64,000 bases of DNA. It comes from Klebsormidium nitens (taxonomy: Eukaryota; Plantae; Klebsormidiophyceae). The DNA lies in contig DF237060.1 of NCBI GenBank assembly GCA_000708835.1, forward strand, positions 62,001 to 126,000, in the 5' to 3' direction. Each line of letters opens with the position of its first letter. The first letter of the stretch is position 1. Both the position numbers and the translations under genes were made by a program. Below the pieces are notes generated by a model. The model was not told the origin of the DNA. It worked only from the letters and a program-made list of their open reading frames with translations, and did no database searches. This document shows, one piece after another, positions 1-64,000 of the stretch.

Positions 1-2599
1 CGGTACGTCCCGTTAAACCACCACCCAAGGTATAAATACTCCTGGTTACCAGGAGTGCTCATAATCAAGTTTGCAACTTGAAATTCGCGACGGGCGCACA
101 CTGGACGCACACATACAAGGGGGTACCTTTCCTACATTAAAACAGGCCGTTTCTTCACGAATTGAGCGGCGGTTTCGATCTGGCCTTGCTGGAACTACTG
201 AAAGAGAGCTTTAGAAAGCAAAACCGCCGAAAACCATGGAGTAATGCTTCAGTTTTTTGGATCTATAAGGTCAAAAATGCATGACTTGGAAGCGAGCGCC
301 TTCGGACCGAAATTTGAATTCCGTTGGCCGTTGGCGCGAATGCCAGCCGGTTTGCCTCGAGTTATACCCGGGGTGGTGGTTTAAAGTTGAGCACAGCGGC
401 AGTCGGCCCCGAGCATCGGAAGCGCCCCGCGCTCCGTGCATTTCGGACCGCCCACCTCCTCGGGCCGATCGTGTCATGAGGACAGTACGTCACGACACGC
501 GACTCGGGCCTGGCGCAGAAGCTGATTTGGTACTAACGGCCTACGATCCTTCTGCAACCAAGGGAGTGCGCCGGAAACACTACGCAACATTGCTCCACTG
601 ATTTGGCAGTGGGCACTGAGTCACTATGTAAGACTTACGTCAATTGATGGAGGGGCTCGCAAAAACCAGCTATCTTCGATTCTGATAGGCCTTTCACCCC
701 TAGCCGCAGGCCAAGAAAGGGGACATATCCGACTGGCTATAAGCCATATGCAGTCGTAGCTGGCCGTGGGTAGCTGTTGAGTATACTGCGCATTGCTCGC
801 GCGGTATCGACATTTCTGTGTCGAACTGCATGCAGAACGGAACGCTCCAACGTAATTCGAAAAAATGTCAGCTGGCTGACCAAGTGGAGTCGCTAGACAG
901 GCTGCAGCGCTGCGAACAGCTACAACGTACTTCTATGTACGGTTAGTAACTAGCTGTACGCACAGTTCGGACTCGCCGGGTGCTTACCAGCTTTTTGCTC
1001 TGGTCGTGCTCTTGATTTAAACTGCTCGTAGAATACCAGCATCCGTGAAAGAGTACTGGGGCGCCCGCCTGTGTGAATGTGCGGCCGAACCCTACGTCGA
1101 ATCTGGTCCCTGAGCCCAGCGCCGTTGCGGGTGCGAGGCGGGCGCAGAACGGGCGCGTGGGCGGTAATTCACAATGTTGTCAGTGAGTATCCTCTGGTGT
1201 GCCGTACCCGGAAATCGTCGGGCGACGTTGCTGGTCTGCGTCGGCGCCCTAAACTAACATATCCTTTATGGGCACGTTTGTTGGCTGATGAGAACTCAAT
1301 GCAGTGTGCTGATCGAGACACGTTGAACTCAGCCGAGTTCGCTTCATGAGAAGTAATTGGTTCTCAGACAGTACTCGAAGCGGACTCAAAGCATAAATTT
1401 TGCCTTTACCACGTCCGACAAGCGCCTAGCAGATTAGCGTCCGAAGTGGCGGGAGGCACCTTATATATAGGGAGCAACCTCACAAAGCTAAAATGATACC
1501 AGATTTGCAAGGAAAAACGGAAGATCTGCGATGTCTCACCGTCTCGTGAAGCCCTAAATTGGTGTCACACGTTGGACAGGTTGATATGATCCTGGATCAC
1601 GGTCGATTTCTGCTATAGATGTTGTGTCCAAAGCAATATGCCACCGAGAGTAGCTCACTCGGCTCACAGCATAGTAGTGCGAGTTCAAAAGACATGCCAG
1701 TATGTCATTGATGCAATGAATTGTGAAAGAGTGGAGGTCTGAGTCCCTCGGATTCCTAGATGCTGTTTCGATCGGGGTCACAGCACGGCGGCCAGACCTT
1801 TCTCACATCGAAGTCGAACATCTTGATGTCGAGATGCGAACGCTCTCTGCTATTCCCGTTTCTCCGAAGCGAGTGACGTATTGTCTTTAGTGTGCTCCTT
1901 CACAGTCAAGCAGGAGGCTAGCTTACGACGGTGGACGGTAATTCGTAAACAGGCCAAGCTTCTTTGAGTGCATCCAGACCATGGCGATGCAGATGTGAAA
2001 ACATAGAAAACAAACGCAACACCTCGTGGTCGAGAACAGACGCCCAGAACGAGAGCGGCTTGTCTCGGGTCTCAATCGACTTTGTGCCAGGCTTGCTCGT
2101 CGGAAGGTAGCTTGCGAATAAGTTGAGCTGTCAACCGTCGTAGCGCCTGGCGCCTCGCTCTTACTCAATCGTAGCCTCGATACAAAACCATCCCCCACGG
2201 CGAACTTCTCCTTTTGATCCGATTGAAAAAGGTCTTCCTCACCCGTGGCTGTTGCCATCCTGTGCAGCATACAGTATCCGGATCACAGTGGGTTGTATTT
2301 CTGATTGGCAGCTCCGCGCGCCCCTTCAATTGTTAACGGAGTTCCGCATCTCGCCCGCGCTCAGAACTGTTTTTCTCTTCTGTAGGTGCGCTCGCCCGCT
2401 ACAGGGCTTGTTGGAAGCGCGCGAGCGCGCCCCAGGCACTTAGAAATACAGGGCAAGCACACGAAGGCGCGCAGACGTTGGCCATTGAGTTAAAACCAGA
2501 AAACCACCTGCCACATCTCAGCAAGTAAGCGCGCTCACTGGCCGCAATGGGCTGCGGTTCACTTGAGTTCTAAGCGCACACGTCTCACTGGAAAGCTTG

Positions 2600-3600
2600 C
2601 CAGGCAGACCAGTTCGAGCTGTGTCAACAAGGATTCTGGATCTCGGTCAGGATTGTGGGTTTTGCAAACTTTTGCCCCCGGAACAGAACCTTGATCGTGC
2701 ATCAAAGTTTACAAGATAAGGTCATAAGGTGCACTAGTCCCGGCTCTTCTGATAGAACCATGTCACGTTCAAGCAAGCCAACGCCGGCCATATCTTCTTT
2801 ATCACCATCACCTGTAGCGCATTTCTACTTTGGAAAGCAGACTTTTGAGTGTGTCTCCTTGTTCGTCTCCAGCCATTAAGAGCAATGGTACTCGCAATCA
2901 TCAGATATTTTCAAATCAGAGAGCCCACTGTCATACGGGACACTGTTGTGCTAACCTAATGTCAACCTGTCTCTCGCCTCTTTCTTGCGATTGGCTGATC
3001 CTGGATCAGCGTTCATCGAAGTCTAGGTGCCAGAGCACTCCGGGAGGGGGTCACCCTCGTACGCCAAGGTTTCGTTTAATCTCTAGGAGGCGCCAACACT
3101 GGGTCAGACAAGTCCCGGACGGCAGCCGACACCGATTCCTGTACGCCGCACGTCCTTGCATACTTGAAAAAGAAGGGTCAGCCTTGCGAAATGAGGGAGA
3201 GCGAACGTGGCAGCTGACACTCGCTAATTTTGTTTGCCGGAGTTCGCCGCAGATTCGCTTCCGTTTTTGATACGAAACGGCTTGTGAGTCGTAGCATTGG
3301 CTTCGATCAACAGTGTCAAAGTTCTGTCCCTCTCTTCTGGCTGGTGGCCCTCTTTCAGAGCCTTGCAAAATTGCAAGGCGTGGCCCCTCAACCCAGATGC
3401 GAATGGATCATTCTTTCCGGTAACGGGCTTCATATCATGCGGTTTCTGAATCTTCCTCTCTACAGGTGCATTCTCCATCAGATCCGCTGTCCATTCTTTG
3501 AACGAACTAGAGCCATGTCAAGAATGCACGCAATCCACGTTTCAACCCCTGAGATCATGACTCCAGGAGTGCTCGTCCATCCAATCTGAATTGGGCCCCC
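2600..3600 (-). mobile_element. Possible degenerate Ty3/gypsy-like retroelement fragment (gag to protease region)
   Basis: Broken minus-strand frames read SSFKEWTADLMENAPVERK (gag-like), then a frameshifted zinc-knuckle-like stretch (CHVR..P / HFAR) and an IKVLF..G stretch resembling the protease motif. Many stops. Pattern recognition only. Confidence 0.3.
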
Positions 3601-3949
3601 GAGAAAAGCGGCCTCGCAGGCCTTAGTTCCTGTAATCTGAGAAGACACATCAAACGGCACACGCGCTTAGAGCATCTGTAGAGTTAGAGCTTCTTGCACA
3701 TTTCTGCAGTCCGGTTGCCAGATCATGTATCGTGGTGACTGCAGGCAGTGTGGGGCCGTTTCTGCCGACGACAATTTTGACGAATGCGTGTGAAGCATCA
3801 CATTCAAGATGGTAATTTATGTCGTGACGTTTCGATTACAGATATGTAAGTCAGTGCATGCAGTCGCCCGGCGATCGCGGCTTGCAGCCAGATTCTAGGA
3901 TTGAACACGAGAAAGAGCTGACGTCGGAAATATTAGGTCAACATCTAGT

Positions 3950-5100
3950 GAGTAGACCAGGTCCCATTAGTATGAATCTTCCAAGGCACAGGAAGGATCA
4001 ATCCAGAAAGCTAGTCACTGGCTCGAGCTAGTCCAGCTGCATGCAAAGTCCTCAAAACACAGGACAACATGTGGGCTTGTCTACCGCAAAACCTCAGCAT
4101 GTGGATCGGCCTCTCAAATCTTGAGGAAGTCAACTGTTCAGATTGAGTCCATTCATGCCAGCAGATGGGATCTGTAGATTCTTAAATGTACAGTTGAGTT
4201 CTGCTCGATCCACCAATTCACGAAACACAACCAGACGAGAGAGGTCTCAGACGTCTTCTTAGATAGAAAGAGTCATGCAGCTAACTCGCATCTTATCATT
4301 CTTCTAACGTCAGACTCTGCACTTTGTAACTAAGTGCATAATGATCGTTAGCTTGAACCTAACCCGTTATCAGTCCTATCAAGTCTTCTGACATCCACGC
4401 ACAGTAGTATCGTCAGTGTTTGCTCGCAGAAGTCAGAAAGCAGGAACCAGTGTGAGCCTCGACAGAAAGCCTGTGATGGCTTTACGAACATATCTAAGCT
4501 CTGATTCCCATATTATACAGTGGCGAGCTAGTCTACAAGATGGTGGACTAAATGCCGTGAAGTAAGCAGTATTGCCACAGATGACGGTACCCGGGCGCGA
4601 CTATGATTGGAGCTGTCAGTCCTATCTGGGTCCAGGGGCTCCATTCTCATAAGCAGTTTCCAGCACCTGCATGAAAGAGGGCAGACTACATAAGCACGCT
4701 AGGCATACAGCAGCCCAGGAAGAGAAAGTAACTTGCAGCCTTCAGACTTGGCGAACTTGAGGAGATCTAGTCATTTGTCCTGTGAGGAAGCTCGCTGACT
4801 CTGAGTCAGCAAACATATCTGAAGGTTCTAAGGTATATAGGTAATATTTGCACGCGAAGTCAAAATGCAGAGCATATTCAAGTTATAGTGTCCATATCAG
4901 AATGGCAGAAAACTAGAGCAGCCAAGCTGTAAGTGACCCCGAATTGCTGAATGTACATCCTCCTTCAACCAAAAGCAACTTCGCAGGTTGCCTCAGTAGG
5001 TTGATATTCAGTCGGGTCAGTCGCTGATTGGAGCACATCAATCTTATGGCAGCACCCCAATACAACAGATGCCAAGAGTAGACTCAGCAGGTTACGCATT
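3950..5100 (+). mobile_element. Degenerate Ty1/copia retrotransposon pol remnant
   Basis: Near 4740-4840 the plus strand reads LGELEEI*SFVL*GSSLTLSQQTYLKVLRYIG, resembling copia RT DLGEL..FLG.EI....LSQ..Y. Upstream, WLELVQLH resembles integrase PLELVHSD. Order integrase then RT is copia-like. Heavily mutated. Confidence 0.45.
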
Positions 5101-5103
5101 TGC

Positions 5104-5430
5104 TGACAGCCGCAAATAGACAGCTGGCTGTGACAGCTGACAAGCATCCTCGATCCAGCTGTCATATTTCCCTGCCATCTTCGCATATGTACATCGTCCC
5201 CAAATCAGGCACCTGTCTCAAATCAGGCTCGCCATTGGTCCAGATACCAACTTTGCTCGGGGGTACCTTTGCTGGGTTCTGGACTTCCACCTTTTCGGCA
5301 AAACTTTTCTGAGAAGGATGACAGCTGTCAAAGCAGCATGACAGCTTTCGGAAGGCATGACAGCTGTCATTATAAGAAGATCGGAGGCTCACTTTGATGG
5401 GCAGCTTGATGGAGCCGGGTCTTGACAGCT
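5104..5430. repeat. Cluster of about 8 TGACAGCT(GTCA) motifs, partly palindromic
   Basis: Copies near 5104, 5119, 5131, 5156 (inverted), 5319, 5339, 5358 and 5423. The full palindrome TGACAGCTGTCA occurs at 5319 and 5358. Confidence 0.75.
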
Positions 5431-5479
5431 TGCGGGACAGCAGGTTGCGGGAGATGGGGGACACCATGGAGTCGGTCGG

Positions 5480-6000
5480 GCTCTTGTACGATTGCCTGCA
5501 GCAGCGAGGGATCCCTGTTAATAAAGTCAAGGTGTAAATGTGGCCCCAAGCTCAGTCCTGTGTTGAATACCATTAGTCTTCACAATCTGACATCAGCTAG
5601 GGCCAGGATGAAGTTCCTACTTGACAGAGCCGGCCGACGGGGTGGTCACCAATAAGAGTTCTGGAGAAGAGCAGGCCCCGGCTGGGCAAGGCAAATGCGA
5701 ATGTCCAGACTAAGTGCAGTCTGAACAATGAATAGCTGCCCCCAAGTCCAACACTGAGAAGCAGGGTGCCTGGCACGGTAGCATTTTCCTCATGCATGGT
5801 TTGGGTGGTTTGTAGGAGCCTAAAATTTTCAGAGATACGTGATCAATGCAGCATCTGGGCTTCTAGCAGTTAAGTGCAACCCTGTTTTCAGCTGCTTTTG
5901 TGCGAATCTCTGTTCCAAAGACCAGCATATAAGTGTGCACTTGCTGCCAGCAAATTTCTGCTCTCCCAGCAGCATCGTAGAACCCAGGCAATGCACAGCC
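5480..6000 (-). mobile_element. Possible hAT transposase C-terminal (dimerisation domain) remnant
   Basis: A minus frame reads PASQCWTWGQL...LDIRICLAQPGPALLQNSYW*...RL*RLMVFN, resembling the hAT pattern P..WW..G..L...RIL.QP.S....W...RL..LV..N. It lies next to the motif cluster at 5104-5430. Confidence 0.35.
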
Positions 6001-7869
6001 GATAACAGCACCAAAGAGGCATCAAACCTTCAAACATGCAAGTGTGGTCCCTGGAGTTTGTGCACTCACTGCCTAGCCAACTTGGCTGCATTCTCCTTGC
6101 TCTGCATTGCGGTCGGGGCTGGCGGGGACGTGTCCATTGGCGCCTCATTCTCCTTGTGAGCCTCTTCCTGCTGCGCCAGGCAGCTGCGGCTGCGGGTAAG
6201 GCGGCCCATTGACTGCTTCATTGTGTCCCGTCTCTAGTTACTCCCGCTCCTGCCTTTGATTCTGCAATGCGATTCTGCGCGGACAATGACTTTTCTGCTT
6301 ACACCCGCACCTTCGACAATGCTGACTGAAAATGTTCTTCAGAAGATAAGGACGAAGGACTGGCCAGGAACAGGACTGAGTGCAACGAGCAGATCCCTCC
6401 TGCTGGAAGCATCAATGCGTGCTGGCACGCCCCCAGAAATGTCGTCTGACCCGCTGAATCGTTCTGTCCTTCAGCTTTTCAGGTCTGCGGGGGGCAGCAA
6501 AGAGTGCTTCTGTAGCAGAGGAACAACAGCAGAAATGGAGCGCAGCTTGTGTCAGAATGAGGACAAGAAGTTTGCCTCTTCGACTTCCCCTAATCGACCA
6601 CGTCCCAGCCACAGCACAGCCCCAGACTCGAGCCGCAAGAGCTGGCTAGGGTTTGCCACCTGTACTTTTGGGCAGTCGGGTTGCTCGTTGGGACAACGGC
6701 CACGGCGATGAGCAACGACAATAGCCGTCGATGAAATGTCAAGAAGCTTCGAGCAGCGTCGATACGATGGAAGCTGTTGCGTAGGCCAACGGCTCCAGAA
6801 CTCCGAAATTGGAGGAGGTATTGTAGGTAGATGGGCCAGCCGGATTTCTCGTTTGAACAACGTTGGTCAAGACTCGAGACAGAAGAAACCAGGGCAGAGA
6901 AGAAAGAACACAGTCTTGCACTGCATGCAGCAGCATTGCAAGCATGCTCTAATCCAATCCAAGCCACAACATTGAAACAGGAATATTGAACACAGAAAGA
7001 GATGAATTATGGCCACAGAACCTGGCTGGCTTTTCATTGAAGGCTTCAAAGAGTTGCAGATAGCAACATTGCTGAGCTGAAGAGTAGACCACAGACGCGC
7101 AAAGCAGGAACAGAGGGCAATCAGCAAAGGACACTGCACTATCAAAGCTGTGGTCACAATAGTTCTTCCAAGTGCAGCTGGAAAATGACAATGGATCCGC
7201 TGCGGCAATCCATCGACTTGAGCAGACTTGTCATAGCAAAGGTAAGCCGTGGACTAGTTACTCTTATCAAGCAGCTGGAACAGGAGTGAAACTATTTGTC
7301 TTTCTTTCCTTTGTTATTTGGGGTAGTCCACATGCTTCATGTCATTCTCTGATTGGGTGGCCCAATTGTGAAGACCCGTACTTCTCTGCCTGAGTTCCGC
7401 AAGATGTGCAGCAGGTTAGCACACGTATTGAAACTGATTGGCCACTTGAACCAACATCGCCGGATATATGTGATTGATGAACAGCTTGTCACTGTTGAAT
7501 AAAGCTCATTTGAGTTGGCTGGAGCTGTAGAGCTGTTACAAGTGGATGCGTTTCATGTATCAGATTATGCAGAGCACTGAAAAGGATTCACATGGGCTTG
7601 TATGTTTCAGAAAACTTTAGACCCCGTCAAACGATTGATCTGAAGACCATGCCAAGTGCTCTAAGTTGTGAAGTCTAACTTGGTCAACTGGTATTGTTCA
7701 GCATGAAATGGTAGTTGAGACAAACTGCAGAGGGGTAACATTCCGCGGTTTTCATTGTACTGCCGTGCTGTGAACTTTGATGCCGTTATGCCAGCTTATA
7801 GACTTTCTTCTATTTCAGCTTCTTTCTTTCAAATTTGCCAGAGTGACGGTGACAAACTTGGAGGAGGAG

Positions 7870-7952
7870 GCTGGGCCTCCTCCTTACACTCCTAAGTGGT
7901 GTAAGGAGGAGGCCCAGCATGGAAGCATGCTGGGCCTCCTCCTTACACCACT
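7870..7952. repeat. Perfect 27-bp hairpin (4-nt loop) plus a third partial arm
   Basis: 7895-7921 AGTGGTGTAAGGAGGAGGCCCAGCATG, loop GAAG, 7926-7952 exact reverse complement. A further 20-nt copy GCTGGGCCTCCTCCTTACAC lies at 7870-7889. Confidence 0.95.
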
Positions 7953-8276
7953 AACAGATGTCGTCCCCAGTAACAGCTCGCAACTTCCTCAAAACTTTTT
8001 GGCTTCCCCCTCCAGGAGTTCCTTTCATCCCCAGCCAAGGCTCCAGTCAAAAGGAGCCCTCACGCTCCTCCCCCCCAAGACAAGAGTACCACGGATCATG
8101 CGCACAGAATTCCTACTGGGGGGCACCTTGCGAACTCCAAACCTGAGCTTCTACACCCCCCATCAGATGCTGAGCCGCCCAGCCCACAACCGGGGGGGTG
8201 GCCCCTCAGACTGAGCAACATAGCAAACCGACTGACCCCCAGCCCAATCAAGAAGCGAGGGGGATACCCCCAGTCT

Positions 8277-11200
8277 GTGGAACAGTCTCCAGAATCTGCC
8301 TCCCCCAGTCTTTCTACGTTTCTTCAAGAAAGTCCCGCACTGTTTAGTGAGCCGAGGGAAGCCGCTAGGCGGCTAGAGGGGGGCAATGAAACAGTGGACG
8401 TCCAGGGGGGGGTCCGAGGAAGCGTAACGAGGGCACTTCGTTTTGGGGGGGCTGACGCTGCGTCATCCGAGATTGCCCCCGTCCCACGCAAAGAAGCGAG
8501 TGGGCTGGAATCTGAACGGCTCACCTCGACGGCTGTTGACTCTGTATGCCGGGAGCGAACGCAGGGGGATGAAAGGGGCCCGCAGGGGGAACCAATCAAC
8601 TTGACACCGCTTGCAGAGAAGCAGACGCACCCCGGCCAGCCTGAAGAGGCTTGTGTCAATAGAGCAGCTGACACTAGGTTTGTCAAAAGTGGCCTGCTGC
8701 CGGCTCCCCCGAAGCGGACCCCCCCGCTCCTCAGGAAGACCCGCACCCGGAACCCGTTCACATTGGGAGCAAACCAGCCTCAGCCAGTTGGTGTGAATAA
8801 GCACAAAACGCCGGTGGGCTGGGTGGGTTTTGATGAGACCCGAGCAGAGAACGATGAGAACCGGCAGCAGGCTTGGGCTTTGGGCGTCCGGAATGTTACC
8901 GGACTTCAGATCCGGACTGTGGTTCGGACGGGAGAAGCAGGCGGCTCACCAGGTAAGTTGCCGCCAAAAACGGTTCAGTGCTTTCGCACCATGGATTCTG
9001 GGTTTCAATCGCAGCTTGTGCTGAACTTTATGAAAGGAATTGGATTTGGCTCAGAGTCAGTTAGCCACCAGTCTGCACAGTCAGGAGATACATGAAGGTC
9101 CTGTATTCTGCGTCCATTGCATGTCTTGACCCCGACAGAGAAGACTAGGTCAGCTTGTGGTGACACGCTATCACACATACAGTGTAATCATACTTTCTCA
9201 GAGGGAAGCTTATTTCCAAGTGTTGCAAAATGTGTAGAACTGCCTGCAGGAACGGCGAAGTCGCCTCTGGGGTGCTTCGGAGGTGCGCGGCTGGAAGTGT
9301 CCAAACGGAGCCCAATCAAGAGCAAGGCAGTCTTGAGAAGCCCACTGGGAGGGCGTGACGTCAGCGATGCTCAAGAGGGGAGCACCAGACTGGCGGGCCC
9401 GACTAGGGAGCCCTTTCAACAGGTGTCGGAGAATGCGGTTTCCAAAGGTGAGGGTTAGCACGACCTTGGAGGCTTTGCTGCGGTATGAGAGTCCAATAAA
9501 CCGGGTTGGTTTTTCAAATTTTAGGCAGTATCCAATGACAAACCTGGTATCCCTTTGATCTTATATGGAGCTCGACCCCTTTGCTCAGACGACTTCCATG
9601 GCTGAGTCGAGGGCAGATGGATTTGTTTCAATCTTGCCAGCGCTTTTGCTGTACTGGCACCAATTGGCTTGCTTTCATGAACCGAGACACTACTTTCACA
9701 TGCTCAGATGCTGATCCTTGTGATACTTGACGTTCAGGGGACATGGCGGTCAAGGGAAAGGTTCGATTTGAGGAAGAGAGTCCTAAGGTACGTACCTTCA
9801 ATTCGTGGCCTTGTTATAATCAAACCTGATCCGGGTGAGATTTCTGCTGACTAGTTGCTTGCGTGATCTTATACGAAGCTTCTGATTTCATCCCGCTTCA
9901 TTAGCCTAGACAGCCTTCCAAATGCATTGTCGGAGCGGGCCACGATGCTTTGGCTTGATCATTCACAACGTGAAACTTTTATCGATTCTGGCTGCTTCAA
10001 CGCGAGTAGCACCAACGCCTGAGGAGATGCCAAATGAACCAACGAACCGTCATGCACTAGCTCTTCTCCAGCTCTGCCCGTCACTCTTTTCCTCGTCCTC
10101 TCTCAAGACCAGAGAAAACTGCCAATTACTCTTTTCTTCTCCCTCTCTTGACACCGGATTCCAGCCGCCCCGCCGGAGCTTCACAGCCGCACAAAAGGCC
10201 TCTCGCCCAATAATTGCCTTAGGCTGCTTGAAACCTCTCTGTTTTCATCTCCCGGAATGCAACAATTGACCGATTTCCCTCCCCCTTTCGCAGAAGCTCC
10301 GGTCCCCTGGCAAGCCCTTCACACTCGGCCGGCCGTCCCCCCTCGGCAAGGGCTGCTTCCCCTCTCCGACGAAGCCGCTAACATCAGCGTTGACGTCACC
10401 ATCGGAGTCAGTGGGCCAGGCACCCCCCCACGAGGCACCCTGCGTGCTCCACGTGTCAACCTCAGGAGAGCTGCCGCCGGCCGAGCTGAAAATGCGTCCG
10501 AACAGTCACCCGGAAAGTGACGAACTGTTTGCTCAGACGAGCGTGAAAACAACCGGTCGCTCAGAGACTCCAAGCACAGAGCCGGTTGGAACTGCCGGAA
10601 AGACAGAGGTTGATGGCGGTGGGAATGTATCGCCGAAGTCTGGGCCCCATCTCGAGGACTCTGAGTTCAGGGCCGGGCTGGCGGCCCTGAGGAAGCTGAA
10701 ACTGGAGTCAGAACAGGGCCTCATAACCGGTTCAAGTGAATTGGCGGGCGAAGTGCCGCCCTGGGAGCGTAGGCGGTCAGTTAGCGGATCTCTGACCGGT
10801 TCTTTTGACACTGGAGACGAGAAACTGAGTGGGGCAGTCGACAAGGAATCGAAAGTGCCAGTTGGGGACGGCGGGAAAGAGGAGAACGTGGTGAAGGTCG
10901 GAGGGAAGGGGAAGTGGGGTTTCGGGTTTGGGCGGTCTGGGAAGAAGAGTGTAAGTGCGCCGGCGCTGCAGGAAGAGGACGTGGGTTTCGGAGCTCTGGT
11001 CAAGAAGGGAGCGGAACAGGTGAACGGAAAGGACGGAAGCTACGAAGCTGGACGGGGAGTTTCGCGAATTGAGAAGGAAGGAGAGTCTTTGAGATTGCAA
11101 GCAAGGGACGATACGGACAGAAGGGAGTGCGGAGACGAGACAGAGATCGGGAAGCAAAGGGGAGCAGAGAAAGGCGCAGATGCCAAATCCAAGAGGAAGA

Positions 11201-14200
11201 AACGGAAGGACAAGCGGGGCCCCATCGAGAGCGGAGCGGAGACTGCCCCCACCGAAGGCGACGGCAATGCCCGTCAACCCGGCGAGCAACAGGGCCTCAC
11301 GGAGAGAGACCGGGATGACGTCAGCGGGGCGCCGAAGAGGGGCCTCCTGCGAAAGGCCCTCCGTTTGAAGCGTTCAAAGAAGGGGAAAGCTGTGAAGGAG
11401 GAGGTGGCTGACGGTGCGACAGAGGCCGTGACACGGGGCGAGCCGGCAATGGATGAGGAAGCTGCGGCGGCAACGGGACGTTGCCACGTGGCATATAAGG
11501 CACGTGCCAAGGACACGCCCGTGAAGATCACGTTGGAAGGGGTCAAGATCGTCGTGCGCCCAAAGGACGGTGACGTCAGCACCCCGAATAGAGATGAGGG
11601 CGCAAGGCAGGCGGACATGGGTACCCCTGCTGAAGTGACGTCAGCAGCAGGTGAGCTCTATTGTGCACACTTTCCTGACGATGGGTTCGTTCCCCAGCGT
11701 TCTCTTGCGAGCAGCTTTGTGGGAGTCTCTGTGACCAGAGAAGCTTCTTGCTTGTGGGAGTCTCTGTGACCAGAGAAGCTTCTTGCTCCTTGTCGCTGAA
11801 GTCATGCGGACTTTTTGGTTTTGTGAGCAGTAGTACTGGCCTCCTTTCTTCGCGCCCTTTTTCGACGGCAAACTTTAGGGACCTGAGAAGCGAAGGTGAC
11901 GGTCGTGTATGTGATGAAAGAAGCACTGGAAGCACGAAGGCTGGGAATTCTTGCTTCCTTTGTTTCACTGTGGGTCTTTAGTAGCGGGGTACAAAACGAC
12001 TGGTCACACTGCGCTTGTTGGCAGTCAAGTCGACGTTGGCCGTCCATGTTTCGACGGCTGTCTGTGTTTCAGCTTTACCTTCCCGACTCAACTATCACTC
12101 AATCAACCACGGGATTCGTCCTCCTATATTAATCTGGTCTGGACACTTCTGGCGGCCACTTGGCAGGTTCGTGTACAAAACAAGCTCAGCAAGATCGTAA
12201 AAGCCGTGCATCCTCAGGACGTGTTCCTTTCCACAGGTGCCCAACTCGAAGCCGCGCCCTTCGATCGTCTTCCAGTCCCGACGACCGACGACAAGCTGCG
12301 GCTCCTCGCGGCCGCCCTCGAGCGGGCGCACCAGAGCGCGCCCCAAACCGTCAAACTCTCGCCCCAAAAGGCAACCACTTTCCGCGAAACTGCACTGCCC
12401 AGGTCGCCCAGATTCTCCCCTTGTGCGACAAGCTCCCCGCAGCTGCTGTCTTTGTACGGGCGGAGTCCGGTGGGGTCGGCGGAACGGCTGGAGGAGGTCC
12501 GGCAGCGGATGGAGGCGCGCGCGCGCGTTTTGGGCGACCAGGGACACGTGCCAAGGGCTGCGCGCAGGCTGCAGATGGACGGCGCGGTCGCCGCGAACGG
12601 GATTGTGACTGTCGGCCGGGAAGGCCTGTCTGGCGAAAGTGTGGGGCCAGACAAACAAGAATCGAAGAAAGGAGATGCTTTTGAACATTCGATGGAAACG
12701 GAGGAGGGGTCTCAGCAGAGTCCAAGGGTTGAAATAGTCGGTGATGAGGAGAAGTGCAGCGAGAAAGGGGCTGACTCTGTAGACCGAAGAGCGGATTCGG
12801 CGGTCGAGAAGTTCGACGCTGCGAAACAGACGGAGGAAGCGAACGGAACGGAACGGGCGGAAGACGTCAAGGAAGCCGAACCGTCAAATCCTTTAACCCC
12901 TGCTGACGCCGCCAGCTTTGAGGCGGCCGGCAGCGCGCTAAACCCCCAAAGCCCGCCCGCCGCTGCTCAGGCCGAAGCACCCGAAGCGCCGATCGTCCCT
13001 GAGTCCGAGGAGACAACGGCAGCGCAGGAAGTGGAGGCTGCAGGCATCGTGACGGCAGCAAGGGCAGCGCAGGAAGTGGAGGTCGACGACGTGATGACGT
13101 CAGCGAATACAGGATCGATTATGAGCTTGAGCCCGCCTGAAAGGTGTGTCGACAGCCAGAGGGAGCCTGGGTCTCCTGAGGGGCCCTTTGGCGGCGCCGC
13201 CGCTTTCTTCCGGGGGGTATCGTTCCGGCCGGTTTCTAACCCCCCCAGAGGTCTGATTTCCTGCCTGCCAAACGGGCTGATTGGATCAACCGGGCACAGA
13301 GACCGGTCATTGGCGTCTACACAAAACGACAGGTTGCCGGGCACACAAGAGGCGGAAACGGAAGCGGACGCGGAAGTGGATGAGAAGGCAAGCCTAGACA
13401 CTGCGGATACCTCTGTTGGAAAGGGCAGCGGCGGTTGGGGCGCAGTCACCGAAGGCGACCTCCTCCCTGTGGAAGAGACGGTCGGGTCGCCTGCTAGGCG
13501 TGGCGACAAGTCGGGGGCAGACGGGGCCGAGCGGTCGCCGGAAGAGACTTTCCGGGGCGCTGCGGCGTTTTTCCTCCGGGCAAGTGTCACGCCGAACAAG
13601 GTGCCAGCATCCAATGGACTCCGTTCCGCTCTGCGGGAGGACTGCTTGCCTGCTGCCGCCGGAGTCTCCACCGCCCGTTCCGCCAGTGATGAGCGGAGCC
13701 CCGTTCCGGTCGAGTCAAGCGCTCCCCAAGCCTTCTTAGCAACAGAACCAGACCAGAACGGAGCAGCCCCAAAGCGGTGTGATCTGGAGACCCCCCCAAA
13801 GCGGGACCAAGACAGCAACGAGGGGTCCGAGGATGAAAACAAAGTGGGGGGAAGTGTCGCGGCCTCGCTTCAGGGGGTTGCTCACCCGCACGCAAGAAAC
13901 AATTTCCCCGAGGAGAGACTTCCCAACGCAGCCGCGTTCTTCGGGCGGCGAGCCGCGGCCACTCCCGTCGCGCCACGTGTCACGCTGCCGCTGCAAGAGC
14001 TCAGGGGGTTTGCGAATAGGGCTAATGAGGACGGTTCCGGGAAGGAGAACGGCTTAGACAAACGAAAGGCGAAGAAGGGTGCTCTTACCGGACAAACGGA
14101 AACCGGGGTGAAAACCTCAGAGGGGCAGGCGGCAGAACAGTCCTCTAGGATGCAGAAAAGCGGGACGATAAAAGATCCTCTTCCGCTCCTTCCGTTGGGT

Positions 14201-17200
14201 CCCTCCGTTCTGGTTCCAGCGGAAACCCCTCCCAGTTCGCCGGCAGAAGCTCCGGGGCTGACACGCGACGTCACTGCCCCGGTCGGTGACGTCACTCCCG
14301 TGGCGCCGGCGGTCACGGCGCCCGAGATGCCGCAGGGGACCGTTTCTAACGCCACCGTGCGGAGCCCTGAGGGGCAGCACCAGCTTAGAATCGGTATCCC
14401 GGATGAGGCGGTCTCGCGGCTGCCAAAGCCCGATTCCAAAGAAGAGGTTCCCCTTCCGCCTCGCGAGTCTGAACGCGACCTTGTCAAAGTAGTTGGGCCG
14501 CAGAATGATGAGCATAATACCGAGGGCCGAAGGAGGGGGTCTGTGCTTGAGATGGTGAGGCAACGCGAGGCAGCGGGGCGGGAGAAACTGGAGGATACGA
14601 CGACTGGACCAGCTCAGGAGAGGAAGAGGTGAGCAGGACTGGAGAAGAATTTACAGCAATGAGTGCGGGGCTCGAGGCTGAGTTCCATGTTTTATCCGAC
14701 CCTCACTGATTCGTGAAGGTAGACTCCCCACTTCTGTAAAGCCTCTCTCGGCCAGCGAGATAACCTGTGTACACGTTGAAGCAGCTAGCTAGCCCCCCAT
14801 CTGTAGGTCAGATGGATCGAACAGAACCCTTGTAATTCTTGCTTTCGCTACCTTCCTTTCCAGACTTGTCTTTCATTGCCGAATCCGATCTTGCAAGCGA
14901 ATATGTGCCTAAGTGACTCTCCAAAACCAGAAGCAGAGCTCTCGTCCACACAGCTGCTTTGCAATTGATGCTGGTCGCCGTCACTCAATCTTTTCAATCC
15001 ATTGTGCAGCCCGGTGAAGGTGCCAACGCGACAGATCGCGCCCGACGCGGCGGCCGCCTCCGCGGCCGCGGCCGCGGCTTCGGCTCCGCAGCTGGACGCG
15101 CTGATGCGCGAGAACGAGCGGCTGAAAGCGCAGGTGGTGCTGCTGCAGGAGGAGAAGCACCGGATCGCCAAGCAGGTGAGCGGAAACGGAAAGCGGAACG
15201 GAAGTCGAGCAGAGCAGAGTCCTGTTTTCTGAAAAGGTCCGAATGCGAGTAGGAAACGTGGGCGAGATAGTGATTCGAAGGAAGAATAGCAATCCAATTG
15301 CTAAAGGAAACGAGAGTGTCGGGAGCAGTTAGTAGAGCTGTTAACAGGCCTGATGTGCAGTGCCGCCTCCGTTGATTTGCAGCTTGATCTTATGCCTCGC
15401 TGCGAAGTCTTCAAACTCGAGAAGTGAGTCACATTCGAAAGAATCTGAAGGAGCCGGCTCTGAACAGATGGCTTCGACTATTAGACCCTCTCACTAACCC
15501 CATCTAATTTATCCTCTTTCTTTTTCAAGGAATCAAACAAACGACTAGCCACAGCATTAAACAAGTAGCCAAGATTTTCAGGCGTTTTAACTCTGTTAAT
15601 TGGTCCAATAAGCCTTTTTTTCTCCCCCCAGATGGAAGCCAGCAGTCTGAAGGCCAACGGCAACGCCGCCTTCGCGAAGGGCAAGTTCGACGACGCGAAG
15701 CGCGCCTATAACCGGGCGCTGGAGCTGCGGGTTAACGATAACCAGTTCAACGCAGTCATTTACACCAACCGCGCGGCCGCGAACCTCGCGCTGGGCGCGA
15801 CCATGGACGCGCTCGCGGACTGCGCGGCCGCGCTGCGCATCGATCCAAAGTGCGCGGGGGCGGTGCTGAGAAAAGTGGACGCGTGTCTCGCGATCGGGGA
15901 CTGGCAAGCGTGAGTGCGCTGGATTGACACATGCCGGATGTGCTCGAAATGTGTCTCTTCTACATGCTTCTTTCTTCATGTTTCACGTCTTCGGCTTTCG
16001 TCCGGCGCCTCGACTATGGAGAAAGGTACTCCAGGAAACCGTCGACCAGTCGTTAAGTAGCGACTGTCTTCGACCAAGCTAGAAGGAGAGATTGAGCTGG
16101 TCTGCTTAACGGAAATTTTGTGCCCAAAAGCAGATTGGCTGTCACATATTGGCAGTGTGAACGAGTTCACGGTCTCTCTTCTTCTTGTCTGCTCGGATGG
16201 CGACTGATCGACGCCTCTATCTCCTTTACTTTCCATGGGTCTTTTTAGACTTTGATTAGTCGGCTCCTTTGACCAGGGATTGATTAGTACCTACCGTCTG
16301 TTAGTACGTACCTACCGTATTTTTGCAGCCATTCATCACCCAAATGTCTAGATGGGCTTCCAAGCCCCGCATGCCCTGTCTCTGAGAACTTACTGGCTTG
16401 CTCTCGTTCCTGGTGTTCAGCGCCCTGAGCGACCTGTCCGCCCTCGAGAAGGCCGGAACCGGAACGGAAGACGTCCGGCGGAAGATGCACGACCTGAAGG
16501 CCAAGATGTGGCGGGCCCCCGCCCAGCTAGACTTCTACGGCATACTGGAGCTGAGCCCCCGTAGCAACACGACAGCTGTCAAGAACGCGTACAAGTGAGC
16601 GCTGTGGTCTTCTATGCTTTTGAAGCAATGGAATGCATTCCTTTCCCGTAAAAAACGATTACTACTTGCATATTCCAGCGACCATTCTTATTATTTTTAT
16701 GTCCTCGGTATGGGAAAAGGAAAAGGACAGCCTTCTTTCTGGATAGCTCGTGTGCAAACAGGATTCTTATAAGCTTACACTTTCCAGGCTACATTCGGAA
16801 AAAGTTTTTCTGAGTTGTGAGAGCGTGGATCATAACGAGCGCGTCCTTTGAACATGCTACGAACGACTGCAGCGCTTGCATTGAAGAAAGCGCTCCCGCT
16901 CAAAATAAGAAAGCTTTTCTTTCACTGACTTCAGATTCGTCTGCCGTACATGACGAGACCAGTCGACCACATCTACGAGACGAAATTTTCCTAAGGCTTT
17001 CTGCTACTACATCGTCGTCGTTCCAACTGTTCTTAAACCCCCAAATCTCTCGGCGCAGGCGGCTGGCGCTCCGCTACCACCCCGATCGCGCGGGGCCGCA
17101 TGCAGACCTCGTCTTCCAGTATGTTGCGCGCGCATATCAGGTCGGTTGGTTACTTATTTCGCGTCTGGGAACGCGCCGCTCGGAGGCTCTTGAGACATTT

Positions 17201-17578
17201 ACTTGGGCCTTGCCAAGTTAAGAAGCGGGTTTCCTTAGCTTGCACAGTCTTTGATCATGATCTCGTCAAGGTACCAGAGGGAACCCGTTTTTCCTTTGTG
17301 GGCCAGTCACTTTTGCACTCTATAAAGAATCAATTCACTTCAAAGAGATGATTCTCCGACTACCATTTGCCACAAAGGCAAAGTGCCGTCGTGGAAAGTT
17401 CGAATTTCTCTTGGACGCGTTGAACCCCTAGATTGCTTTGCTTCTCATCCCTCAGCGGAAGAGTCCGGTTGATCAGGAAAGTCTGACTAGGTATGTGTTG
17501 CTTCTGAGCGTGCAGGTGTTGTCGAACCCCGTCGACAAGAAGAAGTACGATGCCCAACTGCAGCGCGCTCTACAATAA
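8277..17578 (+). CDS. Giant multi-exon TPR + DnaJ (J-domain) protein with long disordered N-terminus, at least 1811 aa (5' end uncertain)
   Basis: Phase-consistent GT-AG exons: 8277(or earlier)-8952, 9250-9447, 9738-9787, 10294-11650, 12237-14628, 15010-15175, 15632-15909, 16421-16594, 17059-17140, 17516-17578 (5436 nt). The C-terminus has a coiled coil (LMRENERLKAQV), TPRs (LKANGNAAFAKGKFDDAKRAYNRAL; AVIYTNRAAANLALG) and a J domain (DFYGILEL...KNAYKRLALRYHPD...VLSNPVDKKKYD). The frame is open back to about 7974, so the true start is not fixed. Confidence 0.85.
11717..11786. repeat. Exact 35-bp tandem duplication in an intron
   Basis: TTGTGGGAGTCTCTGTGACCAGAGAAGCTTCTTGC twice, at 11717 and 11752. 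Confidence 0.95.
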
Positions 17579-19092
17579 GACGTGGCAGATGTCAGTTCTC
17601 GACAGGCATGCTCAATTCTCAGCACCGGTTTTCAAGCTAAGCGGGCGAGAAGTGGCTTTATCTATGTAGAAAGGTGTGGCGTTCTTCTGCTCGCGTCAAG
17701 GGTAGGGGTTGTATCACAGGTTCCATCTTGAGTTACGACTTACTTGGTTATCATGTATGGGTTTTTGGGTGAAGAGAACTGGTTAGAAGAGTTCATATAG
17801 TCGACAGGTCAATTGCTTTATATTTACTGACGGACGTAGGTGCGGATAATGTATAATAGTAGGTCCTGACCTGAAAAGACGCTTCTGCGTGAAGTTGAGG
17901 AGATGATTGCTGGATTCAGCCCGGACGTTCTATACAGCAAGCCAGCCTCATACATAATCATCGATGGACTGGCCTGTGTTGTCTACGAATTTTCATGCGT
18001 CCGGACCCGTGTATGCGCGTGTGGTCCAAAAGCCAATCGAAGCTAGAAGGCGCAAAGGCCGGATGTCTGGCCAGCCGCCGTGGGCTTTCAATGGCAAGTG
18101 TGACATATGACGTCTCGATTGAACGGTAGTTGGGAGAAATGATCCACAACAGGCTTGCCTTTGGATCGCAAGAGTGCAACATGACGAATACAGCCTCTGT
18201 GACCCGTGGGCATCCGAATTACCATAATTTTGATTCCACCTTTCGTAGCGCTAGCTTGCATGATACGATTCATTGCCTGACATCCCTATAGCTTAGACCC
18301 CGCCGCATGTCTTGCCCAGATTTTCGCGAGAATCGTGCAGAGTGCATGTCAGGCTACTCTTGTCTCTGTGGAACGGTTGCATGAGTCATGCATCTTTGAA
18401 GTTCGAGCTTGTCTTCACTTCAAGACAACGTACTTTCGCAAGGTGGCGCCACTTTGCGTCATGCATCGCTTCCCAACTACATGGCCGCCGCGCTGGCTCT
18501 TTAGTGCGGCGTGTGCTTTTGATGCTCTCAAGTCATAACCTTTGCTCGAGAACAGGGATAATGTTTTCTTAAAATTTTGCACTGATCTTATCTGTTCTTC
18601 GTCACGCAAGAGTGCTGACCAAAATCTAGAGAGCAATCGAAATGGGTTAGCTCGTGGCGTCATCATTGCGTCACAACGTCAGTCCGGGAGCTGTCTATAC
18701 AACAAGAGATTGAAAAATTTCTACTAAGCATGCTGGCAGTCGCGGCCTCAACTTCGCAGACGTAGACCCTACTACATCTTTCAAGAGAGAGAGCCTTTTG
18801 CCTTGCCAGTAGGCTAGGCCCGTGTCACGTCGATTGAACATGTTGGCTCGGCAGCGTCATGTGGCTGCCCCGTCGCGCTGCGCCCGGCGCGCGTGGCCGC
18901 GTGCCCTCGGACGTCCGACGCATCGGTAACCTACTGTAGTACTCAATCCAGCTCGGACGTACTACCTAACCCTCCAAGAATCGCCGGGCCGCGGCCGCGG
19001 CGCGCACGATTGGAATCGTCAGGGAGAGCAGTTAGCGCAGCAGCCGCACACTTTGTACAGCCTGTTGGGCACTACTGCTGAGAGCGGCAGCC

Positions 19093-20133
19093 ATGGACAC
19101 TCTCCCGAGCGACGTGCTGCTCGCGATTGTTCACAAGCTGGCAGCCCAGGACCCGCTCGCCCTGCTGACTGCCACCTGCGCCTGCAAAGCAATTCTCCGT
19201 GTGACTGAGGACAACGAGGGGGTCTGGAGGGACATCTTTTATGGCTCAGAAATGGGCCTGATTTCGGAGACAGATCGTCAGTCTATAGCAGGGGAAAAGG
19301 GGGGTTCCAGCTGTCTGGATGCTGAGTTACAGTCAGTAACGGGCGGGTTCAAGCAGCTGGTGGCAGCGCGGTATGCGGCAAAGTCAATGACCCCGGTTGA
19401 ACAAAACCAAGCAAAAAGGTTCTGCTTGGGCATTGGCGAATCATACGCGTTCCGCAAGGATCCTCTGAGCTCACCGGATAGCTTGGAGGCCAACAAGATC
19501 CTGCTCTTACTTCGGCTGCAAGGCAGCGTCGTCTTGTGGGGAGTCCATACGCCACCGGTCGTCTACCCGGACTCGTTGCCTGTCGGATCCCCAGGGTTCA
19601 AAACAAAGTTACAACCCGTGTTTACAACTGACCACTTTTTGGAAGCCATGCAAGAGGCACGTGGTTGCCTTTGCCCGACACGTGGCACGAAGGGCCTCTG
19701 TGGGAAGGTGTGCCTTGAGCTCTATGAGCTGCAGCGGCAACGACCCGGCGGGCGTGCCTTCGTGGTCGAGAGGCTGTGGAGTGGACCTCTCAAACTCTCC
19801 AATCCTCTGACCTGTTTCTATGAGGCGCTTCAAGTTCTCTTTAGGATCGACGGCCGGATCTACCCGACCTGCCCGCCTAGGCCTGTCAGATATTCGAGAT
19901 CCGGCTCGTGTGAAGAATCTCTGAGGGCGATTGTGAATCTTGGAAAACGACCGGCGTCAGAAAGTGAGAAGCGGAGGTGGAAGCTTCAGATAAACCAGAT
20001 TAGAATTTGGAGAGAGGGCGAGCCCAAATTTTGCTGCTCGGCGTGCTCGGCGTGCGCCGAGTCAGACTTGGCGTTGAAGAAGCTGAATCTCGTGGTGGAG
20101 ATATATACGTCGTATAGCCATTTGGGAACCTGA
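19093..20133 (+). CDS. F-box-like family copy 1 (intact, intronless, 346 aa)
   Basis: N-terminus LPSDVLLAIVHKLAAQDPLALLTATCACKAILRVTEDNEGVW fits the F-box pattern LP.E/D...I...L......CK.......W. Family motifs LDAE.ES.GGFKQLVAARY, RLQGSVVLWG, KGLCGK, LWSGPL and FCCSAC are present. Confidence 0.85.
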   Translation: MDTLPSDVLLAIVHKLAAQDPLALLTATCACKAILRVTEDNEGVWRDIFYGSEMGLISETDRQSIAGEKGGSSCLDAELQSVTGGFKQLVAARYAAKSMTPVEQNQAKRFCLGIGESYAFRKDPLSSPDSLEANKILLLLRLQGSVVLWGVHTPPVVYPDSLPVGSPGFKTKLQPVFTTDHFLEAMQEARGCLCPTRGTKGLCGKVCLELYELQRQRPGGRAFVVERLWSGPLKLSNPLTCFYEALQVLFRIDGRIYPTCPPRPVRYSRSGSCEESLRAIVNLGKRPASESEKRRWKLQINQIRIWREGEPKFCCSACSACAESDLALKKLNLVVEIYTSYSHLGT

Positions 20134-21093
20134 GATCCCTCCCGTAGGCTGGCAAACTAAAACCCTGGAACAGTTCGAACGGCATCTAGATACACATAAT
20201 ATGCGACATAAACACCTTCATCTGGAAGCGTACTCGATCCGGGCAAGTAAGCTGATGTAAAATGCAGTTGCTCCTTATTGGGAGCGCGCTAGCACGGGCC
20301 AGCAGGCGTCCGTACGAGCTTCTTTGGTGTGCACTGATGCTAGTACGGCTCTTGTCCATCTACAGAATTATGCTACATCATATCAATTCAAGTTCCGGAT
20401 CTCTTTGTTTTTAGACCGATCACGACCGAGGCCCCCGGCCCGCATGTCATCTAATCACGGCTTTATTTGCAAGTAAAAGACGTTCGACGGGATCTTTCTA
20501 GTTTCGATCAGTGCGACGCGCGACCTCATGCTTGATAATGCGCTGGATGTGCGTACATCAGGCCGAGAATCTAACCTTTATTTTTCCTCGACAGTTTCTT
20601 ATGGTCGCTCCACGAATTTTCGTCTCCAGTGATCTACGTATACGTTCTTCATGCATACAGGTTCCGACTCCTTCAGTTGGCTTTGAGACTCTGATTTCGT
20701 CCCGTGTTTCTAGTGAAGACGAGCTTTATCGATTGGCTTACTTTTCCTGAGATAATGTCAGGACTAATCGACAAAGTACAACGTTCTTCCAGTCGTCGGC
20801 TACTTCGCTATGTGTGCACCTAGCTTGTCATGTCCCCTAAGGGAGAGCCGGATCCCTCTATGGCGCAGCCATGATTTCAATAGCTACCGTTGCTTTATCG
20901 CTTATACCAGTTTTTGGAGCAGCGCGGAAGCTGCCGCGGTCGCGGCCGCCGGAGCGCTTGACCGTGCAAACCCTTGTTTACTTAAGAGTTGAGCCGTGCG
21001 CGGCCGCGGCGCGCCGCGAAATCCTGAAGGGGCAGATCCAAAGTTTGTACAGCCGCTGTAACAACGTGTTAGGCAGAAACCAGGGCGACCGCC

Positions 21094-22095
21094 ATGGAGT
21101 CCCTCCCAAGCGACGTGCTGCTCGCCATTCTCTACAAGTTGGCAGCCCAGGACCCGCTCGCCCTGCTATCTGCCGCCTGCGCGTGCAAGGCGATTCTTTG
21201 CTTGATCAGAAGCCATTCCAGCGTCTGGAAGGACATTTTCTACGGATCGAGGATTGGGCAAGAAACGGAAATTGCGGAAGCGCAATATAACTTTGAACTT
21301 GATGCGGAAATAGAGTCACTGGGCGGGTTCAAACAGCTGGTGGCAGCGCGGTATATATGCCGCAAGGCTTGCTACACATTACTCCTGTGTTGAACAAACG
21401 CAGGCGAGATGCGGCGGCTGGTTAGGCACTGGTTTTCGCGCTGACTCCTCACAATCAGACGCTCTTTTGGCGCCCGATAAGCTCCTGATCGTGGTTCGCT
21501 TGCAGGGCAGCGTCGTCTTATGGGGCCTCCAGACGACGCCGAGCGATGCGCCCTACTTTTTCAGGACAACCGCTGACCTGGGCGTGCCACCTGTACCGCG
21601 ATGCACAGACTCGGACTCTAAGATCCTGAAACCCATGAAAACTTTCCATGCTCGTTTGCAACCCGTGGGCACGTCTGACCAGCTCTTGGAAGTCATAAAG
21701 GAGGCACGTCACGCGAAACTTGGAAAGATGGGCTTATGTGGGAAGATATGCCTTGAGGTTTATGAGCTGCAGCCGCGAAAATCCGCGGGGGAGGTTTCAA
21801 GGTTGCGAGTTTGTGGATTGGACCTCTCAAATCTTCGAGGATCTTGACCGACAGGGCGCTTGTTTTTCACCTCAACGGCCATCTCTTGCCGACGAGCCCG
21901 CCTGCCGACTCTGGCGCATGTGAAGAAGCACTGCACGCATTTGTGAGCGTTGGGTGGCGGTCGACGTCATTCCATGAACAGCAGAGAATAAGGGACTGCA
22001 TAAACTTGTTACAGCCAGGGTTCTGCTGCGCGGCGTGCGGGTTAGACTGGGCGTCGAAGAAAATGATACTCGATGCGGAGATACGCACGTTTTGA
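21094..22095 (+). pseudogene. F-box-like family copy 2 (two frameshifts)
   Basis: MESLPSDVLL start. A 4-nt TA-repeat expansion near 21350 (CGGTATATATGCC) shifts the frame, and a second shift lies near 21795. All family motifs are present across three ORFs. Confidence 0.8.
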
Positions 22096-23066
22096 AACGC
22101 TTATTCTTCAACTTTGGCGATACGGTCGTGAATTCTTGAACGATTTGGAGGATTACATTATTCCAAGATGCGAGAGACATATTAGCAACACCAATAAGGA
22201 GGCATACTTTTTGGGAGTCCCTTGTTTATTTTTCCTCCGCTCCGCCCGTTGTTCTCGAAGCTTACCGATAATAGCTTCGGAGCTTCTTTTGGCAGAGGTC
22301 GATGCACCCAAAGCATGTGGGTCAATTGGATAATTCTTTAATTCCATAATTAGGAACTCTTTTAGTCTTTTCTCTGATGACGCGGCCGAGGCAGGTGGAA
22401 TTACATTCCAGAGGAGACGACTCTCCTTGAGGATATAACAGTCTACGTCTGCCGACGTAGGCGGAGAAAACCAGCTTGAAACGACTCCAGTCTCAAATTC
22501 CTGTACGGTCCTGCTGCTCAAGAAATCCCGGAATGAACCTCGTTTCAATAACTGCCATCAATATTATGTCGGCCGAAATCAATGATCCGCACAAAGTAAC
22601 TGGAGAAGTCAGCATCGATGTTGCTTGGAGTGAGTAACCATGTTGCTTGGAATGAAAACCAAAGCTCCAGCGGCTGTCAGAACAGCTTGCAACATACTGA
22701 AAACGTACTGATGTATCGTACCGTGCCTTGACACGTACATATTATTTATAAACCTTACTTTTAAATGAACGGGAAAATCTAGAAGCTTGTCCACGCCTAA
22801 TAAGGGCCAGGAATTTGATTGAACGGCCGAGAAACTTCGATCTCTGATTCGCACGAGACAGGCGATGCTAAGCGCGGCGTCGTATCAACAATGGTACAGC
22901 TGCCACGTCATGGTGAGAGGGGCGGCGGCCTCGCCACGTGGACACTCGCGAGCCGGCCGCAGCCTGAGTACTAAATACCGGCGGCGGTGACCAAGGCGCG
23001 CGCGACTCGTCGAAGGGGAAGCCCACTGAAAACAAAAGCTTTTAGGCAGGCGAAGAGCGGCGGCCC

Positions 23067-24029
23067 ATGGACACTCTTTCGAGCGACGTGCTGCTCGCGA
23101 TTGTTCACAAGCTGGCAGCCCAGGACCCGCTCGCCCTGCTGACTGCGACCTGTGCCTGCAAAGATTTCCTCAGCGTGACTGAGGACAACTCGTGGGTCTG
23201 GAAGAAGATCTTCTACAGCTCAAGGTTTGAGCAAGAAACAGAGACAGTTTTTGAGACACCAAAAGCATATTGGAGCCCTGTTCTGGATGCTGAAATTGAG
23301 TCATTGGGCGGTTTCAAACGGTTGGTGGCAGCGCGGCATGCAAAATCTGCAAACTCATCCACCTCGGTTGAACAAAGACCGGCCAAAATGCGCTGCCTAG
23401 GCACCGGCAATGATCCTCTCAAAGGCTGTCTGAAACAGGCGTGTTTTTTCGGTGAGCCCAGCAAAGCCCTAGTTTTGGTGCGTCTACAAGGGTGCGTTGT
23501 CTCGTGGGGCCTTGATACGCCCACAACCGTTAACGATTGCTGGTTCAAAATGCAGTTGCAACCCGTATCCACGAACGACCAGTTCGTAAAAGCTCTGGGC
23601 ACGACACGTGGCAGACGCAAAAAGGGTCTTTGCGGAAATATGTCCCTTGAGCTCTTTGTGCTGCAGCCACGTCCGAGTCAATCAGCACATGGATCGGTCA
23701 CAACTGCAAGGCGATGGTGTGGATCTCTGAACGTCTCAACATATCAGATTCGCAGTGAGGGGGTAGTCTATGAATTACACGGGTGGCTCATACCGACTTG
23801 CCAAGCGCCAGTTGGATCTCATGACTCGTGCGAAGAAGCACTAGGCGCGATCATCTGCCTTGGATGGCGACGGGAGACGGAAGCGGAAAAGCGGAGCTGG
23901 CCGCATCGCAGAGAGGAGCTAGGGTGTCGAACTAAAACGGGCGAGACCGAGTATTGCTGCTCGGCGTGCCAGTCAAACTGGGCGTTTGAAGAGCTAACAC
24001 TCAGAGTGTCAATACGCAGGGCGTCCTGA
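23067..24029 (+). CDS. F-box-like family copy 3 (intact, intronless, 320 aa)
   Basis: Single ORF with all family motifs, from MDTLSSDVLL to YCCSACQSNW. Confidence 0.85.
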   Translation: MDTLSSDVLLAIVHKLAAQDPLALLTATCACKDFLSVTEDNSWVWKKIFYSSRFEQETETVFETPKAYWSPVLDAEIESLGGFKRLVAARHAKSANSSTSVEQRPAKMRCLGTGNDPLKGCLKQACFFGEPSKALVLVRLQGCVVSWGLDTPTTVNDCWFKMQLQPVSTNDQFVKALGTTRGRRKKGLCGNMSLELFVLQPRPSQSAHGSVTTARRWCGSLNVSTYQIRSEGVVYELHGWLIPTCQAPVGSHDSCEEALGAIICLGWRRETEAEKRSWPHRREELGCRTKTGETEYCCSACQSNWAFEELTLRVSIRRAS

Positions 24030-25142
24030 ATTTCTCCCTCCTTCGATTAATACATAACGATCGAGAACCTTGTCAGCAACAAATAATACACGCGCGGAAT
24101 ATTATAAGGGTACGACAACCAGTGTCAAGAGAAAGCTTGCCCTGCTTGCGGTATTTTACCAAACCTTCCTTTTGCAACTTCGAAAGCCCCTGGGTCTCTC
24201 GCCAGACTTTTACTGAAAGGGTTACACCGTTGAAAGCTTTTCTTACTTGAGTCGATGCAGCAACGTACGTTTGCGGCACGATTCGGCTCAGGTCCTGAAT
24301 ATCCGCTCATAAGATCCGTGAATAGATCAAAACTCAGGACCCGGCGACTGGGCCTCTGTGTGGGCTCTTTGCATTCTGAGTACTGTGCATCATGTCCTCG
24401 ACCAAATCTGGAAAGTTCAAATTTCGAAAGCACAAGATGCAAAGCGGTCGAAGCTCAACGATTGTGCTCTGTGAATGTGTGCGGCCAGTTTCTTTCCATT
24501 CATTGCGGCCCGATCATCGAGCATTTCCCGCATTTCTCCCAATCCGGCAGATATGCCAACTGGCTACCGTCATATTATTACATATCTTTCTACGTGCTAC
24601 CAACAACTCGCTATTCGAGTTCAAGAAGATGTCGCGTCAATCATTCCTACGAGGCCGCTCATGTCCCGCTCATGTCAACTCCGCATGGCTTTTTTGTCCT
24701 CTCATTGAAGTTCGATCAATGATCTCACCACATTCCGGCATAAGAACAATACGGTGCTTCGAGATCAGGACTGGCGTATCAAACAAAGTTATTTGGACCG
24801 GAACGACAAAGGACAGAGTAATAGGTAGAAACGTATGCCGCTGATCGTTTCAAAACTCCAATAGACAGGCCCGGACCTCTGAGGCCCGGTTCCTTCTATG
24901 GCTCCGGGCCTGTTCCGGCGGACGGAAGTGACGCTGCCTGAAGACCGCCCAGCCAGCCCGCGCGCGGGTTCCGGGCGTTTCCTCCGCGGCCGCGGGCCCG
25001 GCCGAGAACGCTTCCGTCGGAAGCGCGATCCGAGCGGGCGGCGGCCACCGCTGCGGCGCGCGAAGAGCAAGTCCCAGACTCCCAGGCTAGGGCTAGACTA
25101 ATTAGAGGGGGAAAATGTTGGGCGGATAGTAGAGCTGCCGCC

Positions 25143-26118
25143 ATGGACACTATTCCGAACGACGTGCTGCTTACGATTGTTCACAAGCTGGCAGCCCAGG
25201 ACCCGCTCGCGCTGCTCACTGCCACCTGCGCCCGCGTGACCGACGAAAATGAGGAGGTCTGGAGAAACATCTTTTACGGCTCAGATGTGGACATAAATTT
25301 TGGAGAGAATTCAGCAGATTGGAGAGGAGAAACGGAGTCTTGATTTGGACGCTGAGGTAGAGTCACTGGGGGGATACAAGCATTTAGTGGCAGCGCGCTA
25401 TGCGGCGAAGGTTGCTACTGCAACGACCTCGGTTGAACAAAATAAGGCGAAAAGGCGCTGCTCAACTGTCATCTGCAACAGCTCTTGCAAAGGTCCTCTC
25501 AGCTCTCTTTGGGAACCCATGAAGGTCCTTATCTTAGTCCGTCTGCAAGATAGCGTGGTCTTGTGGGCCCTTAGAACGCCGAAAATGGTAAATCTGGGCT
25601 CGTTTGGAACTGCCGAACTCACAAGGTTGGAAGCCCAGTTGCAACTCGTACTCACGATTGACCACTTCGTGGAAGCCATGCAGAAGGAACGTCGCCGTCA
25701 TCGTGCGACACGTGACGAAAGCAAAAAAGGCCTTTGTGGAAGGTTTTCCCTTGAACTTTTTGAGGTGCAGCAACGTAAAACGGCACGCAAGGCGGTCACG
25801 ATTGCAAGGCGATGGAGTGGACCATTGAAAGTCTTCACGTATTTTAATTATGAGAAGATATTCTTCGAGCTACTTGGCCGGCTGCTACCGTCCTGCGAGC
25901 CGCCTGACGTCAGCGACGTAGGTTCAGGGCGAGAGGCAATGAGCGCGAGAGTGACTCTTGGATGGCGAGCGACGACAGAAGTGGAAAAGAGACGATGGCA
26001 GCGTTACCGCACAGAGACGCTAGATTGTCCTGGGTTCGACTTTTGCTGCTCGGCGTGCCAGTCAAACTGGGCGGTAGAAAAGCTGCACCTCACGGTGGAG
26101 ATACGCAGGATGTTCTGA
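25143..26118 (+). pseudogene. F-box-like family copy 4 (in-frame F-box deletion plus frameshift)
   Basis: CKAFL is missing from the F-box (TATCARVTDE). A frameshift near 25300-25340 splits the copy into ORFs 25143-25343 and 25300-26118. Confidence 0.8.
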
Positions 26119-26339
26119 GACTTTGTCGAGAAGAATACAAAAAGAATCATAGAGAATCAACCAGCATCAACGATTGTACGATATCCAGGTCAGGAGAAGC
26201 ATACTGCAGTCTGCGCTGAGAAAGCTGACTTGCATAGGGTACCTGTTCCTGATCAGACCTTCCCATCTTTAGCAGCGTTAGAGCCCATGTTCTCGAGATT
26301 CAGATTTCCATAGAAAGCTTACGAGTCGAAAGATCTTTG

Positions 26340-28140
26340 CACATCGGTCGCTGCAAGCACGGTTCAGGTCCTCACCATACTGTTTCCTACGATCCGTGTA
26401 TACATGCGCAACTGAAAAGCCAGGATGCGGGTTGCACCAGGACGCGGCGATTGGGCCCCTGTGCGTGTGGCCTTCCTGCATGATCAGTGCTATGCATGCT
26501 GTCCTCAAACAGATTGGAAGTATCCAGCTGTTACGAGTGCGCAAGATGAAAATTTGGATTCAAAGCCCAAGGGTTGTGATTTGTTTTTGTGCGCCCCGCT
26601 GCAGCCTCAGCGCGCGCCCCTTGTGTCTATCAGATCCCGGGAGAATTAGAACCGGCTCCCGTTACCTTTATATCGCGACTGCCATGTGCTACGAACATCG
26701 ATAACATCCAGCTTCAGGCCAATGGTGGCCTTTACCTTTCTCATGTCGATCCTGCATGCCCGTTCCTCTCAAGTCTGGTCAATCAACTCGTTCAGAACAT
26801 ATCGAATAGAGAATGATTGCCTTGGTTTAGTGGACTTTAAGATCCTGCTGACTATCGTCGGAGCGGATCGGAACCATACAAACCAGAGTTTGGCGGGCAG
26901 AAATGTCAGCGGCCGAGCGTTTCATCAAGGTTTGGAACAAGAGACCCGATAACATGGTCCTCTGAAACCCGGCTCCGGCTCCGGCTCCGGGCTTGGCTCC
27001 GGTGGATCGGACTGAGCAGCCTGATCTAAGCTGCCTACATTGAAGCGCTGCCGTTCCGACCGGAAGCGGTCAAAGAGCAATCAGAGTGCCGGGCCGGGGC
27101 GGACTTCGGTGATTTTCATTCAAGCCTGAGATGCCTCGCAGCGCGCTTCCTCCACGCGGCCCGCGGCCGCGGCCGCCGCCGCGGAAGTGCGTCCGGCGAG
27201 AACCGGGAACAGGTCTTCTTCCAGGGCGGAACAAACGGACGCCTTTGTCGAACGAGATTTAAACAGACGCGTTAGCCGGAAGAGCACCCGTTCCGAGTTG
27301 GTGCCGGACGCTCTCTTCGTCCGACGATCCTTCATCGTCGCGTCGGCGGCCTCCGTTGGTCCGACTTCGTGGCCGCGGCCGCGGCTGTGGCGTGAAGAAA
27401 GCTACGAGGCGCCTTCCGCTTTCTCAAAGCGGGAGCGGAATCCGACGGAATCAGCCCCGGCCCGGTTCTCTCAGGTCGGAACGGCAGCGCGGCTCAGTTC
27501 CGCCGCCAGAACAAGCTCGGAGCCGATGTTCCGGACCTCGTTTTCTAACTTTGAACTCGGCCGCTTACGTTTTTGTTTCTGCCCACCAAACTCTGTTTCG
27601 GTCCGCTTCGACTCCATTCTGGTTTAGCATAAGCGTGACGTTTGCAACAAGGTAATAATTTCCATTCCGATATGTTTTAGCCTGTGACTGACCCAATTTG
27701 AGAGGGCCGTCGTGAAATCGGATCGCCAAATATGGACCGACGCCATCATCTGCCTGACGCTATATATTATAGACATTCGTAGCAGATTCATCGTGCCAAG
27801 AAACAAACGGGCAGCCGGCGGTTCCGTTTTCAGCCAGAGTTGTAAACATGCGGGGCCCGCACCAGGCCGCAACCAGAACGGTAATGATGGGCGCACATGT
27901 GCAGATCAAAACTTTCGGGCTTCGAATCCAAATTTTCATCCTGCGCTTTCAAAGTTGATCTTTCTAGTTTGGTCGAGGACATCATGCATATCTTCCAGCA
28001 CGTAGGAAGCCCATACCGTGGCTTAATCGCCGCTTCGTGATTTATCCCGCATCTAGTAGCTTTTGGGTTGCGCATACAGAAAAATGCGTGAGCGAATGAT
28101 GCATGAGCTAACAAAGTAAGGGACCTGAGTCGAGAGGTGT
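26340..28140. repeat. Imperfect inverted duplication of the F-box unit 3' flank, centred near 27240
   Basis: Anchor pairs: CCAGAGTTTGGCGGGCAGAAA (26883) vs TTTCTGCCCACCAAACTCTG (27576), and GCAAGATGAAAATTTGGATTCAAAGCCC (26541) vs GGGCTTCGAATCCAAATTTTCATCCTGC (27917). Confidence 0.8.
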
Positions 28141-28491
28141 GCCGCAAATACCCCTTTCTTGCAACGACCATTCACAAAGTTCCTCGTCTTAACGGGCTTG
28201 TTACAATCTATCTCACGGGAAACTTGAACCGCTTCAGATGAGAACCTGAACGTCTGCAATCAATGTTCAAAGTATGACTGCATTGACCGCTGTCAAAAGA
28301 AGAATCTAAGATGCAGACCTCCGGACATCAACCCAATATTCGGGAGCTTTCGGACTACGGTCATTTGACGTTGGACTGATTCTCAAAAGGCACGCTACTC
28401 AAATTTGCTTCCTGACAACGCTGCCAGTAGGTGCCTTCTTTTGTAGACTCGGAGCATGTGTAAAATGTTGCTGTATTCCTTTCAAGCTTCC

Positions 28492-29326
28492 CTAGCGGCA
28501 CTGTTGACGATTGGAAAAAGATCTCCATCGTTGTGGGCGTAATTCGACGGTAAGAATCAGGTTCTCAAGCGCCCAGTCTGACTGGCACGCCGAGCAGCAG
28601 AACTCACGCCAGCCCTGTCTCAGGGACGAAACAATATACTTCTCATGCCGCCATCTCTGCTTTTCCCCTGGTGATGTCGGTCGTGATCCAAGGATTACAA
28701 ACGCGCTCAGTGATTCGTCAACTCCGCCAGCCGGGTTAGTCGGTAGTAGCCGGCCGTTTAGATCATACGTAACCGCCTCGTAATCTAACAAATCAGAGAA
28801 AACCAGTGTACCACTCCAGAGCCTTGCAATCGTGACGGTCTCGTCACGTGCGTCCTGACGTGGCTGCAGCTCAAAAAGCTCAAGGGACATCTTGTCACAA
28901 AGGCCGTTCTTGCTTTTGCCACGTGGCGTGCATTCCTTCCGCAAGGCTTCCACAAAACGATCGGTCGTAGACACTGGTTGCAACTGGATATCAATCTTTG
29001 GGAGAATCATGCTACCAGGAGGTATTGAGCCCAGTTGCTATTGAAGCAACCCTAATTGCATATGGCGCTGCCACAAGGTGTTTAAACCCCCCCAGTGATT
29101 CTACCACAGCACCCAATGCAGAGTTTGCGTCTGCATCTTGCACACCTGCTTCAATTTCTTGCTTAATTCTCGACCCGTAAAAGGTTTCCTTCCAGACGCC
29201 CGGGTTCTCCTCCGACACGCGCAGAAACACTTTACAGGCGCAGGTCGCAGTCAGCAGGGCGAGCGGGTCCTGGGCTGCCAGCTTGTGAAAAATGGAGAGC
29301 AGCACGTCGCTCGGAAGACTGTCCAT
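28492..29326 (-). pseudogene. F-box-like family copy 5 (internal deletion with premature stop)
   Basis: ATG at 29326 (MDSLPSDVLL), stop at 29012. The KRRCL...RLQG..LWG block is missing. The remainder (IQLQPVST...FCCSACQSDW) is in ORF 28492-29010. Confidence 0.8.
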
Positions 29327-29534
29327 GGCCGCCGCGCTGTCATCTGCCTGACAACAGAAATCAAGTCTAGAATAAGCACTGCTGGAGGGCTCGAGTATCG
29401 CGCGCCGCAGCCGCGGCCGCCAGCACAGCATGCCGGCGGCCGCGCGCGGCCGCGGCGCGCCGAGAGCACGTTGCAGGGCAAAGAGTACTTCACCAGAGTT
29501 TGCACAGCTTGTCAGGCATTTAAGAGCGGCGGCC
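29327..29534. promoter_or_regulatory. 208-bp GC-rich divergent promoter between F-box copies 5 and 6
   Basis: Head-to-head ATGs at 29326 (-) and 29535 (+). It contains GCCGCGGCCGC clusters and a TTTGYACAGC box about 35 nt before the ATG, both recurring upstream of copies 1, 2 and 7 and in altered form upstream of copy 8. Confidence 0.6.
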
Positions 29535-30524
29535 ATGGAGACTCTCCCGAGCGACGTGCTGCTCGTGATCGTTCACAAGCTGGCAGCCCAGGACCCGCTC
29601 GCGCTGCTGACCTCCGCCTGCGCCATCAAGGCTTTCCTCCGCGTGACTGAGGACACTCCGGGGGTCTGGAAGGAGGTCTTCTACGGCTCGAGGCTTGGGC
29701 AAGAAAGAGCGCAAAATGATAAGCTTTTGGACGGGAATCCGGAGCTGAATGCTGAGGTGGAGTCACTGGGCGGGTTCAAGGTTCTGGTGGCAGCGCGATA
29801 TGCAGAGAAGCTTGCAACTGCATCTACCCGGGTTGAACAAAGCCAGGCAAAAAGGCGCTGCTTAGGCAGTTGCGATGCGTCTTCAGATATCTTGTTGAAA
29901 CCAAAGGATTGTTCTGTTGAGCCCAATAAGATTCTAATCTTGCTTTGCCTGCAAATAAGGGTCCTCTCGTGGGGCCACCATACGTACGTGAGCCAAAATG
30001 GCTGTAAAAGCCTTACGACCCTGCATCCCCTCCAAAATATCAGCGTCCAATTGCAACCGGTGTTCACGAATGAACACTTCGTAGAAGCCCTGGAAAAGGA
30101 GCGCGGCCGCCGTCGCGCGACACCTGGGCTCCTTGGCAAGAAAGGCCTCTGCGGGAAGGTGTCCGTTGAGGTTTACGAATTGCAGCCGCACAATTCCGGC
30201 GGGGAGGCTTATGCGGTTGCGAGACTGTGGAGGGGGCCTCTCAGATCCTGGATCCACCTAACCTACAAGGAGGTGTCCTATGGATTTAACGACCAACTCT
30301 TACCGGCTTGCCCGCCTGAAGAATCTGAAGAATCGCTGAAGGCGTCCGTGACTGTTGGGCAGCGACCGACGTCGGATGGTGAAGGGCGCAGATGGAAGAA
30401 TCTTGTACATAAAGTGCAGCTCAAGGGATCTGTGGATGAGTCCGAGTTTTGCTGCCCAACGTGCGAATCGGACTGGAGTTTCGAGAAGCTGACCCTTGCG
30501 GTGGAACTACGCACGGCCTCTTAG
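29535..30524 (+). CDS. F-box-like family copy 6 (intact, intronless, 329 aa)
   Basis: The family start METLPSDVLL is at 29535 (the ORF-track extension to 29430 is promoter sequence). All motifs are present and it ends FCCPTCESDW. Confidence 0.85.
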   Translation: METLPSDVLLVIVHKLAAQDPLALLTSACAIKAFLRVTEDTPGVWKEVFYGSRLGQERAQNDKLLDGNPELNAEVESLGGFKVLVAARYAEKLATASTRVEQSQAKRRCLGSCDASSDILLKPKDCSVEPNKILILLCLQIRVLSWGHHTYVSQNGCKSLTTLHPLQNISVQLQPVFTNEHFVEALEKERGRRRATPGLLGKKGLCGKVSVEVYELQPHNSGGEAYAVARLWRGPLRSWIHLTYKEVSYGFNDQLLPACPPEESEESLKASVTVGQRPTSDGEGRRWKNLVHKVQLKGSVDESEFCCPTCESDWSFEKLTLAVELRTAS

Positions 30525-31924
30525 ATTTCCTCTGTTTTCAGCCTCTAATCACGATGCAAAATCCCGTAACGACGGAGATAGACAAATTTTCCAGGCCTGA
30601 TACGGAATACAGAAGCATCACCAGAAGCGTACTTGTTGAGGCGGTTCCCTGTTAGACTCCACTTGGAAACCTGTACTTCGTTTTAATTTATAACTAGGAT
30701 GGGCAGATTCCGTGAGGAGATAGACTGTTTGCAATCATTCTGGACAGCTCATCGATGAACTCATTTCATGAGAAGATATTGCTAGCATACCGCTCAAGCC
30801 CTCCGCGCAAGCAGCTTCACCGCTCTTGCAAAGAGCCTTTGAACCCTTCTTTCTAGACGAAGCGTTGATTGAGACGTTTTGCTCGAAGTCTCAACCGTTT
30901 GACAAACGCTGCAATCAAATCATGTGCTGGATACGTATGCGTTCATACTGTTTTCTATGTAGTGCTACGATGTCCGAGCGTTTGGGCCCTTTCTTGGTGA
31001 CATATGTTTCAATTCATCAGTCTCGTCTTGAGCTCTGAGGTTCTTATCTATCTTCTGGAGAATCCCCTAAGCTAATAACAACCCTGTATGAGTTCAGTGT
31101 CCGGCAGTGAGTCATGCTTCATGACGTTTAACACGCGGGGAATAATGTACGAAATTTCCTCCAGTAATTAACCTACTTGATGCGATCAAAAACCCAGCGT
31201 GTATATATGCTTCTGTCCATTAGTCACTGCTTGCCACGAGAGGAGCCTTTGATTCAAGCATCATGGCGTGACCTGTACTCCTGAGTTTTGAAGAACATAT
31301 CTGCAATTCTGCCTGCATCATCGGATCCGCAGTGCTTTCATCAGCAAATCATTGATACCTTTAGAAAGCACGTCAGCGCGAGCTCTGAGTACGTGTGTCA
31401 GCAGTAACGTTGAGACGGGGCGAAGACGCGAAGCATTTGATTGGCTGAACTTCCCTTCGGAGCAACTTTGTGAAGCGCACTGTTCTGCGTAAGTGCAGAA
31501 GCTGGTGCCGACATATACCTACATAAGAGGGCCGCGGCTCTATCAGGTCGAGCCAGTCAGGCGCCCCTCAGCCAACAGGTCTGAGCAATCGAATGAGGTC
31601 GAAGCCTCAAAACACCACGACTGTGTGGTTGAGATCCTAGAATATAGCTAGTTAAGGGAAGCCGTTTCCGGGCAGCCGCTCACGAGGGCGCTGCCACGTC
31701 GGCCATACCGAGCGAGGCGGCCGGGCTGCGCTGGCCGGCTTTGGACGTTGGAGCCGCGCGGCCGCGCAGGCGGCCGTCCAGGCTGTGCGATCTGATCGGG
31801 CCGCACGCGGACCCGACGTATGCCGACGGCGCGGCCGTGTGGCGCAAAACTGAAGTCACAGGGCAATCCCAGCAGCTAGGCCAGAGTTTGTACAGCTTGT
31901 TAGGCAAATTACGGAGCGGCGGCC

Positions 31925-33040
31925 ATGGACAGTCTTCCGAGCGACGTGCTGCTGGCGATTGTTCACAAGCTGGCAAGCCAGGAGCCGCTCGCCCTGCTGA
32001 CGGCCACCTGCGCCTGCAAGGCTTTCCTCCGGGTGACTGATGAGCATCCGGGGGTCTGGAAAGTCATCTTTTACGGTTCAGGTGCTAAACAAGAAAGTGA
32101 TAAAGATTTTCAGCACAGAGACGAGAACCCGGTGTTGGATGCTGAGATAGAGTCTCTGGGCGGTTTCAAACAGTTCGTGGCAGCACGACATGCAGCAAAC
32201 TTTCTCTCTGCATCCACCACGGTTGAACAAAGCCAGGCGAAAAGGCGCTGCTTAGATATCGGCAGTACTTCTCGCGAAGGCTTTGTGAAGTCGACGGATG
32301 CTTTCAAGGAGCCCAGCATCAATTGCAAGGTTCTCATTTTGATTCGTCTGCAAGGCAGGGTTATCTTGTGGGGTTTGCATACGCTAGCAGATATAAACCA
32401 GGGCTCGCTACCTAGTGTCGGGCTCACCCACTTTCTAGCTGGGCTCAGAGCCCAGTTACAACCCCTTTTCACGACTGATCACTTCGTGGAAGCCATGCGA
32501 AAGGACCGCGGCCGCCGTTGCGCGACACGTAGTAGGGGTAACAAGAAAGGCCTGTGTGAAAAGTTGTGGCTTGAGCTTTTCGAGCTGCAGCCAAATCAGA
32601 CAGCACGTGGCGGGTCGGTCATGATTGCAGGGTTGTGGAGTGGACCTCTGGAATTCCGCGAGTATCTGATCACGATAAAGGCACTTGCTTTTAACTTGAG
32701 AGGCTGGCTGCTACCGACTTGCGCCTTTGTCGGATCCCGTCCGGATGGGAGAGAAGTGGACGTATTTGTGGATCTTGGATCGCGACCGACGTCACAAGGG
32801 GAGAAGAAGAGATGGCGGCATGATGACGTACACATCAGAGAGTGTTGGGGGGAGGAAGAGAACGAGTTCTGCTGCTCGGCGTGCGAATCGGATTGGGCGG
32901 TCAAGGAGCTGGAACTTACGGTAGAGATCAGCGATTTTAACAGCGTTGTAAGACCTTGTTTGTTCCCAAGAAAGTACAATAAAAACCCCTGGAACGACTT
33001 GACAGCAGTGAAGAAGACAAAGTCTCAAAGGGTACCGTGA
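31925..33040 (+). CDS. F-box-like family copy 7 (intact, intronless, 371 aa)
   Basis: Single ORF with all motifs. It is the closest paralogue of copy 8 and has a longer C-terminal tail. Confidence 0.85.
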   Translation: MDSLPSDVLLAIVHKLASQEPLALLTATCACKAFLRVTDEHPGVWKVIFYGSGAKQESDKDFQHRDENPVLDAEIESLGGFKQFVAARHAANFLSASTTVEQSQAKRRCLDIGSTSREGFVKSTDAFKEPSINCKVLILIRLQGRVILWGLHTLADINQGSLPSVGLTHFLAGLRAQLQPLFTTDHFVEAMRKDRGRRCATRSRGNKKGLCEKLWLELFELQPNQTARGGSVMIAGLWSGPLEFREYLITIKALAFNLRGWLLPTCAFVGSRPDGREVDVFVDLGSRPTSQGEKKRWRHDDVHIRECWGEEENEFCCSACESDWAVKELELTVEISDFNSVVRPCLFPRKYNKNPWNDLTAVKKTKSQRVP

Positions 33041-33643
33041 AAGCGGCTGAACGGTATCGTTAGAGAGCGGTTTTGTAAGGATCTCTCCGCCGTTGAAGCC
33101 CATAAGTGCTGTTCTGGAACACCGTGAGGTCTACGGCTTGACATTCTCAATAGAAGCAGCTGATGCAATCTTCAGTGTGCACGTATATTGCAGCCGTACC
33201 GTTCAGGTCCTCAGGATTTGCAAGTGTACTTTCCGCAAGAAGTTCAGAGCGGTATGTCTTCAACACACCGGTAGGGGTACAGACCTTTCATTTAAGATGA
33301 GGTTGAATATTTCTGAAGTCACGGCTAACTCTTTGCTGAGAGACAGCTCATAAATGAAACGCTGTCAACATTCGAGCTGAATATTGATGAAGAGGACACA
33401 GGAGCATGCAAGCCAACAGGTATATGGTCAAAGGAGTCGCTTGCATGCTGCGATGATTGCAGAGCACAGTCCCATTCCAGAACTATGACACGTGTCGAAT
33501 GCATTCTGAATTCCGTCGTTGATCCATCCACTTTCAGGTTTTCCCCTCCTGCTCAACGTCCGCGGACATGTCATGTGTGGACGGCAACTTGATCACCTTT
33601 AGTACTCCCTGTGCAGAATAAATTTCTAAACCTTTCTCAAACA

Positions 33644-33823
33644 CACAGGAAGGTTTGGCTGCTAACCAGGTTCGCTAACCAGTCTTCAGTCTGGTTCTTT
33701 GACCAATAACCGCGTTATAGCCATGTTAGAAACCTGGTCACTCCCCGAGTCTGGTCATTAGACAGTTGACCAGCTTCGAACCAGCCCGTAACCGACTATG
33801 GTTAACCGCCAAAGAACCCTGTG
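33644..33823. mobile_element. 180-bp MITE-like insertion with CAC...GTG termini and 3-bp target duplication
   Basis: 24-nt imperfect TIRs (CACAGGAAGGTTTGGCTGCTAACC vs reverse complement CACAGGGTTCTTTGGCGGTTAACC, 18/24), flanked by ACA on both sides. The paralogous site in unit 8 (near 37215) is empty. Confidence 0.7.
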
Positions 33824-35506
33824 ACATCACGTGAGACCGAACCCACGTTGTATGCACATGTGCTGGTGCGTGACATGACTGAATCACGCCGATCTTGATG
33901 CTATATGGCTGGACAAAGCGTGACGCATTGTGCAGATAAGCTCCTCGCGATAGACGTGCCCGTGTAGTCTGCGACTTGACTCGAAAGCTTGATTCTCTAA
34001 TGAAAGCACGCACGCCTTCTAGATGGTGGGTCTAACAAGCATTCTGTCTGATCAAAAGCGCAAGCTCCAGAATGTATATCAACGGTACCGTTGAACGTAT
34101 AATTGGCCGCGGGCGCAAACGGAGCGCGAAGCTAAGCATTAAAACGGAAGGAAACGCTTAATTTCTCAAGGATTTCTGGTATGCTTCAAATCTTAAGAAA
34201 AGGCATCTTCACTTTGTCAGTCGGCTTTCATTCCGATGGATTCAGATCCGGGCAATCACAGCGGAATTTAAGCTACAATTGAGCACCCACCGTCTGTGGT
34301 CAAGACGTTTGCACGTCATGTATGGGAAGAACCGATCGAAGCGGGCACTGAACACGCACACGAAAAGCACGCAGCTGGCCAATAAAAAGCCGAAGGTACA
34401 CGAGAATATTCTCAGGATAACGACATCACAGATTCGACAAAAAATGCTTCGAGGGCAAAATGTTGACCTGTCGGGTCACAATTTGGTGATGGATCAGCGG
34501 AATTCATTACAACACTTTGGCTCGGGCATGGGTGGTGCCCTCCAGACGCCAATCTGTCGGGGGGGGGAGTTTGCGATGCCTGTATAGATTCAGTGGCCGG
34601 CAACAATTCATGCTTCAAGACATTTGACATACGAAATATAAGAAACGAAGTTTTGGTCAGTAAGTTGCCTGACTGATGTGACGACAAACCTAAAGTGTAT
34701 GCTTCTGTCCACGATAAAAGCCTCCCACGAGGGGAGCCCTGATTTAAGCATGGCATGGCGTGAGCCGTACTCCTGCCAACCCTATGAATCCTGCCTGCAT
34801 CATCAGATACTGAGTGCTTTCATCGGCAACAGCAATACTTCCTGAAGGTTGCTACCTCGAGTTTGTCAAGGTAGGCGCACGCCCGCGCGACTTCTAAGTA
34901 AGTAACTTAGCAGTACTGTCGCGAGGTATCAATTCGCTGAACTGCCCGTGAGAGCAGATCCTTCCCAGTTAGGTCAAGCGCACTGTTTTGCTTGAGTGCA
35001 GAAAGCTGGTGCCGACATTAGAGGGCTGCCGCTTTATCAGGTCGAGCCAGCCGGGCGCCCCTCGCCCAACAGATCTGAGCGATTAAATGGGGTCGAATCC
35101 TTAAAGCCCACGACCCTCTGTGTTTGTCGCGTTGGAGATCGTTTCGGCACACGATGAACGTAACTTCTGCCCACTTCGACATCTCGCTTGCAGCTCAGAC
35201 TGCTCATATCGGGAAGCCTTTTTATATTCCTCCGAAAGCCGTTTTGCTGCTGGGCAGCCGCCCTTCCATGAAGCGGCTGCCACGTCGGACATATATACCG
35301 AGCGAGGCGGCCCAGCCGCGCTGGCCGGCCGCGCGGCCGTGAGTCCCGGGCGGCCGTCCCGGTGCGATCTGACCGAGCCGCGCGCGCGGACTCGACGTGT
35401 ACCACGGCCGCGGCCGCTTGGCGCGAGACCGTACTCAAGTCAGCAGAGAGGCTAGAACAAAAGTTTGTAAGATACAGCTTGGTGTGCGAAGTGCGGAGCA
35501 GCGGCC

Positions 35507-36508
35507 ATGGACACTTTGCCGAGCGACGTGCTGCTTGCCCTTGTTCACAAGCTGGCAGCTCAGGACCCGCTCGCCCTGCTGACTGCCACCTGCGCCAGCA
35601 AGGCTTTCCTGCGTGTGAGTGATGAGCATCCGAGGGTCTGGAAGGACATCTTTTACGACTCAGGGGCTGAACAAGAAAGCGATACTAATTGTCAGCTTGA
35701 AAACAAGAAGCCGGGGTTGGATGCTGAGATAGAGTCTATGGGCGGTTTCAAACAGTTTGTGGCAGCACGATATGCAGCAAACTTTCTCCCTGCATCCACC
35801 GCGGTTGAAAAAAGCCAGGCGAAAAGGCGCTGCTTGGGTGTCGGCATTGATCCTCGCGAGGGCTCTGTGAAATCGACGGATGATTTCAAGGAGCCCAGCA
35901 TGAATTGCAAGGTTCTCATTTTGATTCGTCTGCAAGGGAGTATAGTCTTGTGGGGTCTGCATACGGCAGCAAATGAGGTTACTCAGGGCTCCTTACTTGT
36001 TGGACTCTCCGAGTCCCATTTAACCGTGCTCAAAGCCCAATTGCAACCCCTAATCACGACTGATCACTTCGTGGAAGCCATGCGAAAGGAACGCGGCCGC
36101 CGCTGCGCGACACGTGGCAAGAAAGGCCTCTGCAGAAAGTTGTCGCTTGAGCTTTTCGAGCTGCAGCCACGTCAGATAGCACGTGGCGGGTCGGTCATTG
36201 CAGGGCTGTGGACTGGACCTCTGGAATTCTGCGAGTTTCAGACATTCAAGGCACTTGCTTTCAACCTGAGAGGCCGGCTACTACAGACCTGCGGGGTGGT
36301 CGAATCGCGCTCCGATGGAGAAGCACTGCGGGCAATCGTGGACCTTGGATCGCGACCGACGTCACAAAGGGAGAGGGAGATTTGGGGCCATGACGTATAC
36401 ATTTGGACAGAAGAAGACCCCGACTTCTGCTGCTCGGTGTGCGAGTCAGATTGGGCGGTCAAAGAGCTGAAACTCACGGTACAGTTATGCAACTACAACT
36501 CGTTGTAA
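35507..36508 (+). CDS. F-box-like family copy 8 (intact, intronless, 333 aa)
   Basis: Single ORF with all motifs, from MDTLPSDVLL to FCCSVCESDW. Confidence 0.85.
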   Translation: MDTLPSDVLLALVHKLAAQDPLALLTATCASKAFLRVSDEHPRVWKDIFYDSGAEQESDTNCQLENKKPGLDAEIESMGGFKQFVAARYAANFLPASTAVEKSQAKRRCLGVGIDPREGSVKSTDDFKEPSMNCKVLILIRLQGSIVLWGLHTAANEVTQGSLLVGLSESHLTVLKAQLQPLITTDHFVEAMRKERGRRCATRGKKGLCRKLSLELFELQPRQIARGGSVIAGLWTGPLEFCEFQTFKALAFNLRGRLLQTCGVVESRSDGEALRAIVDLGSRPTSQREREIWGHDVYIWTEEDPDFCCSVCESDWAVKELKLTVQLCNYNSL

Positions 36509-37921
36509 ATCCTGTTGTGTTCCCCGGAACCTACACGTATACCCCTGGAACGATTTGACAGCATTTAAGAGAACACAATCTCGAGGGTACGAGAAACCGG
36601 CTGACTGTATCTTTAGAGAGCCTCTTTGTGCGAATCTCTCCGCCGTTCAAGCCCTCTGGAACACCGGAGGTCTACGGCCCCTTGACATTTTTAAATAGAC
36701 AGCGGTTGATGCACTTTTTGCACGTAGATTGCAGGCGTACCGTTCGTGCAGGTCCTCATGTTTGCAATTTTGTTCTTTGCGCAAGAAGTTCCAAGGCAGC
36801 TTGTCTACAATAGGGGTGACTCTTCTGCCTGGTCGGGGTGAGAGTATCAATCATACAGGCTTCGCTATTGCAGCTAGATTTTTGCCGCGAGACAGCTCAC
36901 AAATTCAAGCTGTCGACGATTGAGCTGAACATTCGTGCAAGTACGCGGGAGCACGCAAGTCCGCGGGCATATTGTCAACAATCTTTGCTTGCATGCCGCG
37001 ACATCTGCAGTGCATAGTCCCATTCTGGAAACATGACACCTGTCGATCATAGATCTGTATGCCGTGTCTTCGATTTATCCACTTTTTCCTTCGGTACCGT
37101 GCAATATTCTCCAGGTGGGTGCTGCTCAACATTCGCAGATATATCTCATTTTAACGGCAATCACTCAAGCACGTTTCATAATGCCTTTGCAGAAAGGGAT
37201 TCTAGGCTTTCCCCAAACTCACGTGACCACCAAAACCTCCGTTATATGCACATGCGCTGGTGCGTGACCGAACTTGTTTCAATATAGCATGAAGCTTGGT
37301 GCACATTACACATAAGCTCCTCGCAAGCAAAAGCGCCGGTGTGGTTTGCAAGTTGATTCAAAGGCTCGAGTCTTCCAACGAATGCACGAATACACGATCC
37401 AGCTTGTACTGAGGATTCTAACATGCAAGCGCAAGCTCCAGAATGCATATTCACAATATCGTTCTGCGTGCGCAAAGGGGCGCGAAGCTTAGCCTTAAAT
37501 CAGAAGGAGAGACTCAATCGCACTTAAAAAAGCTGCTATGCTCTAATTCCTACGATAGACGACATCTCCACCTTGAGCCAGCGGTTTTCATTCTGATGGG
37601 TTCAATCTGAGCAATCATAACGGTCTAAGCTCCAAGTGAGCACCACCGTCGGGGGTTAGACTTCTGCAAGTCGTGTAGGGGAAATATCTTTCGACCCGGG
37701 CATTGAATACGCACACGAAAAGCACGCAGCTGGCCAGTGAAAAGTCGAACATATACAAAAACTTCTCAGATACAAACATCACAGACTCGACTTTGACGAG
37801 ACCGTCACTCTGATGTCTAAACCAACCGGGTTAGGTACGGGGGCATTCCTACTACTGTTCCTAGGCTTTGCCTCCTTCACGTCATTGCCTCAAAAACCTT
37901 TTCTGAACCACTCTTTTCTTT

Positions 37922-39490
37922 TCACTCGTCGTTCGAAGAAACATTCGGACCAAGCGCCGTCTGCTGAGCCGACAAGTCTACTTGCTGCAGAAGGAACAGA
38001 GCAACGGCGTCAGATCGGCTCCATGAACACAAAACGTTTCTTCGAAAGTATTAGCTGCATGTAATACCCCAACCTGACCATTAAGTTCCTAATATTGGGT
38101 CTGCGCAGTCTGACGTCATAAATCGCAATTGTCGACGGATTTCGGCTACGAAGTTCTTTGCGAGGAAACGGAGTAAAGAGGCTCAATAAACGAGCGAAAT
38201 ATCTCAAATCTTAAAAAAGTCTTCTGTGGGGTCGACTAGCAAGGTTGAGGACACAAGGGTGATAGGCTGTGGTCCTTCTTTGAATACACAGCACCCACGA
38301 AGCACATAGTGTTCGGGAAGAAGCACTGCACAGCACCAACAGAGCAAACAACCTCTGCCTCGAAACGTGAAGGGGATAACGCGAGAGTCTCAATGGCTTA
38401 CGTCATCTTGTTCTTTGTCAGACAATCGCTGCTCGAAGTTGCCTCCTGCTGCTTTCACTGGATTGGGGTTGTCGTTGGGGTTGTTGTCGTCTCCCTGCCT
38501 TGAAGCATCCCCTATCCGAGCAGCAGTCTCCTTGTCGTCCTGATTGGGAGAAAAAGAGGCGACAAGTTTGCGGTCAGGTCATGACTCAGGATTCGTGACA
38601 AAAGGCAAGAGGCAATGAGCTTCCTTGATCAAGCGAGGCGCTGATGAGTGACTGGACATTTACCAAGATCGTTGCAACCTTAGAAGGTTGACTGCTTCAT
38701 GTGCAACACCTCATTTACACAGACCAGCTTTCAGTGTGCCATCAAGCAGACACGTGATTCCAGGTCCTCGAAATGCAGCCATGAGCGTGGCAACTCGTTA
38801 GATAATTGAACAAATGAGAGAGTTGTCAACCCACCAGCACTGGCTCTGAATGACCCTTCTCGGAAGGCAGAGGTTGGTCCATTTCGGTACCCTGCAACAA
38901 ATCAGGAGAAGTTTAGTGCAGTGAGAGACAATGGAAGGGATTGGACAAGCATCAACTGTTTAAAACTTATCAACCGCATAATAAGATCCACACACAGTCA
39001 TATGCCTTTAAGAGGGAACAAGAAACTTTACAGCAAAATCAAGCCTTCCTGACTATCAAAAGCCCATCTCAGTCATCAGTGAGGTGCTAGAGTTTGAAGC
39101 AAGGAGAAAGAAACCATAAGAACTTTCGATTCGACCAAAGACGTCTGAATACAAGGTGTACAACAGAGCAACCAATTCTATGTTCGGCAGACTGACGGGG
39201 AATACTCATACTGGTACCTGAAAGAACCAGGTCATCACTGCAGAGCTTCCGAAAAGAATCCATGCCATGTCTCAAAACACTAGCTGCAAAGATGACCTTT
39301 TTGCATAGACTTTCTGCATGTTTGAGGACCCAACAACAATGCTAAGTCTCACAACATGCAAAAACGCTTGGCTCACCCTTGGTCTCGCAGGAATGTCATA
39401 CTCCTTCAGATAGTCGCCTTCCGAAACACTGGGTGGTTTTCCGCTGATGACCTTCTCATCCTGCCCGTGCGTAGCCTTATGCGACGCCAT
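37922..39490 (-). CDS. Small 4-exon hydrophilic orphan protein (123 aa), not recovered as a gene by the ORF track
   Basis: Exons 39490-39377, 38891-38835, 38539-38402 and 37984-37922. All junctions are phase 0 with donors GTGAGC, GTGGGT, GTAAGC and YAG acceptors. Translation: MASHKATHGQDEKV...PARPR|GTEMDQ...EPVL|DDKETAA...EQDD|QVDLS...SSNDE*. Confidence 0.6.
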
Positions 39491-40033
39491 GTTGTCTCCT
39501 TCCTTTCTACTTCCTCAACTGGTGTCTGGACCGAATGAAAGAGAAAGAAGGATCAGGGCGCTTCCCGACGTTAGTCCAAAAAAGAGTTTTCTTCTTTTGT
39601 CCTGCTGTGTCCTGCCGCTAAAAATCAGTGCAAGGTGGCCTCAGCCTGAGCTCGAGTTCACTGTTCAGGTCTGCATGCAGACTCTGCAGCTGCCACGTGT
39701 TGTCCGAGTCTGACGGCCCGCGTCAGTCGAGTCCGGTCGATCAATCGACGCGCCGCGCGCGGGCAGCCGTCGCGCGATGCCTAATGGAGCTGCAAGGGTT
39801 CCACGGGGGTTTGCCAAAGCTTGCTGCGCACACCGGCCATGGCTGCTCGCATTGCTCTTCTATTACTAATACTATGAATTTCTGATTCACTTTTGCACGT
39901 CGATGATGGTGGATTCCGCTGTTCCTGTGAAGTCATTGCTGTAGGAGCGCGCTGTTCAGGGATAGAGGGATCTCTGGGAGGAGGGCACCACCATCAAGCA
40001 AGTGGAGGAGCCCTTGCTCCTCCGCCTTCCTGA

Positions 40034-41170
40034 TTGGCGGGCGCCATGGCGGGCGTGGTGGTTGTTAGGCAAGCGGCCAATTGCTGTCTCAGGGATTTAG
40101 AGCCAGCCAGCAGAAAAAGATGGTCGAACAGACCGGTGTCCCCAAAGTTGGCCAGCGCGCTGGTAGACCAATCAGCGAGGAAGTTGACAAGGACCACACC
40201 AGCTCGGTGTCAAGGCGCCAAATCCCTTGCAAATGTGAAGAGCACACCAAACGAAAGGTTTGAACTTGCAGGAGTTCGGGACCAGATAGGGGACAGAGAA
40301 TGCAGGGCAGTTGCTGGAACAAGACAACCTTCAGAACTGAGCACAAAACCAGTCAGTCAAGCTGCCACCACTTTGATCCTGGGCCTTGCTGCACTCCTAT
40401 TGGCTGGAGGCGCGACGGAACCCGCCGTAGCCGCAGAACTGAACTCAAACCTGGGATCGAACCTCGCCGCCAGCTTTGACCTCTTTGAGGACCTCGGCAA
40501 TCTGCGGGAGGGCTTTGTGTCCGCATTCCTCCTGATCTTCTTCTCTGAGATTGGCGACAAAACATTCTTCATTGCCGTGTTGCTCGCGCTGAAGCGGAAC
40601 AAGGTGGCTGTGTTTGCCGGGACCTTTGGGGCGCTTGCGGTCATGACGTTCATCACAGTGATCCTGGGGCGAGTCTTCCACGTCATTGACGAGGCCCTTC
40701 CGTTTGATAAGACGTGGGAGGCTGAGATTCCGCTAGACGATGTAGCCGCCGTGCTTCTGCTGATCTACTTTGGACTGTCCACTCTGAAAGACGCGTACAC
40801 AGCTGAAGAGGGCGATGGGGACGAGGAGAAGGAGTCCGCGGAAGCTGCGGTAGCGTCCTTTGGAGATGGGGCGGCAGCACTGTCGGGTTTCGATTTTGGC
40901 ACTGTAGCAGCTACATTCGCGCTTGTATTCGCGGCGGAATGGGGGGACAAGTCTTTCTTCTCGACGATAGCTTTGGCAGCTGCAGGATCACCGCTTGGGG
41001 TTGTCGGTGGGGCGGTGGTCGGTCATGGTGTTGCAACTGTGCTCGCAGTAGTTGGGGGTTCAATACTTAGCAGGTACATCTCTCCAAAGATCATCGGGTA
41101 TGCAGGAGGGTCTTTATTCCTGGTCTTTGCTGCAGTCACCCTTTTTGACATCACTAGCAAGCTTCCGTGA
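40034..41170 (+). CDS. PAM71: GDT1/UPF0016-family chloroplast Mn2+/Ca2+ transporter, PAM71-like (378 aa, intronless)
   Basis: Two UPF0016 signature motifs (IFFSEIGDKTFF and VFAAEWGDKSFF), a transit-peptide-like N-terminus, and the segment GRVFHVIDEALP...PLDDVAAVLLLIYFG typical of the PAM71 clade. Confidence 0.9.
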   Translation: MAGAMAGVVVVRQAANCCLRDLEPASRKRWSNRPVSPKLASALVDQSARKLTRTTPARCQGAKSLANVKSTPNERFELAGVRDQIGDRECRAVAGTRQPSELSTKPVSQAATTLILGLAALLLAGGATEPAVAAELNSNLGSNLAASFDLFEDLGNLREGFVSAFLLIFFSEIGDKTFFIAVLLALKRNKVAVFAGTFGALAVMTFITVILGRVFHVIDEALPFDKTWEAEIPLDDVAAVLLLIYFGLSTLKDAYTAEEGDGDEEKESAEAAVASFGDGAAALSGFDFGTVAATFALVFAAEWGDKSFFSTIALAAAGSPLGVVGGAVVGHGVATVLAVVGGSILSRYISPKIIGYAGGSLFLVFAAVTLFDITSKLP

Positions 41171-42636
41171 GGGAACTTGATTGAGCTTGTATAGGTACCA
41201 TAGATAGACGCGGAAGGTTTGTTGAGGTCACTTTCGAATCTGGTTGGATCGAATCCGAGTACCTTGCAGCTTACAGCTCGCGGGACTTTGAAGGTATCTT
41301 GTCTTATTGGACATGGATATGTTTCTTACTGATCGCGGCAGGCGGCAGGTTGGGTTGAGAGCCTGAGCCTGTCAACAACGGTTGCTGACGATCTCGTTAC
41401 TCTGGTCACATACTAATGCTTTCATCATGGCTGAATGTAAAGCGTCCAAAAATGATAAGTGATGCTGAATCTGCTATCCCCATGGCTTTCTGGCTTTATG
41501 CATTCTGAAAAGATCCAACAACTTGCATGTGCAGAAAACAGTGACAGGCAACAATGGACCCCTGCATGATGGGTCCCAATCTATAGGGAATAAATTTTTG
41601 ATATCAAGCACCTAGTCACCAAAGAGCTCTACTTGTCTCACGATAATGTTTCAGGGCCACAGCGACTCAACGTGCCGGAGGCATTCATCAGTGCATGCCA
41701 CTTGTTTGCGCCATCCCAAACAAATACATAGTATACTCACACACCCTAGGGGTCAAAATAATTGGAACCGAAACTTCAGTGCATGAATACATGACGACGC
41801 GCCGACGGCGGCAGTTTCTCAATCACGATCACTTAGTTGTACTGGCCTGGCCGCATATATGCGCACTACAGCATGTGCGATTAAGGGAATTGCATTGGGC
41901 GCCAGGATCGAGGACGATCGTGACATGCTGGCCGCCATGTGCCGTGTGCCATGTCTGCGCAGCATGATGCCGCTCGGCCGGGCGGCCCGCTCAGTGACTT
42001 AGTACACGCATGTATATGCATGTCTTGCATCCGGCTGAATATTGCTAATCGATATCTTTATAATTTGAAAAGCGTATCTAGGTTCTGTGGACACTTAACT
42101 CATTGAGCACTCGATCACACTAGCTGTTAGTGCACACTCTTGTTGAGTTGAGGATGAGGGCGGCAGAATGCATGACAAGCACACATAGCTGCAACTGCGC
42201 AGACTTGTATTGCTTGCCAGAAGCTGGAATTACAAAAACAAGGCCCATTGTTGAGTCTTCCATAAAGCAGAAAGGCCAGGTTCAAAAGCTCCTGTGAAGA
42301 GAATCCCGCTTGTGTTTCTTAAGGGCTCAGACAGGATTGATTGTCGAGTCGCCTGGGGCGATCGATGACGCTTGTAGACCATGTTGAAGTTGCACGTTCG
42401 TATACGACAACAGTAATGTCACCGTCTAAGCTCCGCAGAGGCAGCGATTTACAACCACAAGTGCAACATGGTAGGCTGCTGTAAGCAGGGGACAAGGAAG
42501 CAGGAGAAGGCGGTTCCTTCTAGCACTTTTATCATGTCCCCTTTGGAGTATCAACAGGTCCAATTAGTTCTGGCAGTGTTTACCTATCCTCCTTCGAGTA
42601 TCCTCTTTCAGTTGTGCCACTGTGCTTCCGAACAAG

Positions 42637-45600
42637 TTACTGATCCGGCATCAGACGTTGCCTTCTGGGCCTGATTACCCTGTCAATGATGCCGTACTCC
42701 TGAGCCTCCTCTACGTTTAGGTACTTTACTCGGCTCAGATCCTTCTCAACCTGCACCAAATTCAGCCTCGTTCAGTGCCGATAAAACACAAAAACAAGAC
42801 AGGAACTGTCCGCTCAAACAGATTGCGGCAGCTGAACGTACTAGAAAACGACTTTTGTTCATTGGAAGGCAGAACACATAACAAGGAGCAACACCAAGCT
42901 TCGTGCTCCAAGATGGTCATCAACGACGGCCACTCTTGAGAAGGCAGCAACTAAGAAGGCGGCAATCCAATGCTCACCACTTCGTATGGCTTTCCCGTCT
43001 TTTCCGCTAGTACGTTGAAAAGGTACTGCTTCGTCCGGATGAGTTCTTGGGCCTCGTTCTGGATGTCCGACGCCTTGCCTCGGGCCGCGCCTGACGGCTG
43101 GTGCAGCATGATCCGAGCTCGAGGGAGGGCGCTCCGCCGGCCCTGCAAAAGGGAGGCGGCCGCTCAATCATTCTTTCGTCCCGGTCTGCTTAAAGGAATC
43201 CAGACAATCATGTGGGACTTTAAGGGGCTCACATGAGCCGGCTGGAGGGGGCGGTGGTCTGAAACATCCGTCAATTTTTGGAAGCGGAAATAGTGCCACC
43301 CATGCCAATCGGACCCCTTGCCACAAAGCAGAAGTTAGACCCCTTCAAAGTACCCTACTCAGCAAAAAACACGATTTTATGATCGGGCATGATCAGGCGT
43401 GTTAGAAACAGATAGCGCAGGGTGTTGCAGAAACTTGCAGGCACTTCGGCCCCACCTGCAGAGTATGCAATCACAGCAACCGTTGTCTTTAGGACGGTAC
43501 TGTGCCAGCTTTTGTGTTAATACTTTGCGCAGCAGGCACGAGATGCACAAATAAAAGGCCTTAGGCCAATTTTCTTGCACATGCCAGACAGGTTCCGCCA
43601 AAACAGAGCACCAGAGCCAAGACCCGGGACTGCGCGAGCTCCTTGAGCGGACTTCTCTTGAGCTCGTCAGCAAGCAGACCACGTCAACGACTCGGAAGCC
43701 AGGCAGAAAGCCTCTCCTTCAACTCCTACGTCACAAAGACAGAATAGTTGATGCAAAACGAGCACATAAACGGAGAAAAGACAGATAATTGAAGTCGAAC
43801 AAGGTCTTGGCACCGACCTTCGTCCCGGCGGCAAGCAGAAACGCGGCGATCGACCAGGCGTGCCCGAACGCCACCGTCCCGACTTGGCTCTTGAGTGACG
43901 TCATGGTGTCGTAGATCGCGAGCGCGGGTGAGATCTCGCCTCCCGGGCTGTTGATGTAGAGCACCTGCGGCTTGTCGTCCAAGCTGTCCAGGTACAGCAT
44001 GGTCGCGATGATCTGGTTGCCGAACTCTTCGTCGATAGCCTGGCCGACGAACAAAATGCGCTCCCGGTACTGCAGAAAGGAAAGAAGGGAACCAATGAGA
44101 CATTACAAGTTTGCAACAGCCCTCGATGCTCTTTGTTGGGAGGTTTTTTGATTGATTGTCGAACTCTTGGTCTATGGCCTGGCCGACGAAGAAAATTCGC
44201 TCCCGACACTGAAAGGAGGAGCGATACGTACGATTATTAGGAAATGGGAGGGTTAGGAACGGGGAAGGACACTTCACAATGTCTGGTTGCCGAACTCTTC
44301 GTCGATGGCTTGCCTGATGAACAAAATGCACTCCCGATACTGCAAGGAAGAGGTTAAACTGAGAGTGTTTACATGAACTCTCTGCAAGAAATTCTGTGAC
44401 AATAAGAAAAAGCCTCCGGCATATTTGAGGAGTTGAAAAATTGCCGAACTTTTCGTCGATGGCCTGCCCGATGAACAAAATGCACTCCCGGTACTGAAAG
44501 ATGGAGTGATACGTATGATTATTCGGAAGTGAGAGGGTTAGGAACGGGAAGGACAGACTAGTTGCTACTTGTGGCAGTTCGCAAGTGCTGGTTGGAATTC
44601 CTCGTCGATGGCCTGCCCGATGAACAGAATGCGCTCCCGGTACTGCAGGTAGAGGATAAAATGAGAGAACCTACGTGAAACGTCTGCAAAAAGGTCTGCA
44701 ACGAGAAGAAAAGCCTCTGAATTTTGTGAGGAGTGACGATTGATGGATTTGCCGCACTCGTCGTTGGACTGTCTGATGAAGAGGATGCGCTCCCAGTACT
44801 GGACACGATAGCGGAGAGTCAGAGTATGGTATGAGAGTAGTGTATGACAAAAGGAAAGGGTGCGCTGGAAGAGAGTATGTTTTCTACAGATAGCAATCGA
44901 GATCTTCGTCGAAACCTGCAGGATGAACAGACTGGGCTCCCAGTACTGCGGAGAAAAGGAACAGATATGAGAACGTTGAGGGACAGATCGTGCGCGCTGG
45001 AAAGAGGTTTCCAGTTCTCTATTCAGGTGGCAGACTGCAAGACTCTTCAATGATGGACTAGCCGATGGACGAAAGTGCTCCCATAACTGTTAGGAGGACA
45101 CTGTTTGTGAAAGAAGGTGCAACAATCTGATTTACACATTGCCTTTGATCCACTGCTCACACAACAGAAGGGGCGTTCAAAGTCTCAACCCTGCCAACTA
45201 GAAGGAAAACCTTTACGCTGTTCACAGGAAACTTACGCTGTTCACAGGGAACTGCGCCGTTGCAGGAAGTTTGTACTCATCATTCTTTACACGTGGCTGT
45301 AATCTAGTCTCTGACATCCCCGTCAGATGGACTGCGTTGTAGAAAAGAAAGGAAAGGGCTCCCAAGAGTGTGCAGAAGGAGTACAAATTGCCTTTGCAGA
45401 GGGAATTTTGGGGGCAAAGTGTCATTTGGAGATTAAAAGAGGTGCAGCAAAGTAATAGTCTGACTGGCGCAGCCCTCGCTGGATGTCCGGTTGAAGGACT
45501 GCCTTTCCGACCGCGCAAGAGGAGAGAGGAGAACGATTGCTTAGGTGAGCGCTGCGCCGCAGATTGAAGGGTTTGCTATGTAGCGGGTTAAGTCGGTTGC

Positions 45601-47254
45601 CACATTCTACGCAAAAAAAGTCCGGCGAACATCAGATACGAATCTCGTAGGCCGGCCAAGCAGAAAAAGTGGGACTACTTTCTGCTCATGCTGAGAGAGG
45701 ACGAATGAGGAGAGTATAGGGTTAAGCAGCGGAAGAACAGGAGGGGAGAGAAAAGAGCAGCAGCATCTGCAACATTTAGATACCCGGAAGCTCCATTGGC
45801 GAACAATAGGCCAAATAATAGCCCAGAGCAGTGACTAAACACAATCAGTCCAAGAGGTCGCCTGCCCTCCCCTGATATATATAACACCACAGCAATGAGA
45901 CATCTGTGTTGCGACGTGGCTGCAAACGAACCAACAAATCTGTGGCCGCCGCTGACATTAGCAGTACTCTAACTTCCTAAAGCTCAAATAGAGTTTGCAC
46001 GCTGTCAAAGCCTGATATCCAGTGTTCATAAAAGGATGTGGGGCCCCAAGATTGAGCGGACTTTGGGGAAGCTTGCCAGAACGTTCCAAATGTCAACCCA
46101 CTGCCAGCCGCCTTCGCCGGGCGTCCTGTACGGCACCCTCGGAGTGCCAATCGGCATCATAGTGACGGGACCTTTTCTGCTGCCTCCGCTTCGAGCGCTG
46201 CACAGAAGGTGGACAAAGAAAGATTGAGCTGACTTTTGTTGAAGACTAAGTTTGCTTGATCGAGTTGGTCGGAGAAAAGTACGGCCTGCTAAAAGCGGCG
46301 AGTCAGAAATCTAAGAAGCAGAGCCCGAGATCAACTGGGCCACCACCACCATCAACCAAAGATACATGAAGCTGCTGACTGCAAGTCTCAGCTGCGCATC
46401 GATGCCCACTCACCTTGCATGGACGGCAGTCTGCACAGTCTGGTGCAGCTTGCCGTTCAAGTCTTCGCAGGGGCGCCCAACCACACCTGCTCAGAGGACA
46501 GTAGTCAGACTATCCGTACACATATCAAGAACCATAACAAATGGCAATAACTGGAGTACAGTGACAAAGATGCCTACTACTAAGGCCCACTGTTTGTTCT
46601 GGTCTTGTGTACTTCAAGGTGGGTGTCGAAAAGGGGCGTCGTAACGGGGAACCACCTAAGACTGCCCTCTCACTACGCCAGGGGATGCAGGTTCAGGCAC
46701 AGCAGTTTCACACAACATGGCAGGGGGAGCCAATATGGGGCTGCTGACGCTGAGATTCAAACCCACCTGCTGCAGAGCTGCGCAATCCTGCAAATCCAGG
46801 CACCACCAAAGCGCTCGCAGATGGCCGCCTCCTGTAACAAATGAATCGCAGGTGCAAATGGTCACCATTTTGCTCAACTTTTTCACCCCCTGCCTCGGCC
46901 GCAGGTAAATGTTTGAACTCCTCCAGGATACAGGACCAGGACAATCAAGCACCTCTCACTACCAACATGAGAAGTACCTCAACCGGAGGTAAACTCCGGT
47001 TTCTGTTTGAACCTGAAAAGTTGAGCATCGCCTCGAACTCCTTCTCCGGCTGCCAAAACAACCATCAGTCCCAGCGAGAGGTGCACATGCAAAGCGCGGT
47101 TCCTGCCCTGCGTTGGAAAGGCGCACCTTGCTCGCTGGTGCGTGGCTGAGCACTCCGCAACGGGCCTGCGCATCTCGCAAGCGTCTCCCGAGAGCACCCG
47201 CGCTGTTCCCACCACCTTCGCGCACCGGAGCATTCCAAGCGAGCTCGCCGCCAT
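42637..47254 (-). CDS. CLPR2: Chloroplast Clp protease subunit ClpR2-like (259 aa)
   Basis: Exons 47254-47127 (tentative), 46197-46077, 44069-43818, 43142-42978 and 42750-42637. Sequence [28 protein letters not shown]|[32 protein letters not shown]...DLSRVKYL matches plant ClpR2. Intron 2 has a GC donor. Confidence 0.88.
44152..45089 (-). repeat. Seven decaying copies of the ClpR2 exon-3 acceptor junction (AG plus about 55 nt of exon)
   Basis: Echo exon starts at 44208, 44339, 44493, 44642, 44798, 44945 and about 45086 (true exon start 44069). They translate [98 protein letters not shown], and a decayed seventh. Confidence 0.92.
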
Positions 47255-48017
47255 TCTCCCCTTCCTGTTGTGGTGATAAAAGTTCTGTATGAACCCCGCG
47301 ACCGGATTAATCGAGAATGCAGAGCCTAGACTCTAGAGATGCTGAAAGTGTGACTGTTACAGTCACTGTGACAGCGTCCAACACCTGCCCTCTTCAGGGT
47401 TCGAGTTCAATGACATTAGCCACCCATCAAAAGCAGAGGCAAAGCGAACACCAAGTTATATTCGCTTAACCTAGGTTCGAGAAGGTTTTCCCTCCTACAA
47501 CCGCTAGAACGGTTAAGTTTGCCGCTATATAACGTAATCCAGCCTCACACCCTCTATAGGGTAGGTTAGTGTCATCGGTTACGCGTGCGGTTACATACCC
47601 CAGCTAAGCTTAACCACGTCTGCAGGATCACATGTAGATACATCTAAACAAGCTTGTTCTCACTTTGCTTTAGTTCTGGCTTTGGCAGGTTTGAAGCGCC
47701 CCATGTTGCCTTTGAAAGCATCCTTTCAATCTTTCAAAGTTGCGCAGAAGATCAATCTATGTAGTTCATCGTCCACGCAGCCTCGGTGCACAAAAGCCGA
47801 TTGGAGACATTTCTAAGCCGGATTGAATCACCGGTTGACTCCTTTGAGTTGCTGAGTAATCAGCAAGTTAGACAACTTTCAACAGGAGCAATTGCTGGAG
47901 CTCCACGTTGATCACAGCCCAGAGTTTCAAGCTGAAAAGAGTTAGAGGGAGGGGAAGTGCAAAAGGAAAGCTGCATTGAAAGCCCGGGCAGGATTGCGAT
48001 TCCTTGATCCCGCAAAG

Positions 48018-51000
48018 ATGGTGAGCTTTCTTGGTTCTTCTCGCCAGATGCTACACCAGCTCTTCTTAGCTGTAATGAGGTTCTTATCTTTAGCTGTAAT
48101 GAGGTTCTTATCTGATTGCGTTCAGCCTTGTTTCCTACTCATTTGAGAATCCTCTTGGGGGCTTTGCTTACAGTTTGACAATCCTCTCATCAATTTCGCT
48201 GGCTTGACATGGGCAGCCTTGACATATTGGTCTTTTTGGGACTCAATCTTTGACACATGATAGTAGTCAAGACAAATCCTGGAGGCCAGGAAGTCTGACC
48301 AGCAAAGGCACCCTAATGCTCAATCAGAGCTCGAGTGGTGATACAGAAGGTTGCTTAGCACACGAAAGACAGAGAATGGCCGGTACGCTTTGTGAGCCTA
48401 GTCGTCTGCACTGGCGATGGACTCAAATGCACCACTCAGGCTTTTGACATCGGAGATCCTCAATGTCATCTCAATCACGTTCCCGAAGCCTGGATCAACT
48501 CATTTTAAATCAGATGACTCCTTGACTAACCGGTGTCTACAACCTCTTCCAGAACTACCTGATCGGCCTTGCTGGGCCCCCCTGCACTGTGAATATAACG
48601 TTTGCGGACGGGGACACGCGGAAGACTACCACCGTGAAGAAGGAGAACGGCACCACCGAGCTGGTGGCGCTCTTTTCAGGGCAGGAGACGGTCGCCGGCG
48701 AGGTAAGCTGCTCTTTAAGAACTTCTTAGTCTTTCTTTGATAAATACCCAGAACAGGTTAATTTGTTTTACTGGAGTTTTCACGGTTTCAGAAGCAGGTG
48801 CAGTGGGCTTCGATCGCAGCGTTGGAGCATTTGGCTGAAAAGTCAAATTAGCACTTGGGTCGACACTTCTGTAGTGAGGCACCTTACTCATCTATTGGTG
48901 TTTTCGATGGGCACTTTGCAGACTATGGTGATTGTTGCTTTGCAATTGTCTTCTTACACTTGGGCTTGAAGAAGCATGAGTTGTTTGGCAGTGACAAGTT
49001 TGCTTGCCAAACCATTGGCCGCAGAGTTCAAAGTATTTCACAAGCTGCATAAAACCGTCCGCCAATCTGAGCTTGCAGCACTGGCACGGTCGGGCCAAGC
49101 TGGGGCAACATTCTCGTAAACTAGATCCCGATAGGAAGAGTTACTACATAAAGTCTCCGAAGCAACCATAATGGGCTCATCCTTGCAACAGAAGGTGTCG
49201 TCCAGGAATGTGACTTTGTACGCCTCACCATTGCCTCGCAGTTGCCCCGCCTTTTGCCTTTAAACAAAGAGACTGGGCCCTTTTGGAATCTGTGCTGTAA
49301 GGACGTGGCCAACATGAATGAGCTGAATGAGCTGCTGTGCCAAACAGCCATCTATTTCACCTCCATTTTCCACTGACAATCTCAGCTGTGGCTTTTGTCA
49401 AAAAATGAGTCTCCGCATGGAAGGAGAGTCGAGCACATGCGGCTACCAATGAGCGCTCGAGGTCGACTCGAGTCTCTTCAAAGCCAGTTCCTGCTACCTT
49501 TTTGGTCCTATTCTCGAGATGCAGCTCGACCTTGATCGAGGAAAAGAAGGGCACTCGAATCGAGGTTGAACTTGGGAAAACTGAGTTCCTTATGCGTTCC
49601 ACGACACAGATCCTCTGATGAATCGCGATTGAACCCTAAAACCCTAAAACCCTAAACCCTAAAACCCTAAAAGTCAACCCCCTGCCTGGGAACGAAATCA
49701 AGCACCCGGGTAATAAGATCTAGCTGTCGGGATCTGAACCGAGAATGCACTCCTTTCCCTACTCAGGAGCAAAAGCTCCTACCCGGGGATCCGGGATCTC
49801 ACCCCCGTTTCGGCCTCATGCAAACCAACCCGGTGCCCTGCAGGAAGGTCGAGCACACGGGCATCAAAGATTGAGCTGCTGGGAGTGATCAGGCTCTACT
49901 TATCGCAGTCATCACAGAACCATGTGTTCCCATCCTCGAGTGTAGATATTTCCTGCCTGGCGGATCCGGGATCTCACGCCTGTTTCGCCCCCCGGCTTTT
50001 TAGGTGCAAATTGACCCCCTCCCCGGCAAGAAGGTCGAGCACACGGGCATTATTATCGAGCTTCTGAACCAGATCAAGCTCTTACTTCAGACCATATCTT
50101 AGGTACATTGCTCCTCCTCCGAGCTACCGGGTTCTAATCGTTCCCCCCCTCCCAATCTCCAGGTGCAAATCGACCCCCTGCCCGGAAAGAAGGTGGAGCA
50201 CACGGGCATCAAGATCGAGCTGCTGGGCCAGATCGAGCTCTACTTCGACCGCGGCAACTTTTACGACTTCACGTCGCTCGTGCGCGAGCTCGACGTGCCG
50301 GGCGAGATCAAGGACCGCAAGACGTTCGGCTTCGAGTTCTCCAACGTCGAGATGCAGTACGAATCGTACAACGGGGTCAACGTGCGCCTGCGGTATATCC
50401 TCAAGGTCACGATCAGCCGGAGCTACGCGGCCAACATCGTCAAGGAGAAGGACTTTTGGGTGAGGCGCGCGTTCTCGGAAAATGCGTTTTGTCAGTCATT
50501 CCTGCGCTTTGTAGATCAATTGGGTTCATATATCCCGGCGCATGCAGATGAGAAGGAATTTCGGGATGAGGGCGCGCTTGCTCGCCTTCCACTGCCATGT
50601 ATCGTTTGAAAATTATATTTGTTAACTGGCTATCTATTTCTTTCTTTTTTCTTTTTTTGAGAGTACGAGGTAGTTTTCTGTACGTAGTGATTGTGAAGCC
50701 GTCTGATGTGGAGAGCATGAACACGCCAAAGATATGTCTATAGAAGGATTAGCCAAGGGGAAGAAGATCGTGAGAAAGCGTGCGATACGCTACTGCGCTT
50801 TCTGGAAACGTGGCCTGAATTGAGAGAATTGTGCGCACGTGCGCACAAGGCTATTGCTCTGGGAGCTTGCGTACGGAAGTGATCGGGTCAGTCGTTGAGG
50901 TGACAAATTCTCACTCTTTGGTTTCAATACTCAATAAGAAGGACTTTGGGGTGAGGGGCTCGTAAGCAGCTCGTCGCCTGAGGTGATTTTCGTGACATAT

Positions 51001-53461
51001 GATGTTGCACCTGTTCAAGCCTGCCCGAGTCAGTACTGCGAAGAGGTACATCGTGCGTTGCATGGCGTCGGTGCTTCGAGGTTCCCGTTTTTCTTCTTCG
51101 AAGCAAGCAATCCGTATCATGCTTCAGGGAAATGCCACGCAAGGGCATTGACAGACAACCGTGCATAATATTTGGCTTGACTTCTCTTTTAGGTGCGCAA
51201 CATGTCGCCGCCGCCCGAGATCAACAACAGCATCAAAATGGAGGTCGGGATCGAGGACTGCCTGCACATCGAGTTTGAGTACAGCAAAGCCAAGTGAGCG
51301 CTCCCGAACGCCTTCTTAATCCCAAGTGGAGGCCTCCAAACGTCGATGTTGCTTTCAGCAAAATTGAGTCAATCCTCGAATGTTCATGGATAATACGGCA
51401 TACTGAGTTTGAGTACAGCATAACCAAGTGAGCGCTCCCAAGTGGTCTCTCTTCTAAGTCTCTAAATCCATCTGGAGAGTCTTCAAACGTTTCTGTAATA
51501 GGCAACAAACCTAAAGGCTTTCGAATGTTCGTTAAATAACACCGCAGCCTGGCTGTGGTCGCACATCAGGGGCTGTGAGTGTGTCAAACCCAGCGCGCAT
51601 TTGAAAGGTTGGACGCCCCCTTCTCTCTCATCATCGAAGTGATGTGGGGCATCCAGCATGCAGCAGATTGGATAGTGCCACTTATTTGAAGCTTTGATAG
51701 CTTATTGAACCAAAGTCAAACCCAGACGCAGCGAACCCCAAACTTGAAAACTCCAGAGCCGAACCGAGCGGAAGTCAGAACCCAACAGCTCATTCTGCGG
51801 ATAGATCACCTAAACGACGTGATAGGGGAGCAATTTGTTTCCTTGCTGGTGCGAATGGAAGTAGACTCAAATCGTTCAAACGCGAATCCAACCGCAGACG
51901 ACGAATCTGACCACACCTACCTCAACCCTACCACTTGCGCCTGCACATGTATCACCTGGAGGCTGTGATTGTGCGCATAAGCTGTTTCTTGCTGGTATGT
52001 GACAGAGATTTTACGTTACATTTGGGGGGGGGACAACGCATAACGCCTTCACAATCTGGATTCATATGAAATTTAACCCTTACTCTCGCGTAGTACCACC
52101 TGAACGACGTGATTGTCGGCAAAATCTAATTCTTGCTGGCACGTGATACGTTTTAAGCTATCGTGGAAGTGTATGCAAATCGCTTTCAACTGCAACGCAA
52201 CCTTATGTCGATTTCAAACCTTACTCCCCTGCAAGTACCACCTGAAGGACGTGATCGTGGGCAAAATCTACTTCTTGCTGGTGCGGATAAAGACCATTCC
52301 AGGAATCATCTTAACGCGAACGAGGAACCATCTCAACACGAACCCGACCGCAAATCGCTATTCCGACTGTAATCTAGTTTAATCGTAGTTCTTACTCTCG
52401 TGCAGGTACCACCTGAAGGACGTGATCGTGGGCAAAATTTACTTCTTGCTGGTGCGAATAAAGATCAAGCACATGGAGCTCGAGATCCGGCGGCGAGAGT
52501 CCACCGGCTCAGGGCCCAACACGTACAACGAGAGCGAGACGCTCGCCAAGTACGAGATCATGGACGGCGCGCCCGTCAGAGGTGGGCGCTTATGGGAGTA
52601 AACGTCCGCAGCGGAGTCGAAGAGTTTATATCAGAGATGTTTTTTAAGTCGGTTTGCTGATTACTCCGACTGGTGGCGCAAATCTGGCTCGCACGAAGTC
52701 AAAGGTGGAGTGGTACTGAAAGGGGTACTCGTTCATATTGGTTCTTCCTTTCAAAGTATATCAAAGTCCCCGATCGGAAAGCGGAGCGCTCACCGGGTGC
52801 GGCCTGCTGCCATTATGATTGAAAGTGTTGTCGCTGTGTCACTCAAAATGACCGCTTCAAAGGATTTTCGATGAGAAAGCGACAGGGTCATGTGGATACG
52901 AGCTCACTGGACACCTGTGCTCGTGTCGATACCGGTTGCTGATCGGGAGTAATGAAATTCTGTGGCAGATGATGCTTCTAAATATGTTTTGGTCAAAAGA
53001 ATTGGCGCGGGTGACACGCACTTCAGCTCTGCTTTTAAGGTGTCGAAGCCATCATTGGCCTCCAACTTCTGATGGAGAGGTTACATCCCATCCGGTGGGC
53101 GCACACATGGCAATTTCGCAGATTGATTTGAGCTGACGTGGCCGTCAACCGGGCTGTGCCTTGTATTCGACGTCTGATGGAGACTTCACGTTTCGATCGA
53201 GGACAGATGGGTCATGTAGCTTGGCGATCTGCGCTGACGAACCGTCGTCCGAACTTTTGTCGAAACCAATTGAAAGGTTCTGTTTGTGCAGGCGAGTCCA
53301 TCCCCATCCGATTGTTCCTCAGCCCCTACGACCTCACGCCCACGTACCGCAACATCAACAACAAGTTCAGCGTCAAATACTACATCAACCTAGTTCTCGT
53401 GGACGAGGAGGAGCGACGGTACTTCAAGCAGCAGGAGATCACGATGCTCCGGTTAGAATGA
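48018..53461 (+). CDS. VPS26: Retromer subunit VPS26 (298 aa)
   Basis: Exons 48018-48020, 48553-48702, 50163-50459, 51193-51293, 52406-52581 and 53292-53461, phase-consistent. Contains KKVEHTGIKIELLGQIELYFDRGN, IKMEVGIEDCLHIEFEY and KFSVKYYINLVLVDEEERRYFKQQEI. Confidence 0.95.
49398..50090 (+). repeat. Five decaying copies of the VPS26 exon-3 acceptor junction
   Basis: Copies of GTGCAAATCGACCCCCTG...GAGCACACGGGCATCAAGATCGAGCTG with equivalent starts at 50004, 49818, about 49667, 49519 and about 49398 (true start 50163). The two farthest are weak. Confidence 0.85.
49634..49672. repeat. Interstitial telomere-type tract (CCCTAAAA)n / (TTTTAGGG)n
   Basis: Five units: CCCTAAAA x2, CCCTAAA, CCCTAAAA x2. 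Confidence 0.9.
50545..50965 (+). repeat. Copies of the VPS26 exon-3 donor junction
   Basis: GAGAAGGAATTTCGGGATGAGGGCGCGC (near 50550) and AAGAAGGACTTTGGGGTGAGG (near 50935) vs true GAGAAGGACTTTTGG|GTGAGGCGCGCG. Confidence 0.65.
51399..51490 (+). repeat. Copy of the VPS26 exon-4 donor junction
   Basis: GAGTTTGAGTACAGCATAACCAA|GTGAGCGCTCCC vs true GAGTTTGAGTACAGCAAAGCCAA|GTGAGCGCTCCC, 134 nt downstream. Confidence 0.9.
51803..52300 (+). repeat. Four decaying copies of the VPS26 exon-5 acceptor junction
   Basis: GTACCACCTGAAGGACGTGATCGTGGGCAAAAT...TTCTTGCTGG copies at 52235, 52093, 51949 and about 51803 (true start 52406). Spacings 171, 142, 144 and 146 nt. Confidence 0.9.
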
Positions 53462-54625
53462 CAGGACAATTTCGCTGAGTAGCGTTGCTTTTCTGCATGG
53501 AACGTTGTGTGGGTTCAGAGTGTACAGAATAAAGTGCAGGGTGACACAAACGACTCAGCAATACTCGTGGTCGCAACTTCGGTTTGAAGCTTCACTTGTG
53601 TCGGCTCGGATATGATGCATGATGCATCCGAACATAGGCGCAAGAAGTATAAGCGTGTCATGTCGCACACTGATATATGGCACATATCAGTGTATCATAT
53701 ATGGCACGCAATCGTATTTGTGGCTGGGCCGCCTTCTAGACGGCATGGATTACCAACCTAAAATCGCGATGCATGACCGACTTATAGTACGTAGCTAGGT
53801 ACGTCATGCAATAAACCTAGCCTAGCTACGTATACCTTTATGCCAATATGTCATGGCGGCAGGCGCGGCCGCCAACATATACGCCGTGCCGGTGCAATAC
53901 ACAAGCTGTCTGTGCTTAACATACTGCAACATGGCGCCACTGCATTGCAGCGCACGACAGATCATACATATTGCTAAGTTTATAATTAACCCGATACAAT
54001 CATTGACTGCACAAGCGCACCAGTGCACGTCCACCCTTGCGCTCCAAGTGTTCATATGCTGTATGGAATGACCATGCAGATCTTCAGAACTTGTTACATT
54101 TCGTGATATGTCAATGGTATGCGAACAAACAAGCTGAGCCGAGAGCAATCCTAGCGCTGCAAGGTCTACACTGCCCGGGTATCACGCTTTGCGCTCAAGC
54201 TTACTGCTGGCCTACTGTTGCGCTCAAGCCTTTATGCCATTGGTAGCAGGTGCGCTATGTTGCTGCTCGTAATCTTTTCTAGGAGAAGGGCGACGCGCTG
54301 CAAAGCGACATTCCTACCTTATCTAGGACTATCTTTAAGGGGCCAACAAAGCAAGCAACTCCTGAAACAAGACCTCAGCTCGTGTCTCGCAGGATGGCTT
54401 TAGGAACTACTGTAGTCAATTGTCCATTTCCAACTTTTTGACGTTCTCACAGTCCTCACAGAAGTCGAGCTCCAGTAAAACAAACGTCTGCCCACCATAT
54501 CACCATGCACCGTCAAAGTAAGCAACACCAACACTGAACCGGAAGCGACTCGCTCCTTAAACGCAAGAACAGTTCACCAAAACGACACGCACTTCTCAAC
54601 TTGGTTACGTGCATCTAGAGCAGGC

Positions 54626-57600
54626 CTAAAGGATCACGCAGCAGCCCTTGACTGGGGTCGGCCCATCCGCATCCTCGCCTGTCGGCCTGGCTCCCACGCG
54701 CTCATCCCTGCCTTCCTCAGCGGGCTGCCCAGTGGCAGCAGGCACAGCCCCCACAGACGCCGGCGCGCTTTTCTCCGCTGCTACCCCGCCATTCGCATCT
54801 CCGTTCGTTGCCACGTGTCCATTTGCTGCCATGTGGCTCGCTGCGGCTTTGTCCACGGACTCTACCGGCCCCGTCTTTGCAACATCGCTAGACGCCGATG
54901 TCTCAAGTGCAACCGAATCATCGGGTGTTCCGTTCACGTTCTGTGCAACACGTGCCAGAACGTTCTCTACGCCTGTTTTCGCGGTAAGCTTCACAGCTGA
55001 TCCCGCAGCAGCCGACGGTGGCGCGGGGTCTGCACACTTTGCGCTCTTTCTCGCGGCTTCCTCCTCGATTGCCGCCCTCTCAAACGCGTGTCTCTCCTCA
55101 GTCCCCTTCTCCTCAGCGATGCTGATTTCAGCCACGTGCACTGCCCCTACGTCTGTCCCCACCTGGGGTTCCGGCGTCGGCGCTCTTTCCGAACCCTTTG
55201 CGCTGTTTCGCACGGCTTCTTCCTCGATGGGAGAGCTCTCAAACGCGAGCTTCTCCTCTCTCGCCCTCTCCGCAGTTTGCGCGGCAGCCGCTTTCATCTC
55301 CGTTTCCGCCTTCGCCTTCTTTTCCGCATCCTCTTTCGCACTCGCTTCAGCAGCCCTCTTTGCAGCGGCCTCCCGTTCCGCTTTCTCTTCGGCTTCCCGT
55401 CTCGCCTTCTCCTCTTGCGTTTTCTTCGCTGCCGCCTCTCTCTCCCCCCGAGCTTTTTCCTCGGCTTCCCTCTTCGCCTTCTCGTCGGCTGCGACCCTCG
55501 CAGCTTCCGCCTCAGCTTCTTTTCGCGCTTTCTCCTCCGCAGCTTTCTTCATCTCAGCCTCGTTCTCCGCCCTTTTCCTCTCTTCTCTCGCCTTCTCTTC
55601 GGCAGCCTTCCTCTCTGCCTCCTCCCTCTCGACCCTCGCTTTTTCCTCCGCAGCTTTGGCGGCTGCCTCCCTTTCCGCCCTTGCTTTCTCCTCTGCTGCA
55701 ATTCTTGCAGCCCGTTCCTCCTCTTCTCGCTTCGCTTTCTCTTCCGCTTCCCTCTTCAGCGCCGCCTCGTGTGCAGCCCTCTCCTCTTCTTCCTTCATTG
55801 CTCTTTCCCTCTCCTGCTTCTCAGCCAACTCTTTCTCGGCCGCCTCTCTAGCAGCCGCCTCCGCTTCCTTCTTCTCCTCTGCTTCTTTCCGCGCCGTCTC
55901 CTCACTCGCCAGCTTCTCCTTTGCTTCCTTTTCCTTCTTCACACTTTCGGCCCTTTCTAGTTTCAGCTTCTCCATACGCTCTTTCAGCTCCTCGCGCTTC
56001 TGAGAGCTTGCCCCAACGTCGCCCTTCTCCAACTTCGGCTTCACAGCGCTGACATCAGCAGCCCCCACACGCACCTCGCTCGTGCCAGTGGCCCCAGCCA
56101 GCCAACTAGCAGCAGCCTCTCCTCCCTCCATCATGGTCGTCTTTTTCTTCCTCTCCGACTTGCTTTTGGTCAGCGTGGCTTCGCTGGCACTTGAACCGGA
56201 CCCACTTACACCAGCGCTGGGCCCACTCACACCAGAGGCCTCCTCAGGGGACGGTGACTTTCCAAACGTCTTTTCGACCGCGTCCTGGAGGGCCTGCCCA
56301 GCCCGCTTCTGCTGCGCGGTAGGGGGGAGTCCGGAAGAGGCGGCCCCCTGGGAAGAAGAACCCCCCAGAATGGAAGGGCGGGCCTCGACCTCCAGCTCGG
56401 TGTCGCTGTTGTCGACAGAGCCTGCGGGAATCACAATTCTTCGGTTCCACATTAAGGAGTTGAGATTTTCTGGGAAAAAGCACAAAGCCAGGGAAATCAG
56501 CACGCAGGATAGAAAAGGAATCTCGAGCCCTCACTGGCCTCTTGACCAATAAGTTTCAGGTCTTTTAAAACGTGATACACAGTTGCTCCATATGCCACAA
56601 GAGCACAAGAGACTTTTCGTAGGAGTCTGGTTCGTCCAGAACCACCTGCCGATAATGCTCTAGACCCCTGTCCTGAAACACAATCGATCAAGAGTGAAAA
56701 TGAGAAGACAGTGCATCACGAGGTTATCCTTAAGTGGCTTGCATCCAGGCGAAACAACACCTTGTGAACCAGTATTCGATCCTTGTAGATGTGTCAACAA
56801 GGCCCCAGAAACTTTGTGAATGCAATATCCATCTGCCAGGTGATTCGGCTGAGCCTATGATGCCTGAAAGAAGTGATGGTCAATGACCATATATTTCAGT
56901 ATCATACGAGCGCTTGACCTTACGGGCATAACAATATTGTGCGTTTTTTATCGTCCGCCAGTGGCAACATAAGGTACAAAGGTATTTGAGGCGAAAAGTA
57001 AAAGGTGACCACGGCACCTTCAAAGCCATCCGGTTCTGAAAGACCCGATTGGTTCGCGATGAGGAGCATAACAAGGGCTCCAAATATATACCAGAATTTA
57101 CATGACTGATCCTGGTGCAACTTCTTAAAAGTGGCATTGCCTTCAGTCCACCTTTTCGAAACAGACGCATTGACTTCTTTCGGCTGCACTTCAGTCCTTG
57201 CGTGAAGCAAAGTCTCAACATTTCTTGTGAACCCTCCTCTCTACAGCACAGCCAAGTCGTTAAAGCTGAGAGAGGGAACCAAGAAAAAGACAACATAGGG
57301 CACGACGCGCTCTCAGATTATATACTGCACATTGTTGTCCCTGGAGCTCCTCAAAACCATGGCTCCTAAGGTTCTACACATGACTGCCTTGCTCTTCCTG
57401 GAGTAGGAGTCTTCACTAGCCGGAGAATGCTCACAGGCTTGTCTACATGACACTCTGGTAAGGGTTTTCAAATTGACCTACTCTATGAGCCTCACAGACT
57501 CATGTCAGGAGCGCTCCCTTAGTCGAGGTCAGTAGATGAACAAAACAACAGTGAAATGTGAGCACTCACCACCAACAGAGTTTTGCCCGCTTACAGTCCC

Positions 57601-57678
57601 TGGTGTAGTTGACTGGCTCCCATCCTTCCGCTTGGAGCTCTTGCTCTTTCTCTTCTTGGTCGGCTTTTGGAACCCCAT
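54626..57678 (-). CDS. 634-aa protein with polybasic N-terminus, long E/A/K/R-rich charged helix and C-terminal CaaX (GCCVIL)
   Basis: Exon 1 is 57678-57570 (MGFQKPTKKRKSKSSKRKDG...NSVG, GTGAGT donor, phase 1). Exon 2 is 56421-54626. The central region of about 250 aa is made of EEKARxE / AAEE repeats. Confidence 0.8.
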
Positions 57679-58542
57679 CTTGGAAAATCCTTAGCTCTTT
57701 CAAGGCGAAAGCTCTGACGTGTGGCAGAAACAAATGGTGCAGACCGCCTGCGCCACACTCGGTGTTGTTTGGCTGAACTGAACTGGAACCAGAAAAGGTC
57801 TGTCACTGTCTGAAGGAAGGATGGTCACTGACGCCCCAGTGCTTTTGGGAAAGGTCGCTTTCTTCTTGCCTGCGAAGACTCGTGAGTGCAAGAGAAACCA
57901 GTCCTGTGCATTTGCTGACGTCTACATCCTGTACCCAGAGCTGCACACATGGGTATAGGTATATGACAACAGAAGAAGTTTTCTGCGAAGGGGGGGACTG
58001 TGAGACTCCTCTTTATCCGAACGACTCCCCCCCGCAAAAGCAGGTTCCATGAAGGGCTGTATAACTTCGAAAGTTTTGCCGCAGTTTTCGATGCTCTGGG
58101 AGGTTTTATCGACGGTGGGGAAGGCCTTTCTGAGCACACAAACATTTCAATCGACGGTCGAGAGGCCAGAAAAACGACACCAGCGACTGACATCAGCACT
58201 GCAGACTGCAGTGCGCGTCGTAAGTTCCTCGGGCGCGGCATTCGAGCGAAGGACACCGCCATCTTTGCGGTCGGTGGCAGTCGGTGGCCACGCGAAAATG
58301 GCAGCCCGCATTGGACAAACAATGACAACGTTGGAGCACCAATAGACACAAAGCTGCAGAGCTGGGAAAGCCTTTGAAAGGCGCCTCTGAACGCTGTCCA
58401 ACGTTTCTCGTTGTTGGCTGCAATGGAAACTGGTGGCCCACGGCTACGTTGATGGAATTATGTCATGGCCCAGCATTGTCAGGAACAACTTGGCCACCAG
58501 GCGATTCCTACATGAAGAATTCCCTGAGCACACCTTCTGAGA

Positions 58543-61500
58543 ATGGACAGGTCAGGAGGCGGCACGGCCAGCAGCGCCGCTAGGGCGAAGGCCGTAGCGC
58601 GCCCCTCCTGGTGGGACTTGTACGAAGTGGTGGGGAAGATTGGAGAAGGGACCTACGGCCTCGTCTATCTGGTGCGAGTCAAAGACAAAGCGCAGGGCTA
58701 CAAGCTGGCAATTAAGAAGTTCAAGCCGTCCAAGGATGGGGACGGGGTATCCCCGACCGCTATACGGTGAGCTTTGACGCTTTTCACAATGGCCAGCTCT
58801 CCTGCATCGCACTGATGATGTAGCCGCTGGTCATGTTGAGACGCCTCAGTCCTAGTGGAAACCAGAAGCAGATGAAGCGGGCTTTCTTCATCCCAAAAAG
58901 GAGCTGAAGTTGCCTCTTCTCCGGCTCCTCGACCACCTCATGCACCGGATTTCAAGAAGCTATTTGACTTTGTACGCTGCAAACTCTTAATGCTCAGTGA
59001 GCCCCCAGCGTATGTAAGAATCGGGAGACTTGAGCCCAATGACAAATGGTCATCGGTCCTCTCTTCAGGAACAACTATGAGCAACTAGGACCAGAATGAG
59101 TTGGGTCTTCTTCTACGGGCAGAACAATTCTCACTCACCAGCAAACTAGTTGCCCAATATGTAACTGATCAAGCAACAAAAGCTGCTTTTGTGTGCAGAG
59201 AGATCATGCTCCTGCGAGAATGCTGCCACGAGAACATTGTCAAGCTGGTAAATGTTCACATCAACCACGCGGACGCGTCACTCTACCTGGCGTTTGACTA
59301 TGCCGAGTACGACCTCTATGTACGTTTTATACACCGCATCAGATCCATTCTGGGTCGCTTGATGTGATTGTGTTTATGAGAAAAGATTGTCTGGCGTCCT
59401 GGATACCTGGCTAACACACACTTCGGTCGTCAGTTGAGCGACATGGAGGCTGGGAGGAGAAACTGATCTGGTCAACCATGTAACCTTCTGGTGCGGCAGA
59501 AAGCAAGCCTCTAAAGAAACCCCCCCTGCCGTGCTCAAGGTTCTGGTTGGTAAGGACTGCGACAAACTGTGATGAGACATCCGATCCAGTCGAAGTTCCA
59601 AGCTCTTGCAGATGGAGAATTCTGATTGGAACCACTCTAAAGCTCCTCCCATCGCTCTTCTTCCACCGCTTGTATGAAACTCTTTTGAAACTTTCTGGCC
59701 CGCCCTCCGAGGAGTCACGGGACCCAGTCTGCCCCGCAGGAGATCATCCGCTTCCACCGTGAGAAGCTCCAGTATGCCATCAGTCCGTACACAGTCAAGT
59801 CCCTCATGTGGCAGATCCTCAATGGGCTCCACTATCTGCACAGGTAGGTCATCTATCAAAGCAGATGAGCAACAAGGAATTGTCGGACATTGTGAAGAAA
59901 GGTTTGGCAGTGACAAGAGGAACCAGTTTATATGTATGTGGAAGCCGCCCCAGGTAGTTCGTTCTTCATGAGATGGCCCACTTAGACATTGCAGAGCGCT
60001 CAAAATCTGGCTGCCAGGTTTGACCAATGAGACTGTGCCTCTCTGTCCGACTCAAAAGCCACACTGTCCTTGACTTTTCAACAAGGTTAGCGCAAACCTT
60101 CAAGATGAAATGCCTAGATCCCAACCAAGCACGGCCAAGACGTCTTCTGCGGCCTTGCTGTCGAAGGCCGCACGTGTCTTGATCGACTTTTATTTAGAAA
60201 CCCCCAAAGTCGGTCGCCTGCAGCAATTGGATCATCCACCGGGACCTTAAGCCGTCCAACATTCTGGTGATGCGGGAGGGGGACGAGGCGGGCGTCGTGA
60301 AGCTGGGCGACTTTGGCCTGGCGCGCATCTACCAGGCGCCGCTCAAGCCGCTCTCAGACAACGGGGTGAGACGTTCTTACACCTGAAGTGTCTTGGCAGA
60401 GTCTGAACCCCAATACTTGATTAAGATCAGGTTGTAAACGGTCATACTCCAAGTGCCGCAATACTACTTCAAACCTTTAAGTTTTTGAAAAAGTTTGCGA
60501 GCAGCTTCCGTATATGCAATACATGTTAATGTCAAGGTCTACCTAAAGTAATAGCAACTTTGACCGCGCCTTACTTTACAAAGAGATCTACACCTGTGGT
60601 CACTCCGTCTTTACATAACTAGGGTCTCGAAAAATGGTTCCTGAATCGACCTGCGCAATGATGTTCGTCATGACCTTAAATCCCCCTTCGAAGTCTCCTA
60701 GCAGCGCGTACTCGTTCTTGGAGTTCGTTAAAGAGTTGGTGGCTGTGCTTACGGCCGGCTGACCTGTGCAGTCGAGCGCAAGGTGCTGTGGACCACTTCA
60801 AACCTTTTAAAGCTCTTTGAACCTTTTGCTTTTTGACTTTTCAGGGATTCTGAAGATTCAACTGGAGTTGCGTCAAGTCTTGGACTTATCCGTAGGTCCA
60901 TTCGAAGCAAACGTCAGAACAATGTGGTCTCGATTTTGCCAGTACACTGTGACGGTGCGGTACCGCATGCCGGACCCGCTGCTCGATTTGAAAACCCCAA
61001 CAGATTCCCTTCCGATCGGATTTTTAACGTACTGGGACACAGAAATGAAGGTTAAGCTGCAGCGGATCTTTTAGGACTCGCAAGGAGGTCACGTCAGCGG
61101 CCCGTGCAGAGATTCGAGACCGCCGAACAGAAAGTTTTGCTTTGTGATACTGCTTCTTTGTAACGGCTGCAGTAGTTCCGGACAATAAAGCCTGGTCGGA
61201 TGGGAAGGCAAGAAAGTCCTGAAGGCAACGGGTATTCCGGTCAGTCTGAATCGAAGGAGTCTCCCGCCAAAGCACTCTCACAAGTATTGCGAGAAGTTTG
61301 GTAAGGATCAGTTCGGGACTCGTGAATAACAACTACCGCCATGCTTGGGACTCGTGGAGTTGATTCTCAAATTGTTGGGACTTCCGAACTTGTGAAGTGA
61401 GTCCAGAGTCCAAAATATGACTATTCTATCAAGGAGCGACCAAGAGAACGGTGAGAGTGACGCGGTCCCTGTTTGTGGTGACGGTTTGGTACCGTTCGCC

Positions 61501-63727
61501 CGATATGCTGCGGGGCACAAACAATTGCAATACTCTCCTTTTCATTGTCGAGGACTTCCACCCGGACACAAAGGCAAGTAATAAGTTGCAGCGGGCCTCG
61601 TAAGACTCAAGAATGAAGACACCAAGCAAACCCGGTCCCTATTTCGGCAGGTGGTGGTGACGGTATGGTACCGCTCGCCGGATTTGCTGCTGGGCGCGAA
61701 GCACTACACGCCGGCGGTGGACGTGTGGGCGGTGGGGTGCATCTTTGCGGAGCTGCTGACGCTCAAGCCGCTCTTCCAGGGGGTCGAGGACAAGGGCATG
61801 CACAACCCGTTCCAGATCGACCAGATCGACAAGATCTTCAAGGTCCTAGGTAATGGTCGAAGGCATTCAATCCTCTTTTTAGGGCCCTACTTAAAAGCAA
61901 AATTATTCCGTTTCTCTTCTGCTGTTCAGCGTAGTAGCGAATGACTGGCACTGGGCACGGCAAAGAATCCTTAGGAGCGGGAAAGCATGCACAGCCCGTT
62001 CCAGATCGACCAGATTGACAAGATCTTTAAAGTCTAGGTGATCATTGTCATTCGAGTTCTTCACGGTCCTAGGCAAAGACAGTTGTCATCAAGTCCTCCT
62101 TTTCTCTCAAAGTAGTCTCGAGTGGCGAGAGCGAGGAAGCATTGTCAGAGCTGGATAGGAGCGTTCACAACCCCTTTCAGTCGACCAGATCGACAAGATT
62201 CTCAAGGTCCTAGGTAGCGATGCATGTCACTATACGGTCCTTTCCTTGCGTCGTTCCACGTTGTGTTGAGTGACTCACAGTGGGCGTGCAAAGCCCTGCC
62301 GAATTGACCAAATCGAAAAGATTCTCAAAGTGTTAGGTGAGGCAATTACGCATTTTGCGCCTGCGCGTTTATTCTTGATTTGTTATTGTTGACAAACCCC
62401 TTTGCATCGAATGTTGGGGCAGGAGCTCTTGCTTCCTGCTTTCCCAACGTGTATCCCGAAGCAGTCGGTGTCGAGACGGTGCGTGAACACTGGTCAGGCA
62501 TTGCTTTAGAGTTGAAATGATGTTTTGCGAGACTCTGCTACCTTGGTTTTTATATCCAAAGATACAATCGGTCCATAAATTATGAAACTCATTCGGAGGC
62601 AAGACGTACCACGTGAGTGCGGTGCAAAGTCCTCTGCTGATCGCCTCGCCGCCTGCGTACAGGTCCCCCGTCTGTTGACACGTGGCCGGGCCTGGCGCAC
62701 CTCCCGTACTGGCAGCATAATCGGCAGTCCATCCAGAACAAGAAGTAGTACGTGTTTCTCGACACCCTTCCTGTTTGTACTCTCCAATCTGATAGTTTTG
62801 TTACAGATCAGTAACCGGCAGTAGGTGCAGTCGGTCCTGTCAGCCGCGATCCCCGTCTCAGCATCTGACCCCTCATCCAGAACGTGTGATCTCTTGTCTG
62901 CGCTCCCATCCCCTATGTCATGCTGTCACACGCAGTCTGCCAGTGCTTACTTGGGTATATGTCAGGCGCTATTTTCGCAATGCGAATCAGACGGCTTTTG
63001 ACCAAAGATCCTGAATCGGTTTCTGTCCCTCACTTCCCTGTGATCAAACAGCGCCTTCCCTCCATTCTCTCGTCGCCACATAGCCCTCCCAGCTTTCACT
63101 TTCAGACAGCCCCTGACATTAAGAGAGATTCCACGTGGCAGATCTCCTCCCGAACCCCCTTCATGCAACAAGACCAAACCCGCCATCCTTCTTTCTCGCA
63201 GTGACCACCCGCTTCTGCCGAGCATGACGGCGCACTTCGCAAAGACCGCCGCTTACGACCTGCTGACGAAGATGTTCGAGTACGACCCCGCCAAGAGGCT
63301 GACCGCCGAGCAGGCCCTTAAGCACGAGTACGTAACCCATTCTGGACTGGTTGATTGTCCTCACAACTTGAAAGCTAAGAGATTTCAATCAGGCGCCCGG
63401 GGGACGAACGGGTTAATGTTAGGCGTTAGGGTAGGTACGGGCATGAAGGTATGGTGAAAGGTCCTGGGATTTCTGGATCTCAGGCCTCGTAACTGTCCAA
63501 GGTTCTCGTTTTGAGCGAGCTGTGCAAGCTCGGTCCGAGCCCAACGTGAAATCTGATTGCAATTTTTTCGTGGAAGTAACAATTGCAGCCTTCAACTTGC
63601 CGTCAGCAATACAAAATGACAACGAGCTTTAGCATGAGGAAGCTGCCTTGCAGATGTCTGGTCCTTTGACGAAGGTTGTGGACTGCGCGTGCAGGTACTT
63701 CCGTCAGGAGCCGCTTCCCGGAAAGAA
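58543..63727 (+). CDS. CDKE: Cyclin-dependent kinase E / CDK8 (Mediator kinase), 3'-partial
   Basis: Exons 58543-58766, 59199-59319, 59740-59843, 60224-60365, 61651-61849, 62663-62744, 63202-63327 and 63695-63727, continuing past the window. Motifs GEGTYG, SPTAIRE (plant CDKE signature), [14 protein letters not shown] and VVTVWYRSP. Confidence 0.93.
60943..61530 (+). repeat. Copies of the CDKE exon-5 acceptor side
   Basis: GTGGTGACGGTTTGGTACCGTTCGCCCGATATGCTG (near 61475) and GTGACGGTGCGGTACCGCATGCCGGAC (near 60949) vs true GTGGTGACGGTATGGTACCGCTCGCCGGATTTGCTG. Confidence 0.75.
61975..62345 (+). repeat. Three decaying copies of the CDKE exon-5 donor junction
   Basis: Copies of CACAACCCGTTCCAGATCGACCAGATCGACAAGATCTTCAAGGTCCTAG|GT with GT at 62038, 62214 and 62337 (true GT at 61850). 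Confidence 0.92.
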
Positions 63728-64000
63728 GTGAGTTGCCTTCCCACGAGTCCTGTCGGCTCATTCTGGTCTGTGGCGAGGCCTCGAACCTCAGAAAATGCGA
63801 TGTTGAAAGCCGGCTTTTGCCTTTTTCTGCATGAGAGCTGCTCGGCTGGCTTGCGGTAGAAAGTCCGCTTCCATCTGGCACCAAAGGGAACCAGGCCAGC
63901 CAGCGCTCGCGTGTTTTCTCTCCCTTTCTTTCGAATCAAAGAGCAGTTGGTCGATAAGAGTGCATAGTCTCACCAATCGTTGCCGATGTACATTCTTGCA

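What the first reader, a model, noticed from the sequence alone, without database searches (positions are those of the whole stretch)
44152..62345. Splice-junction 'echo' arrays: three unrelated genes fill their introns with roughly nucleosome-sized copies of their own exon boundaries
Seen in sequence: ClpR2 (7 acceptor copies), VPS26 (5 and 4 acceptor copies, 3 donor copies) and CDKE (3 donor and 2 acceptor copies). Each unit is a piece of intron, the splice site and 50-80 nt of the adjacent exon. Spacing is mostly 120-190 nt, and similarity generally falls with distance from the live exon. Acceptor echoes lie upstream of the exon and donor echoes downstream. The sequences are gene-specific, so this is not a transposon family. 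Established: the nucleosome core wraps about 147 bp, and tandem duplication across splice sites is a recognised route to intron change. Inference: a recurrent, possibly genome-wide process duplicates junction-spanning segments of about one nucleosome and pushes older copies into the intron, so introns grow from their own exons. The junction focus could reflect targeting (chromatin phase, spliceosome pausing, R-loop or RNA-templated repair). It could also be a detection artefact, since exon-derived text is easier to recognise and internal exon duplications are purged by selection. I do not know of a description of this pattern but cannot search the literature.
Basis: partly seen in the sequence, partly recalled or inferred. 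Interest (0 to 1): 0.88.

Follow-up and report, generated by a model that had tools for sequence, protein, structure and literature searches.

The report
Exon-edge copy arrays inside Klebsormidium introns
In the alga Klebsormidium nitens and its close relatives, many introns hold regularly spaced (about 145 bases), decaying copies of the neighbouring exon's edge and splice site; these make up about 29% of the intron DNA of three genes here, which makes this an apparently undescribed route by which introns grow.

Summary
In a Clp protease gene, VPS26 and a CDK-type kinase gene of Klebsormidium nitens, seven intron arrays hold direct copies of the adjacent splice site plus 25-85 nt of exon. Spacing is 105-189 nt (median 149). 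The copies are gene-specific and never inverted. Independent RNA assemblies reproduce two of the arrays exactly.

The copies are neutral relics. They carry stops and frameshifts, and echoes in two related algae diverge at the same rate as other intron DNA. The RNA contigs laid over the Clp gene and VPS26 exons 2-4 join only the live splice sites.

Syntenic contigs of related Klebsormidium algae carry their own arrays: 11 in 48 kb, across 7 genes. Some sit at the same junctions, and one echo looks orthologous. No purely intronic array of this unit size was found (18 of 18 at exon edges, p about 5e-7). One in-frame 159-nt duplication lies inside an exon.

Spacers between copies are weakly homologous, so the arrays began as whole-unit tandem duplications. 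Exon parts are kept far better than spacers. I therefore favour old, exon-anchored arrays refreshed by gene conversion and unequal exchange over a hyperactive junction-targeted duplicator, but targeting is not excluded.

The Clp array intron, with seven intact acceptors, stands at 27-50% of exon depth in RNA.

Other first-stage readers noted the same pattern in at least nine other windows of this genome (unchecked). I found no published description.

The parts
44070..45100 (-). Acceptor-echo array of the Clp protease gene. Seven copies of the polypyrimidine tract, CAG and about 57-65 nt of exon lie upstream (in gene direction) of the live acceptor. They form alternating A/B units, that is, a dimer of about 290 nt.
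   Evidence: All seven keep CAG. An RNA contig 44041-46106 is identical in 3 runs.
43817..44069 (-). Live Clp exon whose 5' edge is the source of the echoes.
   Evidence: Splice joints 43141>43817 and 44069>46077. Pfam CLP_protease, E = 2.8e-26. 84% identical to the relative's exon.
45455..45539 (-). Possible eighth, very decayed Clp echo.
   Evidence: Score 40 against a shuffle maximum of 38.5; 61% identity. Weak.
49506..50162 (+). Acceptor-echo array of VPS26 exon 2. Echo exon parts start at about 49520, 49669, 49819 and 50004.
   Evidence: The echo at 49819 shares a derived GGGAGTGATC with the relative's second echo.
50163..50459 (+). Live VPS26 exon 2. Both of its edges are echoed.
   Evidence: RNA joint 50458>51192. 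Pfam Vps26, E = 3.9e-38.
50460..50963 (+). Donor echoes of VPS26 exon 2, at about 50548-50584 and 50927-50963.
   Evidence: 81% identity over 36-37 nt, with GT kept.
51294..51450 (+). Donor echo of VPS26 exon 3. The echo itself lies at 51396-51450, 134 nt from the live donor.
   Evidence: Spacer homology z = 4.6.
51789..52405 (+). Acceptor-echo array of VPS26 exon 4, with four echoes at 51803, 51949, 52093 and 52235.
   Evidence: RNA contigs 51266-52261 and 51314-52261 show 0 differences.
60926..61650 (+). Acceptor echoes of the kinase (CDK-type) exon 5, at about 60926-60985 and 61460-61538.
61651..61849 (+). Live kinase exon 5. Both of its edges are echoed.
   Evidence: Pfam Pkinase, E = 1.2e-13. 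Conserved block 61647-61853.
61850..62354 (+). Donor-echo array of kinase exon 5, with echoes at 61985, 62160 and 62283, plus a weak one at 62056.
55012..55275 (-). In-frame tandem duplication of 159 nt (53 aa) inside the long exon of a Glu/Lys-rich protein. It has the same unit size as the echoes but lies within an exon.
   Evidence: about 75-80% identity, depending on the stretch compared. It lies inside the open reading frame 54626-56503.
49632..49672 (+). Interstitial telomere-type repeat, about five CCCTAAA(A) units, sitting exactly where the acceptor of the third VPS26 exon 2 echo should be.
   Evidence: It is the only such run in the window.

Best explanation
The echoes are neutral relics of local tandem duplication of a 100-190 nt DNA segment that straddled an exon edge.

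After such a duplication, only the copy still joined to the rest of the exon can give a correct mRNA. The other copy is stranded in the intron. This is why acceptor echoes lie upstream of the exon and donor echoes downstream.

Each array then behaves like a minisatellite:
- Blocks are re-duplicated, as with the Clp dimer.
- Copy number changes between close relatives.
- Old copies decay.

One member of each array, the live exon edge, is held constant by selection. It repeatedly re-seeds homology in its neighbours, most simply by short gene-conversion tracts confined to the still-homologous exon part. The exon parts therefore stay recognisable, and the array stays recombination-competent long after the spacers have diverged.

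This makes exon-anchored arrays very long-lived, whereas unanchored intronic duplications fade. That difference gives the exon-edge bias.

Splicing normally ignores the echoes, probably because an isolated acceptor or donor has no partner site to define an exon. A dense set of intact decoy acceptors, as in Clp, may slow removal of the intron.

Shown:
- The copies are direct, local and gene-specific.
- Spacers are homologous between units.
- The echoes evolve neutrally.
- The live splice sites are the ones used.
- Arrays recur and turn over across species.
- Arrays are restricted to exon edges in this sample.

Inferred:
- Gene conversion.
- Anchoring as the cause of the bias.
- Tolerance through exon definition.
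- A causal link between the decoys and intron retention.

The confidence given (0.55) is for the whole package. The core claim, neutral relics of whole-unit tandem duplication that evolve as arrays, I hold at about 0.85. Exon anchoring, rather than mutational targeting, as the cause of the exon-edge bias I hold at about 0.45.
For: - Orientation and specificity: 45 direct local matches in the whole window, none inverted in these genes, and no match between arrays of different genes.
- Spacer homology: against a null of real intron segments, 14 of 26 unit pairs score at p < 0.05. Whole-unit alignments exist in the Clp dimers and in the relative's VPS26 donor array.
- Neutrality: echoes carry stops and frameshifts, and echo-lineage changes fall 54/41/66 over codon positions 1/2/3. 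Between L002 and the merged contig R, divergence is 2.9% in exons, 5.7% in echo exon parts and 5.3% in other intron DNA.
- Splicing: RNA contigs join only the live sites.
- Exon part younger than spacer: VPS26 exon 4 echo 1 is 95% against 66%; Clp live-e1 is 82% against 53%; kinase donor echo 1 is 80-90% against 59%. The junction-anchored profile shows the same asymmetry.
- Mosaic echo: Clp e1 carries two live-specific derived sites, while its spacer pairs with that of e3 at 86%.
- Long life: echoes at both VPS26 exon 2 edges occur in three Klebsormidium lineages, and one echo shares a derived motif across species.
- Turnover: L002 and R differ in copy number.
- Exon-edge restriction: 18 of 18 arrays are at exon edges (p = 5e-7), with one in-frame exon-internal 159-nt duplication showing that the same unit size also arises inside exons.
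- Age: no whole-unit copy younger than about 86% was seen. This fits old seeds rather than frequent ongoing targeted duplication.
Against: - Gene conversion should also homogenise the spacers. That the exon parts alone stay similar needs a threshold effect or an exon-limited template, and neither is shown.
- To explain 18 of 18 arrays, anchored arrays must outlive unanchored duplications roughly 20-30 fold. This is my estimate and was not tested.
- The narrow unit size (interquartile range 131-159) is unexplained by this model and hints at a specific mutational mechanism.
- The old echoes in R and L002 show no sign of conversion; they diverge at the neutral rate.
- The sample is about 22 kb of K. 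nitens and 48 kb of one relative, not a genome.
- The depth values are assembler word depths of contigs, not read counts.
Confidence: 0.55

Rival explanations
1. A mutational process actively targets exon edges. Candidates are staggered nicks or breaks about one nucleosome or one Okazaki fragment apart at the sharp GC and chromatin boundary of exons, RNA polymerase II or spliceosome pausing, or R-loops. Fill-in or end joining then yields a tandem duplication of about 145 nt. Selection removes the duplications that lie wholly inside exons.
For: No intron-internal array of this unit size was found in about 25-30 kb of intron, against 18 at exon edges. The size distribution is narrow. A 159-nt in-frame duplication lies inside an exon. 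A telomere-type repeat, the classic footprint of a healed double-strand break, sits exactly at an echo's acceptor. Staggered breaks with fill-in are an established source of small tandem duplications (PMC8355091).
Against: No young whole-unit duplication at any junction. Spacers are mostly only weakly alike, so seeding events look rare and old. The newest Clp event is internal to the array. Nothing here measures nucleosomes, nicks or R-loops.
Confidence: 0.3
2. Exon-limited copying through RNA. Spliced mRNA, a splicing intermediate or its cDNA serves as the template that writes or refreshes exon-edge sequence in the intron. Homology therefore stops at the splice junction.
For: Homology falls from 79% to 52% and then 38% within 20 nt on the intron side, but persists about 50 nt into the exon, for acceptors and donors alike. 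Exon parts are far younger than spacers.
Against: Echoes keep the polypyrimidine tract and AG, or GT plus 5-20 nt of intron, which spliced RNA lacks. Spacers are homologous, which points to whole-unit DNA duplication. The tandem direct arrangement is hard to obtain by cDNA insertion. No reverse transcriptase footprint was seen.
Confidence: 0.1
3. The arrays are selected regulatory elements: decoy splice sites that tune intron retention or unproductive splicing.
For: The Clp array intron stands at 27-50% of exon depth in three RNA studies, against about 1-4% for almost all other introns of the gene (one 5' intron is unspliced in run X4). All 7 Clp echoes keep the polypyrimidine tract and CAG. 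The decoy-exon model of intron retention exists in mammals (PMC6097662, PMC7373989).
Against: Pooled retention of splice dinucleotides is not clearly above the neutral expectation: acceptors 13 of 22 (18 of 27 with five read by eye), donors 10 of 12, against an expected 56%. Echoes diverge at the neutral rate between L002 and R. VPS26 array introns are at only 1-3% of exon depth. The Clp array is absent from the relative. Arrays occur in many unrelated housekeeping genes.
Confidence: 0.1
4. Generic replication slippage spread evenly over the DNA, which looks junction-focused only because exon-derived text is easier to recognise.
For: Small tandem duplications of 20-24 nt do occur inside introns (45213, 48066, 52301). 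The relative has one intronic minisatellite with a 29/59-nt period.
Against: Tool-based scans are blind to exon status and still find no intronic array with a 100-200 nt unit. Allowing a twofold detection advantage gives p = 5e-7 for 18 of 18.
Confidence: 0.05
5. Alternative or mutually exclusive exons, a transposon or introner family, or assembly artefacts.
For: None beyond the superficial resemblance to tandem exon duplication.
Against: Echoes have only one splice site, carry stops and frameshifts, and are not joined in RNA contigs. No similarity exists between arrays of different genes. The copies are diverged, and they are reproduced in independent RNA assemblies and in independently assembled relatives.
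Confidence: 0.02

Closest known systems
Human F7 intron 7 minisatellite (37-bp VNTR whose first unit spans the exon 7 donor; PMC1557585)
   Same: A tandem array starts on an exon-intron boundary, so each unit carries a pseudo 5' splice site. The site next to the exon is the one used.
   Different: It is a single locus with a 37-bp unit and near-identical copies. Here there are many genes, acceptor as well as donor arrays, units of about 145 nt, strongly decayed copies and recurrence across species.
Intron gain or change by tandem genomic duplication across AGGT (PMC3265369, PMC4974935, PMC2891723)
   Same: A tandem duplication includes splice signals, and the splicing machinery chooses one copy so that the mRNA is unchanged.
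   Different: Those cases create a new intron from exon sequence in one step. Here existing introns are lengthened by serial copies. I found no evidence that the introns themselves arose this way: VPS26 intron 1 starts with unrelated sequence.
Small tandem duplications from staggered breaks or paired nicks with fill-in (PMC8355091; work on paired nicks in plants, from my own knowledge)
   Same: Direct, local, head-to-tail duplication of tens to hundreds of bases with no mobile element involved.
   Different: No known preference for exon edges, and no preferred size of about 145 nt.
Minisatellite and satellite array dynamics with higher-order repeats and gene conversion (established knowledge)
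   Same: The dimeric higher-order unit in Clp, copy-number change between close relatives, and mosaic units.
   Different: One terminal unit is a functional exon edge under selection, so the array is anchored and polar.
Decoy-exon model of intron retention (PMC6097662, PMC7373989)
   Same: Unpaired intronic splice sites are associated with a strongly retained intron longer than 1 kb (Clp, 2 kb).
   Different: The mammalian decoys are conserved cryptic exons with both splice sites. Here there are seven acceptor-only copies of the real exon edge, and no functional test has been done.
Introners / introner-like elements (PMC9860276)
   Same: A lineage-specific process that adds intron DNA in many genes.
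   Different: Introners are a dispersed sequence family inserted from elsewhere. The echoes are derived from the host gene itself and share nothing between genes.

Membership tests
Tandem duplication / minisatellite-like array | Copies are in direct orientation, adjacent, and at a regular period. | tested here: met
   No nearby inverted copies in these genes. Median period 145, interquartile range 131-159.
Tandem duplication / minisatellite-like array | The whole unit, spacer included, is homologous between copies. | tested here: met
   Met only weakly in most pairs. 14 of 26 spacer pairs score at p < 0.05 against a real-intron null. Homology is strong in Clp e1/e3 and e2/e4 and in the relative's VPS26 donor array. 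TRF itself reports none of the arrays.
Tandem duplication / minisatellite-like array | Copy number varies between close relatives. | tested here: met
   L002 and R are 92-95% identical including introns. They have 2 and 3 donor echoes respectively, and their minisatellites differ in length.
Transposon / introner family | The same sequence is present at many unrelated loci. | tested here: not met
   No matches between arrays of different genes in the window or in the relative.
Tandem exon duplication giving alternative or mutually exclusive exons | Each copy has both splice sites and an open frame, and is used in mRNA. | tested here: not met
   Echoes carry one splice site only and have stops and frameshifts. 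RNA contigs join the live sites only. Contigs can miss rare isoforms.
Intron origin by tandem duplication across AGGT | The 5' end of the intron is a copy of the downstream exon start, and its 3' end is a copy of the upstream exon end. | tested here: not met
   VPS26 intron 1 begins GTAAGCTGCTC, unlike the exon 2 start. The first 800 nt hold no echo.
Decoy splice sites causing intron retention | The intron carrying the decoys is retained well above its neighbours. | tested here: inconclusive
   The Clp array intron is at 27-50% of exon depth, against about 1-4% for almost all other introns of the gene, in 3 runs. VPS26 array introns are at 1-3%. The values are contig word depths, and causality is untested.
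Nucleosome-templated duplication | Unit boundaries are in phase with mapped nucleosomes. | not testable with these tools
   Only the size (median 145 nt) is compatible. No chromatin data were available.

The most novel reading that the evidence does not exclude
Klebsormidium has a process that specifically copies or refreshes exon-edge sequence in the flanking intron. It would work either by breaks targeted to exon boundaries or through an exon-limited (RNA- or cDNA-templated) donor. If so, introns in this lineage are systematically built from, and kept similar to, their own exons, and dense decoy sets such as the one in Clp feed back on splicing as intron retention.
Probability: 0.25. Interest if true: 0.9.

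Novelty: new variant of a known kind. Interest (0 to 1): 0.72.

Why it matters
How introns grow, and why their lengths differ between close species, is poorly understood. Transposons and slippage are the usual answers. Here 29% of the intron DNA of three ordinary genes is recognisably derived from the genes' own exon edges, and one intron is three times longer than its orthologue because of such an array.

The pattern recurs in unrelated genes and in related species, so it is a property of the lineage, not a curiosity of one locus.

It also provides a natural experiment for splice-site choice. There are dozens of stranded acceptors and donors, many still keeping their AG or GT and up to seven in one intron, that the spliceosome ignores. 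The one such intron with seven intact acceptors is strongly retained.

If the exon-edge bias turns out to be mutational, it would reveal a new link between gene structure and DNA breakage or repair. If it is due to anchoring by the selected exon copy, it is a clean example of selection on one repeat unit shaping the fate of a whole neutral array.

Tried and rejected
- Tandem Repeats Finder finds none of the arrays, because the copies are too diverged and gapped.
- My first semi-global identity matrices were misleading, because free end gaps inflated the baseline. I replaced them with global alignments tested against shuffles, and with a null of real intron segments.
- A GC3-based exon finder was too noisy, because the signal is symmetric on both strands. 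I defined exons by conservation with the syntenic relative and by RNA joints instead.
- The apparent RNA joint 51290>52232 is a mapping ambiguity. The first 33 nt of the echo are identical to the live exon, so it is not echo usage.
- Run X17, labelled as DNA of a second organism, behaves as spliced RNA and gave no intron comparison.
- I tested for selection on echo splice dinucleotides. Clp keeps 7 of 7, but the pooled counts are not clearly above the neutral expectation.
- I tested for coding constraint on echoes and rejected it.
- I looked for a nested RNA gene that could explain the Clp intron depth. There is no Rfam match in 43-64 kb, and no block inside the intron is conserved with the relative.
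- I looked for evidence that VPS26 intron 1 originated by duplication and found none.
- Nine literature searches and the genome paper's main text gave no description of the pattern.
- One look-up was wasted on a coordinate slip over the stop codon of a minus-strand gene.

Full report
**What the window is**

An intronless ORF at 19093-20130 is 99% identical to KFL_001110140 of Klebsormidium nitens, on a 193,786-nt scaffold. The window is therefore nuclear DNA of this streptophyte alga.

The three genes in the finding are confirmed at family level by Pfam:
- Clp protease: exon 43817-44069, minus strand.
- Vps26: exon 50163-50459.
- Protein kinase: exon 61651-61849.

I did not test the finer names ClpR2 and CDKE.

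I built the exon maps from two sources:
- RNA splice joints.
- Conservation with a syntenic contig of a related alga. Its exons are 78-91% identical and its introns are otherwise unalignable.

- The repeat finder.
- blastn self-comparison.
- Smith-Waterman scans with shuffle thresholds.

The arrays in K. nitens are:

| Array | Echoes |
|---|---|
| Clp acceptor | 7, perhaps 8 |
| VPS26 exon 2 acceptor | 3-4 |
| VPS26 exon 4 acceptor | 4 |
| VPS26 exon 2 donor | 2 |
| VPS26 exon 3 donor | 1 |
| Kinase exon 5 acceptor | 2 |
| Kinase exon 5 donor | 3-4 |

- Spacing between neighbouring copies in K. nitens is 105-189 nt, median 149. Pooled with the relatives, n = 46, median 145, interquartile range 131-159.
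- Identity to the live exon falls with rank (Spearman -0.56, p = 0.005), but not monotonically.
- Arrays of different genes share no sequence.
- No nearby inverted copies exist in these genes.

The arrays are not assembly artefacts:
- The copies are diverged.
- Three RNA runs from different studies each contain one identical 2066-nt contig spanning the whole Clp array.
- Two RNA runs contain contigs of about 950-1000 nt across the VPS26 exon 4 array with no differences.

**The echoes are not used and not constrained**

- RNA contigs join only the live sites: 50458>51192, 51293>52406, 44069>46077 and the other Clp introns.
- One odd joint (51290>52232) is an ambiguity, because the nearest echo is identical to the live exon over its first 33 nt.
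- Echoes contain stop codons and frameshifts. Substitutions assigned to the echo lineage, using the relative as outgroup, fall 54/41/66 on codon positions 1/2/3.
- Two closely related algal contigs, L002 and R, are 92-95% identical including introns. Between them, divergence is 2.9% in exons, 5.7% in echo exon parts and 5.3% in the remaining intron. Echoes therefore evolve as neutral intron DNA.
- Splice dinucleotides are retained in 13 of 22 acceptor echoes and 10 of 12 donor echoes. About 56% is expected from overall identity.
- All seven Clp echoes keep the polypyrimidine tract and CAG. The pooled data do not show selection.

**The pattern belongs to the lineage**

I merged four overlapping look-ups of one JGI metagenome contig into 47,971 nt, syntenic with the window from 40.3 kb onward.

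This relative has 11 arrays of its own in 7 genes:
- A Clp acceptor, at a different exon from the K. nitens array.
- The VPS26 exon 2 acceptor and donor.
- The VPS26 exon 4 donor.
- The acceptor of the Glu/Lys-rich gene.
- The kinase exon 4 donor, the exon 5 acceptor and a 3' exon acceptor.
- Acceptors in a purine/cytosine permease gene, a coiled-coil gene and a Kelch gene.

Further comparisons:
- A third Klebsormidium-like contig (L007) also has one acceptor echo and one donor echo at VPS26 exon 2.
- The second VPS26 exon 2 echo of K. nitens and that of the relative share a derived change, GGGCCAGATC to GGGAGTGATC. At least this echo therefore predates the species split.
- Other arrays are lineage-specific. 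The K. nitens Clp array is absent from the relative, whose intron is 678 nt against 2007 nt.
- L002 and R differ in copy number.
- A more distant alga (L004-L006, exons 76-80% identical) has short introns, lacks VPS26 intron 1 and shows no echoes.
- In K. nitens the recognisable arrays make up 3.4 of 11.8 kb (29%) of the intron DNA of the three genes.

**The exon-edge bias is real in this sample**

The scans are blind to exon status. In the intron-rich parts surveyed (about 22 kb of K. nitens and 44 kb of the relative), every array with a 100-200 nt unit includes an exon edge: 7 plus 11.

The exceptions are instructive:
- One 159-nt (53-aa) in-frame duplication lies inside a long exon of a low-complexity protein. 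The same unit size therefore arises inside exons and survives where it is harmless.
- The intron-internal tandem repeats found all have much smaller units: 20-24 nt pairs and a 29/59-nt minisatellite in the relative.

A duplication of 150 nt placed at random among tolerated positions would span a junction 29% of the time. Allowing a twofold detection advantage raises this to 45%. The chance of 18 out of 18 is then 5e-7. The first 44 kb of the window has no arrays, but it consists mostly of intronless or long-exon genes.

**Anatomy and history**

Anchored at the junction and compared without gaps, echoes match the live copy as follows (background about 25%):

| Array type | Exon side | Intron side |
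|---|---|---|
| Acceptors | 79% near the junction, falling to 53% at about +50 | 52% at -1 to -10; 38% at -11 to -20; about 30% further out |
| Donors | 80%, 70%, 52%, 41% over the four 10-nt bins nearest the junction | 70% over the first 10 nt; 39% over the next 10; background beyond |

- The spacers are nevertheless homologous. Against a null of real intron segments, 14 of 26 spacer pairs score at p < 0.05. Clp e1/e3 (86%) and e2/e4 (74%) and the relative's VPS26 donor units align over whole units. The arrays therefore began as whole-unit tandem duplications.
- The exon parts are kept far better than the factor of two expected from the live copy being frozen. VPS26 exon 4 echo 1 is 95% in the exon part and 66% (47% counting gaps) in the spacer. 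Clp live-e1 is 82% against 53%. Kinase donor echo 1 is 80-90% against 59%.
- Clp e1 is a mosaic. Its spacer pairs with that of e3, but its exon part carries two sites that are derived in the K. nitens live exon.
- The newest whole-unit event in Clp duplicated the e3-e4 dimer, not the live junction.
- No whole-unit pair younger than about 86% exists among roughly 60 units.

**Interpretation**

These facts fit best with old tandem duplications that behave as minisatellites and are anchored by their one selected member.

- The live exon edge keeps re-seeding homology in neighbouring exon parts, most simply by short gene-conversion tracts. This keeps the array detectable and able to undergo unequal exchange for very long times.
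- Unanchored intronic duplications decay and disappear.
- This accounts for the exon-edge bias, the exon/spacer asymmetry, the similarity gradient, the sharing of junctions between species and the lack of young seeds.
- It does not explain why spacers escape homogenisation.
- It does not explain the narrow unit size.
- It needs anchored arrays to outlive others by an order of magnitude or more.

The main rival is a break or nick process that targets exon boundaries at a spacing of about one nucleosome or one Okazaki fragment. It is supported by the size distribution, by the exon-internal 159-nt duplication and by a telomere-type repeat, the signature of a healed break, sitting exactly at one echo's acceptor. 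It is weakened by the absence of young events.

An RNA- or cDNA-limited template would explain why homology stops at the splice site. It is contradicted by the retained intron signals and by the spacer homology.

Tolerance of the echoes is most simply explained by exon definition, since a lone acceptor or donor has no partner. This is an inference.

**An unexpected functional correlate**

The Clp intron that carries seven intact decoy acceptors appears as one contig running from exon to exon in each RNA run:

| Run | Array intron, word depth | Flanking exon contigs |
|---|---|---|
| X4 | 474 | 908-1108 |
| X7 | 116 | 342 |
| X13 | 57 | 209 |

- This is 27-50% of exon depth.
- Almost all other introns of the gene are at about 1-4%. 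The exception is one 5' intron, left unspliced in run X4.
- No Rfam family or conserved block in the intron explains the depth.
- VPS26 array introns are at 1-3%.
- This resembles the decoy-exon model of intron retention (PMC6097662), but it rests on contig word depths and one gene.

**Novelty**

I ran nine full-text searches. Their terms combined Klebsormidium, introns, tandem duplication, splice sites, pseudoexons, intron gain, repair-based tandem duplication and intron retention. None found a description of this pattern. The main text of the genome paper does not mention introns or repeats.

Single cases of arrays spanning a splice site are known, such as the F7 intron 7 minisatellite (PMC1557585). 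So is intron creation by one tandem duplication (PMC3265369, PMC4974935). What is new is the scale, the regular unit, the presence of both acceptor and donor arrays, the anchoring on exon edges and the recurrence across a genus.

Other first-stage readers flagged the same pattern in at least nine other windows of this genome. I could not check those.

Noticed in passing
window 44070-46076 (Clp intron): The echo-bearing intron is present in three RNA runs as one exon-to-exon contig at 27-50% of exon depth. Almost all other introns of the gene are at about 1-4%. This suggests strong intron retention, possibly caused by the seven intact decoy acceptors.
   Followed up: partly
window 49632-49672: An interstitial telomere-type repeat, (CCCTAAAA)n with one CCCTAAA unit, lies inside VPS26 intron 1, exactly replacing the acceptor of the third echo. 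It is the only such run in the window and looks like the footprint of a break healed by telomerase. Matching repeats are abundant in RNA contigs from other loci.
   Followed up: partly
window 55012-55275 (minus strand, ORF 54626-56503): An in-frame 159-nt (53-aa) tandem duplication lies inside a long Glu/Lys/Ala-rich exon. It has the same unit size as the junction echoes. The rest of the exon (55250-55950) is a low-complexity coding repeat.
   Followed up: partly
window 19047-37800: A tandem array of about eight diverged intronless F-box-like genes (63-75% identity, spacing 2-3.6 kb). It contains no junction echoes. Three inverted matches lie at 26404-30100.
   Followed up: no
window 45213-45253, 48066-48113, 52301-52343: Small two-copy tandem duplications of 20-24 nt lie inside introns; the one at 48066 is 100% identical. 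Small-unit duplications therefore do occur away from exon edges, unlike the class of about 145 nt.
   Followed up: no
window 46831-47125: This 5' intron of the Clp gene is unspliced in the dominant contig of run X4 but spliced in X7 and X13, which suggests condition-dependent retention.
   Followed up: no
L002 1255-1275 versus R 10336-10345: L002 carries a short duplication of GACTTCTGGG (period 13 nt, one mismatch in the longer reading) spanning the VPS26 exon 2 donor. R lacks 7 nt here, so only GGG remains of the second copy. It amounts to a very small, recent junction echo.
   Followed up: no
L004 4380-4450 (also L005, L006): In a more distant green alga, the position of Klebsormidium VPS26 intron 1 is uninterrupted coding sequence. 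The echo-rich intron is therefore either a Klebsormidium-lineage gain or a loss in that alga.
   Followed up: no
R (merged relative contig) 13446-13741: An intronic minisatellite with a 29/59-nt period starts within about 10 nt of the VPS26 exon 4 donor. Its length differs between R and L002.
   Followed up: no
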